Under the pieces are notes generated by a model, which made no database searches, was not told the origin of the DNA, and saw only the letters and a list, made by a program, of their open reading frames with translations. The translations under genes were made by a program, and so were the position numbers. A stretch of DNA of 63,857 nucleotides, the filler included, from Kipferlia bialata (lineage: Eukaryota), in NCBI GenBank assembly GCA_003568945.1. It is 6 parts of 6 records of this genome, joined end to end, with 100 filler letters (N's around TTAATTAATTAA, not from the genome) between each part and the next. Parts side by side here need not be neighbours in the genome. Positions count along the whole stretch, not along the records: positions 1 to 11,410 come from BDIP01001241.1; positions 11,511 to 22,912 come from BDIP01001242.1; positions 23,013 to 34,412 come from BDIP01001243.1; positions 34,513 to 40,878 come from BDIP01001244.1; positions 40,979 to 52,368 come from BDIP01001245.1; positions 52,469 to 63,857 come from BDIP01001246.1. One strand, given 5' to 3'. Shown one piece after another: positions 1 through 63,857 of this stretch; within the stretch, counting starts at the first letter, position 1, and every line of letters begins with the position of its first letter.

Positions 1-49
<49 letters not shown>
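1..49. repeat. poly-G run at contig end
   Basis: 49 consecutive G; similar G/C homopolymers end most contigs in the window. Confidence 0.9.
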
Positions 50-51
<2 letters not shown>

Positions 52-96
52 GGGATTGATATGGTGGATCATCAAGGCTGGCAGAACCGCCCCACC

Positions 97-1400
97 TGCA
101 ATATCCTCGGGTATCTTGGCCAGAACGTCATCAATGGCCTCTGGTGGTCAGAGACAGAGAGCGAGAGAGATTGAGCGACAAGAAGGAAGGGCGGCTACAT
201 ATATAGACGATATTTCTGGGGATACTGGACGAAAAGAAGCAATATGAGGACCGTACAACTCCAATAGTGATCCAACCTCAGCAAGGTAGTCACCATAATT
301 GTGTATACACATTGATGCAGTTATATCCTGCACCCACAATGCCAGAGATACGTACCTACCACTACACCCACGACGCTGACCCCCCCTTTCTTCCGATACA
401 TCTCCTGGGGTTGGAGAGAGGGAAGCGTGTACGGATGGTGGAAACAGTAGGCTAAACGGGCCCATATTATGAATACCTTGAGTGTGTTGTTGTACGTGTC
501 CTTGATCAGAGAGGTCACAGGCACAGGGGCCCCAAAGTCCCTCTGAAGGGTGAGGGCTAGAGAGCGAACAGAAATGAGACAAAGTGTACTATATTGATTT
601 GTGCACTTGACACAGCCAAACATCTGAATGTTAAGAACTCCATCCCACACCGACATGTCCCCAGGGACATATACAGACCAGAGAGGCCTACCTTGACGGC
701 ATTAGACAGCTGACAACCCCTGCGGTGAGGAGGGGAGGATGAATGGATGGGAGGAAGCAGTAGATGATTTAGCATTTCTGCTGGAAGAGCATGAACAATC
801 CAGTCCATCCAGTCCATCCAGGCCTGGAGGGCATATCGACGTCAACAGAAGTCAGAGAAGGCATCTTTTGTGCCGATGAGGGCATACCTATAGCCTTGTT
901 CCCGCCTGTGTCAGCATCCAGTACACTTGATCGGTTTGACGACAGAATAAACGGATTGACCAAGTATTCGTCCCATTCATATCAATGTAGCAGACTCACC
1001 AATTCTCCTCCCGGGTGGCGAACATGCACACCCTCTCCTCCTCCGTGAGTGCATCGACACTGGTGACCTCGCCCTTGGCGTTGAGATACCTATGGGGGTC
1101 AGCAATCAAACGTTAATCTTCCCTGCTCCTGTTCATTGCTATGATACAGGCATTCAGACCAAGGCAATACTGATACAGGAGGGTATATAGTTCACTGTCC
1201 CCCGCCAGCACTCACACACTAGTGGTGAGGGTCGTGTCGTACCTCAGCTGTCTGGTGTTCAGTCTCAGTTCCCTGGCCGGCTTGCAGATCACTGGATTAG
1301 GCTCAGCCCTTTCCCGAACCGTATTTGTATGTCGCTGCGGCCTGGGACCCGTAGGAGATGCGGCTGGCATTCTACCGTACAGACAGACCCCAGACTCCAC
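97..1400 (-). CDS. multi-exon hypothetical protein, 3'-partial
   Basis: Manual splicing on GT..ctgac/ctcac-ccc-AG signals keeps one frame: RELRLNTRQLR|YLNAKGEVTSVDALTEEERVCMFATREENW|REQGYR|GCQLSNAVK|RDFGAPVPVTSLIKDTYNNTLK|EMYRKKGGVSVVGVVV...EAIDDVLAKIPEDIA; includes an 18-nt microexon at 888-905; ends approximate. Confidence 0.55.
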
Positions 1401-1805
1401 AAACTGATGTATAAGGAGCTATTAATGGACTCTATCTAGATTGACACAAAACATGGAAATATCCGAAGATCTGTCAGATGTTCTTCTCGCAACCTCAGGA
1501 CGACCTCTATCTTCTGGTGAATTGAGCATTCGAACTATAGCTGTGTCTGAGCGGACATGGACACAGTGTACGAATACCAGCCACTCTGCTGAATCCACTT
1601 GAATACAGTTGGTATTGTTGCGCCAAAGGCAATCACCAGATTGAAGCACATACCCACACTAAACATATTGGTCCTCTCATATATAGACTTTACTATTAAT
1701 ACATAAACACATATAACACAATACAAAGAGTTAATGCCACGGACGTCACACAGGATGCCTGTGTAACCGATATTGGGGGTCATCCCATCACATCCCACCC
1801 GCCTG

Positions 1806-3175
1806 TCACTCTGGGAGGGACGGGATATCTGTGTGGGCCACGGGTGCCCCTACGCCCTCCTGGCCATACTCTGCAAACACAAAGTTGAAGCAGTCCTCTG
1901 CGGCTCTGTCCAGATCCTGTGCCTGCTGGGGGTGCAGGGAGAGGGTGTCGACCTGGGACAGCGAGAAGGCAGCGGGGTCAGAGGGGAAGAGGCTGTTGAA
2001 CACGGGGGAGGGCAGCTCTGGCCCCTGTCTGTCACGCGGCACAACAACAGTGGCCACGGCAGTGGCTGGGGTGCCTCTCGCACTCCCCCCTGTGCCTGGC
2101 AGGGCATCCTTTGCGGCACTAGCAGCAGATGGGGCACTACTAGATGAGAAGAACTCACTGGCCGTGACGTCCACCCCCTCTCCCCTCTCCCCCGCTGCTG
2201 CCCCCGGGTGCTGTCTGAGTGCCGCCCCTATACTGTGGAAGAGGGCCGGGAACCCCAGCATGGTGACTGCGTCCACAAACAGCCAGGGCACCCTGAGGCC
2301 AGTGTCGAATGATGCCGTGACTAGGTGGAGGCCCTCCTGGAAGGCAGAGGCCTGGGCCTGGGCCTGGGCTAGGATGTCTGCCGCAGAGTGCAGGTGGGTG
2401 GCAGAGGGGGAGGGGGTCTGGCCAAGCACACCCCGGGGACTCTTCTTCTGGGCAACTGCAGTCTCACTGAGGGGTCAGCCAGAGAGGGAAGAGGAATGAA
2501 TGAATGACGGAAGGAGACGGGGGAAGGGGGGTAGAGAGAAGGAATTCACCACGACAGTAGCAACCCACACAACAGCAAGTCTCAGTCCATGTGTACCTGT
2601 AGAACTGTGCAGCCAGCGACACAGGGGTGTAGCACACTAACAGCTTGGAGGCACGCTCATACAGCTGCCTCTTGGTGCACTTTGCAAAGTATGCATGGAG
2701 CAGGGTGACAGCAGCAGGCATCGCATCAGGCTGCACAGGGTCAATCACTAGCACACACAGTCTGGGGTTAGGCAACATCAAGGGAATCAGGTGAGAGAGA
2801 GAGCCTCATACAGAGAATCAGTATAGCCTACTCCTCCTCTCACCTTGCCTCTGAGCTGAACTGTTCCAGCAGACTGGAGTAGAGACTGCCTATGTCCCTG
2901 AGGTGCAACACAGTCCCTGCGTCCAGGGGGACCTCTATGCTAGGCATGGGGGGGACACACACACGGTCAACCTCAACGCCTGACAGGTCAGAATAACAGT
3001 GGAAGGAGAGAAGTGTTTCGACCGTATTTACCACCCGGAACATGAAGAACACACACACACCTCGTGTGGGTCTGGACACCGGCAATAGACCAGGGGAGTA
3101 GCCGCCTAGTAGTTCTGGAGTCAGAGGGTTATTGGTCCAATACAATACACTGACACCCTGAACACAGAATCTCAC
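1806..3175 (-). CDS. multi-exon hypothetical protein, 5' end lost in N gap
   Basis: Three GC-richer coding blocks (~2843-3175, ~2597-2760, 1806-~2475) bounded by GT/AG signals; no family recognised. Confidence 0.6.
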
Positions 3176-4275
3176 GGTATTGGGGGGGGGGGGGGGGGGA
3201 AAAAAAAAAAAAAAAAAGACCCANNNNNNNNNNNNNNNNNNNNNNNNNNNNNNNNNNNNNNNNNNNNNNNNNNNNNNNNNNNNNNNNNNNNNNNNNNNNN
3301 NNNNNNNNNNNNNNNNNNNNNNNNNNNNNNNNNNNNNNNNNNNNNNNNNNNNNNNNNNNNNNNNNNNNNNNNNNNNNNNNNNNNNNNNNNNNNNNNNNNN
3401 NNNNNNNNNNNNNNNNNNNNNNNNNNNNNNNNNNNNNNNNNNNNNNNNNNNNNNNNNNNNNNNNNNNNNNNNNNNNNNNNNNNNNNNNNNNNNNNNNNNN
3501 NNNNNNNNNNNNNNNNNNNNNNNNNNNNNNNNNNNNNNNNNNNNNNNNNNNNNNNNNNNNNNNNNNNNNNNNNNNNNNNNNNNNNNNNNNNNNNNNNNNN
3601 NNNNNNNNNNNNNNNNNNNNNNNNNNNNNNNNNNNNNNNNNNNNNNNNNNNNNNNNNNNNNNNNNNNNNNNNNNNNNNNNNNNNNNNNNNNNNNNNNNNN
3701 NNNNNNNNNNNNNNNNNNNNNNNNNNNNNNNNNNNNNNNNNNNNNNNNNNNNNNNNNNNNNNNNNNNNNNNNNNNNNNNNNNNNNNNNNNNNNNNNNNNN
3801 NNNNNNNNNNNNNNNNNNNNNNNNNNNNNNNNNNNNNNNNNNNNNNNNNNNNNNNNNNNNNNNNNNNNNNNNNNNNNNNNNNNNNNNNNNNNNNNNNNNN
3901 NNNNNNNNNNNNNNNNNNNNNNNNNNNNNNNNNNNNNNNNNNNNNNNNNNNNNNNNNNNNNNNNNNNNNNNNNNNNNNNNNNNNNNNNNNNNNNNNNNNN
4001 NNNNNNNNNNNNNNNNNNNNNNNNNNNNNNNNNNNNNNNNNNNNNNNNNNNNNNNNNNNNNNNNNNNNNNNNNNNNNNNNNNNNNNNNNNNNNNNNNNNN
4101 NNNNNNNNNNNNNNNNNNNNNNNNNNNNNNNNNNNNNNNNNNNNNNNNNNNNNNNNNNNNNNNNNNNNNNNNNNNNNNNNNNNNNNNNNNNNNNNNNNNN
4201 NNNNNNNNNNNNNNNNNNNNNCTCTCTCTTCCTGTGTTTCTAGTGCATCCCCCCCCCCACCACCCTGACCTCAGA

Positions 4276-5110
4276 GTGAAGGTATCCCTGAGGACCCTTC
4301 CAACAGCACCTCCCTGGCCATAGTGCCTGTATCTAGCCAGGGGTCCATGGTGAAACAGTACAACAGGTATATGGTAGTATATCTGTTGGATATACGTATC
4401 TATATTGTATATATATTGTATATATATCTATTGTGTATACGTATATTGATTCAATTTTGTATATTGTATATATGGTATATGTCTTCAAACCCCAAGTCTT
4501 GGTGAACGTTCCATCATACTGGATCTTGTATATCTATGTCTACCATATATATCTTTATGTATATATGAGTGTATTCATCAGACTCCATTCTGACCCCCAG
4601 CCTTGGGGACCGGTCCATCATACAGGACCTGTCTCGCAGGGGGGGAGAGGCAGAGAGAGAGAGAGAAGGCATACCGCAGACAGAGGACGAAACTCCAGTG
4701 GTGGTGAGTATTGCTGTCTCTCTCTGTATTTCTTTACTCCCTGCCCCTCTATTGTTCTGAGGCATCTCCCCTTACCCCTAGATGCGTGAGATCACTGTCC
4801 CCACCTTTGAGGCCTTGTGTAAGAAGATGATTGAGGAGGAGAAGGAGCACGAGACGCGGTTCACTATTGGAGGTACGATACCCACATATACTCCCGCCCT
4901 GCTATGTCTAAACATGTATGTATATATACACCTGACCCCCAGGGGAGTACCACCACATGGATTCATATATGTATATATGTATGTATATGTGTGTTAATGT
5001 ATATCATTAGTGTTGATTGTGTACATATGTACTGACCCCTAGGGGAGTACCACCACAAGGACTCCAAGACCACCACGTGCTACCATCGCTGCTGGTACTC
5101 GGTGAGTTAT

Positions 5111-5142
<32 letters not shown>

Positions 5143-7459
5143 GTCTTATTACATCGCTGCTGGTACTCGGTGAGTCTCTCTCTATCCAGCCAGTATCAGT
5201 GCACCATGCACTATCTCTCTCTCTCTCTCTCTCTCCCTCTCTCTCTAGCCCCTTATTCCAGGACTGCCAGTGCACCATGTCGTATGTCAAGAACACAGCC
5301 CAGAGCACTGATGACCTGCTAGACCACGAGGCAGGGTACAGTGTGCCACCCAAGCATGATGGGACGGCACCCGCTGCACTATCCACCCTAGAGAGCAGCA
5401 GCACCCTCTCCCAGGACACTGTCTCCTCCATGGTATACTCACAGGACTCGCCAGACAGGAAGAGAGAGAGAGAGAGAGAGGCAGAGCTACCACTCAGTAA
5501 TGTACCCATAGCACCTAGTGATGGTGGGAGTGCCATGCCCCCCGGGGTGCTTGGTGGTCAGTCCCCGGTGCAGCACAGCGTGCCCCCTTATGTCATAACC
5601 TTCAAGCACGAGCACACCAACCATGAAAACGGGTAAGGGGACTCTATATGTGTAGTATATATGACGTGAAGTGTCTTCACTGTATATATGAGTGTGTGAG
5701 TGTATCACGTTGTCTCTCACCCCCCAGGAGCCAACAGGCCAAGCGCGTGTACAGGTCAGAGTTCCTGAGACTCTTAGTATGCAGAGAGCTCAGAAAGACA
5801 CAGGTAGGAGTTTGTATATATCGTGTATATTTATCAAAGGTTGGTCGTCGAAGTAGCCACCTAACCCCAGACCCGGTCTGTTGTCCAGCTGGTCAAGGAC
5901 CTCACCAAAGAGTACAAGCTAGAGGGGTGAGTACAGGATATATATCTCTTCTACAGGCAACTGCCCCTATATGTGTGGTTTCAGACCCAGTTTCAGACCC
6001 ACTCACATATGAGTTAATGTGTATTCTATGAGATATGTAGCAGTGTCTCCCCTCACCCCCAGCCCCAACCGGTTCCTTAACCTGACGTCCAAGCTACTCA
6101 GACACTGGAGGGCCAAGGTATATATGTTAGTGTTATATATATATATGCCTCTACTGAGTATCTCTAACCCCTTAGGAGAAGGAGCGCCTGGGCGATGACT
6201 ACCACCGACCCCCTCTCTCTAAGGAGGCAGGGCAGGTGGCGGCATCAGTAAGGGAACTGGTAGGGTCAGCATCCAATGTGGCCAATGCCCTGAGGGGTAC
6301 TGTGACAAGTACAGGTGATGGTGTCGGTCCCACTTCCAATGTGGGCAGTAGCGCCCCTCCCTCCCGTGCCCCCACCCCCCTCACCGGCTCTGCCTCTGCC
6401 TCTGCCTCACCCTGTGACGCCCCCCCTACCATACATGTACCCTACCCACCATCTGGTCTCAACAGTATCACAGGGGGGGTGAGTGGGGGCATGACCCTAC
6501 CCCCTAGCAGTGCAGTGACGGACACGGCTATGTCTATAGGGGGTGTGGGTGCTATCCAGAGTAGTATCCCCTCCGACATGCCCCAGATGGGCCCTCATAT
6601 AGGCATGGCCATGGGTACCGAGGGGAAGGGGGAGAGAGAGGGAGAGGGGGATGGAGTGGGGAGAGCACAGGAGAGCAAGCGTGAGGCAGACAGTATTCCC
6701 GAGAACTCTGTGCCCTGGGTCATCCCGAGTCAGAACAAGTCAATGCAAGTCAATATGACCCTGGAACCGGCTCTGAAGAGACCCGCCCCCCCTGACATTC
6801 TGAGTCACGGTGGGATGTCTGCTGATAGTGGCCTCTCTGTCCCACCCCCAGTACCCACAGTGCCTACTGTTCCTCCTGTTCCTACTGTCCCTACTATTCC
6901 CAGTGTGCCCACTGTCCCTAGTGTGCATGGTGTGGCCTCCGCCCACCACTGTATAGTGCACCCACCTTCGGCGCCCACTCTACCCCATGCCCTTGCACCC
7001 TCTAGACCTAGACCCTCTAGACCCTCTAGGTCGTCCATGCCCATGTCCGTGAGTGTGTCTGTATCCACAATGCCTCTGGCTGAGCTGGGCCTCGACCCCA
7101 CCCTCCCCACCCCTCTCCCCTCCTCTCTCCCCTCTATGCCGACCGTCTCCCCCCTCGGCCACCCCGTCAACCCCCTCAGGGTCAGCCCTCCCCTTGCCCC
7201 CCCTCTGCCTATGCATGTGGGTCAGGAGATAGCCTCTAGGGGGGTGTCCCCAGTGCTCCAGCACATGGAGATGGATGCCATGGGGAGTATGGGAACAATG
7301 GGCAATATGGGTGACATTGGCACAATTGGGAGCATTGGGAGCATTGGGAGTATGGGTGGCATGGACATGGGGACCCTGGGTCAGATGGGGTTACCCACTC
7401 AGATTAGTCAGCCCACTCTAGTGCCCTCTAGACACCAGGGGTCAAATCGGCAGACATAG
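4276..7459 (+). CDS. WRKY/GCM1/FAR1-like C2H2 zinc-finger + helical domain protein with long Pro/Ser/Met-rich tail, 5'-partial; putative transcription factor
   Basis: Spliced translation ...PTFEALCKKMIEEEKEHETRFTIG|GEYHHKDSKTTTCYHRCWYS|DCQCTMSYVK-(~95 aa insert)-YVITFKHEHTNHENG|SQQAKRVY...|TRSVVQLVKDLTKEYKLEG|PNRFLNLTSKLLRHWRAK|, then a long terminal exon to TAG 7459. Confidence 0.55.
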
Positions 7460-7949
7460 ATTCAATTAATAGACTTAACCTCTTCGCTCTGGATACTAGT
7501 TTTCATACATGATTCACTATTCCAAGAGTATTACTGTGTGTGAACTATACAATAATACACAATACGGGTCTATTCACCGTCACAGATAACGGGACGCGTG
7601 TAGGTGAGAGTATCTGACCACAAGATGATATGCGTACCATCTCAGAACGGTAGATGGGCAGTACAGGAGTCCATAGAGTCCAGACCCCAAACACCATCTA
7701 CTGTCCCTGAACCACTTGTCTTGTACTGGGACCAGCTCTTACATCTTTAGCCAGACATGGCGGGTACACCTTGTGTAGTTGCACTGTAGTCTCATCACAT
7801 ATCTCCTCAAGGACACAGGCCATCAAGGCATGCACGGCCTGTGAGGGGATACAAGGTGGCTGATCTCTAGCTATGCATATACATAACACCCTGGACAAGC
7901 GATGGTGGATGTATGGACCGTTCTAGACAGCAAATTGAACTAGACTAGA

Positions 7950-8297
7950 GTCCAATGACATCATCCACACCGAGATAACCCTACAGGGCACTTCAACGCA
8001 CGATATTGAGACCCAGATACACGATCTAGTCTATGTACCCTGTGATCTGCCTGTCGAACTCAGCCTGTAGGTCAGTGTCATGCTAAGAGAAGACACAAGA
8101 AAGGGTCTTCGAGTTAGAAGTTGGCGGCACTGACTACTGATACCTGTACATCCAGAGCTCGCTGTGTCTCAGTCTCGAGGACCCGACGGGCAGTCTGGGA
8201 TAAGAGGGTATACATATGCCAGGTCAACTATCCTGCCTTCTTCTTTCAGGTATGTACTAATATATGTGTACGTAAGTATGAATCGCCACAGATATCC

Positions 8298-8348
<51 letters not shown>

Positions 8349-11347
8349 CCCATATATACTGATACGTCACCACTGACCTTGATATCTGCCCCCACTCCCT
8401 CGTACTGTGCCATCTGGGCAGTGAGGCGCCTGAGGGGTGAGACATAGCATAAGAAGGCTCAGGATTCAATTCCTATCTCAGTCAATTACTATAGAACAAG
8501 CAACGTACTCGAGAGTATCCACTGCCTCTGATAGTGAGTGTGCTGCCCTGTCTGCCTCAGGCAAGGCTAGGGTGTACATGTCGGCATGCCCACTCTCTCT
8601 GTCTCCCTCTGCCTGTACCAGACCCCTCTCCCTCAGGGTGTGGAGGAGGGACCTGGGGTTGGTTGTATAGGAAGAGAGAGAGAAAGAGAGAGCGAAAGAG
8701 AGATTACCCCGGATGTGGAGGAGGGACCTGGGGTGGGGACATGTATCAAGAGAGAGAAGAGATACACATATAAATGAGAGCATGTACCTATACTGATGTG
8801 CACACCTCAAAGAGAGAAGAGAAGAGATAATATATAGGAATAAGCCCTTGCTGCCCCGTTTGTGTCATGACTTGTCAGGAGGACTCTATGTCAGAGAGAG
8901 AGAGAGTATACCTGTACTCCTGGGCACTCCTCCTGGCCCGTGCTGTGTTCCGTCTCTCTCTCGCCGCATGCTTCTCCTTCCTGTCCTCGCACTCCCTGCC
9001 CATGTCTCTCTCTCCCTCTGTCACGACACTCAGCGCAGATGCCAGGTCGGACAGGGCCTGGTTCTCTTGATGCTGGGGTTAAGACTAACTAACCATTCGA
9101 TTTAGTAAAATTGAGAAAGTGAGAGAGGGAGATGGAAGAAGAGAAAGAGATACACAGGTTCTCTTGCAGCTAGGTGTGTGTGAGAGACTAGTTGCAGTGG
9201 TACCTGACGATCTTTCTCTGCCTCGAGTGTCAGTCTCTCTCTCTCCAGGCCTATCATAGAGGACTCACACTGGGCTGGGGGTCAGACATATACATATACT
9301 ACAGTCATATCGAAGTAATGGTGACTATACTCTCATACAAATGATGTGCCACACATATGTGTAGACAGTACAATTGTATATACCTAGCACTGCCTGGACT
9401 GCCCTGTCTGTGGATGTGGACAGACCCACACATACATATACTAGTAGAGTATAACTATGTAATTAGTAGTAATTGTATATATATACATACCCAGCACTGC
9501 CTGGACTGCGCTGTCTGTGGATGTGGACAGACCCACACTGACTGCAGAGGCAGAGAGGACAAGGGCCTAGAGTGAGACAGGTGTATATATAGATAGAGAG
9601 AGAGAGAGAGAGAGATGCACTGACAGCAGAGTCAGACAGGACTAGTGCCTGTAATCAGATGTGAATTAGAATATCGAAAGCGAGAGATGCACACATATAC
9701 CTGCTTAGTGGCCTCTGCAGATTATTATATTTACATTATGCTATATTGTATTATTGAAATTATATATAACACTATATATTCACCTGCTTGGTGGCCTCTG
9801 CACTAATGACATCAGCATCTGTCTCCCCCTCTCCCTCTCCACTCTCTGACATATCAGGCACTGACACTGCCCCATGGGAGAGAGAGAGGGAGAGAGCCTG
9901 TATCTCCTCCATCAGCATGGCACTCTCACTCTCCAGAGAGAGGGTCTCTGCCGCTCTAGCCTAATATGTGAGAATGCACGTCATATGACATACATACATA
10001 TGTAGAGAGAGAGAGAAAGAGTACTCTCGAGAGAGAGGGTCTTTGCGTTCCTGGCCTAGTTTAGAGATGAATCATACTGACGCAGAGAGAGGGTATCTGC
10101 CCTGACATATGAATGCAATCAAGATGGTATTATGCCACTATACCCACACATTATACCCACCTCGAATGCCTCTCCCTCCACAGACAGGATGCCATCGGCC
10201 CTGGTCACACAGGCCTGGGGTGGGGGATATATATGTATATATATAGAGAGAGAGGCGGGGGAGAGAGAGAGATTCTTAGCTTGCCCTGGTCACACAGGTC
10301 AAGAGTTAGGGGGGTGTATATACAGAGAGAGGGGGAGATAACAAATAGCCACACAGGCCTGGGGTAGAGGACCACCTCTACATACATAGGAGGGGAGAGG
10401 TGGAAGAATTGAGATAAAGCATAACGAATATGTGAGGAAAGGAAGGGAGGGGAGGGGGTCGAGAGAGAGGGAGAGAAACTTCTTAGGTCATTAGTGCACT
10501 GTCTCTCGATGGTACATAGGACATTAGGCGGCACACGAAGTACGAAGACAGAGAGATGATTGAGACAGAGAACGGTACCGGTACCGTTATTGAATACAAA
10601 GTAGTGCACACATGACAGCTAGTCATGCACCTAGTCAGTAATATCAGAGAGCTTAGTAACAATATAAAGAGTGCAAGAGGATATCAGAGCACCATGAGCC
10701 AATACTATATATACTAGTACACTCTGGTACCGGTATCGGTACTGGTTTCTATACCTGTAATAGCTGTACCGTGGTATCATCTGCCTCCACACTCAGTGAC
10801 TCCACATGCACACCCAGCAGAGACGCAGCACCAGAGAGAGCCTCCTGCATTGTAGGGGGGTGTAGTATGGTGTATAGGAAGTGAGCGTACGTTAACTACT
10901 GACCATTTTGTGTCACTCAATGAACCCTCTCGCCCGTTCTGAGTTGATTGACATGCGTCTCTAAGGTCGTAGGTCAGTATAGGGGGAGGACTGTCAATAC
11001 ATACCTCAACTCCCTCCGTATCGCTCAGCAGACGGTTACCAAGAGCTCAGTTGGATAAGTGGAGGTATATTAAATAGTATGGATCCTTAAGGATAGTTTG
11101 GTACCGGTACCGATCCATGTACCATCACTTCATTATCATTTTGTCCTTACCTCAGTGACCATAAGGGATGTCCAAGCTCTTTGTGCCCCTCCGGTCCAAA
11201 GTGAGTGGCACCAGGGTTAGATACCAGGTGGGAATGGTACATATATACACTGACTTACATGTGTATAGGGGATTTGCCTCTCCTTACTTGGACCTACATA
11301 CCCTCCAGCGCTCCAAGACCTAGACATCTGTCCCGCACTCTCACCAT
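7950..11347 (-). CDS. multi-exon coiled-coil hypothetical protein
   Basis: Exons such as EALSGAASLLGVHVESLSVEADDTTVQLLQ, ARAAETLSLESESAMLMEEIQALSLSL, AQCESSMIGLERERLTLEAEKDRQ and TARRVLETETQRALDVQ with canonical splice sites; ends approximate. Confidence 0.55.
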
Positions 11348-11359
11348 TGTCGCTCTATT

Positions 11360-11410
<51 letters not shown>

Positions 11411-11510
11411 NNNNNNNNNNNNNNNNNNNNNNNNNNNNNNNNNNNNNNNNNNNNTTAATTAATTAANNNNNNNNNNNNNNNNNNNNNNNNNNNNNNNNNN
11501 NNNNNNNNNN
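11411..11510. other. artificial contig linker N44-TTAATTAATTAA-N44 (also 22913-23012, 34413-34512, 40879-40978, 52369-52468)
   Basis: Identical 100-nt spacer with a stop-in-all-frames 12-mer, repeated five times. Confidence 0.95.
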
Positions 11511-11560
<50 letters not shown>

Positions 11561-11638
11561 AAAAGTGGGTGGATGCGTGCACCAGCAAAACAGTGTCAGT
11601 GGCATAGTACTCAAAATGTATGTATATAGAATGCATAC

Positions 11639-14027
11639 CTTCCGAGGTTCAGTCCGATGGCCTGTAGCAGGCCCCTCAGAGGGGCATTCTTGGAGTCCAG
11701 TCTGCCCATAGTATGGGCAACGGCAGCAGCTGGGGGTCAAGGGTATACTACAAAGTACTATACTACACTATACACTATACCCTCTCTCTCTCTATATATA
11801 TATACCCTATAATATACCCATACCTGACAGGGATGTGACCAGGTTCATGGGCAGTCTCTTGATCCACTCCACATTGATCTCCTGGGGGTCAGATGGGTGT
11901 GTGTATGAGATACGGTGTCAACAGAGTCCCACATATCACACTCATACTCCACACTCCCTACCCACCCCCACCTTGATAGTGAAGTACGATGAGTCAGGGA
12001 GTGCCGACAGTGGCTGCCCTATCTGTGTGCCCCTGGACTCCACCTCGGCCCATACAGTCGGCATCGTGTAGTCAGGCTCAATCATGTCGGGTCTGGCGGT
12101 GAGGTGTATTCACTAACATGATGTAGACACACACATAATTGTACACTAACATATCGACATAGATATACCCTCACCTGAACATCTGGAACTTGCCCCCCTT
12201 GTTTGTGACTGTCAGCAGAGACTTGAGGCAGTCCTTGACCAGGTACCCAATGTGGATAAGCATCTGCATGCCCTGGGGGGTTGGAGAGGGATGGTTATAC
12301 ACATAGCTACATATCTAAGACACATATGATGATTATACCCATGACATGACATATACATTGTATACATATAATCACTCGTATACCCACCTCGTTTGTCTCC
12401 TGCACACTGGTAGTGCTGCCCTTGTGGTTGAAGAAGGAGAGGTCCAGCACGGTCTTGAGGCCTGGGGGGTGAGGGAGTACCCATGAATATGTATACAGCA
12501 CAGAAGAGACAGTATGCATCCCGTACCGCTGAGTGCGAGTGTCTCTCTGACGGGTGTGTATATGGGTGCCAGGGTCAGGAAGGGCAGGGCTATCCACAGG
12601 GCCCAGGGGGCATCCGAGAACAGAGTGCGGTCAGCGCCTGGGTAAATAGGAGAGGAGAGAGAGAGAGAATACTCATATACATGCCCTACCTTCGAGCCCG
12701 TCTATCCTGCCTATGTACAGGTAGTAGAACAGGAGGGGCAGGGCCAGGGTCAGGATGATGGCATACATCATGTGGGAGAGATAGTCCAGGGGGGTGCGGC
12801 GCCTGGGGGTGAGGCACACAGGTATACATATACATGCAAATAGATGATGATGAATAGATGCAAAGGAGGAGAATCCACAAAACGTCTACACAACACCCCC
12901 ACTCACTTGATGTATGTGAATATGACTGTGATCAGGAGTAGGTTGACAGCCCATCCCGTGACGCTGAACACAATCCATGTCAGGGAGGGGTTGGCAGCCA
13001 GGATGACCATGCCCACGAAGAAGCCTGGGGGGAGGGGGGGGAGAGAGAGAGAGAGAGAGAGAGACGAGTGGAGAGAGTTATAGCAAAGAGATACATTCCT
13101 ACAGCCACCCACCTACAAACACGGCACTGAGGCTGACTGCCAGGAAGGACAGCCACCTCCCAAACATGAACAGGTTGATGATCCTGAGGGGTCAGGGGGG
13201 GGGGGAGGGGTAGATATCTCCTTGAATGGACATCACATATGAATATTTGAATGCACATCACATGTACCCACCTGAAGTTGCGAGTCCCCTTCATCCTCCT
13301 GTTGATGTTGACACTCAGTATCACTAGGGCCACGGACAGCACACAGATGCCGCCTGGGTGAGTGATGGATACATGCACAAGACACGAGAGCATATGTATA
13401 CACCCCACACACCTGACACGCTGATACCCGTGACAGCCTTGGACATGGTGACAGGCCTAACCTGGGGTGACACAGGAGGTGTTGGGAGGATAAAGATATA
13501 AGTATATGTATATAGTAACTACTGGATATAAGGATGTAGTAAGTACTGTAACCATGGCTAGATATATCAACACTGTACCTGTGCATACTCGAAGAGCACT
13601 GTGCATATGACGCCACTGACTATGAACCACAGGGCCAGGGACATCAGGAAGAACACACCGAAGATCATGGCTAGAGCCCCAACCTGCAGGGTTAGAGGGT
13701 ATATATATACATAGAGAGAGAGAAGGGGGGGGGGGGGCTGATAGACATTCATATCCGTACCATGATGATGAATCTCTTTGGAGCCCCACACAGGTAGGAA
13801 GGGGCAGACACAACCCTGGAGTAAGAGATGGGGGCAGAAGCTACACCCACCTAGGATATGCATGTACCCACCTGATATACGGATAGACGGTCTGAATACT
13901 AAAGAGTCTATATGGTATAGGATACACGTACATAAACTCATATATACTCATACCTGTTGTACACCGTCTGGAACACTGAGGGGTGCTCCAGGGGGTGGAG
14001 GCCCTTCTGCTCACAGAAGAGAGGGCC
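11639..14027 (-). CDS. multi-pass membrane protein (~6 TM) with C-terminal soluble domain; partial
   Basis: Spliced hydrophobic segments VGALAMIFGVFFLMSLALWFIVSGVICTVLF, GGICVLSVALVILSV, WLSFLAVSLSAVFVGFFVGMVILAA, LTWIVFSVTGWAVNLLLITVIFTYI, MMYAIILTLALPLLFYLYI and WALWIALPFLTLAPIY, then soluble GLKTVLDLSFFNHKG... Confidence 0.7.
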
Positions 14028-14584
14028 TGTGGGTAGGGGAGGGGGGGAGGCAGAGGATAGAACTACTCAGTCATGCTGGGGGGGGGGGGGGGGGCTTGGG
14101 ATTAAAGGGGGGACGNNNNNNNNNNNNNNNNNNNNNNNNNNNNNNNNNNNNNNNNNNNNNNNNNNNNNNNNNNNNNNNNNNNNNNNNNNNNNNNNNNNNN
14201 NNNNNNNNNNNNNNNNNNNNNNNNNNNNNNNNNNNNNNNNNNNNNNNNNNNNNNNNNNNNNNNNNNNNNNNNNNNNNNNNNNNNNNNNNNNNNNNNNNNN
14301 NNNNNNNNNNNNNNNNNNNNNNNNNNNNNNNNNNNNNNNNNNNNNNNNNNNNNNNNNNNNNNNNNNNNNNNNNNNNNNNNNNNNNNNNNNNNNNNNNNNN
14401 NNNNNNNNNNNNNNNNNNNNNNNNNNNNNNNNNNNNNNNNNNNNNNNNNNNNNNNNNNNNNNNNNNNNNNNNNNNNNNNNNNNNNNNNNNNNNNNNNNNN
14501 NNNNNNNNNNNNNNNNNNNNNNNNNNNNNNNNTTATAAAGAAGGGTTTTTCCCCCCCCCCCCCCCCCCCCCCCCAACCCCCCAG

Positions 14585-14997
14585 GGAATTGACATCCCGT
14601 CCATCACCCTGGTTGTTAACTTTGATGTCCCCTCCAGTGGGCAGGTGTCACCCCTCGAGACATACATCCACAGGTACACAGGGAGTATGTATATGTTGCA
14701 TGTGAGTAGTATACCTACAGTGTCCATTTGAGTCTCACCGTCAGAGTGGGTAGGTGTGGCCGGTTTGGCCGCAAGGGCGTGGCTATCTCCCTGGTCCATG
14801 ACGCCAACTCATACAACCAGCTCATGTCATTCAAGGTGAGTCAACACAATTGCTATTCAATGTAGATACATCAATCATTCTCTGTTAGTACCACAGTCCC
14901 CCCCCTTTGTGTCTGACCCCAGCGTGACACTGGCGTTGACATTGACTGTGTCACCCTCGACAACCTGGAGGCAGAGTACGAGAAGTGGGTCAAGTGA
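14585..14997 (+). CDS. DEAD-box RNA helicase C-terminus, DDX19/Dbp5-like; 5' part in N gap
   Basis: Three exons: GIDIPSITLVVNFDVP..ETYIHR|VGRCGRFGRKGVAISLVHD...|...EKWVK*; motifs V/VI and VVNFDxP/GRFGRKGVAIS resemble Dbp5. Confidence 0.85.
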
Positions 14998-15461
14998 GGG
15001 GGGGGCCTCTTTCGTTCAGTTAGATGCTGGTTGGGAGAGGGCTGTCCAAGGATGCATTGTGTGTTTGAATTGTAACTGTCCCCTGTTATGCATTAGGGAG
15101 ACACATTTATAGATGAAAGTCGATTGTTGCTGTGTTTGCTGCCACTACCACACATTCTACTAGTAGTCTGGCTGGCACTACTGATATGTCCACCTGTGCT
15201 AATTGCAATATATTACATACACCGAACACTGCGGGTGGGCCAACACAGAGTCTCAACCGACCACACCACTAGACCAAGTGTGGAAGTGACTCATGCACCA
15301 TCTACCACAGCTACTGGCTCTCGATCCGCACAAAGCACCTACGGAGAGCTATACGAACCACTAGGCCTTGGGATAACACCAGCCTCAGTGACATATTAGT
15401 CCTGGTAGGATCTCTCGCTCCCCCAGAAAGGACACTGGGCCATGTCTATCACCCTAACACC

Positions 15462-15849
15462 TCACTCAAAGTGGGACAGAGCAAACTCATAGATATCATC
15501 AGGCTTGGCCACGAGGACAGAGCTCACAAAGTCTGGGGGAAGAGAGAGAAGGGTCAGAATAGTATGGAAACAATGAGAGAATGGAGAGAGAGGGAGAGAT
15601 AGAGAGAGAGAGAGAGAGGCAGAGGTAGGCTATGGAGAAGACCACGATATAGGGAGACCACCCCCCCTCTCCCCCCTCCATTCCCTGTGTACCTGTGATG
15701 ATGTCCCTCAGCTCAGGGTGGATGGACAGGTACTCGGCATGCTCACGCTCCAGCTCCTCCTGCGTCCGCTCGTACTCTGCCACGTGTTCCACTGGGTACC
15801 TCTCCTCCACGTCGTCAGGGACCTCAGGGGTCTCAGCAGTCTCACTCAT
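15462..15849 (-). CDS. small RIIa/Dpy-30-type dimerisation-docking domain protein (RIIAD1/CATIP C-terminal-like, probably ciliary)
   Basis: Two exons: MSETAETPE...EELEREHAEYLSIHPELRDIIT|DFVSSVLVAKPDDIYEFALSHFE*; YLxxHPE..I.DF...L..KPDDI..FA..F is the D/D pattern. Confidence 0.75.
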
Positions 15850-16026
15850 CTGCACCTGAGTAAGAGAAAGACAGCACCAAAATCTCAGGTTTTTGTCGAT
15901 GCTTAGCAAAAGGGTTTGACACAAGATATGCAAGCCTACACTCTTCGGTGCAGCTTGTGTGGAGGTCTATTACAGTACCTTCTCTCTTCAGCCACTGTGA
16001 ACCAGGTGTAGACAACTGCTACTCAA

Positions 16027-18654
16027 ATGAGTGAGGCTAGCCATGCATTGCAGAGCCGTCCCCGGACTGTGGACGGGGGTGAGTGAGGGAGTGTGTCTGA
16101 CCCTCTTGAGGACCCAGTCATCCTGCCCCCCTCCTTAGTGGGGGAGAGTGAGGTACCGAAGGGTGGGGCTGAGGCTGCCCCTGCCTCCCCTGAGGTCCCC
16201 CAGTACACCAAGCCCCGTGCTGTTGTGATGTCGATGGTGGCTACTATGCTGGGGTCCAGTCTGCTCAGCCTGTCATACGGGTACTCACAGGTAGGGGGAC
16301 GGGGAGAGAGAGAGAGAGAGAGAGAAGTATGCGATACTATACCTTGCGGTAACTAATACCTTCTACGATGGTGGTAGGAGGTACAGGAAGTGATTATATG
16401 ATCCATCCAATCATCCAATCAATCACCAGTCTCCTCACCTTCAGGCTGGTATCATCGGTGGTCCTCTGGTTGTGATCTTTGCGGCAGTCATCTGTGCACA
16501 GACAGCCATCCTGATTGTTAGGTACCAGTGTGTGTCTCTTACCCCAAGATATGGGACGTCTGATCTGTCTCTCCTCTCCCTTCTGTTCTGACCCCAGGAC
16601 AGGCGATGCCTACACCAGCGAGACTGGCCATGACGCAGTGGACTTCCCATCTGTGGCTGCACACTTTGTCGGGAAGTGGTACGTTCTCTCTCTGTATCCC
16701 TCCCCCTCCCCCTCTCACGCCATAGGGCCATTGGGGCAGTATTATATTATCAGTATCACATCTGATACTCTCTCTCTCCCCCCCCCCCCTCTCTCACCCC
16801 AGGGCCATTGGGGCAGGCAGTCTGGCCTCTCTGATTGTCCTGACAGGGGCATATATGGCATACTTGTACGTCAATCATTCAGTATCTGGTGTATAATGAC
16901 TGTACTTCCTCTCAGTCTCTATTTGTCTGTGGTCTATGATGTCTTCCCCCCACTCTATTACCTCTCTTTCCAGCTTCCTAACCCCCTCAGTGTATACATT
17001 GCCTCCTACCTGGGCAGTATCGGGACATGCTTCGGTGTGGAGGTGAGCATGATCCCATACTATCCTACTATAGTGGTCTGTTGGTATTCTCTTGTCCCCC
17101 CCTCACCATCCAGATCCCCTCCTACGTGTGTGTTGGTGTGGCCATTCTGACCCTTGGCGTCCTGTCCCTCCTTAGGGATGTGCGTAGACTGGTCTCCATA
17201 GCCCAGATGGGCATAGTGTTCACGGCCATCCTGTCTGGGGTGGTGGTGTTGACAGGCCTCAGGCACATCCCACAGCAGACATGCAGCGTCAAGGTATGAG
17301 GGTATGTATATACATATAGAGTGTAGGATATGGATACCCTGTCCCACCCCCAGGGCTATCTGTTCCAGAGGGGCGTGGCCAAGCTGTTTGGCATCACCAT
17401 CAGCCAGTTCATGCTGCACAACCTGCTGCTAGGTATATGGCTATTGTGGTTATATGGGTGTATGTGTATATATACTACTGATACTGATACTGATCACTAT
17501 CAGCCAGTTCATGCTGCACAACCTGCTGCTAGGTGGGTTGTAGTGTTATATCCGGTGTCGGTGTATCTGTATTCTATTGTCCCCCCCCCCACTCTAGGTG
17601 TTCTGAAGGGCACCCACCCCTCTGCCCGCACTGGCATCCTGAGGGTCACTCTGCTCTGTCTGTGCCTTGTCAATATGACTGTGGGCATGGCTGGATACAT
17701 GGGGTACAGGTGGGGAGGGGGGTGATTTACAGTGTACCATAGTTCTCTCTATGCATCCGGTGGGGCTCCTGAGACCCACTGGGTATGTTGATTGATAGTG
17801 ATTCTCCTTCTGTTCACATGCGTACTCCCTTATCATCCCTGATTCAACCTCTCACCCAGGTGTGAGGGTGTTCCCCAGAACTTCAGCGAGCTCTTTCCCC
17901 ACACCCCCATAGGCAGCCTCATATACGTCATACAGCTAGGTACGGACTGACATGAGTTATATTGTGTACACTGCACCATACTATCTCCCCCCTATACCAG
18001 TGTACATTGTCTGTCAATATTTGTACCCAATATATCCTCCCCGTTCCCCTTATCAATCCACCCCCAGTGTACATTGTGTCTGTGTTCCCTCTGCTGCAGA
18101 TGGTTGTGAGGGACAACATCGGGGGCCTGTACTTCTTCTACACATCCATGCGGGCTGAGTACACACCCCTCCCGGAGTCCTTTGAGGAGGAGGAGAGAGA
18201 GGGAGAGGGAGAGGGAGAGAGGGATGGCGACGTGGGAGACATTAGAGTGGAGGGTGGTGACTGTGGTACTGATGCCGATGCCCCCTCAGATGCTGAGCAG
18301 CCCAGAGCACGTACCCAGAGGGTTGATATCCTGATATCCGTCGTCATGCTGTGTATGGCGTCATTCATATCCCTCAAGTGCCCACAGGTCGGGGATATTC
18401 TCGGGTACGGCAGTGTATCTATTTGTATATGACTCTATCCATACTTCGGGTACCGAAATTGCTACTCCACTTGACCCCCTCTCACCCCTAGCATCTGTGG
18501 TGCAGCAGGTGGCCTGATCTACGTGTTCATCCTCCCTTTGCTGTGCTACAGGGCACTGGAGAAGAGGGAGCACAGGTGGAACCCGATGAAGGCAGTTGGC
18601 ACAGGCGTGCTCATACTGATAGGGGGGCTAGGGCTCTGTCTGCAGGCACTATGA
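16027..18654 (+). CDS. amino-acid transporter, AAAP/SLC38 (Aa_trans) family
   Basis: VVMSMVATMLGSSLLSLSYGYSQ|AGIIGGPLVVIFAAVI..., LSLLRDVRRLVSIAQMG, VGMAGYMGY, VGDILG|SICGAAGGLIYVFILPLLCY; about 10 exons. Confidence 0.85.
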
Positions 18655-18871
18655 GAGGATCTACAGTGTAGAGAGAGTGTCTGTATGGAAGAGGATAGGT
18701 CCTCTGATGTGCAGAGGTTTTGTGTGTGATAGTTGTGTGTCCCAGGCTGTTCTGGCCGGAGGATGCTCTTCGTTAATAATGTGTATATATGCATAGTGTG
18801 TGGGATGTGTGAGGATCCATCAATAGACTCATCAACCCCATGTCATGAATGATACACATGCCACTCCATGT

Positions 18872-21452
18872 CTATGTGTTGACTGGCCATCTGCACCGAG
18901 CCCACACCTCTCTGTCAGGGTCACTAGTGAATGATGTCTGCTGGGTCAGGATGTATCTCACCTCAGACAGATACCGGTACAGCATCTCAATGTCCTCCTG
19001 ATAGTCAGGGACACGCAAGTAATATGAATACATCAATATCAGGTGTGAATCAATGAGAGACACTGCTTCAGCTACAGCCCTCCAGGCATAAGAAGGCAGT
19101 TCAAAACGAAATTACACCCAAAGAGTCCACTCATTCAGTGAGCTACTGCTCGCACTTGACCAAGCACTCACCTCTCGAAGTGCCAGTTCCTCATCCAAGA
19201 CACCCTTCTTTAGGAACACAATCCATTGAGACATGATCTGAGGTGAGGTGTGGAGGGCAAGCAATTACATTGACTCTATATTATTAACATGTTGGACCAC
19301 CGCACCTTCTTAATTAGCCCTGATACTTCCTCTACGTCTTCTGTCCGCTGCCAGAACCTGAGGGGTTGGTAACGTGTATACAATAGGAAGAAGTCAAATA
19401 GTAAAACAGAAGACATACTCAATTGAGTATCAGCACAATGGGTAGTCAAACTGAGTGTGAATATGACGGCTGCATTCTCCACGCTCCTAGCCCCACCTGT
19501 TGCACCCGATCCCCACCACTGTAGTGGATAGCAGTATACCAAATGAGGCCAGGTAGTCCTTGCGTCTCAGGGCGGCGGTGCCCATCTTGTATCTGGTGGT
19601 GAGTATCATAGTACAAGTACATACATACATGCAGTATCCACACTCTCCCCCTGTACCTGTCGTGCAGTATGCCTGTCAGGGAGTGGATGGCCTCAGAGGG
19701 GTCATCACCACCAGCAGCCTAGGGGTGGGAGATAATGAGTGTCTGATACATCTATACTCAGAGCCATACCATATACCTCGAACTACTCTTCAGTATCAGA
19801 ATCAGTCAATATGTATCCATCAGCTACATGTATCATATATACTACTGTCCCATACCTCGAACCACTCCTCCTCGAACTCTCTGATGGCCAGCACTGTATC
19901 CACAGGGACCAACATCCACAACAGGCTGGGGGTGAGGGGGATATAGATACCAGGGAAGAGTCATACGTCCTCAAGGAAAAATCAAAAACACTTCAACACG
20001 TCTTAAGGGATCTGTCACACAGACGCCAACAGATGATTCTTACAGAGAGAGGCTGATGGAGTGTCAACATACAACTATTACAATGCCCTCACCTCTCGAC
20101 CTCCTGCTCCGTGGGAGTCCCTCCCCCTATTGGCGGCAGAGTGCACCTAGCGGCATCTGCCGACTCTGCCCTATCAACTGCGGCATACACAGCCTGCACA
20201 GCTGGGGACACAGTGCCTAGGAGAGAGGCTGAGGCATCCTGGTACATGGGTGCAGGACTCATACATGGGGATGGGGAGAAGGAGACACAGGGGGAGGGAG
20301 ACATGGTCGGGGAGGCGCCACCCCTTGAGTTGATCCCCATCTCTACACCCTTGACCCTGCCCTTGGATATGCCCCTAGCCATGGTGCTACTACCATGAGG
20401 CATGATGGGCAAGGGTGATGCGGACCCCGTCCCCATCCAGGCACTCCTAGGCGACATGGCAGTCCCACCCCCTGCACCCTGGGCATCGGAGTCTAGAGGG
20501 GGGACAGGCAGACACACACACGTCTTGGACCGCAGAGGGGCTAGGACTATGACCTTACACACTGGGTTGTGGGACTCCAGACGCAGCCACTCCTAAAGAG
20601 TGAGGAGACATGGGAAGGAGACACATAGGAAGTATGAGAGAGAGAGTGAGAGTGAGAGAGAGAGATATACGGGGGGGGGGGGTCAGCACCCATTCACTAA
20701 ACTACAGTACATGTAGTACTCCATACCGTTCCCAGCTCTGCCAGGTGGGTGTGCCCTAATACAGACACTACCTCCTGGGGGGTGGGGTTGGAGGAGAGGA
20801 CAGGCTGCGTGGGGACAGCAACCGGGGGAGGAGGGGGGAAGGTGGGGATGGGCAGGACATCAGGCTGAGGGGCAGGAGGGACACTGGGTGCCCCCACCCC
20901 TTGCCCCTGTGCCTCATGTATATCCCTTGGCCTGGTGACACCCGGAGGGGCAGAGGGGGTGTCGCCACCAGTATGTGCACCAGAATCAGTCACAGTCTTG
21001 GAAATCATTGGTACATCAGCATCTGTCACAATCTCACTGGCTGACTGAACTGCACAATACTCCACAATACTAGTGGCTTGTGCATCCTCCTGAACCTGGT
21101 TAGTGTCAAGTGACGGAAGCACCACTCCTGTCGTCACTGGCACTGCCTCTGTCCCTGTGTCTATGGGTGTCTCTACCACGTTAGGCACAGAGGGTATGGG
21201 GGAGGCACACTCCACCAGGGCACTGTCATCGATGTCTATCACCTCCTCCCCCCCGTGTACAGGGGTGGGTCGGGCACCAGAGGGTGTGGGGGTCACGGGA
21301 CGGGACTTGGGTTGGAAGAAGCTGTTCACCTTTTCCTGCAAGGGACTGATGCTCTGCGACTCAGATCGCTCCTCCCGCTGCCCCGAAGGGCGGCGTTTCG
21401 CCTTGGGCTCCTTATGTGTGGAGTGGGCACCGTGTTTCGGGTGCTTCCTCAT
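18872..21452 (-). CDS. multi-exon hypothetical protein with low-complexity N-terminus
   Basis: Long first exon (MRKHPKHG...), second exon EWLRLESHNPVCKVIVLAP..., several short helical exons with canonical splice sites; 3' end approximate. Confidence 0.6.
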
Positions 21453-21573
21453 CCTGTGATGGGTGTATAGAGTATGTATATAGAGTGAAAGGTCCTAAAC
21501 CCTTGATTCACTTGCTCAAACATGCAGCCCATGAGAGCACAGCAGACGTCTGCTCATTCATTGATCGTTCAGA

Positions 21574-22787
21574 ATGGCCAAGGCAAAGACTGCCCAGCAC
21601 CCCGACAAGCCCAAGAGGCCTGCCTCAGCGTACGTGCCTACCCGCACCTTTCTTCACCCTCATACTCAATCCCCACTCACCGTTCTGCGCCTTTTAGTCT
21701 TTTCACATATCCTTTTTCGGCATCTTACTGTACTGTATTCTCCTAGAAGCTCTAAAGTGATCGTAATTGCCTGTGGTGTGTGTTGTGCTACCAGTATATA
21801 CTCTACTCTTACCCCCAGTTACATCCTGTACATGAAGGATGAGCGTGAGAACGTCAAGAACAACCACCCCGACCTGCCACCCAAGGAGATCATCCGTGTG
21901 GTACGTCATTTCTGCCTCTGATCTCTGTGTATAGACCAATTACCGTGCTTATAGGGTGATGGTGTAGTCTTTGGCCGTTTTGACCTGGTATATGTCTGCA
22001 TCTCCCTCACCCCCAGGTTGCCCAGCAGTACAAGGCACTCTCTGAGGCAGAGATGAAGCCATACGTCGATGCTTACGAGAGGTGGGTTCATCTGTCCCAC
22101 CTTCTTTACTCCTATCTTCCCTATTTCAATTATGATTAACTCAATCCCCCTCTCTGCCGTCTGCCCTGAAGGAGTGAGGCACACCCAGTATCGTCAGTAT
22201 CCCACTTTGTATATATGAGATGACCTCTACTGCATCTGACCCTCAGGGCCAAGGAGGACTATGACATTGCCATGGAGGAGTTCTTTGTGAAGCACCCCGA
22301 GGAGAGGGGCGCCAAGGGAGGTAGGGCCAAGTCTATGCATCCATATCGAGATGACTGTCACTTTTTCTCTAATTCCATACCCCCCCCCCCCCTAACACGA
22401 GGGTTGTCTGCAATACTTCCTCACTATCCTCCTGTCTCTATCCACTCTGACCCCCAGCCGGAGGTGCCAAGAAGGGCGCTGCCAAGAAGGGCAAGGAGGA
22501 CGGGTGAGTATGTTGTATTATGCTATTTGCTGGATACCACTACTCTACTCCACTGACCCATCCTGTCCCTGACCCCTAGGGATGACAAGCCCAAGAAGGG
22601 CAGGGCCCCCACGGCATTCATCCTCTTCAGCCAGGTACATGGATATGTATATGAGTATATACACGTATTTGTGTTGGTGATATGTGCTCTATATTGGCTG
22701 GACATACCATACCCACCGCCCCCCTCACCCCAGGCCTGCAGGAACAAGTACAAGAAGAAGCACGGAAAGTCTCTTGGCTTCAAGGAG
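21574..22787 (+). CDS. HMG-box protein with two boxes (HMGB/Nhp6-like), 3'-partial
   Basis: MAKAKTAQHPDKPKRPASA|YILYMKDERENVKNNHPDLPPKEIIRV|VAQQYKALSEAEMKPYVDAYER|AKEDYDIAMEEF...; second box KPKKGRAPTAFILFSQ|ACRNKYKKKHGKSLGFKE. Confidence 0.9.
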
Positions 22788-22859
22788 GTGCGTCAACATA
22801 TATCAAGAGTGCATTACCATTCACTTTCACTAGCTAGAGTATATATTGATCTGTTTGTT

Positions 22860-22908
<49 letters not shown>

Positions 22909-23097
22909 AGACNNNNNNNNNNNNNNNNNNNNNNNNNNNNNNNNNNNNNNNNNNNNTTAATTAATTAANNNNNNNNNNNNNNNNNNNNNNNNNNNNNNNN
23001 NNNNNNNNNNNNGGAATGGGGGAGGGGCGCGACCCCCCCCCCCCCCCCCCCCCCCCCTCCCATGTGACTTGTATCTATCCCTCTCTCTCATGCCCAG

Positions 23098-23781
23098 GTC
23101 TGTGTGGCAGTCTCCTTCTAGGCTCTGACCGAGACGGACACCTGTGTCTGAAACAGGTATTCATATATATATATATATATTCATGTGTACACTTACTAGG
23201 CTCTCTATACACAGTGATACTATATGATATCCTCTCACCTCAGGGCTATGACCGTTCTCTGTCTGTGGCCCTGTCCCCTCCACCTCTCTCTCTCTCTCTC
23301 TGTAAATGAATGTATTCTATAATGATGTCCTAACATTAGGGCTATGACCGTTCTGTCTCTGTGGCCCTGTCCCAGCCCACAGAGCTGCCATTCAAGGTGG
23401 AAGGTATGTATTGGTCTTTCTCTCTCTCTCCCTCTTTTGTAACTATTAAACAATGTCTCACAATCATATCTAGGGGCCACTTGAAGTGGCCCCTGACCTC
23501 TCTATATCTGTCGCGGTCTGTGTTTCTCACCCTAGATACTGCCCGTGACCTCTCTGTTAGCAACCCCTCTCTTTGTCTCCAATACCTCTCTCTCTCTCCC
23601 CTCATCTCACCCCAGGTGCCGGGCATGGCCTGTCTGTGATTGGTTCCGGTGTCCCCACATCACACATCAGCACAGCCAGTAATGCCAATGCCCATAGTTC
23701 CCATAGTGCCCCTGGTACACCCTCCCACCCCTCTGCCCCTGCCATGACATCGGTCCAGCTGGCTAGGTATGATATATATGC

Positions 23782-23812
<31 letters not shown>

Positions 23813-26117
23813 ATTTATATAATATCTGTATGTCCAGCTGGCAAGGTTTGTTGTGTATATACACTATATGCACAGCTCCATGCACATCTCTATGCTTAGG
23901 CAGGTGGCCATATGTATGTTTGGTATATATTTCTGCCCCTAACCCCCAGGGAGAGGCTCCATCTACCTTCATGATCAGATATATACTCATATGTTAATAC
24001 TTCTCTGTTTACATAGATACATACCCATGTCCCTAACCCCCAGGGAGAGAGACATGGCTGCGGTGTCACCCATAGCGGCACTCAACTCACACGTCGGTGG
24101 GTTGTTCCTGTCTGATACGGATATACATATATATATATATGTATATAGATCTATATTCACATACATGTCTAACCTCAGCTGTTCTGGACCACGAGGGTGT
24201 CACCATCTATGCACCACCCAGCTATGCAGGTAGGGGCACATACATATCTAAGTACAAATACTGTTATATATACATGTTCATATTCTGGTGTTCCCTCTGC
24301 TGGGTACCTGTTTCGGTCTTTAGTTATGCAGTTTTGGATGCAGATGGCTCTATTCGTATTAGTATCATTCTCTCTCTAGTGTCACTATTCATTTGAGGTG
24401 TTGTTTGTGTTTTCGATGTATACATCCTGACCCCCCAGGTAGAGTGGCCCTCCCCTTCTCCCCCACCTGTGTGTCTGCCTCTGCCCTACCATACATGTAT
24501 ATATATAAATATATATATACATTGGCACTCTATATATGATATCATATGCTTATATACCAGGCCGTGTCTCCCTCCCCTTCTCCGCCACCTGTCTGTCTGC
24601 CTCTGCCCTACCCATACATGTATATATATGTGTATATATACAACTATACTATACACATCTATGTATATCATGTGCTTATATTTCAGGTAGAGTGTCCCTC
24701 CCCTTCTCCCCCACCTGTCTGTCTGCCTCTGCCCTACCCATGATGCCATGTGCGGCACTGGGGGGGGACGGCAGTGCGGCAGTGGTAAGCTTACCCACGT
24801 CATCATCACCAGAACCAGAGGTATATACATATATTATAATGTAGTATACTATATAGTACATATATGATGCCATGTGTGGCACTGGGGGGGGACGGCAGTG
24901 CAGCGGTGGTGAGACTGCCTAGTGCAGCTAGTCCAGAGCCTGAGGTATAAGGGAACCATATATACAGCATAACATATAGTATATGCATAGTATACCTATC
25001 TACACTTGTTGGCACTGGAGGGGGGATGGGAGTGCGGCAGTGGTGAGACTGCCAACACCAGCCTCACCTGAGCCTGAGGTATACTATTCTCTCATATGTT
25101 TATTGTAAGTATATTGTTGGGACATTATATTTACAACTACCCCCTGCTGAGTGTGTGCCCCTGTCCCGTTGATCATACATGTAGATTGGCATAGTATAGT
25201 ATATGTAGTGTCTCTAATAGTGTGTAGTAATGCACTCTTGGTTACATATGTATATATATATGTTGCACTCTTACCCCAGCTTCTGAGTGTGCGCCCGTGT
25301 CCCTTTGAGGCTGTGTCTGTCTGTCCATCTGTGCATGGGTGCATAGGAGTGTCCATGGAGGGAGAGGTATCCCTACCCTCACTCACTAGAGAGACAGGAG
25401 ACACATCCACAACCCCTAGGGTATCCATAGGGGGCATGGGCAGACCATCCCTAGCATCCATCCCCCTACACCCTCTGTGTGCAGTGCTGGTAAGGGGCAG
25501 GGATAGCTATGTCGTGGACCCCAGAGTGAGGGGTTGTCTCTCCCCCCTGCCCCTCTCCCTCTCCCTCCCTGCCTATGCAGCATGTGGGGGAGGTGCTGAT
25601 GGTGTGCGGGTATGGTGTGCCACTGCCACCTCTGTCCTGTCTTATGACATACGGTCACCCAGGGAGTGCATGTACAGTGTGGAGCACCTCATGCCTGGTC
25701 CACCCTCCATGGTATCTGCCACCACCACCACTAGAAGGGGTGATACCCCTGTATCCATGGATGTAGTGGCCTGTGGGGGTCTGATGGGCAGTGCCGTGGT
25801 GTGTGTCAGGGGTGGCCAGGCCTGTAGGGTGGCAGGGGGTGGGGGTGTGCGGGGTATGGCTGTGGGGGTAGGTGGGGCAGGGCAGACCGGCACCACTCTA
25901 TTCACAGTCAAGCAGAAACCATCTACCACTACCACTACTACTGGTGCATCTGGTGCATCTAGTGGTGTGGATAGACCCCTGGCTGCATACTTCCAGAGGG
26001 TGGACCTGGTGCCCACAACAGTGCTCACAAAGGTATGTGCATGTGGATACTATAAGCATATAATATATATAGTATTGTGTGTGTGCCCCTATGCCCACAC
26101 CCCTATATCACCTATTG

Positions 26118-26162
<45 letters not shown>

Positions 26163-27711
26163 TGATATACCAACCCCAGGTTGCCCAGGAGCACACCTGT
26201 TCTCTCACTATTTACCTATGTGTCTATTAGTATCAGTCTATATATATATAAATATAGTATCCACCCTATGATACCCACCCCAGGTAGCCCAGGACCACAC
26301 CCACGACGATATAATATCTTCACTTCTGCATTAGTATCCTATCAAAGCCTNNNNNNNNNNNNNNNNNNNNNNNNNNNNTTCTGCATTAGTATCCTATCAA
26401 AGCCTAACCCCAGGTTGCCCAGGAGCACACCCATGATGAGGGTGATGGCACCTACGCACCCCCTGTGCCCCCACCCGACCTGACACCCCTGGCCCCACAG
26501 CCAGAGCCCACAGACATACCCCCAGTGTACAGGTACTATTAGTGCAAGTATGTATATATGTATATATCTGCATGCCCTTATATACACTGATGCGCCCACA
26601 GACATATCCCAGGTGTACGGGTAGCAGTGTCAAATTCTCTCTCTCCCTCTCTCTCTCTCAATATTTATATATAGTACTAGTTTAGATTTACCACTTGAGT
26701 GTATTCACATTCTGATGCACCAGGGATGTGGGTGACATCAACGACTGGCTGCCCGAGGAGGCAGAGCCTACCACGAGAGGGGGTAAGGTGACGGAGAGAG
26801 AGAAGAGACGCAGGGCCAAGGCAGAGAGGGCCAGTCGGGGTGTGCTCTACAACGATGCCTCCCTCGGGTCTATCTTGGATGACAGACTGGGGGTGGGAGA
26901 GGGGAAGGAGGCTAGGGAGGAGAGGGAGAGGAGGGAGAGGGAGAGTGGGGGTAGTGGTGGCGTAGGTAGTAGGGCCCCTGCCCCGCCTCCCGTGCAGACT
27001 GGGCACTCCCTGTTTGACATGCTTCAGACTGCCTCTCTCACTGCATCCCAGTTGTCACAGCCTGTGGTGGCCAAGCCTAGGCATACTATGCCTGACGTGG
27101 GTAGACAGGCCATGTCACAGCCAACACGACCACAGGAGAGAGAGAGGGAGAGAGAGAGGGGCCAGTCCCAGGCTGCCCTTGGCTCTCTCCGGTCCATATC
27201 CCAGCTGGGTGGGATGGGGGGTATGGGTGGGGAGAGAGACCACCTCAGTACCCTAGGCGGTATGGGTATGGGTATACCCACCAGCAGTATGGCACCTGTA
27301 CCCCCCTTGGCTGCCTCCTCCCAAGTACCCTACACGTCTGCCTCCCAGCTACCACCCATGCCACACAGTATGGGCATGGACATGCATAGTATGGGCATGG
27401 GTGCTAGTATGGGGGATGACAATAGGAGTATGGGTAGTGGGATGGGTATGGGACTTGGGTCTCAGCTGTTCCCAGACACAAGTGGTTCCTTTGGAGGCGG
27501 TGCTGGTGGTAGTGCCTTCCCTACAAACTACGGCGCCCCTTCCTCCTCCTTCAATGACCCCTTCCCAAGCTTCGGAGGGGGAGGGGGAGGGGGAGGGGGA
27601 GAGAGTGTGTATGGTGGAGGTGGCGATGGGGGGTATGGGGATGGCCCTGATATGTTTGGGTCCTATGGCCAAGGGGGGGACAGCGATGACAGCGGGGATG
27701 ACTATGTGTGA
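23098..27711 (+). CDS. beta-propeller-like protein with Gly/Met-rich tail; possible TAF1C/Rrn6 homolog; 5'-partial
   Basis: Large exon 25280-26032 contains LASIPLHPLCAVLVRGRDSYVVDPR and ATSVLSYDIRSPRECMYSVEHLMPGPP; terminal exon ends at TGA 27711. Confidence 0.5.
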
Positions 27712-27909
27712 GTCCCTTCCTTCAACTTTCCCTCTCTCCCTTTATATACCTTGTATCTAGTGATGTTGTCTTTTAGTGTTTAAAGTGTGTGTCTCTGTGT
27801 ATATATACCGCTATGGTAGAGTATGAATGGTGATATAGTAAATCTCGTTGGCAGACGTCAATCTATTGAGGTTATGTGTACACAGTCGTGTTCATTAGTG
27901 AACTGGAGA

Positions 27910-27940
<31 letters not shown>

Positions 27941-27943
27941 TCT

Positions 27944-30900
27944 CTAGCCCAGTCTGTATCTGGGTGGGGTGCGTCTACTGGCCACCAGGGGTATCATGTC
28001 TATGGTCAGAGAGACAAAGAATGTACAATATTAATACTATTATGTATCCGAATGTCAATATGCGTCACAGGGCTCCAGTGATACCTATATCGTCATGCCC
28101 ACTACTAGACTTGCTGCGTGTGTGCTTGTGGCCCTTCCTATGTCTGGAGGCACGGCCCCTGGGGTGGGAACAAGTAGGAAATACCATATCCAACCAACCT
28201 GCGTATATATATGTACGCATATGCGATGAATATCTATATGCCCCTGGCGGTTATGTGACAATATGTATATATAGATAGATTTAGGCTATGATACTATATG
28301 TATTAGAATTTCTTCATATCGCATTGCCTGGAGGCACGGCCCCTGGGGGTTGACATATAATGAAAGTACACTATATCTACACTAGTAGCACATGTACATT
28401 AGTAGGTGTACCTCATCAGAGCCATGTCCCTCCGTGCCTTCCTCCTCTCCAGATGGGCTATGACACACACATATACATAGTATACACCCTCCATATATAC
28501 ACAGTATACAATAGTATACCCATATATCCCTCACCTCATGAGTGCCATATCTCTCCTTGCCTTCCTCCTCTCCAGATGGGCTATGACACACAGACACAGA
28601 CACAGGATGCCAAGGCCCTAGAGTTAATAGAGAGAGGGAGAGAGAGAGAGAGGGTGGGAGATACTACACAGACACAGGCACAGGATGCCTAGACCCTGGG
28701 GATTAGACAGAAGTCGGGAGATGGGGGGGGGGGGGGGTACTCCTACAGATGCACATACAATCAAACATACAATCCCCTGTACCTGCATCACCACCACGTA
28801 AGATATGTAGTGACTGTCTCTCTCTCTCTCTATATATATATACATACATGTATAATAATACACTCTCTACCCATGTACCTGCATCACCATCATGTCCGAT
28901 ATGTACTGGCTCTTAGCCTTCTCCTCCGTGTCCCTCTGGAAGTACAGACTGCACCCCAGGATGAATATGTTCTGGATGCACTGGGAGAACCCTATCGCGT
29001 AAGATATACCACCAATCGAGTAAGAATATACGTATGTAGCATTGTACATGCACACCTACTAGAGATGGCACTGGCCCTGCTATGCATGCATCCACCACCA
29101 GCATCCACATGCCCACGGCATAGGAGCCAAGGGCTATGCCTGGGGGGGTGAGGGACTATATATATATATATATATATATAATGCATATACACATATTGAT
29201 ATATATATATATATATATATACATGCCAACGGCATAGGAGCCAAGGGCAATGCCTGGGGATAAGAGACATACGCAAATACACCCACACTCACACATATAT
29301 AGGTATTGAGACATACATCCACAGCATAGAAGCCAAGGCCAATGCCTAGGATGGAAGGAGAGTGTATCAAAAATCACAGCGTAGACATGTCTGACCATAC
29401 ATACACACACACACACACACACTATAAATATATCTTCATATACACACACACCTAATAGGCAGATATATTTAAATACGTATATACCTAATAGGCACAGTGC
29501 CACCACGAGCATGGCAAACCTGGCCTCTGGGTGATCCGACACACCAGCTATCATAGTGGATAGGGTGGACACAGTAGTGGACACAGCATCAGTGGTGTCT
29601 GTGGGTATGGAGTCATCTGGGTAGGTGGTGCTGAGCCACCAGAGGACAAAGCCTAGAGAGTCAGGAAGGGGTTGTAGGGAATATTGATACAAGAACCTAT
29701 GAATTATTGGCCAGAAAGTGAAGTGAAAGTGGTAGGGAAATAATGTGGCGGATTGACACACATGATTAAGGGATCATCGATACAAGCCGTACCTGCGAGT
29801 GTCTGTGCCAAGCACCCAGCCATGATACACTATATGATATACATATATATATATATATATATATCACTATATGAGTATGCAATCTAAGCTATACCTGCGA
29901 GTGTCTGTGCCATACACCACATGTACCCTATACATATACTATATAGGTGTATACCATATGTGTATACTTGCGAGTGTCTGTGCCATACATGTATGATACA
30001 TGTATATAATACTTCATAGCATGTAAGTATATAGAATACATTGTATATGAGTATATACCACCTGCGAGTGTCTGTGCCATACATACACTATACATCTACA
30101 CACAATATACATACATTATATGTACAATATATATGAATAGTGTGTACTATCTGTATACAGTACTTGCGAGTGTCTGTGCCATGCACCCAGCCATGATATA
30201 TATCATGCATAGAGTATCCAATGCATAGTATAGTATACATAGAATATACTAGTGTATACTATACCTGCGAGTGTCTGTGCCATACATACACAATATGTAC
30301 CCTATACATATAACATATATGTGTATAAACTACCTGCGAGTGTCTGTGCCATGCACCCAGCCATGCACACGGGTATCAGTTTGCCACGCTGACACATGAT
30401 GCCTGGGGTAAATAGGTAAATAGGTAAATAGGTAAATATGTGAATATATACACATACTGTTATAACATGACTGGTATACACTCATATACACTCTGTGTAT
30501 ATACCTGCCACGCTGACACATGATGCCTAGGGGTGGGAGGGAAGGTACATTCATATAAACACGTGCAGAAGCACATATTTCAATAATACATGACAAAGTA
30601 TATGAATACCTGCCACTCCCATGCAGCCTATGGACACCACTATCAGCACAGCCAGGTAGTAGTTGGCACTGGTCCATCTATCCTGGGGGGGAGAGGGGGG
30701 TATAGAGAGAGAGATAGTAGGGGGAGATGTACTATGTGATTGTACCTACCTTTATGGTCCTTGGCACCTAGTTGAGCACAGTCAATGTATCATATTTACA
30801 ACTATAACAACAGTGTATATACGTAAAATAGGTACCCACCTGCTTGATGGCCGTTGGCAGCATGTTGAGCAGGGGGATGAGGCCAGCATAACAGACAGCG

Positions 30901-33900
30901 GTGCAGAAGGTGGCAATGAGGAAACGCCTGAGATGAGTGGTGTAATGAAAGGGAGAGAGAGAGAGACCAACGGAGAGAGAGAGAGAGGAAGTGATGCAGA
31001 AGGTGGCAGTGAGGAAACGCCTGAGATGAGAGAGAGAGAGAGAGAAAGATTGAGAGAGAGGGAGAGAAGGAGAGAGGGAGAGGGAGAGAGCAGAAAGTCA
31101 CCGGAGTAAGTGGTCAGTTGAGGGTTATGAACCATGCGTGTCTATGAAATGCAACAACATGTAATACTGATTCCCCACCTAGTGAGACACCTCTTGAAGG
31201 TGGCCCAGGTCAGACGTTGGCTGGGGGTGAGAATGGAGTTCATTGCAATATACATATATGAATGTATACTATCTCATATCTCTTGTACCTAATAGTAGTG
31301 GACTGGTAGTCTATCCTGCTCATATGCTAATAGATATACATGTATATATTAATATGTATATATATGAATGTACAGTATGCATACCTGTTAGTGGTGGACT
31401 GGTAGTCTATCCTGCTCTGGGTAGGGACATGGATCTCTCGGGTGCTCACTCGGATGACACCACTGGAGTTAGAATATATACATATATACATATATATGCG
31501 AATACTAATATATGGTGAACACACACATGCATAGAGTGAAGAGTGGTGCTGACTCATCGGATGACAACAGTGGGTATGAGGGGGCTGGAGCGATACACAT
31601 GTACATACAGACACTGTAATACCTTGTCCTGATGTGGTCGTGTGCCCCTATGTGCATGACAAACAGCATACATACCTATATACAGTATAGAGTATATGTA
31701 CTACATATGCAGAAGAAGAGTGAAATACATGCACTTACCTTGTCCTGATGTGGTCGTGTGCCCCTATGTGCATCACAAACAGCACAGCGGCACAGACAAC
31801 GGAGATGGCACCTGGAGTTAGACAGTGAATGTGTGTACGTGTAGACACTACGTGTGGACACTACTAGAAATGACGATATAGAGTGTTTATATACATACAC
31901 TATCGTCTATATACACTGCCCCTACCTGACTCTCTACATATATATCACATATAGTATATATACTGTATCCTACCTGACACGATGCAGAGTGTCTCCTGCA
32001 CCTCTATCACCCTGATGCCCACACTGCTACCCCCCTCACTCACTATGCTGTTGGTGATGGCAGGAACCAGGAGGAGCATGCACAGCTCGCCTATACGGGC
32101 ACCTATACCTAGGGTGAGTCAATACCACATACAGACACATATACAAATATATAGAGAGAGAGGAAGGCACCAGCAGGAGCATACACAGCTCGCCTATACG
32201 GGCACCAATACCTACGGTGGGTTAATACTACACATGTGTGAAAATATGTTGTCTATCGAGAGAGTATAGAGCTCGCCTATCCTGTTAGCACTAGACTATT
32301 CCAATACTGACTAGATAAATGGGTAGAGGATGAGGATCACTGGGAAGGTGGTATATGACCACATTGATTTATGTGTAAGTATACCAATACTCATATCCAT
32401 GTAATCATATCTGTCTCCACCCTACCTAGCAGCATATATATATATATGGTTTCACCCTACCTAGCAGCATATNNNNNNNNNNNNNNNNNNNNNNNNNNNN
32501 NNNNNTTCACCCTACCTAGCAGCATATATATATATATGGTTTCACCCTACCTAGCAGCATCAGCGTCAAAGGGAAAGTGGTATACCGGAACCACTTAGCC
32601 TGAGTGTTAGAGGCAGAGATAGGCACAGAGACAGACAAACAACTTGGGGACACACTCCTAATACTAATACCAACATGTCGCGTCACGAAACTCGAAAATT
32701 ACATGTGCTGTTACAGTTTGGCGTACCACGAATGCAAACATGAGTGCCTGCTCTGCCTCAGACGCTAATTCGCGTTATACTCAGCAATATATCACTACTA
32801 ATTCGCGTACCACAAATGCAAACATGAGTGCCTGCTCTGCCTCACAGGCCAGCCCCATGAGGAACCTGCCGGCCCTGAGGACACCCTCTAGGGGGTTAGA
32901 GATACATATAGATATATAGATATATATATATATTGTGTGTGTGAGAGAGAGAGTACCATGAGGAACCTGCCAGCCCTGAGGACACCCTCTAGGGGTTAAG
33001 AGGTATAGATACATATGCATGCACATAGCGAGACATAGACCATAGGACACCCTCTAGGGGGGGAGATATATATAGACACGTAAATTTTAATAGAGAGATA
33101 GATAGAGAGAGGAAGAAAGTTACTTACCTGCCCTGTTCTTGGGGTCTGCCCCTATGCTCTGGCAGATGACACCCACAAAGTTACTGGGGTTAGTATGAAT
33201 CCTATACATGTATATAAGATATTTACTACAGCATGTATAGTTACAGGAGGGAAAAATAAATACCATCCGTACATCACCGTCAGCAGCAGGATGACTGTGG
33301 GGCACGTGGCCTTGTCTGCCAGTATGCCACACAACAGAGGGAAGAGGGTGCCTGCCAGGGTGTAGGAGGTGAAGAGTCGCCGGAGGGCATCGGGGTCATT
33401 GCCTAGGTTAAGGGTGTAGATGGAGAGAGAGAGAGATGTACAAATTGCTTCAAACCCTAGAAAGCCCGATAGGAGGTAACTGTAATATTTAGAGAGAGAG
33501 GGAATATCCGACTGTGTGTTACAGGACGACACTCACCTACTGACACCAGGAATGAGGAGCATGCCGTTGGGGCCTCGTACTCAAAGTATACATGACATGG
33601 TATACACTTTGTATATACATTAGTACTATACATACTCTGTATGTATTGCTATCCATACCTACTGACACTAGGAATGAGGAGCATGCCGTTGGGGCCTCGT
33701 ACTCAAAGTAGTTGAACATCATGATGCAAAAGAGACAGGAGGTCACAATGACTGTGAACTGGGGGTGAGTAGAGTTATATATAGAGAGACAGAGAGACAG
33801 AGAGACAGACAGAGAGAGAGACACACGATGCAGAAGAGGCAGGAAGTCACAATGACTGTGAACTGAGGGTAAGAAATAGGAGGGTATATGTATGAATGAA

Positions 33901-34040
33901 TCTATACATTGAGAGAGAGAGAGTGAGAGAGAGTGATGCAGTCACGAAATAAACAAATAGATAGGGGACAGAGAGAGAGCCAGAGAGAGGCATGATGCAG
34001 AAGAGACAGGAGGTCACAATGACTGTGAACTGAAGGTGAG
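27944..34040 (-). CDS. Major Facilitator Superfamily transporter (MFSD1-like), many short exons
   Basis: MMFNYFEYEAPTA, LFTSYTLAGTLFPLLCGILADK, VLRAGRFLMGLACE, AKWFR, GARIGELCMLLLVP, GIALGSYAVGMW, GLGILCLCLCVIAHLERRK; 5' end uncertain. Confidence 0.8.
29791..30365 (-). repeat. array of six truncated copies of an exon end plus donor (TGGCACAGACACTCGCAG|GT) downstream of the real exon
   Basis: On + strand ac(c/t)tgcgagtgtctgtgcca occurs at ~29791, 29893, 29966, 30060, 30162 and 30263, and at the exon itself ~30332. Confidence 0.9.
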
Positions 34041-34937
34041 TGTATATATATATATAGAGAGAGAGACAGAGAGAGGGAGAGACAGTCACGAAATAAACAA
34101 ATAGATAAGGGTTCCTGAGGACACTGATCTGAGCGCGAGGGGGAATACACATAAATGAGTATATATAGAGAGAGAGACTGCGAGACAGATAGAGAGACAG
34201 ATGAGAGATGAATAGGGTCACAATGAGAGGGCAAAAGACAGAGGCACGGGCTACTAAGAGAGCAGTAGGCAATATGTATCAGACATGTCTCTCTGACCAC
34301 TGTGGGACGAGAGAGAGTATAATAGAGACAAGTGGATAGATTGGAGACAGAGTGTGTATATACACTGTGTGGTGGGGGGGGGGGGGGGGTTTTCCCGGGG
34401 GGGTCCCGGGGGNNNNNNNNNNNNNNNNNNNNNNNNNNNNNNNNNNNNNNNNNNNNTTAATTAATTAANNNNNNNNNNNNNNNNNNNNNNNNNNNNNNNN
34501 NNNNNNNNNNNNTTTTTCCCCCCCCCCCCCCCCGCCCCCCCCCCCCCCCCCCCCCAACTACTCATTTTCATAAGCATATATGTATTCAGCTCCGTATACA
34601 ATTCCTACCAGTTTTGATGATTGTTACACTCTTCCCTTCAATGAATGATCTCTGGATGGTTATCAAGTGTGTGTTTGACAGTGGTTGTATATATATTTGA
34701 AGTGTATATACCTCATACCGTATCTTGTTAAGCACACGGTACACTTATATGCTGGCGGGTGGGATATGGCTCTGGCAGCTGATATATGTATGCATAGTTT
34801 CTATTTCATATTGTATGCACCAGATACTCTTGGCCCAGGGTGTCCTATGCCGCTAGATGGGGCATGTCTCTTATTCATGGCATGTGTATCTGGGTATATA
34901 TTCATACATATGTAAACAGTACGTATTCTAATACAAG

Positions 34938-36078
34938 GGTCTTCTATGCCGCTGGGTGGGGCATGTCTCTGACGTGTGTGTCTGCATCACACCTAGTGAC
35001 TGAGCCTGCTCCTTCTATACCCACTACTGATGCTGATACATCAGAGAAGGAGGGGGAGAGACAGCCTGTTGGAGATACAGGCAGAGAGAGGCAGACACCT
35101 GAGAAAGTGCAGCAGGGAGAGAGGGGGAGAGAGAGACAAAGACCAAGAGAGAGAGAGACAGAGGATGTGAAGACTACCCCTAAGCAGCCTGGTCGGCTGT
35201 TCTTCAAGGGAGTGCCCCTGCACTATACAGAGACAGACGGTACGTACATGATACCAATGCATATGTGTGTATAGCACACCACTCTATTTTTGCGGGGGGA
35301 TTGGTCTCTCTCGCTGTTGCAAGTAGCAGCACAGTATCTATTATGTACTGTCATCCACCCCTGCCATAACAAGGCCAAGTGCTTCTCTTGCATCTGACTG
35401 TCAGTGCGGAATATGATCCGCACCTTCATTGAGCGTGAGACCCCCACCTCCGAGGTGGAGGAGAGGGCATCTCGCATACTGGGGGGTATCAGCAACTTAG
35501 GTGACATCACTATCAGTAGCAGTATACGTATATAGTAACACTACAATATCTATATTGGTACTAATACATCAGTTGTACAAGGTATGGTCTTCGACGGGAA
35601 GGGCAAGGCCTACTAGTATTGTCATAGTACAACATATACTATTGTGATAGTGCTATAGATACTAACCCACTAGTCGTGCAGGGCATGGTCTTCGACAGGA
35701 AGGGCAAGGCCACCAACAGGAGGGTGAGGAATGGCAGGGTGGTCATGAGGTGGCAGAAGGGGGGGGAGATAGAGAGAGGGGACAGTGCACAGGAGGCCAG
35801 GGTCAGTGAGGGGTGCCACAGAGCAGGGGACATATACTTCAGGGACAGGGAGGTGGCTCAGGAGGCACTGCTCGTGATGAGGTATATATACCCACTTACA
35901 CCCACTTCACTATATCCATACCACCCAGATGTCAGCGTATATGTCAGTGTCGTGAGTATACCCCCCACCCCAGGTACCAGCGCATAGGCGATGCCCCCGA
36001 TGCACCTGAGCTACATGTCATGTGGTGTGATGCACACAAGACAGCAGACACTAAGGTATATACGGTATACAATATATA

Positions 36079-36112
<34 letters not shown>

Positions 36113-38631
36113 TAGTATAGACACACAAGACAGCTGACACTAAGGTAGCTATATTTACATGTTGTATTCGATATATGCCGAGACGGTATATTTTGGGTTC
36201 AACGTTATGTATCCACATACCCCCCAAGTCGGACACACTAAGGTGGGGGCGCTGATGGATTTCAAAGCAGTCGATCCGTAGCCATACCCCCATAATGTCA
36301 TCTCCCCACACATATTCACCTCTAGGGCAATGTGTTTGTGTCCCAGCTAGACCCCAATGTCTCTGCCCGCCAGATCTGTCAGGCCTTTGAGGGGCATGGC
36401 GGGGTGGTCTCGGTGAGGTAGGAATGGCCATATACGTACCATTTTTGACTGCTATACAGCACGCTATTAATATTTGTATATATATCATTCTCCCATAGAC
36501 CTTATCTCAGGGTGCTGCGCAGGTACTCTGGCATCCTGTGGGGTGCCTATGTACAGTTTGAGAAGGCAGAGGAGGCGGCCAGGGTGATAGAGACTGTCAA
36601 TGGAACAGTAGTGCTAGGTATCAGAATATATATATGTACTCATACATGACACCAGGCACAGAGGTCATGGTTATACTGAGACTGATTGTATCAGTATCAA
36701 TGTATATATATATGTACTCATACTGACACTAGGCACAGAGGTCAAGGTGGAGGCATATGTACCCACGCAGCAGAGGGTGGGGGGGAACAAGAAGGTATTC
36801 ACCGAGAATACTATGAAGGAGTCTCAATATATATTTTTGAGACTTGCTCTCTCTTCCTTTGTATATATAATGTATTGATACTCACCCCTAGGAGTGGGAC
36901 AATGTATCAGTATCTGTATCTGTATCTGTATATATGAATCTATGAGTCTAATCATCTCTATTGCGTATGTATTCTCACCCCCAGGAGTGTGACAATGTCT
37001 TTATCGACAACCTGCCACCTGGATTCACGTCAGAGGGTGGGTGGTATTGTGTACATGAGTATACATATCACTGTAGTGTGTATCACTATGCATTGTATTA
37101 TTTTTTATTATGCGCCTCAGAGTGTGGGTGGTAGTGTACATGGAGAAGTGTCACTGTAGCGTATGCCCCTATGTATAGTGATATTATACATCTCAGAGGG
37201 TGGTGTGTGCATATGTATCACTATGCATCAAGCAGAATAGTAGTATATGTTGCCTGATACCAGCTCTAAGGGTCCTCCTAGAAAAGCATGTGGGACCTAC
37301 CCTGTCAGTATATGCAGGGGTCGACACAAGGAAGGTATGAACTTGGGGAATCCACATGTATAGGATGTATATACTGCGTTGATGCAAGTATCATTACACA
37401 TACCCACCCCAGCATATTGGCCGTGTGTTTGGTTCTGCCAGGTTTGCCAGTCATGAGGATGCAGCTAGGGCCCTAGACATAGTGCCAGAGGTATTAGATG
37501 TAGATATATAGATATATAGAAGTATGCATGAGTATGCATATACACATGAGGATGCAGCCAGAGCCATGGACATAGTGCCAGAGGTAAAAGATGTAGATAC
37601 ATAGAGACATTTAGTATGCCTCTTTACACATTTGTATATATATGTGTGTGAATGATTCTCTTTATTCATAAGGATATATATATGTGTAATTGAACATAGG
37701 GTTAGGGTCGTATGCATTCTGGCAAAGGTATCACTACTCTTGGGACCGATTGGAGCCATCCCATGTTTATAACCTTCCAGATACCCTTGGAGGATGGCCA
37801 GACTCTAGTCTGTTGTCCCCACAGGGCAGCAGCACAGAGACAGCGAATGAGCCATGTATGAAAGAGTACTTCTATAGATTGTATATATATATATATTATA
37901 CAGTGGCAACGAGACAAGAAGAAGTCTACTGATGCTTCATTCAATATTGACGGAGTATGTATGACGCTGAATACACATATTGACACAGGATGAGGGAAAG
38001 GAGAGAGAGGCCCTCTTCTACGACTCGGGGAGGGGTGTGTTTGTGGTGGGCATAGGGTATGTAAAGTGTAATGTAATGTATATATATTAATTATAGTATA
38101 TATAATATCAGGTTTGGCCCCACCAAGGCACCCGTGGTCAGACTCATGACTGAGGCACTGCAGGGGTGTGGGCCAATTACCATGGCTGCCCTCTTTCCCA
38201 AGAGGAAACAGAGGCCAAGGATGGGCATAGTCGTCTTTGAGAGTCCGGAGAGTGCCACCAAGGCTATCGAGGTTGGTATATATTCTCTCGTCGTTGGTTT
38301 GTAGTGACAGCAATTGATATTTCTGCCCTTGCTCCCATCGTGTGTAGATGTGTTACTAACTGCAGACCCTGGATGGCACACTGATCCCCTCCGTGTGTTA
38401 GTGTCTGGTGTACTATAGCACTTTGGACATTGTATTACGTACTCTTATACTATAGTACTATAGACATGTTACTAACTCCAGACCCTGAATTGCACCCTGA
38501 TACCCTCCCTCAACATGAGTGCACCTGTCCAGGTGTGCAAGGCCCAGAGGTCCTGGTTTGACAACCCAAATGCCATCACCAAGACGGTTAGGAACTGCAC
38601 CGTGACACTTAATGGAGGGAATGGTTGCTAG
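34938..38631 (+). CDS. four-RRM RNA-binding protein, divergent PABP-like without MLLE/PABC tail; 5'-partial
   Basis: RLFFKGVP, GDIYFRDREVAQEAL, GAYVQFEKAEEAARVIETVNG, NVFIDNLPPGFTSE, FGSARFASHEDAARAL, GIVVFESPESATKAIE|TLN...VQVCKAQR; stop 38631. Confidence 0.75.
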
Positions 38632-38871
38632 ATACTTCCGTATGTAGCCACATACCTATGTGACGCCTGAGACGGCAAGAATGCAGTCTGACCCCTCACT
38701 CTTCCATAATTGAGATGTGATGGTATCAGCACCAAAAAGAATATATAGTTCGTTGCCTCAATGCAATATAGGTTCTTACAGTTTGAGCATATGTGTAGTC
38801 TCAGTCACGCAGATGAGTGTACTATTATGCCCAATATGTTCTTTTAGATATTACTACACATATATATACGT

Positions 38872-40456
38872 CTATATCTTGGCACACACATCCATCCTCA
38901 GCAGCTCCTCCTGTCTGGCCTGCAGCCTCTTAATCTCTCTCGCCCCCTCATCCGCCTCCCTCTGCAGCCTGTCCCTCTCTCTCTCCCTCCTAACTTGCTC
39001 TAAGTCAGCCTCCAGGTCTCTCTGGGACAACAGCGCAGAGGTCTCACTCTCCTCACTACTGCTATTGGCACCCTTTAGCTTTGCACCAAGCCATGGGAAG
39101 AACTTCTTGTAGCTGAAGGAGAGAACTAGCACACCTAAACCCAGTAGGGCCACCAGTATGCCGGCCCACAGGTATACACCCTCACACCCAATGTCAACTT
39201 GGTCCTGGGTGAGGCTGGAGACTATACACAGATGGATAGTGATAAGAGTTCTCTTCTGGATGAATATTCTATGTATATAGTATATATTACACACGTTGTG
39301 TCTTCATTCAGTTAAGAGGTCGCAAAGTGGGATACCTTGGTAAAGGCGCACGGCTCAGTGTACTCTAGTGTGCATCTATCTGCAGGGAATACCCTCACGG
39401 AGCGAGTGCTACCCACTACAAAGGAGTCACAGAAGTCAGTTTCCTAGGGTGACAACAGTACTGCATTCTAAGGAAGTGCTGAGAATAATAATCACCGAAT
39501 ATTGGTAGTTCAATCGTGTGACCAGCTATGTACATACTTGTGTTAACCTTGTACATTATATTTCTGTGTACCCTCCAAGTATCAGCACTATATATTATTG
39601 TATCATAGAATTCATTGTAGAGTACTATCAGTAACAGGCTGTTACTATCAGCACTATATTCATGCTATTTAGTATCTATATGCAGTGTATAGTACACACC
39701 CATACAAACAGTCTGTATACCTCCGTGTATCCCCCATGGTCAGTGGGGAATGGACGTCTGAACTCGTTAACGAGGTTGTACCTAACTCCAGTGTCCCTGA
39801 ATGTGAGTATGCTTGGGCTGTTAAGAATGCGATTCAATGCTGGTGTGTGGACTCCTCAAGAGAGAGAGTGAACAGTCACAGTTTCAAAAGGATTTCCACT
39901 CATTATGTGTATTACATGGATGAGTATACAGCATAGATAAGTGTATAAATATTCTCATCTATGTATACCTGTCTTCCAACATCACCTCGCACAGGTATGA
40001 ATAGTATCCATCCGAAGAGGAAAGGGTGGTGTCAGAGTGGTCACAGTCTGAATCAGCAGAAGGGGTGTTGGGGTTCACCACGTAGTCGTAGTCTATATCC
40101 TCATGCCAGAAGGTGTGGACATATGTGCGCTGGACAGTTGCGTCTAGACTGATGGGTTAGAGGGGTATACAGGGTATGTGACATGTACTAAGAATTCACA
40201 TATAAACATGGATATACAACACACCCAGCTCTAACATTCAACAACTGTAAGGACGCATGCTCTAGTATTTGAATATAGGACTTGCATTATCTTCAGTTGA
40301 ATATATGCACACGTACGGGTCAGAGAGCACACCCAGACACACACCCATCCCCTTAGACCCGGCCCAGATCCAGAACCCACCCCAGGCGAGTATCAGAAGG
40401 GACAGGAACCCGATCCACTGCCCAGCCGTGAGCTGTTCCTCATCAGAGTCACTCAT
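38872..40456 (-). CDS. two-TM membrane protein with ectodomain and C-terminal coiled coil
   Basis: MSDSDEEQLTAGQWIGFLSLLILAWGGFWIW..., middle exons, then GVYLWAGILVALLGLGVLVLSFSYKK...ADLEQVRRERERDRLQREADEGAREIKRL. Confidence 0.65.
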
Positions 40457-40995
40457 ACTAGATGGCCAAGGTGGAAAGCCTTAGGGTGACTGTCCACTGA
40501 AAAAGCGTGTAGAGCCTACACCCTTATCTACCAAAAATGTCGATGCATGTCTGCAGTTAACAATCCAAGGTGTTACCAATACGGTCCCCACTCCAGCACT
40601 GATCTTGGCATCTCTTTAGATGATCTATGACGCATCATATCTGTGTATCCATCTACTACACCCCACCCCGACTCTGGGACTGTGACCAGCAGGACATATG
40701 ATATATCAATGATGTAATTTAATGATGATATATCATATCATTTATGAGTGTCAATGTAACTATGCATCTATTACAACCAGTATCTACCCCGACTCTGGGA
40801 CTGTGACCAGCATGATGTTGGTAGGCCTCCCTGACCCACTGACCCTGCACAGCACCACACGCATCACATGGGACGGGANNNNNNNNNNNNNNNNNNNNNN
40901 NNNNNNNNNNNNNNNNNNNNNNTTAATTAATTAANNNNNNNNNNNNNNNNNNNNNNNNNNNNNNNNNNNNNNNNNNNNGTATAGATATATATACA

Positions 40996-42586
40996 TGTCG
41001 GTCCTGGTGGCAGCATGCGACACATTCAGGTACAGTTAGATGGGTATATAGATGGGTATATATAGGTGTGTATGCTAGTGGCAGCATGTGACACATTCAG
41101 GTATGCTCACAGTGATTGGTGTAACTATATCATGTATTCCTACATTTATGTAAAATTGTACATGCCCCTCACCCCTTAGGAGTGGTGCCGTTGAGCAGTT
41201 ACAGAAGCACTGCGACAGACTCAAGTGTGACCTGTACCAGCAGGGTGGGTGGATATGTATACCTACATATAGAGTAGAATATATATATCGATAGATATCG
41301 GTTTTTGTGTGACCTATACCAGCAGGGTGGGTGGATAACAGTGTGCATCTACATATACACTCATGTGTATATGTGCATCTTGTTGATGGAAGAGTCTGAT
41401 GTCAATACCACTGGCCCTGTACCCCCCCCCCCTCACCCCTAGGCTATGGCAAGGATGCCGCTCTGGTTGCCAGATCTGCCATTGTCAAGGCCAGCCAGAA
41501 CAAGCAGGTGGGGATGCATGGAGTCGGATATGTATATATGAATATGAATATGATACTGTATACCACTATACTGATCCCTAGGACGTTGTGCTCATTGACA
41601 CTGCCGGTAGGCTCCAGACCAACTCCCCACAGCTGCACGCACTGGCCAGGTATATGTCTGTGGTGGATATAGTATGTATACATCGAGTCGCAAGTCATGC
41701 ATGTGTGTGTATATGGTTATACCCACACCCAGGCGTGTGGCCACCATAGTATACCCATAGTGCATATCAATCATACATATCCACCGATATATGTTGCACC
41801 TGCATTTGTATATTCCCACCCCCAGGCTTGTGGCCACCAACCAGCCTGACCTTGTGCTGTTCTGTGGCGAGGCCCTGGTAGGCAATGACGGCATCGACCA
41901 GCTCCAGACATTCAACAGGTACAGATGATACAGATTGTGTATATGGTGATAGATATAGATATCCAAGATATCAACTCCTGTGCTCTCTATGCTTCCAGAC
42001 ATTCAACAGGTGGGGTGGGGTATATATACACTGTGCGTGCGTAGATGTATAGATATGGGTATAGATAGATGTTACTGAATATGTAGTACATACCACTTAA
42101 CTACCCCTGGTCTCTACCCCATTCTCATCCTTCTCATCCCAGGGCTCTCATTGACTTCTGTCCTCCCAAGCTGCAGCACCACGTGGTGGACGGAATCATA
42201 CTCACCAAGGTACAGTGTGACACTGATATACGAGTACATGTTTAGACATATGTGTATATGTATCTATATATATATACCCCTCCCTCCCTGACCCCAGTTT
42301 GACACCGTGGGTGCCAAGACAGGGGCTGCACTCAGCATGATATACAGCACAGGTGGGTGTACTATGTATATGTATGTTCATATATATATGTGTGTGTATG
42401 TACACTATAATATATATACAACACAAGTGGGTGTGATGTATTTATATATATATATGTATATATAGTATAATGTATACGTCACACTGACTGCCAGGCAAGC
42501 CCATAGTCTATGTGGGTGTGGGCCAGTCCTACCCAGACATAGTGCCCCTGGACGTGGACTTTGTAGTTGATACCCTGGTGGGCTAG
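40996..42586 (+). CDS. SRPRA: signal recognition particle receptor alpha subunit, NG GTPase domain; 5'-partial
   Basis: [97 protein letters not shown]; the GEALVGND and TKFDT motifs are eukaryotic SR-alpha type. Confidence 0.93.
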
Positions 42587-43285
42587 ATGGGTGAACAATA
42601 GACCGTAGATGGATACATGGGTGGGATTGTGGGCTGGACTGTAATTGTGGGGTATAAACAGGGTGTATAATATATCATTACCAGAGTGTGTGACCATTAA
42701 TTACCATGTTCACAAGGGTGGTAACCTACAACTCAGTGTATATGTGATATGCAAGGTAATGATTTGAAAGCGTCTGCCACCAAGTAAACATGGTTGGAGA
42801 CGTGACTCAAATGAATGTGAGTCAGCATGCCCTTCAGTCAGATATGATAGATATGATAGATATGATATCTGAGATATCCGTTGATGTCTTCCTGCACTCT
42901 ACTCCACAGCGGTGTCCTCTCCTCTGGGCAATCAACACAACCACTAGATCTACTAATGAGCTGGCATATCAGTCTGATATGATATCAGATGGTGTCAAAT
43001 TGATATTGTTAGGTGTTGATTCTGAGTGAACTCTCCGAATCTCCGACAGAAATCTGACTCTGCTTTGGTAATCGTATATATATGCTCTCCACTCTTCTAC
43101 ACCTTGCTATGGCTGACTTAAGAGTGTGTCCTGAGGTTGGATACGGCATGAGCGAGGAGTCTCCACTACTGGGAATGCCAGTTGAGGAGTCAGACTCTAA
43201 CTTAGAGCAGAACATGACATCAAGACTGTGAGTTCTGGTAGCATGTTGGATATTCTATTTTTAGCCTTCTCGTGTCTTACCTCAG

Positions 43286-43442
43286 GTGCCCATGGACCAC
43301 CTGGTGTGCCACCCACCCTAAGGAGTTCTCTGCCCTACCTATCAAGAAGAAGGCCGGGATGAGGGTCATACTGAGGATGGAGGCGGAGTTCGCACAAGCC
43401 ATTATGAGTGGGAGGTACCAGGTGCCTACGGGCTTGAAGTAG
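43286..43442 (+). CDS. isolated putative terminal exon of an unknown gene or relic
   Basis: ttacctcag acceptor followed by CPWTTWCATHPKEFSALPIKKKAGMRVILRMEAEFAQAIMSGRYQVPTGLK*; no in-frame upstream exon resolved. Confidence 0.25.
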
Positions 43443-44769
43443 CTGACAATAGAACATACATCCTGACTCTTTGCGTCAGAAAGGTGTTTTAGAGTAAGAC
43501 ATGGACGCATATGCGGTATTTGGAGGTGGATAGCTTACATAGACATTACATACTTTTAGTTACTATATAATACTGATACTGATACAGTATGATACTGTAC
43601 TAAGTATACTAGAAGCCAAGGTTGGGCAACAACACCTCTATTATGTGGCAATATTCTAGCCTAAACTCTCAAGGTTAGTGAAAAGGCTCTGTTGGCCACC
43701 TATTCCCCTCTCATTCCCCGTTCCGGTTTAGAGACGATGAGGGTCAGACATTAAGTATGAAACAGTATAAATATGCAGGCAAACCCATATATATAGACTC
43801 AATTCCCACATTGGATATCATTCAGCTTCTGACTCCGTTGGATACAGGAATTATTACTTCAGCATGTGTCATGTTGCGATTCTGGTGCAACTCTTGAATA
43901 GGGGAATAGTGATAAGAGTATGGGGGACATTGGTGGTCTCTACAAATAGAGACAGAGAGATTGGCTCTCTTCCAGTAGTAGTACTACTGATTACCAGTAC
44001 TACTGTAGTACTGATTCAATACATATCTACGTGGTCCCCCCCTCTTGTAACTATTAGGAGAACTGCCAACAGTGTGTCTTTCCACCATATCATTGTACCA
44101 GTTACATTTTAAGCCATGTCTCCAGTGCATGTGCTCTCTCTTTGACTCATATACAATACGTACACATCATCAGGTATCTGTATATACCATCAATATCCGC
44201 CATTTCATTAGTCCCAGGGGACTCTCTGAGAGGAAGGAGAGTGAAAGAGGAAGAGAGGGGATGAGCTGGGTCAGATATCACTGTTTGCTGACAGTATGTT
44301 AGTCACATACATCATGTCACATACACCATGTCATTGTTAGTGTGGGTCTCCCCTTCCTGGCAATAAGAGTGGGTAGTGCCACATACAGGTATATAGCGTA
44401 GATATTCTCACGTGCTCTTGCTAGTACATATCTATATATAGTCGTTGCACAATGATGCGATTCAACACTTCACGATCAATACATATATAGATACTTTGTA
44501 GTGCTGTCCATACACCACTATGGTTGGTACACAATCCCACTGATTGGGGACCGACCGTTGAAGAGGTTCTCACTAGTTCATATACATATAGTCCGAATAG
44601 ACACAAAAATAGTGACTTGTATGCCTGAATGCAATACAAATCATGTTAAAATGAAACGATTTATGTACAGGTTGAAAGTATGGAAGAATGTGTGGCCAGG
44701 CAATGAGAATAGGGACACACTTAGGGAGCTAGGATATGTCCAGCACCACTAGAAGGGTGACTGGGAGGG

Positions 44770-47700
44770 TCACCAGTGCGAGGGAGTTAGCCCCATGACC
44801 GTATATACAGAAGAGTGTAGTATCACACCCAGACTCCACTCCCGTGTGATATGGCCATGGTCATTATGAGTGTGTGTGCCTATATACACATCTGGACAGG
44901 TAGTGTTAATGGCAGCTGTGGTTCTACCTCCGTCTGTTCCTCCCCTTGCCCTTGCCCTTGACCTTCTTCACCTGGGGTGGGTATACACTGTAGTGTTATA
45001 CTAATGTACATAATACATGTATATATATATATATATTCATGTACATATATACACGCACATACTTATACATGTAGAAATACACACACATATATACCTTGAC
45101 CATCTTGCCCTGTTTCTTACTCTGTGCATTCTGCTGCTTGGTCAGAATGGCGTCAATGCCACCTGGGGTCAGAGGCAGTGTATACATACATGTATATTAT
45201 TATATATATATATATATATAAATACATACTTATGACATTGGTCAGAATGGCGTCAATGTCACCTGGGGTGAGTACATAGACACACACAGACACACACACA
45301 AGTATATATACCAGGGTGGGTCCGGATACATGGGAACGTTGAATTCACACACAGCTGAATGAGTCTATCTTCATTCTATCATGACCACATATACACATAC
45401 ATATATCCACTATACATACACACCCACCCACCCATCATGCCCACCATGGCTGTATATATGTATATATATCTATCTATATCTATATATACATCTATATAGA
45501 AACACCCACTCACCCATGACTGTGTATACACACACATATATATATACATATACAGCAATACATATACATACACTGTATATATACATATACATACCCATCA
45601 TGCCCACCATGGCCGTGTCGATCATGCCCAGGTTGGTCTGGAGGGTGAGGAGGGTGTATATGAAGTGTCAGTATCATATATATATGTGTGCCACATGATG
45701 TACAGGTATATCACCATAGAGATGTTATATCATCACCACACACATGCATATCTACATACCTTGAACTGCCTCTGCACCATCTTGTCCACACTGAATACAT
45801 ATGGTATATATACATGTATATTATATGTATATATATATGTGTGTGTGTGTATATATGAATCTATCTGCATACCTTGAACTGCCTCTGCACCATCTTGTCC
45901 ACTACTACTCTATATACATATGGTATATATGCATATATACACATACATACATACATATATATTTATGTATCTATATGTATATCTATCTCCATACCTTGAA
46001 CTGCCTCTGCACCATCTTGTCCACCTTGCCATTCATCTCAACTAGGACCTGGGGGTGAGGGTATGCATATAGGGATACTAGATGTATACATGTATGCATA
46101 CACACAGATCAGAGCCCGGATGGCAGCTCTCTAGCACAGATATAGAGGTACATATATATATATACATATATATATATGTCCATGTACTATCATGCACTAA
46201 GCATACCGAGCATAGACCAGATGCCAGCTCTGCCAGTTCCTTCATCTCATCCACACAGCACTCAAGGGCATCCTGACTAAGGGGTTAGACAGTGGGTATC
46301 TATTAGTATATATATAGAGGGGGTGGGTATAGTGTATACATGATACAGCACTCAAGGGCATCCTGACTAAGGGGTTAGACAGTGGGTATGTTGGTGTATA
46401 TATGTGGTATATATAGAAATATATACATGATACACATGATACAGTACCCCAGGGCATCCTCGCTGGGAGCGGGTGGATATATAGATGCACATAAGCGTCT
46501 GTATGGCACACATGATGGGTGAGCATTCATACATGTAAAAACAGACTCATACATAGCATACACCACATACTTGGTGATGTTCTGGTCCAGCTGTCTCATC
46601 CACTATGTTCATATATGTCTACTTAGTGTATACATATAGTAATTTTCTCATATGACTAGTATACCTAGTGATGTTCTGGTCCAGCTGTCTCATCCACTGG
46701 ATGTGTCTCTCTATCAGACGCAGGATCTCATGCCGCAACTCGGCCTGGGGTGAGGGGCATGGTATATACATATATACATATAATAGTAGTACATATACAC
46801 TACTAAACACCACCAAGCATACCTTGAAGCGTGCCTCTCTCTTGGGGTTGTACTTGGCCTTGACACTGGGGGTGAGGGAGGGGTATATATTGAGACACAT
46901 ATACGATGGATGTGTATGTATATATGCATATATATACAGTAGAGTATGTAAATAGGGTGCTTGGCCTTGGCACTGGGGTGAGGGGTATACATAGAGTATA
47001 GAGTGAACACGTACAACAGACATTCATATATTTATATATACATGGTGCACATTTCACCAAATGAGCTCTTGTTCCATGTTCTCTGCATATATATATAATT
47101 ACACACGCACACACAAATACATATGTATATACGCATTCCATACGTACTTGTCCCATGTCTTCTGCAGCTCCTCCTCAAAGGCCTCCTCCAGATACCTGGG
47201 GGGTCAGTATCAGTATGGGGTATATATATATCAGTATGGGGTATATGTATCTCCAGATACCAAGGGGGTCAGGGTCAGTATTGGGTCAGGAACACGTACA
47301 CAGAGTGACTGCTATACAATGCGCCCATATCTAGATATACATGAAATATTACAATGAGAGGCGCGCATAAGATGTATATAATCTCATCAGGTGCCGTCTG
47401 ACTGGTGACACAGCTGATATGGCAGGACTTCCGTGATAGTGAATCATATATAGAACAGAGAAATAACCTATGGATGTAAACACATATTCATGTATGCCAT
47501 ATGAACATGTATATATGGATATGGATATACACTTGTATTCATGCATGCCACGTACCAGAACTTGGTTGATGCCCTGTCGTCGTAGCACCTGGCCTTGACC
47601 TGGGGTGAGTGGCATAATCTATCACCTATATACAATAACAGAATTCACAGTATACTCGAAGGTGTGATATAGCACCTTGTCTTGACCTGGGGGGTGGGTG

Positions 47701-50057
47701 TGTGTAACACATAATACATTCGTATAGGGCGAGAGGGTAGACCTTAAAATATACTTATGTATTAACAATCAAATCAGTACACAATATATTGCAGGTGTGA
47801 TACACACCCACATATAGATATATACCATACCTCCTTGAGCCCGCCCTTGCCGTAGTAGATCTGGTCCCTGGGGTGAAGGCATGCATACATACGATATCAG
47901 ACACAGAGTGTAGACTCTTGATAACTGGTCACTGGTTATGGAGTATAGACCATATATACACTGTATTGTTACTGGCAACCCCAAGAACCATACCTGCAGT
48001 ACCCCTCGAACTCGTCCTTGGTGACATATACATATATGAACAACCATCTCTATGTCTCTGCACCATATATACTGTATATATATATATATATATATATGCA
48101 TCATTACCTGCAGTACCCCTCGAACTCGTCCTTGGTGACGTAGAAGTCCATCTGGGTGACTAGGTAGTCCAGGGTCATCTCCTCCCTCGATTGGGCTAGG
48201 GCTGGGGGTGAGGTATGTATATGTATATATGTGTGTATATATATATAATGTATATATATATATATGTATATATGTATATATCTGTATATCTGTATATATA
48301 TAATGTATATATATATAATGTATAATGTGTAATGTATACACATACATGAATTCTTCTCCCTAGACTGGGAAAGGGATGGGGGTGATATATATATATGGAT
48401 ACACACTCACCCTTGCCTCATCCCACCATGGAATGATAGATATAACTACACAGATGTGTATCTTTTGAGTGTGTTCAATAGAATACCCATATACACCCAC
48501 CCTGGTATCTAGTGCCGTATGACCCCCCTCCATGTGCTGTATACCCTCCATTGGGTATGCCGTTCTCATCTGATATGTCAGTGTCAGTCTATCTCATCTC
48601 ATCTCATTTACAACATACACAGTACTGTCTCTATACACTAATACACATCTACTACCTTCATATCTTGATCTATATACACTCTATTTACCCCCACCTGTCA
48701 TACATCCCAGTGGGGTGATAGGACTAGACACCATATCCCTCTCTATCAACTCTATCAATGTATATACATATATATGTATCCCTATCCATGTACATGTACT
48801 CTATCACTCCATACCCGTGGTCATACATCCCATGGGGTCATAGTCCCATATCCCTCTCCCTCTCTATACATAGAACCATCCATATTACTATCAACATATA
48901 TACTTCAGCTATCCATACCCGTTGTCATGCACCCCATTGGGTCATTGGGCCCCGGCATCCTAGAGGGGTCAGACACCATGGGCATAGGGACATTCTAGAG
49001 GGTGAGGGATAGGTAAAGGTATATATATATACATGAATATATATATATGTAGGTATGTATATACAATGGTCAGACACCATGGCCATCGGCATTCTACGGG
49101 GTAATATGATATATACAGGGTATACAGAGTACAAGTATATATGCAAATACCCACCGCATTCCTGGGCAGCCCTGTGATTGTGTCTGGGGTGTCTGGGGGA
49201 GGGCCCATCATGGACAGCATGGCTGGGTATGAGAATAGATATAAGTAATGCATACATGTAAATACATGTTGTATATAGTATGCGTATGGGCCCATCATGG
49301 ACATGATGGCTGGGGTCAGGGGAGGTATGTATATAATACATATATACTCACACACACACACACATATATATATATATACAGTATGAGTATGGGCCCATCA
49401 TGGACAGTGTACATATACATATATATATACATATATATCATACAGTACATGCATCCACACCCTCTCTGACCTGTGGGGGTATAACAGTGTACATATACAT
49501 ATAAATATACGTATATATCATACAGTACATGCATCCATACCCTCTCTGACCTGTGGGGGTATAACAGTGTACATATACATATAAATATACATATATATCA
49601 TACAGTACATGCATCCATACCCTCTCTGACCTGTGGGGGCATGTTTTCTGCCCCCTCCCCGCCCTGCATCATGGACAGCATCATGGCTGGAGGGTAAGAG
49701 AGAGGGGAATACATATATATACATAATCTATATATACACAGCATGTATACTACCATTTATGTACACCCTGCATAATGGACATCAGCATGGCTGTAAGAGA
49801 GCCATATCATGAATAGTGCGGCTGTATAGTGCGGCTGTACCACACCTCTCTTTATATCTCTATCTATGCCATACCTGCCAGCTGGGGTGGCATGTCAGGG
49901 GGGAAGGGGGTGTCTCCCATGCCTGGCAGGGTGAGGATGGTGTATAGCATAATGTAGTATTGTATATAATGCTATGAGTATACATATATACATACCTGGG
50001 GGTCCTGCATACTGTGGCTCCTCAGATGACTCAGAGTCACTGTAGTCCACATCGACC
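44770..50057 (-). CDS. hypothetical protein with ~20 short exons: Pro/Met-rich N-part and helical C-part
   Basis: VDVDYSDSESSEEPQYAGPP, AMLSMMGPPPDTPD, EEMTLDYLVTQMDFYVTKDEFEGYCR, YLEEAFEEELQKTWDK, AELRHEILRLIERHIQWMRQLDQ, KQGKMVK; ends approximate. Confidence 0.65.
49411..49638. repeat. near-perfect 80-bp tandem repeat (~3 units) spanning an exon end and donor
   Basis: tacagtacatgcatcca(c/t)accctctctgacctgtggggg recurs at 49441, 49521 and 49601. Confidence 0.9.
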
Positions 50058-51657
50058 TGGGTGGGGGAGGTGTGTATAGTATACAATAAGAGCATTGAAT
50101 GAACTTCATAGATGCATTGAATAGTTATCAAATAATGTTATCATATATATATATATTTATTCATTTACGGTCAATGACACTGCAGTCCACATCGACCTGG
50201 GGTCAAACATCATAGTAGTGTAGGAACATCTGCACCAATACCAGACTTTCATACACAGAGTCACTGTACATCAACGTAGTAGGTAGGGGGAAGGGGGGGG
50301 GGGGAATTGTACAGCAACAGCCAAAAGAATAATTGTAGACAGCACTTCTATGCATTCCTGTGCAGTGAGAGGAATGTACTTTGGGTGTATAGATATTGCC
50401 TGCAAGGGTACTAAGAGAGAGATACGAGGGAGGGAGGGACTGTTGGGGGTGGGGGGGGGGGAGAGCAAGAGAAGACAGGAACGAGAAGTTNNNNNNNNNN
50501 NNNNNNNNNNNNNNNNNNNNNNNNNNNNNNNNNNNNNNNNNNNNNNNNNNNNNNNNNNNNNNNNNNNNNNNNNNNNNNNNNNNNNNNNNNNNNNNNNNNN
50601 NNNNNNNNNNNNNNNNNNNNNNNNNNNNNNNNNNNNNNNNNNNNNNNNNNNNNNNNNNNNNNNNNNNNNNNNNNNNNNNNNNNNNNNNNNNNNNNNNNNN
50701 NNNNNNNNNNNNNNNNNNNNNNNNNNNNNNNNNNNNNNNNNNNNNNNNNNNNNNNNNNNNNNNNNNNNNNNNNNNNNNNNNNNNNNNNNNNNNNNNNNNN
50801 NNNNNNNNNNNNNNNNNNNNNNNNNNNNNNNNNNNNNNNNNNNNNNNNNNNNNNNNNNNNNNNNNNNNNNNNNNNNNNNNNNNNNNNNNNNNNNNNNNNN
50901 NNNNNNNNNNNNNNNNNNNNNNNNNNNNNNNNNNNNNNNNNNNNNNNNNNNNNNNNNNNNNNNNNNNNNNNNNNNNNNNNNNNNNNNNNNNNNNNNNNNN
51001 NNNNNNNNNNNNNNNNNNNNNNNNNNNNNNNNNNNNNNNNNNNNNNNNNNNNNNNNNNNNNNNNNNNNNNNNNNNNNNNNNNNNNNNNNNNNNNNNNNNN
51101 NNNNNNNNNNNNNNNNNNNNNNNNNNNNNNNNNNNNNNNNNNNNNNNNNNNNNNNNNNNNNNNNNNNNNNNNNNNNNNNNNNNNNNNNNNNNNNNNNNNN
51201 NNNNNNNNNNNNNNNNNNNNNNNNNNNNNNNNNNNNNNNNNNNNNNNNNNNNNNNNNNNNNNNNNNNNNNNNNNNNNNNNNNNNNNNNNNNNNNNNNNNN
51301 NNNNNNNNNNNNNNNNNNNNNNNNNNNNNNNNNNNNNNNNNNNNNNNNNNNNNNNNNNNNNNNNNNNNNNNNNNNNNNNNNNNNNNNNNNNNNNNNNNNN
51401 NNNNNNNGAGACCCTTTTTCCCCCATTCCCCCCCCCCCCCCCCCCCATCCACAAATCTACCAGAGTGCCTCTCCCACTCTCTATCTCCTCAGCTACACTC
51501 TTCGTACCCCCATTGTTCCTCTCTCTCTCTCTCTGTATCGAGACACTTTCCCCTCCCTGACCCCTAGCCCCAGAGTGCCTCTCTCACCCATACTCTCTCT
51601 CTCTCACACACACACATACACACACATACACGCTCTCTCTCTCTCCCCTGACCCCAG

Positions 51658-52359
51658 GCCCCAGAGTGCCTCTCTCACCCAGCCCCGTACCACATACCAG
51701 CCCACAGCATCCGAGTACTTCTCAGGTATACTACTCTCTCTCACACTCGCTCGCGCGCTCGCGCTCTCTCTCCCCCTCTCTCTCCCCATATATATTCATA
51801 TATATGTATGTTCTCACCCCTAGGCCACACCCAGGCCATTGGACAGCAGCGCCTCTCTCTCTCTCTCTCTCTCTCTCTCCGCCTCTCTATGTATGTCTGT
51901 GTATACATTATTGTACATATACACATTCTCACCCCCAGGCCACAACCAGGCCATTGGACAGCAGCAGCTGGAGAGTGAGAGGTGAGTATTATACAAGAGG
52001 AGATGTATGCTATAGTGTGCTACCACATAGCCTCATTTGTATACTGAAGTCCAATGTGACTCTATATCTGATATCACATTCCCTCTTACACCCAGGCTCC
52101 CCTCCAATGTGACGTGCAATGTCTTTAGTACAGTTGTGTTTTTCTATATATTTCTATATAGTATATATATGTGTTTATACTCTTTCTTACACCCAGGCTC
52201 CCCTCCAATGTGACGTGCAATGCCAGTGTGTCAGTATTGTATCTTATATACATACTCATTTATATATAGGTACCTCTCTCTAACAGCTAGGCTCCCCTCC
52301 AATGTGACGTGCAATGCCCTGAGGGAACAGGTCAAGACACTGAGGCAGAGCATAGCAAG
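51658..52359 (+). CDS. fragment of a hypothetical protein (partial at both ends)
   Basis: PQSASLTQPRTTYQPTASEYFS|GHNQAIGQQQLESER|LPSNVTCNALREQVKTLRQSIAR with canonical splice sites. Confidence 0.5.
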
Positions 52360-52559
52360 GTATATATANNNNNNNNNNNNNNNNNNNNNNNNNNNNNNNN
52401 NNNNNNNNNNNNTTAATTAATTAANNNNNNNNNNNNNNNNNNNNNNNNNNNNNNNNNNNNNNNNNNNNCCTTTCCCCCCCCCCCCCCCCCCCCCTCCCTC
52501 TCCCCCCGCCAGTTCTGCCTTTGCTCTCTCTCTCTCTCTCCCCCCCCCCTCACCCCCAG

Positions 52560-53158
52560 GTCTGCCTTTGCGCTGTACCACCAGATCAGTGACATCAACT
52601 GGGACCTCAAGAGAACACGGACACGGCTGGTCGGGTGTACGTGGGTCTGTCCTCTCTTAGTACAGAATATAGTGCATAGTGTACATACTATACATATTTT
52701 TCTTTATGTACATATATTGTACATAGGCCTGGACTCCCTGAGTGTAAAGTATTCACATATATCTAACCCTGTCATCTTCTTGCCCTTCCATACTCTCTCC
52801 CCTCTCTCTCTATTCTTAAGCTTCAACTGCATCACGGAACTCTCCCTCTCTTATCCTCACTGTCTGGCTTATGACAACTCTCTCTCTATCTATGTCTAAC
52901 CCCCCCCCCAGCCTGTGACGCCACTATCTGTTTCTCTCTCTTCAGTCTCCATCTATCAGTCACCCCCCAGCCACTGACACCAGTGTCTTTCTCTCCCTCT
53001 CCCTCTCTCCATCTCATTATACTCCTCACCCCCCAGCCTATGACACCACCGAGGACAACCTCGAGATCAAGGAGCCCATCCCCAGGCCAGGGGACACAGC
53101 TGCTGAGTATGCACTGTGCCAGAGGCTCTGGGACCCAGTCAGGCACTACCAGGAGTGA
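52560..53158 (+). CDS. SPC24: probable kinetochore Spc24 C-terminal RWD-like domain; 5'-partial
   Basis: Exons 52560-52636 and 53037-53158 give SAFALYHQISDINWDLKRTRTRLVGSYDTTEDNLEIKEPIPRPGDTAAEYALCQRLWDPVRHYQE*; LYHQISxIxWD...G...LW at the protein end matches the Spc24 pattern as I recall it. Confidence 0.6.
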
Positions 53159-53551
53159 TGAGAAGAGAAGAGAAGAGAAGAGAAGAGGAAACATGAGTGT
53201 TTGTGGGTCAATTGACTAGGTGTTTGTTGTATGTAATTTGTGTTGTTTTTGGTGTTCTTTGTGTCTTTGAATAGATGTGCTGTTGTCTGTGTGTGCCGGT
53301 CCGTGTTGTGATACCGTGTGTACGACTGTGCAGATACATACTATATGTACTAGTTGCACATGAAACAGAAGTCAACCCTTCGTTTTTGCGGTGTCTTCGA
53401 GTCGATAATAATAATTCATGGTCTCTCTTTCTATGAGGATATCTATCTCATGGCCCAGATATATATCTTCTCTCTGTTGCCGAGATGGTGTATGCGTTAG
53501 GCGCGGCCGTGGTACCATCCCAGGCCATCACCCGGCACTCTGCATGTGAGC

Positions 53552-56500
53552 ATGCCCCTGGCCTCTATTCACCCAACTAACCCACCCACACCCACCCCCA
53601 CCCCTGCCTGTACCTCATGACACGCCACGATGGCCTGACAGTGGTCAAGCAGCGGTGTCCTGTCCAGAAGACCCGGCTCAACCGCTCCCTCTCCTTCTCC
53701 GTGACCTGTCGGGATGTGAGCGATGCCTCAGATGCTGAGGAGGAGTCTAGCCCCATGCAGGAGTCCCTCTCTGCCCTTAAGGCAGAGGCAGCGGCAGAGG
53801 GGGAGAGAGAGACGGAGGAGAGGAGCCTGACGCGCCCGATGCGTGTCATCTCGTCTGTGCCTGGTCTGTATGGCCTGCCCAGTGCAGTGGTGGTCAACGG
53901 CAGGATGGAGGCCAAGGACGTGACCAGGATCAGGTGGGGTGGATGTGTGTATATGTAATAATAGGTGTATTTGGTGCCCCCCCCCCCCCCCCCACGCCAT
54001 CCTCCTGCTCTCTACCCTCTCCATACCCCTTACCCCTAGATGCCGTGTGCGAGGTGTCAGACCCCCCAGACAGGGCATGTCCCCCAATGGGGCAGGCACA
54101 GTGCTAGTGGTAGTGCCAAGGACCTCAGATGTGCAGGTGGGTGTGACAGTGGTTGTATGTATAGTCAGCTCTGAGCCCCCCCCCTGCGTCTCTCTCTTAC
54201 CCCCAGGTTGTGCTTGACAACTGGGCCCGTGCCTCCCGCTCCTCCCCCACCCCCCTGGGCACTCTGTTGACCCTGCCCGACTTCATCAGCCAGTGTCACA
54301 TGCCCACCAACCCTGCCGCTGCCTCTACTAGAGGTGTCCCCAAGGCCCCCTCCTACATAGTGTTCAGTGCGGGCAGTGTGACTGGGGAGGCACTGGAGAG
54401 AGCGGTGGCCCGGATAGCAGTGCTCAGGTACATAAGTATATGTAGGCACCCTCTCTCTCTCTCTTGGATGGATACTAAAATACATGTCTCAACCTCACCC
54501 CAGGTGTCTTGTTCTGAACCGTGCTGAGATCCTGCCTCGTAAGGACAAGCTGGCCAGTCTCCTTGGGTCTGTACTGATAGGGGTGTACAGGAGGCAGAGG
54601 GAGGGGGTCAGGGACGGCCAGGCCCCCTTGCACTCCACACACACCCTGCCCATTGTTGTAGATCACTTCAATGCAGCCCCTTTGCTGCAGACACAGTTCC
54701 TAGAGGGGCTGAGAGTGGCACTGGAGACGGGTGGGGTCATATATATGTAATTACTATTACATAATTATTATACATTGCGCTGTGTCTCACTCCCAGCCCG
54801 ACACACTGTGACCATGCGGCAGAGCAGAGACGCCGACAAGGAACAGAAGAGAGAGAGGTACAGGGAGAGCAGGGCCAGACAGGAGCAGCAGGATGTGGAC
54901 ACGGCACCCCCCCTCCCCCGGTCCCACCCCCTCCCCATCCACCCCCTGGAGCTGACACCCACCAAGATGTGTGAGATACTCGCTAGGTGGGGACTAGCTA
55001 CAGTATGACTGTATATAACTATCATCTCCCTCTCTGACAGGTTCTCTCTCCAGGAGTGAATGCATGTATATACCTGTACGCCCCTACCACCCTCTCTCTT
55101 CCCTCCCTTATCCCCAGGAATGCCCAGTCCCCTATATATATTATGTATATATATATACTCATATACCTATACATATACCTCTCACCCCCAGGTTTGCCCT
55201 GTCCCCTGTGCCCTCTGAGGGTGGCACCAACAGTGACACCGAGGCAGAGGACTCCGTGTACACATTCGACAAGTACGTTGACACACACACACACACACTC
55301 TCTCTCTAGAGTCTATTAATTGTATACAACCTCTCACTGTCCCAGGTATGTGCAGACCCCCGACACCCTGTATGTCGTGACCCACCGGTGCCCCCCGAGT
55401 GTCATCACGGCCCTGAGGCACCACTTACACTCAGCAGGCATCACAACAGCCACGACAGGCACACACACAGACACAGACAGAGACTCAGTGTCTGCTAGGG
55501 TTGGTGCCGACCCCAGGCTTGTGCTTGTACCCCTAGACACCCTGACCCTGCCTGGGTCTGTGTCGCTGTGTGGGGAGGGGGTGTCTGTGGCTGGGGCAGT
55601 GTGTAACAGGCTGAAGGGTATCCTCCAGAGGACCCATAGACCATCCACATGCATCCACCACTTCATTGTCAACGCATGCCTACCTGGCAGTGCGGCATGT
55701 ACCTCTGCAGAGACTGACTCCACCGCTGCTCTGACCTGTCTATCAAGGGACGTGATATACCCTCTGTCCCGGCACTCCACAGTGCATGGCCAGCTACACA
55801 CCATCGAGGCCAATGCGTCTGTGGAGGGTCTGGTGCTGTCAGAGGTAGTACAGTGCATGGGAGGGGGGGTATCAGACACTGTAGACGGAGAGAGGGAGAG
55901 GGAGGCACCCACCCCGGAGGTTGAGGCGACTCCCCCTCCCCCCCACACTCTGTGTGGTGTGCATACACCCACCGTCAGTCCCGTCCGACAGGCCATCCGC
56001 ATAGCCTCCCCCGTCCTCCCCCATGTGCCTGTGGCCTATGGGTGGGGTCCCCAGTCATCATATGGCACTGAGGCACTGGCAGCACCGGAGAGGGTGTCCT
56101 CATACCCTGCCGCGCCTGGGTTCATCCCATACTCTGACACTGAGACTGGGGTGTACATCGCCTCCCCCGCAGTGTCCTTCTCTCTCTCCCCTGTCGTTGG
56201 GCATGTCGGGTCTGTCTCCCACGTCCCATCCCCCCCACCCATCACGGGTGTGACAGGGGGCATCATGACCAACATCATGCAGTGTGTGGAGGGGTACAGG
56301 GACATATACGCCCTGGCAGAGAGGCACGGAGGTGAGGCTGAGGGTGCCCCAGACATTGAGTTCTCTGGCACGGGTCTGTTTGACGTAGATACGACAGCAC
56401 TCGATGCAGAGAGGGAGAGGGAGAGAGAGAGAGAGAGCCAGAGAGTGCGGCAGAGGGTGCTGGGCTCTGGCCGTGAGAGGTCGTGCTATGAGACCTTTGG

Positions 56501-58211
56501 GGAGGTGGTGTTTGGCCGGAGGGAGGGCAGGGAGATGGGCAGACAGAGCACGGGGGGGGACTCCGACTCAGACTCCCCTCCCTATGACTCTCTGGCCAGT
56601 CTCTCTCTCACATCCCTCGGGGGTCTGGACCCCATGCAGAGAGAGGGCTCCTGTGAGTCTGTGTCTGACCTGGGAGTGAGTGACACCGACTCTGAGCCAG
56701 TGTCTGTCTCTGTGCCCAGGGTGACACAGACTGCTAGGGTGCAGGGCGAGACTGATACATGCAGTGTGGGAGACACACCCAAGACACACGAGGGTGCTGA
56801 TCCTGTCCCAGGAGATGTAGAGACAGAGAGAGAGGACACCGAGGAGGTTGATGTGCAGAGGCCCATCCGTATTGTTGAGGACAGGGAGTCATTGAGTCAG
56901 GCCCTACTCGATGGGTGCCATGTGCTGATACTGGGTGTGTCTGAGACTGACATTGCGCAGTGCCTCAGACACAGGATACGGTCCCACCCCCACTCCACAT
57001 CTATCTTCCTACACAGAGCAGGGGCTGGCTCTGTCTCAAGCACCGCAGGGGTGGGTATGGGGGGTTCCACCAGAGGTCTCTCCCACTCTGTCTCTGCCTA
57101 CCCCCTTGCTGCCCCTAGGCCCCCTTCCCAGAGTAGGGCCACTCCCTCTGCACCCTCTACCGCAGTGCACAGGGTGGCAGCCCTAGTCTCCGACGACCCC
57201 ACTGTCATCCAGGCCCAGGCCTCTGTCGTGTCTGACCCCATACCCCCATCCATGCCTCTGCACTCTGCCCCTGGGCCCATGTTGATAGGCGATGTCACCC
57301 AGAAGCCATCAGCCGTGTACAGGGTGGTGCCCCAGGCCGTGGGTCTGGTGGTGCTAGACAAGACATACCTCATCAAGGAGAGCCAGGGGGAGAGCGTGAG
57401 GGGGAGGGGCAGAGAGAGGAAGAGGAAGAGAGCCAGGAAGGTTGACTCTGCCTTACCTGTCTATGCTGTGAGGTGTGTGGCGTCGTGCTGTGTGGGACAC
57501 AGTGCTCAGATAGTGGGCATACTCGGCACAGGGGAGAGTGGGCTCAGACACCAGGCCATGGTCTCTCTGGCCAAGTACACACGGCCCATCCCCCCCCTCT
57601 CAGACGCCATCCCGTCCTTAAGTGGGACCCGTCTCTCCCACTGCTGCAGGTGTCTGAGTGTGTGCGGCATCAGGCCTCTAGATGGTAGGTACCTAGAGGC
57701 CATGGCCCAGGTGATGGGGGAGAGGGGGCATGTCCACATGCAGAGCGGGTCATTCACACTGGCAGCCAACTACGCAGCAGTGCTGGCCCTGGTGGATACC
57801 AGCAGACAGGGCAGGGCAGACGCTGCACATGGACCCCAGGTGCTGGTACTGACTACGGGCAGGGCTGTGGTAGTTGCAGCCAGCCTATCTGTGTGTCAGG
57901 GTGTGGGGGTCACTATAGCCAGGGCAGACCCCGCCCTCTCCCTCCCCCTACCACCGTGTGACGTGGCTGTGGTGGGGCTGCAGGACCTGGGCCGGTGTCT
58001 GAGGCAGGGTGTACTGGGGGTACAGTCCCTGCGGCATGTGGTGGGACTGGGCCCAGGGTGTGCCAACGGCATACTGGGGCTGGACACCTCCATCCAGCAC
58101 CGGATGGGTGTCAACAGACCCAGGCTGGTGCTGACCTCTCTCTCTAGGGACACAGACAGTGTGAGACAGGCTCAGATGGAGGAGAGGGTGGCCGGGTGCT
58201 TCCCTCTCTAG
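53552..58211 (+). CDS. large protein with degenerate SF2/DEAD-box-like segments (pseudo-helicase)
   Basis: Several exons plus a ~2.9-kb terminal exon; HVHMQSGSFTLAANY, GPQVLVLTTGRAV, DVAVVGLQDLGRCLRQGVLGVQSLRHVVGLG; start uncertain. Confidence 0.55.
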
Positions 58212-58505
58212 ACATGCAAGGACTTAGCGTCATGTTACAGTGCATCAGATGCACCAGATACACACATACAATAGATATTGAATGATGGTTGGCAAGTTGT
58301 TACACATGAAAGAAAACACAAACAGACCACATTGGGGTATCTTCGTCTATTGCTCTCGTTTCCGAGTCATAGCGGGGTGGAGGTGGGTCATTCAGAGACG
58401 CACTACCTGCACACTAAACTGGTGTCTACAGCTACATCTGATGGTAGGTAGGGGGGGCACTGATAGTATCAGTATCAGGAGCCCGAGGGGTAGGGGCTAG
58501 GGGCC

Positions 58506-61500
58506 CTACCGCCTTGTTCTGCGCCTGGGCCTGGAGGACTGGGCGATGAGGGCGGCAATGCGGCGCTCCTCCTCCCTCTCTCTCCTCTCGGCAGCTGTCT
58601 GGCGGGTGCTTCTCCTGCGGGGTCTGGGGGTGGGGACCTTTGGGGCCTCCTCGACCTCCTCCTCCTCCACAGCCTTGGCCTTGCGGGGCCTACCGGGTCT
58701 CCTCTTCTGGACACCTCTGCTACCTCTGCCCCTGCCTCTCCTGGTGGTGGGGGCAACGTACTCCTCCTCCTCCTCCTCCTCCTCCTCCTCCTCTGCCTCT
58801 GCCTCAGCCTCAGCCTCTGGCTCCTCAGAGGGCTCGGGGGCCTTCTCAGACTCCTCCTCCTCCTCAACAGCCTCAGCCTCCTCCTCCTCCTCCTCGGCGG
58901 CCTCAGCCTCGGACTCCTCTACCTCCTCGGCAGCAGAGCTCTCAACCTCCTCCTCCTCCTCCTTCTCGCTTTCCTCCTCCTCCTCTACCTCCTCGGCAAC
59001 ACTCTCCTCCTTCTCGCTCTCGCTCTCACTCTCCTCAGCCTCCTCCTCCTCCTCCACAGCCTTCTTAGGGGTGATGGGTGCAACGAGGTCGAGGTCGATG
59101 GGGGGCCTGGGGGCGGTGGGGCCTGGCTTGATGGTCATGTCCACATCAGTGGTGGTGGGGTGGGTCACAATCTGGCTCTCCTCAGACTCAGAGGACTCGG
59201 ACTGCTCTACCTCCTCAGCCTCAGCCTCAGCCTCTGCCTCAGCCTCTACCTCCTCCTCAGAGGTCTCCTCGGCCTCGGCCTCAGCCTCAGGGGCAGCCTC
59301 CTCCTCCTCCTCCTCTGCCTCTGCCTCTACCTGGGCCTCCTCAGCCTCCTCAGCCTCCTCGATGGCCCTGTCGGCCTCTGCCTCAGTGACAGGCACGGGC
59401 ACAGCCTCCTCCTCAGCAGCCTCCTGTGTGACGGGGACCCTGACGATGTTGCCGTCCCTCCCGACAGTCACCACCCACCCGTTGGGGACCTGGTAGTGCA
59501 CGACGTGGGTGGACACGGTGGAGATGTAGTGGCCGGGGAGGGCAGGGGGGGCACGGAGAGACTCCCTGTATGCAGCCTGGATGACCTCGTCCTCGTCCAG
59601 ACCCTCGATGACAGGGAGGGCAGGGCGCTTGAGGGGAGGGGGGACAACGTCCTGGGTCTCCTCAGCCTCAGCCTCAGCCTCAGCCTCTGCCTCTGCCTCA
59701 GCAGTGGGGGCGGCCATGGCCACATCACCCTCCTCCTCCTCCTCCTCCTCCTCCTCCTCCTCAGAGGACCCCTCCAGGTCGTTGTCCCCGTTCATGGCCT
59801 CAAACATGTCGAGGGCCTCGTGGGCCTCATCGCACTCCCTGGCGATGCGGGCGTCCTCAGTCTCCTCAGCCTCAACAGGGGCAGCGGCGCCTAGGGCGGG
59901 GGCCTCGCCTCCTGGCACCATGACAGGCACCAGGCTCTTGACGTGGGCCAGCACGGCCTGGCTGGACCTGACCTGTGTCTCGATGGCGGCAATGAGGGCC
60001 AGGAAGGCAGCCTGTGCGTCGGGGCCTGTGGTGACTGGGACGGCAGGGAGGGTGGGCATGGCTGAGACTGCGGCAGAGGCAGCAGCCAGGGCCTGTGCGG
60101 TGGGGACGGGCAGGGGAGGGGTGATGGTCCTGGGCAGGGCCTGGGGCACGGGGAGGGGGGAGGTCTGGGGCTGCTCGGCAACCACCTCCTCCTCACTCTC
60201 CTCCTCAGTGACCTTGTCCACCACAGGGGTGCGCCTCATGAACACCTTGGAGAATGCACGCATGAGGGGGGTGCCCCTCTTGGCAGCGGCCATGGGCTGG
60301 GTGACGCCGGGGGTGGCAGGGATCTTGAAGGGGATGGCGTCCACGCCCTTCTGCTCCTCCTCCTCACTCTCCTCCTCCTCCTCCATGCTAGAGTGCATCT
60401 CAACGTCGCCCTCGGACACGATCTCAGCCTCAACGGCCTCGGGCTCGGGCTCAGACACCTCACCCTCCTCCTCGACCTCCTCGACGTCCACGGGGACAGG
60501 GGCCTCAGAGGACACGGGTGAGAGCTCCTCCACCTCGACCTCCTCCTCTGCCTCCACCTCCTCTGCCTCTGCCTCTGCCTCTGCCTCTGGCTCAGAGGAC
60601 TCGGACCCCTCGGCATCAGACTCCTCGTGGGAGACAGAGTCGTCGGAGATGTCGCCCTCTCCCTCGGCCAGGGACTTGGCGATGGCGGCCTTGACCTCCT
60701 CCTCGGTGAGGGTGTCATCCATGGGCATGGCAACCACGTCGTCACCCTCCTCCTCCTCCTCCTCCTCCTCTACAGCCTCACCCTCTGCAGCAAGGGAGTC
60801 GGCAATGGCAGCGGCAACCTCCTCGTTCTCGAGGTCCTCGCTCTCCTCCTCCTCCTCGGCAAGGGCATCAGCAATGGCAGCAGCCTCGTCCTCCTCGTCC
60901 TCAGAGATGTGGGCGATGGCCTCCTCGGCCTCTCCCTCGGACATGGGCATCTCAACCTCGATGGCCTCGCCCTCGGCAGACGGGACGGCCTCAGACACGG
61001 CCTCGCCCTCGGCCTCTGCCTCAGGCTCAACAAAGGTGGTGACCACGACGTCTCCGGCCTCGGGCTCAGACTCCTCGCCCTCCTCCTCCTCTGCACCAGA
61101 GACGTCTCCCACCATGGTCTCAAACTCCTCGAGCTCCTCGTGGGCAAGGTCGGCTTCCCTGGCGATCCTCTCGTCCTCCTCCTCCTCCAGCCGGCGCTGC
61201 CTCTCAATCTCCCTCTGCTTGCGCATCCTAGACTTACGCAGAGACTGGGGGGCAAGGGGGGAGCCGGCAGTCTCCCTGGGGGTGAGGAAGGGGTGGAGGG
61301 AGAGATAGGCATGTATGTCAAAGAGAATAACACATTGTATAGAGAGTGACCATACACGTGTGATTGTACACTGATAGCAACAAATACAAAAAGAGAAAAA
61401 CAATTAGATATATATATCTGGTTATTGTCAATAGTGAACTGGGAGAATACAAACAACACATATTGCTTTGGATCACTGCAACCGAGAGAGACATCAGGGA

Positions 61501-63632
61501 GAGAGAGAGGAGAACAGAATATGAATGGGTCTATACATATATGAAGCCATATATGATAACCAATACATATGTACAAATACTATATATATAACCCCATACC
61601 TCATCATCTGCATGAGCATGTCTCTCCTGGACCCGGCAGGGTGGGGGGACAGCATGATCAGGCTCTCTCTCTTCTTTGGCTCGGGCACAGGCTCAGGGGT
61701 GGAGGGACGGACAAAGGCAACGTCGTGCTCGGTCTCTTCCTGGGACTCCTCCTCTCCCTCTCCCTCTCCCTCCTCTGCCTCGACGTCACTGGGGGTCATG
61801 GCCATCTCAACGTCAATGGGCTCACGGGCCTCAGACTCCTCGTGCTCAGCCTCAGCCTCCTCCTCTGCCTCTGCCTCTACCTCCTCAGGGGTAGACTCAG
61901 CAGCCTCAGCCTCAGCCTCTGCCTCAGAGGGGACCTCGGAAACCTCAGCCTCCTCAGACTCAGCTACAGTCTCCGGCTCAGCCTCGGGCTCTGCGTGTGT
62001 CTCTGTCTCCACCTCCATGCCCTTGTCCTCAGCCTCAACCTCAGCATCCTCCTCCTCCTCAGACTCCTCCTCGGACTCCTCTCCGCCACTGGAGCTGCTC
62101 TCCTCCTCCTCCTCGACAGGGGGCTCAGAGGGGCCGCTGGACTCGTCGTCAGAGACACCAGAGCCAGAGGACTCGTCATCCTCAGAGGACTCCTCCTCCT
62201 CCTCCTCCTCAGACTCTGCCTCAGCCTCAGCCTCCTCAGCCTCGGGGGTCTCCATGGCAACATCAGCCTCCTCCTCAGCAGTCTCAGGCTCAGCAGTCTC
62301 AGGCTCTGCCTCTGCCTCCACTGGGGCCTCGGTCTCTGCCTCTGCCTCAGCCTCAGGGGCAGCAGCAGACTCGGGGACCTCCTCCTCCTCCTCCTCCTCA
62401 GCCTCCATAGACACATCAGCCTCTGCCTCTGCCTCTGGCTCTACCTCAGCAGCTGCCTCTGCCTCTGCCTCTGCCTCCCTGAGAGCTCTGGCCTCTGCCT
62501 CTGCCTTGGCCTCAGCAACACCCTCTGCCTCCTCGGCATCCAGGGCAAACTCCTCCTCCTCCTCCTCGGGGGCAGGCCTCACTGGGATGAGGGCACGGGC
62601 CTTGCGCAGGGACCGGGGGGCAAGGGGGGAGGCGGCGGTCTTCTGCACCATGCTGGCGATGAGGTCTCTGCGCCTGTTCTTGTAGGCACGGACAGGCACC
62701 TGGGCCACCACCTCCTCGGTGGCCTCGGCCTCAGTCTCCTCCACAATCACAGTGCCATCCACCTCGCTGTCACTGACGTCACCGGTCTCTCCCTCCTCGG
62801 CAGCGGCAACAGCCTCAGGCAGCACAAACTCTCCGTCTGCAAAGGTGACCACACCAGAGGGCAGGTTCTCAGCCTCAGACTGGGAGTCACTGAACTCCTC
62901 CTGGGGTGCCTCCTGGGCAGGCTCAGCAAGGTCCATGCCAAACTCCTCCATCTCTCCCTCTCCCTCCACTGGCTCCTCCTGCACTCCGTCCATGTTGCCC
63001 TCCACCACTGGGGACAGGTTCTTGCGGTGCAGGTTGGTGAACATGTCGCTGGTGTTGCTGACAGTCAGGGTGCCGTTGCGGGGGGTGAGGGGGAGGCGCA
63101 GGCTGTCGGGGACCACAAGTGTGTTGTCACCGCCATCTGTGAAGATGGACTGCAGAGTGTAGTTGGACGTGTCAATGTCACGTGGCTCCCATGTCTGGTG
63201 GGTGTCATCGTCAAGGTGGTCCATAGAGCGGGCCTCACTGGGCTCCAGGAAGCAGAACTCGCGGGAACCTACAATGATCATGTCACCATAGGACAGAGGG
63301 TACTGCACGTTGCGCTCAAGAGCAGCACCGTTCAGCTGGGAGGGGAGCTTGCCTGCAAGGTCCTCGAGCACTGGGACGGGGTGATCGGGGTCATACACAA
63401 TGTGACAGTGACGGCGGGAAACACGACTATCCTTCAGGGCAATATCCACCTCAATGCTCTTGGTACGGCGTCCAAAAAGACACTTGCGGTCAAAGATGAC
63501 GCTTGGCTTGAGAATAGCCTCACCAGCAGCGTTCCTAGAGACTCTGGAGATGCCAAACGCATAGCGGGCCTCAGGAATCCTCTCAAACAGGCCGCTATCC
63601 AAAGCCTCCGTGGTGTTCTCAGTGGGATCCAT
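58506..63632 (-). CDS. 1600-aa protein: N-terminal FHA domain, Glu/Ala-rich disordered body with UIM-like motifs, C-terminal AT-hook
   Basis: Exons 63632-61600 and 61275-58506 total 4803 nt in frame; FHA KCLFGRRTKSIEVDIALKDSRVSRRHCHI...LNG...LSYGDMIIVGSREF; UIM-like EEEVKAAIAKSLAE; AT-hook RRPGRPRK. Confidence 0.85.
61276..61286 (-). promoter_or_regulatory. example of the fused branch-point/3' splice site CTCACCCCCAG used by most introns in the window
   Basis: CT(G/C/A)AC followed by 3-5 C and YAG at dozens of acceptors on both strands (e.g. 4590-4600, 21809-21818, 42288-42297). Confidence 0.85.
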
Positions 63633-63807
63633 CTGGGTGTATCTGCGTGGCCTTACCTGAACCACGTGCTTGTGTGGATGCAGATAGAACCCTAGAAACA
63701 GCCCCTGAGGTCGAGTTCTCAAATCGAGCCAATATTCAGCCCAAAATTCTGACTTCAATTTCCGATTATCCGATGTCAGGCTGTTTGCATGTTGTGTAAG
63801 ATCTAGT

Positions 63808-63853
<46 letters not shown>

Positions 63854-63857
63854 GGTG

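Follow-up and report, generated by a model that had tools for sequence, protein, structure and literature searches.

Intronic copies of exon ends in Kipferlia bialata diverge like functional versions of the splice junction

Many introns of Kipferlia bialata contain a partial copy of the adjacent exon end together with its splice site: donor-type copies repeat an exon end and the following GT in the downstream intron, and acceptor-type copies repeat an acceptor and exon start in the upstream one. Our main finding is that these copies, hereafter called echoes, behave as diverged functional versions of the junction, which is new relative to known boundary duplications. Their likely origin is slipped recombination between diverged versions of a gene, because the differences between echo and exon lie mostly at third codon positions and are usually silent.

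All echo counts refer to one K. bialata window, that is, the whole stretch of 63,857 nt analyzed, made up of six contigs. The curated set comprised 19 gene models with 146 exons and 127 introns; gene g1 and uncertain first exons were excluded. As the model of gene g15 lacked one 23-residue exon, there must be 128 introns or more. Gene callers are misled by echoes: an unconstrained gene finder parsed many of them as mini-exons, which were removed manually with open frames retained. The encoded proteins are those of K. bialata. Four curated genes were checked against deposited proteins, and all four proteins agree with the echo-free models.

A junction-anchored copy of the adjacent exon end was present in 48 of the 127 curated introns (about four in ten), and anchored echoes affect 27 donor junctions and 28 acceptor junctions; reverse-complement matches numbered four. 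Among adjacent exon-intron pairs of the curated models, 62/254 gave a match, compared to less than 1% of control pairs (6/762 between different genes, 8/1112 between non-adjacent partners of the same gene). The search returned 80 echo segments, 66 of them anchored at a junction, and GT or AG was intact in 64 of these 66; this retention is significant for an echo drift of 0.10 per site (p 1e-4), but not for 0.04 (p 0.10). Same-strand recurrence of complex 12-mers is about 200 per million pairs at 80 to 120 bp, against 0.13 beyond 5 kb, and no inverted pair of complex 12-mers was found at 20 to 200 bp. A process centered on junctions, as had been proposed initially, is supported: 7,260 hand-picked intergenic bases contained one such repeat where about 19 were expected. 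Generic local tandem duplication was rejected. Seven introns carry both echo types, close to the six that chance would produce given 27 and 28 among 127, and insertion of both types in one step was rejected on this ground.

The initial annotation, made from the sequence alone, had quoted 15 coordinate pairs, all of which proved to be direct repeats (21 to 58 nt, 81 to 100% identity) lying no more than a few bases from the places given. Its statement that most multi-intron genes are concerned is right for eight of the 12 genes with at least six introns, but four have none (heterogeneity p 2e-5). All six contigs do carry copies, but those of the sixth are all short (21 to 23 nt including the acceptor motif) and fall below the exon-only threshold. 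Copy length, put at 15 to 80 nt, was 14 to 59 nt with our detector, and about 80 nt was reached once (24864-24944). The idea that copies dissolve into simple repeats needs correction, as similarity does not fade but breaks off in a step, both at the splice site and at the far breakpoint. That echoes build intron sequence is supported: the 50 introns with a match have a median length of 232 nt, the 77 without one 95 nt.

Exon 5043-5101 is echoed on both sides, by an acceptor-type echo whose acceptor outscores the used one (4932..4961, +) and by a donor-type echo (5152..5175, +), and so is exon 9566-9491, by a 48-nt donor-type echo (9380..9431, -) and an acceptor-type echo with four synonymous differences and one replacement (9618..9650, -). 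Further acceptor-type echoes copy exon 23340-23403 (23242..23277, +) and exon 35674-35881 of an RRM protein (35553..35610, +), and two short ones copy exon 53037-53158 (52904..52982, +). Donor-type echoes were also found for exons 31811-31739 (46 nt; 31620..31668, -) and 48201-48108 (47991..48028, -), and in an SRP54-type GTPase gene (41075..41103, +). A stack occurs as well: exon 30402-30334 of an MFS transporter is followed by six donor-type echoes with near-identical cores and unlike TA/CA-rich spacers (29790..30286, -).

Echo geometry is narrow, and departs from random tandem duplication, against which the pattern was to be checked. None of 55 spacers is shorter than 45 nt and none of 66 echoes longer than 59 nt, where random duplication would give 28% and 31%, respectively, and spacing is 68 to 136 bp in 51/55 cases. 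The explanation offered below for the 45-nt spacer floor was made after the fact. No copy is that of a whole exon (0/66), the largest representing 74% of its exon, and a partner splice site lies near the far end of the echo in 2/32 and 0/34 cases; the copies are thus not cassette or mutually exclusive exons. Spacer length showed no significant correlation with the length of the echo or of the partner intron. TA/AT steps are more frequent in echo introns (0.28 versus 0.20), and breakpoints lean weakly to alternating bases (p 0.07). As had been noticed, some echoes carry the better splice signal: 14 of 34 donor and 14 of 32 acceptor echoes outscore the used site, and weaker splice sites were rejected as the cause of echo skipping. 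Both acceptors outscore the used one in the pair of difference-free acceptor-type echoes (26 and 28 nt) of exon 52291-52359 (52084..52224, +).

The divergence of echo from exon follows the codon. When one anchored echo, the nearest, is taken for each of 55 junctions, differences affect 73/435 third positions (16.8%) and 36/867 first and second positions (4.2%). The third-position share (73/109) compares with 0.454 in simulations of a neutral copy next to an unchanging exon (p 5e-6), and the excess holds for acceptor (p 0.002) and donor (p 0.0005) echoes separately. There were 70 synonymous and 50 replacement changes, against an expectation of 0.41 (p 9e-5), and pN/pS was 0.23 (bootstrap 0.14 to 0.38 over 59 families; 0.21 to 0.27 on dropping any one gene). 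For the acceptor type alone, 29:34 changes give a pN/pS of 0.39 with an interval of 0.21 to 0.75, and a neutral copy is compatible with these counts. Decay of CpG was rejected as the origin of the synonymous changes, CpG transitions being only 5/56. Echoes are overdispersed in their divergence (p 0.002), as would be expected of donors of mixed depth; divergence does not rise significantly towards the junction (p 0.2). This codon periodicity, which plain duplication does not give, is the strongest feature and was overlooked in the initial annotation.

Single loci illustrate the pattern. All differences are synonymous in a 58-nt donor-type echo of exon 28617-28535, whose intron side is unlike (5/5; 28410..28469, -), in a 47-nt acceptor-type echo of exon 32108-31974 (4/4; 32165..32228, -) and in a donor-type echo of exon 48994-48919 (4/4; 48808..48841, -). 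The end of exon 24687-24820 exists in three diverged in-frame versions, the exon and two long donor-type echoes, each with a terminal GT (24864..25083, +); between the two echoes there are seven single-base synonymous changes, one replacement and two multi-base codon changes, and the same exon has two acceptor-type echoes of about 50 nt each (24436..24615, +). Two 30-nt donor-type echoes of exon 46048-45995 show zero differences (45749..45902, -).

The intron sides tell another story. In the exon part of echoes, identity is 95 to 99% at codon positions 1 and 2 and 85% at position 3, and it falls to 45 to 58% over intron bases +4 to +12, where controls reach 25 to 46%. A 52-nt donor-type echo with one synonymous difference, for instance, matches at 4/12 post-GT bases (33535..33588, -). 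The step at the splice site persists where the intron bases are not microsatellite. Spacers are faintly homologous to the partner intron (median 0.59 versus 0.54 in controls, mean z 1.2), with 2/65 at 0.9 or above; the spacer of a donor-type echo of exon 37413-37490 is alignable (z 4.1; 37545..37599, +).

One 1.4-kb stretch of gene g8 (16800..18180, +), in which six GT..AG introns are RNA-supported and two of these have an echo, was compared with public contigs; the DNA is present only in two runs of one sample. A 40-nt donor-type echo of exon 17354-17432 with its GT and one synonymous difference (17493..17534, +) lies inside spliced intron 17433-17597, and a short acceptor-type echo of the exon start at 18068, sub-threshold and recognized by eye (17996..18015, +), lies inside spliced intron 17940-18067. 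A DNA contig covering 17405-17528 spans exon copy, spacer and echo at a depth of 496, compared to 467 and 483 in the flanks and 1000 in the shared core; no DNA joint skipping the donor echo was seen at this stretch, and the acceptor echo is contained in a single 676-base DNA piece. In the RNA contig both echoes (2/2) are removed, with single joints across both echo introns; the RNA label of its run, X2, is presumed, and its six GT..AG joints fit RNA. Mapping of RNA junctions, as suggested initially, finds both echoes spliced out here. The RNA contigs show just the final product of splicing, whereas recursive splicing, with stepwise removal through an internal AG-GT site, would be seen in nascent RNA. 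The DNA run contains 97% of the 31-mers sampled from an echo-rich 7.4-kb stretch, and is a possible source of the window. Among DNA contigs aligned at 90% at the g8 stretch there was no second diverged copy; three genes searched for a surviving paralogue yielded one match and one member each, and two scans of metagenome contigs for another strain (P0001, P0002) gave no relative. No second allele was seen.

The explanation that we favor, with a confidence of about one half, is that echoes are out-of-register recombination captures from diverged alleles (or homeologues), filtered by exon-definition splicing; the donor is what we infer. Where alleles have non-alignable introns, exons would be the sole remaining homology, and a strand paired in an exon with an unmatched intron tail might re-prime, or be joined, with a register shift of about 100 nt. 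The donor-type product would be the exon followed by a partial intron of allele A, then the exon end of allele B followed by the whole allele-B intron, and the acceptor-type product its mirror image. Echoes likely persist because splicing ignores a short half-exon with a single splice site; by the exon definition that we infer, copies exceeding about 60 nt, copies of entire exons and copies with spacers below 45 nt would be mis-spliced, hence purged. Ordinary tandem slippage may then increase the number of established echoes, introns lengthening as copies accrete. Fornicates, which rely on homologous repair, have neither NHEJ nor Rad51A and retain two Dmc1 paralogues as well as Hap2/Gex1 (PMC8516963). 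It counts against capture that intron sides are far beyond the synonymous divergence (about 0.2), a gap that calls for additional slippage or codon constraint.

It is conceivable, if unlikely, that slippage or unequal sister exchange simply doubles some 100 bp at a junction, and that a splicing filter, fast TA/CA-rich spacers and gene conversion between echo and exon do the rest. One young case is clear, an 80-bp triple in which exon end, donor and spacer are 97% alike across the whole unit (49404..49639, -). Differences between echoes (11:12, p 0.017) become 4:11, like neutral copies, on removal of one locus; the structure is known in amphioxus, and TA/AT-rich echo introns fit as well. Polarity, presented at first as a property of the copies, is respected throughout (0 wrong-polarity echoes) but is not a separate fact and needs no special mechanism, because a head-to-tail copy spanning a single junction can have no other polarity if the exon is left whole. 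However, a neutral copy has by our reasoning a pN/pS floor of 0.5, which conversion in cis does not lower, and we observed 0.23; the intergenic shortfall and the collapse of identity at the splice site, non-repetitive intron bases included, also speak against simple doubling.

An undescribed process, such as transcript- or spliceosome-linked repair rebuilding the intron side, or a hidden frame-respecting function of echoes, seems improbable to us. The splice-site step, the 45-nt floor and the narrow spacing are sharper than recombination slip predicts, but the faint homology of spacers to the partner intron argues against it, and it leaves the synonymous bias unexplained without a second functional version. 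Still less probably, echoes are recently truncated remnants of long-used duplicated exons (alternative or mutually exclusive), or remain in minor transcripts: this would yield coding-type divergence and strong splice sites, and the naive gene finder did parse several echoes as in-frame mini-exons, but long shared use predicts many intact pairs where we found no whole-exon copy, partner sites are absent, and the RNA contig and the four proteins agree with echo-free transcripts. Finally, an assembly collage of two alleles from a heterozygous cell, which would also give allele-like divergence with synonymous bias and unlike introns, is very improbable, since contigs bridge both copies at single-copy depth at the g8 stretch, even if the assembly has some artefacts, two small N gaps being bordered by identical repeats (26324/26379, 32418-32560).

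The proposal of a splice-junction-centered duplication or replacement that builds intron sequence is partly supported, and a renewal of exons by it is putative. If echoes do derive from diverged alleles, one genome offers a sample of past exchange between alleles that is large and can be dated, hence a gene-exchange record in a group without observed sex, and a route of intron growth linked to recombination between diverged alleles. To our knowledge, sex has not been seen in the group of the free-living protist K. bialata. The genome has about 125,000 introns (PMC5874029). With confidence slightly short of even, we suggest that tens of thousands of these archive other alleles, echoes being scars of recombination between lineages whose silent sites differ by about 20%; a clonal genome would then record recurrent sexual or parasexual exchange in a metamonad, with introns rebuilt by allele accretion and surviving sizes mapping the exon-definition rules of a reduced spliceosome.

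That no named mechanism exists, as first stated, overlooked the mirages of amphioxus, described in Adh3, troponin C, globins BflGb6 and BflGb9, and PGBD5 (PMC3087553, PMC3902484). Mirages share with echoes direct tandem copies of intron-exon boundaries, 5' or 3', many with AG/GT, that leave splicing undisturbed, but are minisatellite-like units in single genes, alike over their whole length (81 to 100% in BflGb6). Copy number that is unstable between haplotypes or cells is a further mark of mirages, and the K. bialata data are contigs of one sample. K. bialata differs in having mostly one or two copies, with coding-type divergence in their exon parts and intron parts that can hardly be aligned; whole-unit likeness is found only at 49404-49639, the sole ordinary mirage-type minisatellite. 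In the largely open-access literature searched, no description of the Kipferlia pattern or of allele-derived intronic exon copies was found beyond the mirage papers. Introner elements, which form dispersed families of similar introns, are no match, echo repeats being local. Intron gain by tandem duplication shares the short tandem duplication, which in the potato case crosses an intron-exon boundary, but yields a new intron or exon, whereas in K. bialata mRNA and intron positions are unchanged and an old intron lengthens. Aborted synthesis-dependent strand annealing, or template switching with microhomology joining (one-sided invasion, FoSTeS/MMBIR), produces short tandem copies by out-of-register re-priming; the usual template there is the sister, giving identical copies, whereas in K. 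bialata it would be a diverged homologue. As to splicing, Reed and Maniatis reportedly showed in 1986, with splice sites duplicated beside truncated exons, that the site beside the whole exon is preferred. Exon definition is described (PMC8724738) as passing over a splice site by a short exon piece for that of the whole exon, and K. bialata is a fornicate with short introns and a reduced spliceosome (PMC6679479). Whereas the duplication constructs are artificial and mammalian, K. bialata provides a natural set, an experiment in which a short-intron spliceosome chooses among equally strong splice sites.

All 15 exon-echo pairs quoted in the initial annotation, in each of which an intron carries a copy of the neighbouring exon's end with its splice site (an echo), were found in the window sequence. 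Same-strand pairs of 12-mers peak at a distance of 80-120 bp, at some 1,500 times the long-range rate, a peak without counterpart among inverted pairs in the window. In a curated set of 19 gene models (146 exons and 127 introns, with frames that are open after leaving out echoes), 62 of 254 pairs of an exon with a neighbouring intron gave a match, against 6/762 for introns of another gene and 8/1112 for non-adjacent introns of the same gene. Of 80 matching segments, 66 were anchored at the junction, GT or AG being intact in 64 of them, and 48 of the 127 introns held an anchored echo; these counts are lower bounds, since decayed copies fall under the score threshold. Acceptor-type echoes (AG plus exon start) lie upstream and donor-type echoes (exon end plus GT) downstream, none with the wrong polarity. 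The polarity claimed earlier thus holds as a direction but is not a separate fact, because any head-to-tail duplicate of one junction in which the exon stays whole necessarily places the pieces in this way. That most multi-intron genes are affected proved true of 8 of the 12 genes with at least six introns, but not of the other four, which lack a scored echo: 11639-14026 (13 introns), 18963-21453 (7), 21574-22787 (6) and 53617-58211 (6). Unlike these, genes on contigs 3-5 carry echoes in at least half of their introns. Old gapped donor-type remnants, below threshold, were seen by eye at 13851-13900 and 19777-19795 (- strand).

Kipferlia bialata, a free-living fornicate, has 124,912 introns, and the string 'duplicat' is absent from the main text of its genome paper (PMC5874029). 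The window's six eukaryotic contig pieces, with N-padded linkers, contain five internal gaps, of which three are larger and two small. Most contig ends show long G or C runs (for example 1-50, 11361-11410 and 63808-63851), breakpoints of short-read assembly, and the perfect repeats bordering both sides of the small N gaps (26324-26405 and 32418-32560) are likely scaffolding overlaps rather than echoes. Four models agree with deposited proteins at 497/503, 513/513, 789/789 and 315/315 residues; the last protein, P0004, has one exon beyond the model (48501-48569, - strand), around which intron DNA contains more short decayed repeats. A motif resembling a branch point precedes the C-rich AG of acceptors by a few bases, as it does in other metamonads (PMC6679479). 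The gene at 58506-63620 (- strand), with a single intron in that span, encodes some 1,600 residues; its product has an FHA domain at the N terminus and a very long tail rich in Glu and Ala. Two acceptor-type echoes of the first exon in the MFS model, at 33824 and 33991, lie upstream of that model, as does a repeat at the level of the spacer (33939/34083; spacer, the sequence between exon and echo); the repeats of this region (33720-34111) were left out of the counts. Echoes also mislead gene annotation at contig ends: the first residues of the deposited protein P0002 (34837-34908) are read, in a different frame, out of an acceptor-type echo and the echo's spacer.

A copy that is intronic from birth should collect random changes, so that its pN/pS against its exon cannot drop under about 0.5. 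Single-base changes between echo and exon comprised 70 synonymous and 50 replacement (expected synonymous share 0.41; p 9e-5), and differences by codon position were 33:19:87. The resulting pN/pS was 0.23 (family bootstrap 0.14-0.38), stable when any gene was dropped; CpG changes as its cause were ruled out. With one echo per junction, 73/435 third positions differ versus 36/867 others, both types alike, for comparison with a simulated excess of 1.65-fold. All differences are synonymous in the echoes at 28412-28469 (5/5), 32165-32211 (4/4) and 48815-48841 (4/4), and one exon end is present as three in-frame versions. Identity falls in a single step at the splice site, the spacers beyond being faintly homologous. 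This is how two working alleles, or orthologues, differ. Against capture from alleles, the acceptor type alone gives 29:34, not significant by synonymous counts, echo-to-echo changes are neutral-like except at one locus, and the intactness of GT/AG reaches significance only with the higher of the drift estimates. Plain mirages, as tandem copies of intron-exon boundaries are called in amphioxus, are on balance an unlikely explanation, at about half the probability of allele capture. An undescribed process is more doubtful again. Our literature search found no account of echoes in Kipferlia, nor of allele-derived intronic exon copies.

Echoes differ from generic duplication. Random local duplication fared poorly: the same detector found 1 repeat in 7,260 intergenic bases against about 19 predicted from the genic rate, on a hand-drawn intergenic base list and with matches that are not independent. 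Moreover, relative to random duplications of the observed lengths, spacers under 45 nt were missing (0/55; 28% expected), as were echoes over 60 nt (0/66; 31% expected). As had been proposed, some echoes bear the better splice signal (higher in 14, lower in 17, in each class), echo sites being as strong as used sites in donor and acceptor classes alike. A partner splice site occurs at the echo's far end in only 2/32 and 0/34, and we regard descent from former alternative exons as improbable. Reed and Maniatis reportedly saw a splice site beside a truncated exon bypassed in favour of one beside a whole exon. A passed-over strong upstream acceptor points to exon definition (concept in PMC8724738).

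Read-level support covers one stretch, 16800-18180. In the DNA run X1, which may be the window's own source, a contig runs continuously over 17405-17528 from exon copy through spacer to echo, at depth 496 (flanks 467 and 483; shared 36-base core 1000); X1 contigs, in which rare forms are hidden, show no joint skipping the echo and no alternative letters there. An assembly artefact is highly improbable, as a collage of alleles needs neither this exon-spacer-echo loop nor the doubled depth of its core. One contig of the presumed RNA run X2 has six GT..AG joints, of which those over 17433-17597 (donor echo) and 17940-18067 (acceptor echo) remove both echoes, using splice sites that flank whole exons.

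The observation is hence confirmed, and its interpretation as duplication and replacement is supported in part. We give an even chance to the echoes having been captured from diverged alleles. During homologous repair, or in a cross, pairing with a diverged allele would happen in the exon, the only place where alleles match; the strand with the unmatched intron tail would re-prime or join about 100 nt out of register, leaving the junction present twice, one copy from each allele, and splicing would purge copies that are long, close by or as large as the exon. The three genes tested have no surviving paralogue (one 100% K. bialata protein per single-exon query), which would make the donor an allele or else a homeologue since lost; a second K. 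bialata strain was not found in the public runs and metagenome contigs searched. According to PMC8516963, fornicates are without both NHEJ and Rad51A, carry two paralogues of Dmc1 and are believed to depend on homologous repair; in Metamonada sex is unseen directly, yet Hap2 and Gex1 are retained. Some second echo copies, and the triple at 49404-49639, arose by ordinary tandem slippage.

Tandem-duplication intron gain creates new introns (PMC2891723, PMC4974935), whereas echoes create none. Amphioxus mirages are tandem intron-exon boundary copies that retain AG/GT and leave splicing undisturbed (PMC3087553, PMC3902484); echoes resemble them in how they work, but miss one of their defining features, units alike along the whole length, and depart from them in density and in their coding-type divergence.

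Follow-up and report, generated by a model that had tools for sequence, protein, structure and literature searches.

The window, the whole stretch of DNA analysed here (63,857 nucleotides of Kipferlia bialata, GCA_003568945.1), consists of six unrelated scaffolds joined end to end and is rich in introns. The spacers between the scaffolds (11411-11510, 22913-23012, 34413-34512, 40879-40978, and 52369-52468) each contain 44 N, a 12-nt linker with stops in all frames, and another 44 N. Apart from the gene under study, the plus-strand genes at 40999-42352, 34938-38628, 14585-14990, 21570-22790, and 16445-18653 comprise an SRP54-type GTPase and an RRM protein (both weak Pfam hits) and what we take by eye to be the end of a DEAD-box helicase, an HMG-box protein, and an amino-acid transporter. 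On the minus strand, the region 58506-62685 contains long open frames (965 aa and adjoining ones) of low complexity, which are rich in Glu/Ala and have many internal repeats.

The focal gene encodes an MFS transporter and is 5'-partial (Table 1). One of its exons matched a single protein, P0001, at 98% identity. This protein is named 'major facilitator superfamily protein, partial [Kipferlia bialata]' and scores 55.7 bits against Pfam MFS_1 (PF07690; E 5e-15; curated cut-off 33.4 bits). Greedy mapping of P0001 divided one exon across an echo, as the partial exon copies found in flanking introns are called here; setting this exon at 32887-32811 gave the 18-exon model.

The focal exon is 83 nt long, in phase 0, and bounded by AG and GT. 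It encodes GLGILCLCLCVIAHLERRKARRDMALM(R), which lies within P0001. On either side of it the intron carries a copy of one of its halves, and the initial annotation had described both copies as differing from the exon in synonymous codons, three upstream and five downstream. Both counts proved correct. The upstream changes are GGC>GGT, CTT>CTA, and TGT>TGC. The downstream echo proper occupies 28469-28412, its GT lies at 28411-28410, and its changes (AGG>CGG, AGA>AGG, GAT>GAC, GCA>GCT, and CTC>CTG) all fall in the last 8 codons. The halves were also said to meet at a TGTGT tract and to rebuild the same protein, and they do: they span exon offsets 0-29 and 25-82, share the 5 nt TGTGT, and would jointly encode an identical segment. 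The total is 8 silent and 0 replacing differences, including the first-position CGG/AGG change. These differences are located in codons 1, 2, 6, and 21-26, and the middle 14 codons are identical (post hoc P=0.0014). Read in frame, the 48-nt spacer between the upstream echo and the exon runs into a stop. The upstream echo may end in a GT (28667, minus strand) that could splice in frame to an AG at 28578, in the intact exon, or at 28455, in the downstream echo; either putative splice would lose three residues and is absent from the spliced contig described below.

Table 1. Position of the focal exon, its half-copies, and the other exons whose flanking half-copies meet. Echo, partial exon copy in a flanking intron.
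Feature	Position	Strand	Evidence or remark
MFS transporter gene, 5'-partial	27947..33758	-	18 exons mapped; 23 echoes within introns
Intact exon, used; 16th of 18 mapped	28617-28535	-	P0001 mapping; spliced contig of run X2
Branch-like motif and AG acceptor of upstream echo	28696..28706	-	sequence; passed over in spliced contig
Upstream echo, 5' 30 nt of exon; 3 silent, 0 replacing	28695-28666	-	sequence comparison
48-nt spacer with CT tract, branch-like motif, and working AG acceptor	28618..28665	-	sequence; P0001 mapping
Working GT donor and 65 nt of TA/TG-rich intron, from exon to downstream echo	28470..28534	-	
Downstream echo, 3' 58 nt of exon plus own GT; 5 silent, 0 replacing	28469-28410	-	
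Second exon with meeting halves	9386..9648	-	exon 9566-9491, echoes 9648-9618 and 9431-9386; hand model
Third exon with meeting halves	24439..25078	+	exon 24687-24820, two upstream and two downstream echoes; hand model

Assembled contigs were available from two runs of one sample, of which X1 is DNA and X2, by guess, RNA. Contigs of this kind drop rare variants and rare RNA forms. A 1,706-nt X2 contig passes over GT-AG introns and contains the intact exon with 0 other letters. In this contig the 28990-28878 piece is joined straight to the 28616-28534 piece (record positions 173/172), and on the downstream side the joint is 28157-28534, with the downstream echo left out. Over 27700-32460 the contig omits the echoes, the focal pair included (one sample, contigs only). 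RNA had been proposed as a place to look for the echo codons; this one spliced contig holds the intact exon alone. Similarly, the DNA did not yield the haplotype with an intact recoded exon that the initial annotation had envisaged: across 27700-32460 the X1 contigs contain no other letters, with a depth of 385-450 in the pieces listed. Because the two assemblies agree letter for letter over the listed pieces, the data suggest that the focal region is now homozygous or nearly so, with the caveat that X1 may be the source sample of the window itself.

One X1 contig (27952-28464) includes the downstream echo at a depth of 449.8. Another (28435-28587) runs in cis from the downstream echo through the intron into the 3' half of the intact exon at a depth of 447.1, and both have 0 other letters. 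A haplotype-specific piece would be expected at about half of this depth, and merged haplotypes, a possibility raised from the start, are therefore unlikely for the downstream echo. The upstream echo lies outside X1 contig coverage and adjoins stretches skipped as repeats.

In the window, 85 exons in 13 gene pieces were modelled. The MFS gene was modelled from P0001, and the other 12 pieces by hand from splice signals and open frames, without RNA support and mostly picked for showing repeats. Weak Pfam matches agree with the modelled frame in the RRM exon and in the SRP54-type exon. Self-comparison uncovered short repeats on the same strand, spaced at 70-130 nt, all through the intron-rich parts. 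A fixed search of the flanking introns detected 65 echoes on 41 of the 85 modelled exons, in five of the six scaffolds (in the sixth, 2 exons were modelled). A control search of exons against the introns of other genes gave 0 matches in 510 comparisons. Echoes are a feature of the whole window and are not peculiar to the focal exon.

The polarity of the echoes is strict. Of the echoes, 32 lie upstream and start at the 5' end of the exon, 30 lie downstream and extend to its 3' end, and 3 do neither; 62/65 thus reach the exon end beside their splice site. Most keep splice signals of their own (AG in 28 of the 32 upstream echoes, GT in 29 of the 30 downstream echoes), and these sites score near working ones. 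Such polarity and retained signals are what would be expected where a segment is duplicated in tandem and one of its breaks falls within the exon, the other within the intron. The median offset between echo and exon is 104 nt, and the median intron length is 240 nt with echoes (n=37) and 93 nt without them (n=35). Beyond about 20 nt, the intron flanks of echo and exon have near-background identity, even where the exon part is identical (0.28-0.33 beside identical echoes; 0.27-0.29 between unrelated introns). A recent plain duplication does not predict this loss of flanks beside identical exon parts, unless introns change far faster than silent sites.

Some repeats in the window take a particular form. 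Within a single 681-nt intron, six downstream echoes of the MFS exon 30402-30334 make up an array (30286-29793, minus strand) that mixes long and short forms and is the most minisatellite-like in the window. At 33820-34130 (minus strand) the repeated unit seems to carry a complete short intron together with the end of the exon before it and the start of the one after it, and judging from its sequence it could yield an in-frame chimeric exon. Two echoes at 52096-52291 (plus strand) match their exon exactly over 26-28 nt and have a common acceptor sequence, unlike the working acceptor. At 49404-49642, three near-identical 80-nt tandem units extend across a splice donor; they represent a young duplication whose intron part is intact, unlike in most echoes. 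An exact 53-nt repeat flanks a 33-N gap at 32418-32560, with a similar case at 26324-26405, and this is probably a gap-filling artefact over a real short echo.

The initial annotation proposed that one version of the focal exon is nested inside the other. The halves do meet, as described above, and the same was looked for elsewhere in the window. Nine exons have echoes on both sides, and in 3 of the 9 (the focal exon, 9566-9491, and 24687-24820) the inner halves meet within 5 nt; the null mean is 1.0 (P=0.06). At exon 9566-9491 the halves overlap by 3 nt, and the upstream echo has 4 silent and 1 replacing differences. At exon 24687-24820 the inner pair of echoes overlaps by 2 nt; among the downstream echoes, the outermost differs from the exon by 11 silent and 3 replacing changes over 59 nt. 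Two downstream echoes of the latter exon (24864-25078, plus strand) share their last five residues with it, with codons that differ, including a TCA/AGT serine, which would suggest at least three coding versions of one exon. Two independent events could also have come to share the focal site, because the TG tract is an obvious microhomology partner for TG-rich introns. Homology between the focal spacers and the counterpart introns was not above background (10/70 and 25/70 others score as high), and the microhomologies are therefore identified by eye only. Two separate events at the same TG tract appear to be the rather more probable history of the focal exon, and a single nested insertion is a plausible one of lower probability.

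Eight silent changes out of eight had been put forward as exceeding neutral decay, with a dN/dS of about 1 as the implied neutral value. For a dead copy beside a constrained exon the expectation is instead ~0.5, because silent sites diverge on both lines and replacing sites on the copy alone. Tested against such a dead copy, with ~21-25 silent and ~63-67 replacing sites, the focal 8/0 pattern has P=0.0005-0.0015, or 0.02-0.07 once multiplied by the 41 echo-bearing exons.

Pooled over the window (65 echoes), there are 82 silent and 54 replacing differences. Divergence is 44/1300 at 0-fold and 52/345 at 4-fold sites, which gives a ratio of 0.225, away from 1 and also below 0.5 (bootstrap by exon 0.145-0.36; P=7e-5 vs 0.5). 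Leaving out the focal exon gives 0.244, and counting only echoes outside the MFS gene gives 0.220. In the strictest subset, with the focal and 24687 exons removed, ends trimmed, and sites counted once, it is 0.279 (P=0.014). It stays under 0.5 for each of the four bases (0.14-0.34). Transition bias was rejected as a cause of the silent excess, the 4-fold differences being 26 transitions and 26 transversions. Simulated dead copies passed through the same detection had medians of 0.51-0.55 and in 0/600 runs reached 0.225. A simulation with a prior coding phase had a median of 0.22, which matches the observed ratio.

Sites covered by at least two echoes allow changes to be assigned: echo-private changes are found at 14/75 degenerate and 11/154 non-degenerate (zero-fold) sites (P=0.012). 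Amino-acid changes in echoes tend to be milder (P=0.07). The bias is uneven, with 5 silent and 7 replacing changes over 18 echoes in the scaffold at 40979-52368 and a ratio of 0.30 (P=0.04) in upstream echoes alone. No pooled gradient from the splice end to the inner end was observed (35/232 vs 34/244 degenerate sites), and the run of 14 identical codons in the focal case is therefore not general. From these codon patterns, the echo sequences likely coded for part of their history. Of the divergence that separates the copied exon parts from the present exon, about half would have built up while these parts were still translated; in the focal case this share would be almost the whole.

Several other explanations were weighed. 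The echoes may be plain tandem duplications that span a splice site and were dead from birth, with the bias resulting from protection of the exon and the focal 8/8 being a lucky tail. The polarity, with upstream echoes at the 5' end and downstream echoes at the 3' end, needs no extra assumption in this case. Moreover, 14 of the 65 echoes are identical to their exon and 11 have replacing changes only, the focal P is 0.02-0.07 after correction, and the echo-vs-echo ratio is 0.47 (0-fold 17/342, 4-fold 10/95, non-independent pairs), near its lower bound. This is also the reading given for the mirages of amphioxus in the available part of PMC3087553. However, dead copies cannot bring the ratio below ~0.5, and the observed value was not reached in any of the 600 simulations; young copies should also have near-identical flanks, but these are hardly more alike than unrelated introns. 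Duplications dead from birth are thus unlikely as the general explanation. The pooled ratio is also reproduced if the echoes were dead from birth and working exons change at their silent sites about threefold faster than echo DNA, for example through exon-focused repair synthesis or allelic conversion (median 0.27; 34 of 150 runs at or below 0.225). The changes should then be on the exon side, but three-way degenerate sites show 2 exon-alone and 14 echo-private changes, and the intron DNA beside the echoes is highly diverged, not slow. We regard fast-changing exons as improbable, more so than plain dead duplications and than the use of both copies considered next.

Both copies might have been used in cis, either as mutually exclusive whole-exon duplicates which later lost their inner halves or through minor-isoform use that persists. 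Silent-only divergence would follow directly, the splice sites of most echoes are intact and score close to working sites, and rare forms would have been dropped from RNA evidence made up of one contig set from one sample. But 0/64 echoes on fully modelled exons are whole exons with both sites, and the sole echo that reaches both ends sits on an exon cut by a scaffold edge. An acceptor-like motif precedes 0/30 downstream echoes, and a donor-like motif follows 13/32 upstream echoes, no clear excess over the background of 0.32. Offsets modulo 3 are flat (19/21/22), the frame is kept open at just 3/62 echo sites, and the focal echoes are passed over in the spliced contig. Use in cis is accordingly quite unlikely. 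By far the least probable is an assembler that merged two haplotypes or stuttered at short repeats. The assembly is a short-read draft of a species reported as diploid (available part of PMC5874029), the exact repeat by the N gap looks gap-made, the upstream echo has no contig coverage, and X1 may be the source of the window; against this, a separate read assembly contains the echo-intron-exon contig at the depth of its neighbour and with 0 other letters. Three further readings were rejected. An ancestral intron that split the exon at TGTGT, followed by a cDNA insertion, is incompatible with the intact exon having its own intron flanks, and the downstream half also lacks a preceding AG. The other two were dismissed by reasoning: conversion acting only in cis, between an echo and its exon, as it gives a ratio between 0.5 and 1, and one error-prone copying event filtered by selection, given 8 silent and 0 replacing changes.

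The reading that we favour, and hold to be probable by a little, is that the half-exons are skipped edge copies of the mirage type, derived from a long-diverged working allele and not from a fresh identical duplicate. The source of the echoes would be a donor allele, and most simply divergent alleles recombined out of register. Homologous chromosomes, or haplotypes that met in sex, would once have been ~10-15% apart at silent sites, and far more at the focal exon. Fast-changing TA/TG introns would have been nearly unalignable, leaving repair or recombination to pair in exons only. If an exchange had homology at one of its ends and was closed at the other through microhomology within the intron, it could place a partial version beside a complete exon, and the only outcomes to survive would be those in which a complete exon and its two splice sites were kept. 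Gene conversion at a later time would blur the record patchily and may account for the 14 identical central codons of the focal exon. Exon definition likely picks the nearest acceptor-donor pair around a whole exon, in which case the leftovers would be harmless and decay.

The initial annotation had regarded the echo as a functional coding allele or paralog. Coding selection is likely, from the focal 8/0 and the pooled ratio below 0.5, but a second allele or paralog with the echo codons was found neither in the X1 contigs (one sample) nor in a protein search nor in a metagenome scan. The protein search returned P0001 alone, a one-member cluster, with no other relative at 283-902 aa, and the scan with P0001 gave 19 pattern matches and 0 relatives.

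Dmc1 favours the homolog and tolerates mismatches. For K. bialata, the genome paper (PMC5874029) reports that k-mers point to a diploid and that there are 124,912 introns; the strings 'duplicat' and 'heterozyg' do not occur in its available main text. In the available part of Supplementary Data 2 of PMC8516963 the species lists no Ku70 or Rad51A-D, and has four Dmc1, five Rad52, PolQ, Spo11, and Msh2 entries. The link between this set of repair genes and echo formation is a plausibility argument. Taken further, Kipferlia introns could be an archive of vanished alleles: in the absence of NHEJ and Rad51, Dmc1 and polymerase theta would mend breaks from a strongly diverged homolog, pairing exons only, and imprecise repair would insert a new exon and bits of intron, with the old halves left on either side. 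This extension is speculative and somewhat doubtful.

Were the introns such an archive, about one echo per kb would amount to tens of thousands of fossil alleles per genome, and echoes would be a main cause of long introns and would document either hidden sex or a prolonged asexual divergence. Should the silent bias hold genome-wide, thousands of earlier working alleles would be sampled in a single genome. Past diversity, recombination, and repair would become measurable near Giardia without population sampling, and mirages would gain a testable cause in exchange between homologs with non-pairing introns. Simple duplication explains neither how dense the echoes are nor why skipped DNA bears a coding signature. 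The spliceosome here appears to ignore near-consensus splice sites ~100 nt from the real ones, and the echoes call for caution when gene predictors are applied to the K. bialata genome.

In structure, the echoes of Kipferlia belong to a known kind of repeat, the mirage. Amphioxus and sea urchins are very polymorphic animals, which would fit an origin of mirages in allele exchange. In amphioxus mirages, exon boundaries on the 5' as well as the 3' side are copied in tandem together with AG/GT; the copies leave splicing undisturbed and their origin is unclear (PMC3087553, available part); further mirage genes are PGBD5 and troponin C (PMC3902484, available part). As far as these texts describe them, the two share local same-strand copies across a splice site, involvement of both exon edges, mostly kept AG/GT, undisturbed normal splicing (in Kipferlia, one X2 contig), and a similar unit size, the Kipferlia median offset being 104 nt and amphioxus mirages measuring 10-160 bp. 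Kipferlia, unlike amphioxus, is a fornicate protist, and its echoes occur on 41/85 modelled exons in five scaffolds. There are mostly one or two copies per exon and one six-echo array, whereas the mirages described are minisatellite arrays. Mirage units are there given as 81-100% alike including the intron part, but in Kipferlia the intron part is barely alignable. Copy-number polymorphism or somatic instability is a further trait of mirages.

A search limited to the open literature turned up no account of such copies for Kipferlia or for other protists. Within the same scope, which did not extend to the original mirage paper, no silent bias beyond the dead-copy level was found reported.

In tandem exon duplication with mutually exclusive splicing, neighbouring copies differ mainly at silent sites. 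The Kipferlia copies, by comparison, each consist of half an exon and a single splice site, and only the intact exon appears in the spliced contig. MMBIR/FoSTeS and the duplications or templated insertions made by polymerase theta copy a sister or a nearby identical template and produce identical copies. Like their products, the echoes are short local duplications with likely microhomology junctions, and K. bialata lists PolQ and lacks Ku70 (PMC8516963, available part). Alone, however, these processes give no silent-only divergence. Intron gain by internal gene duplication (the Rogers model; Gao and Lynch 2009, cited in the available part of PMC3087553) likewise involves intragenic tandem duplication with splice signals, but in Kipferlia no new intron results and the echoes lengthen existing ones. 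What sets the Kipferlia echoes apart from the known mirages is that their divergence is silent-biased beyond the level of a dead copy, a property not reported for amphioxus mirages in the available part of that literature.
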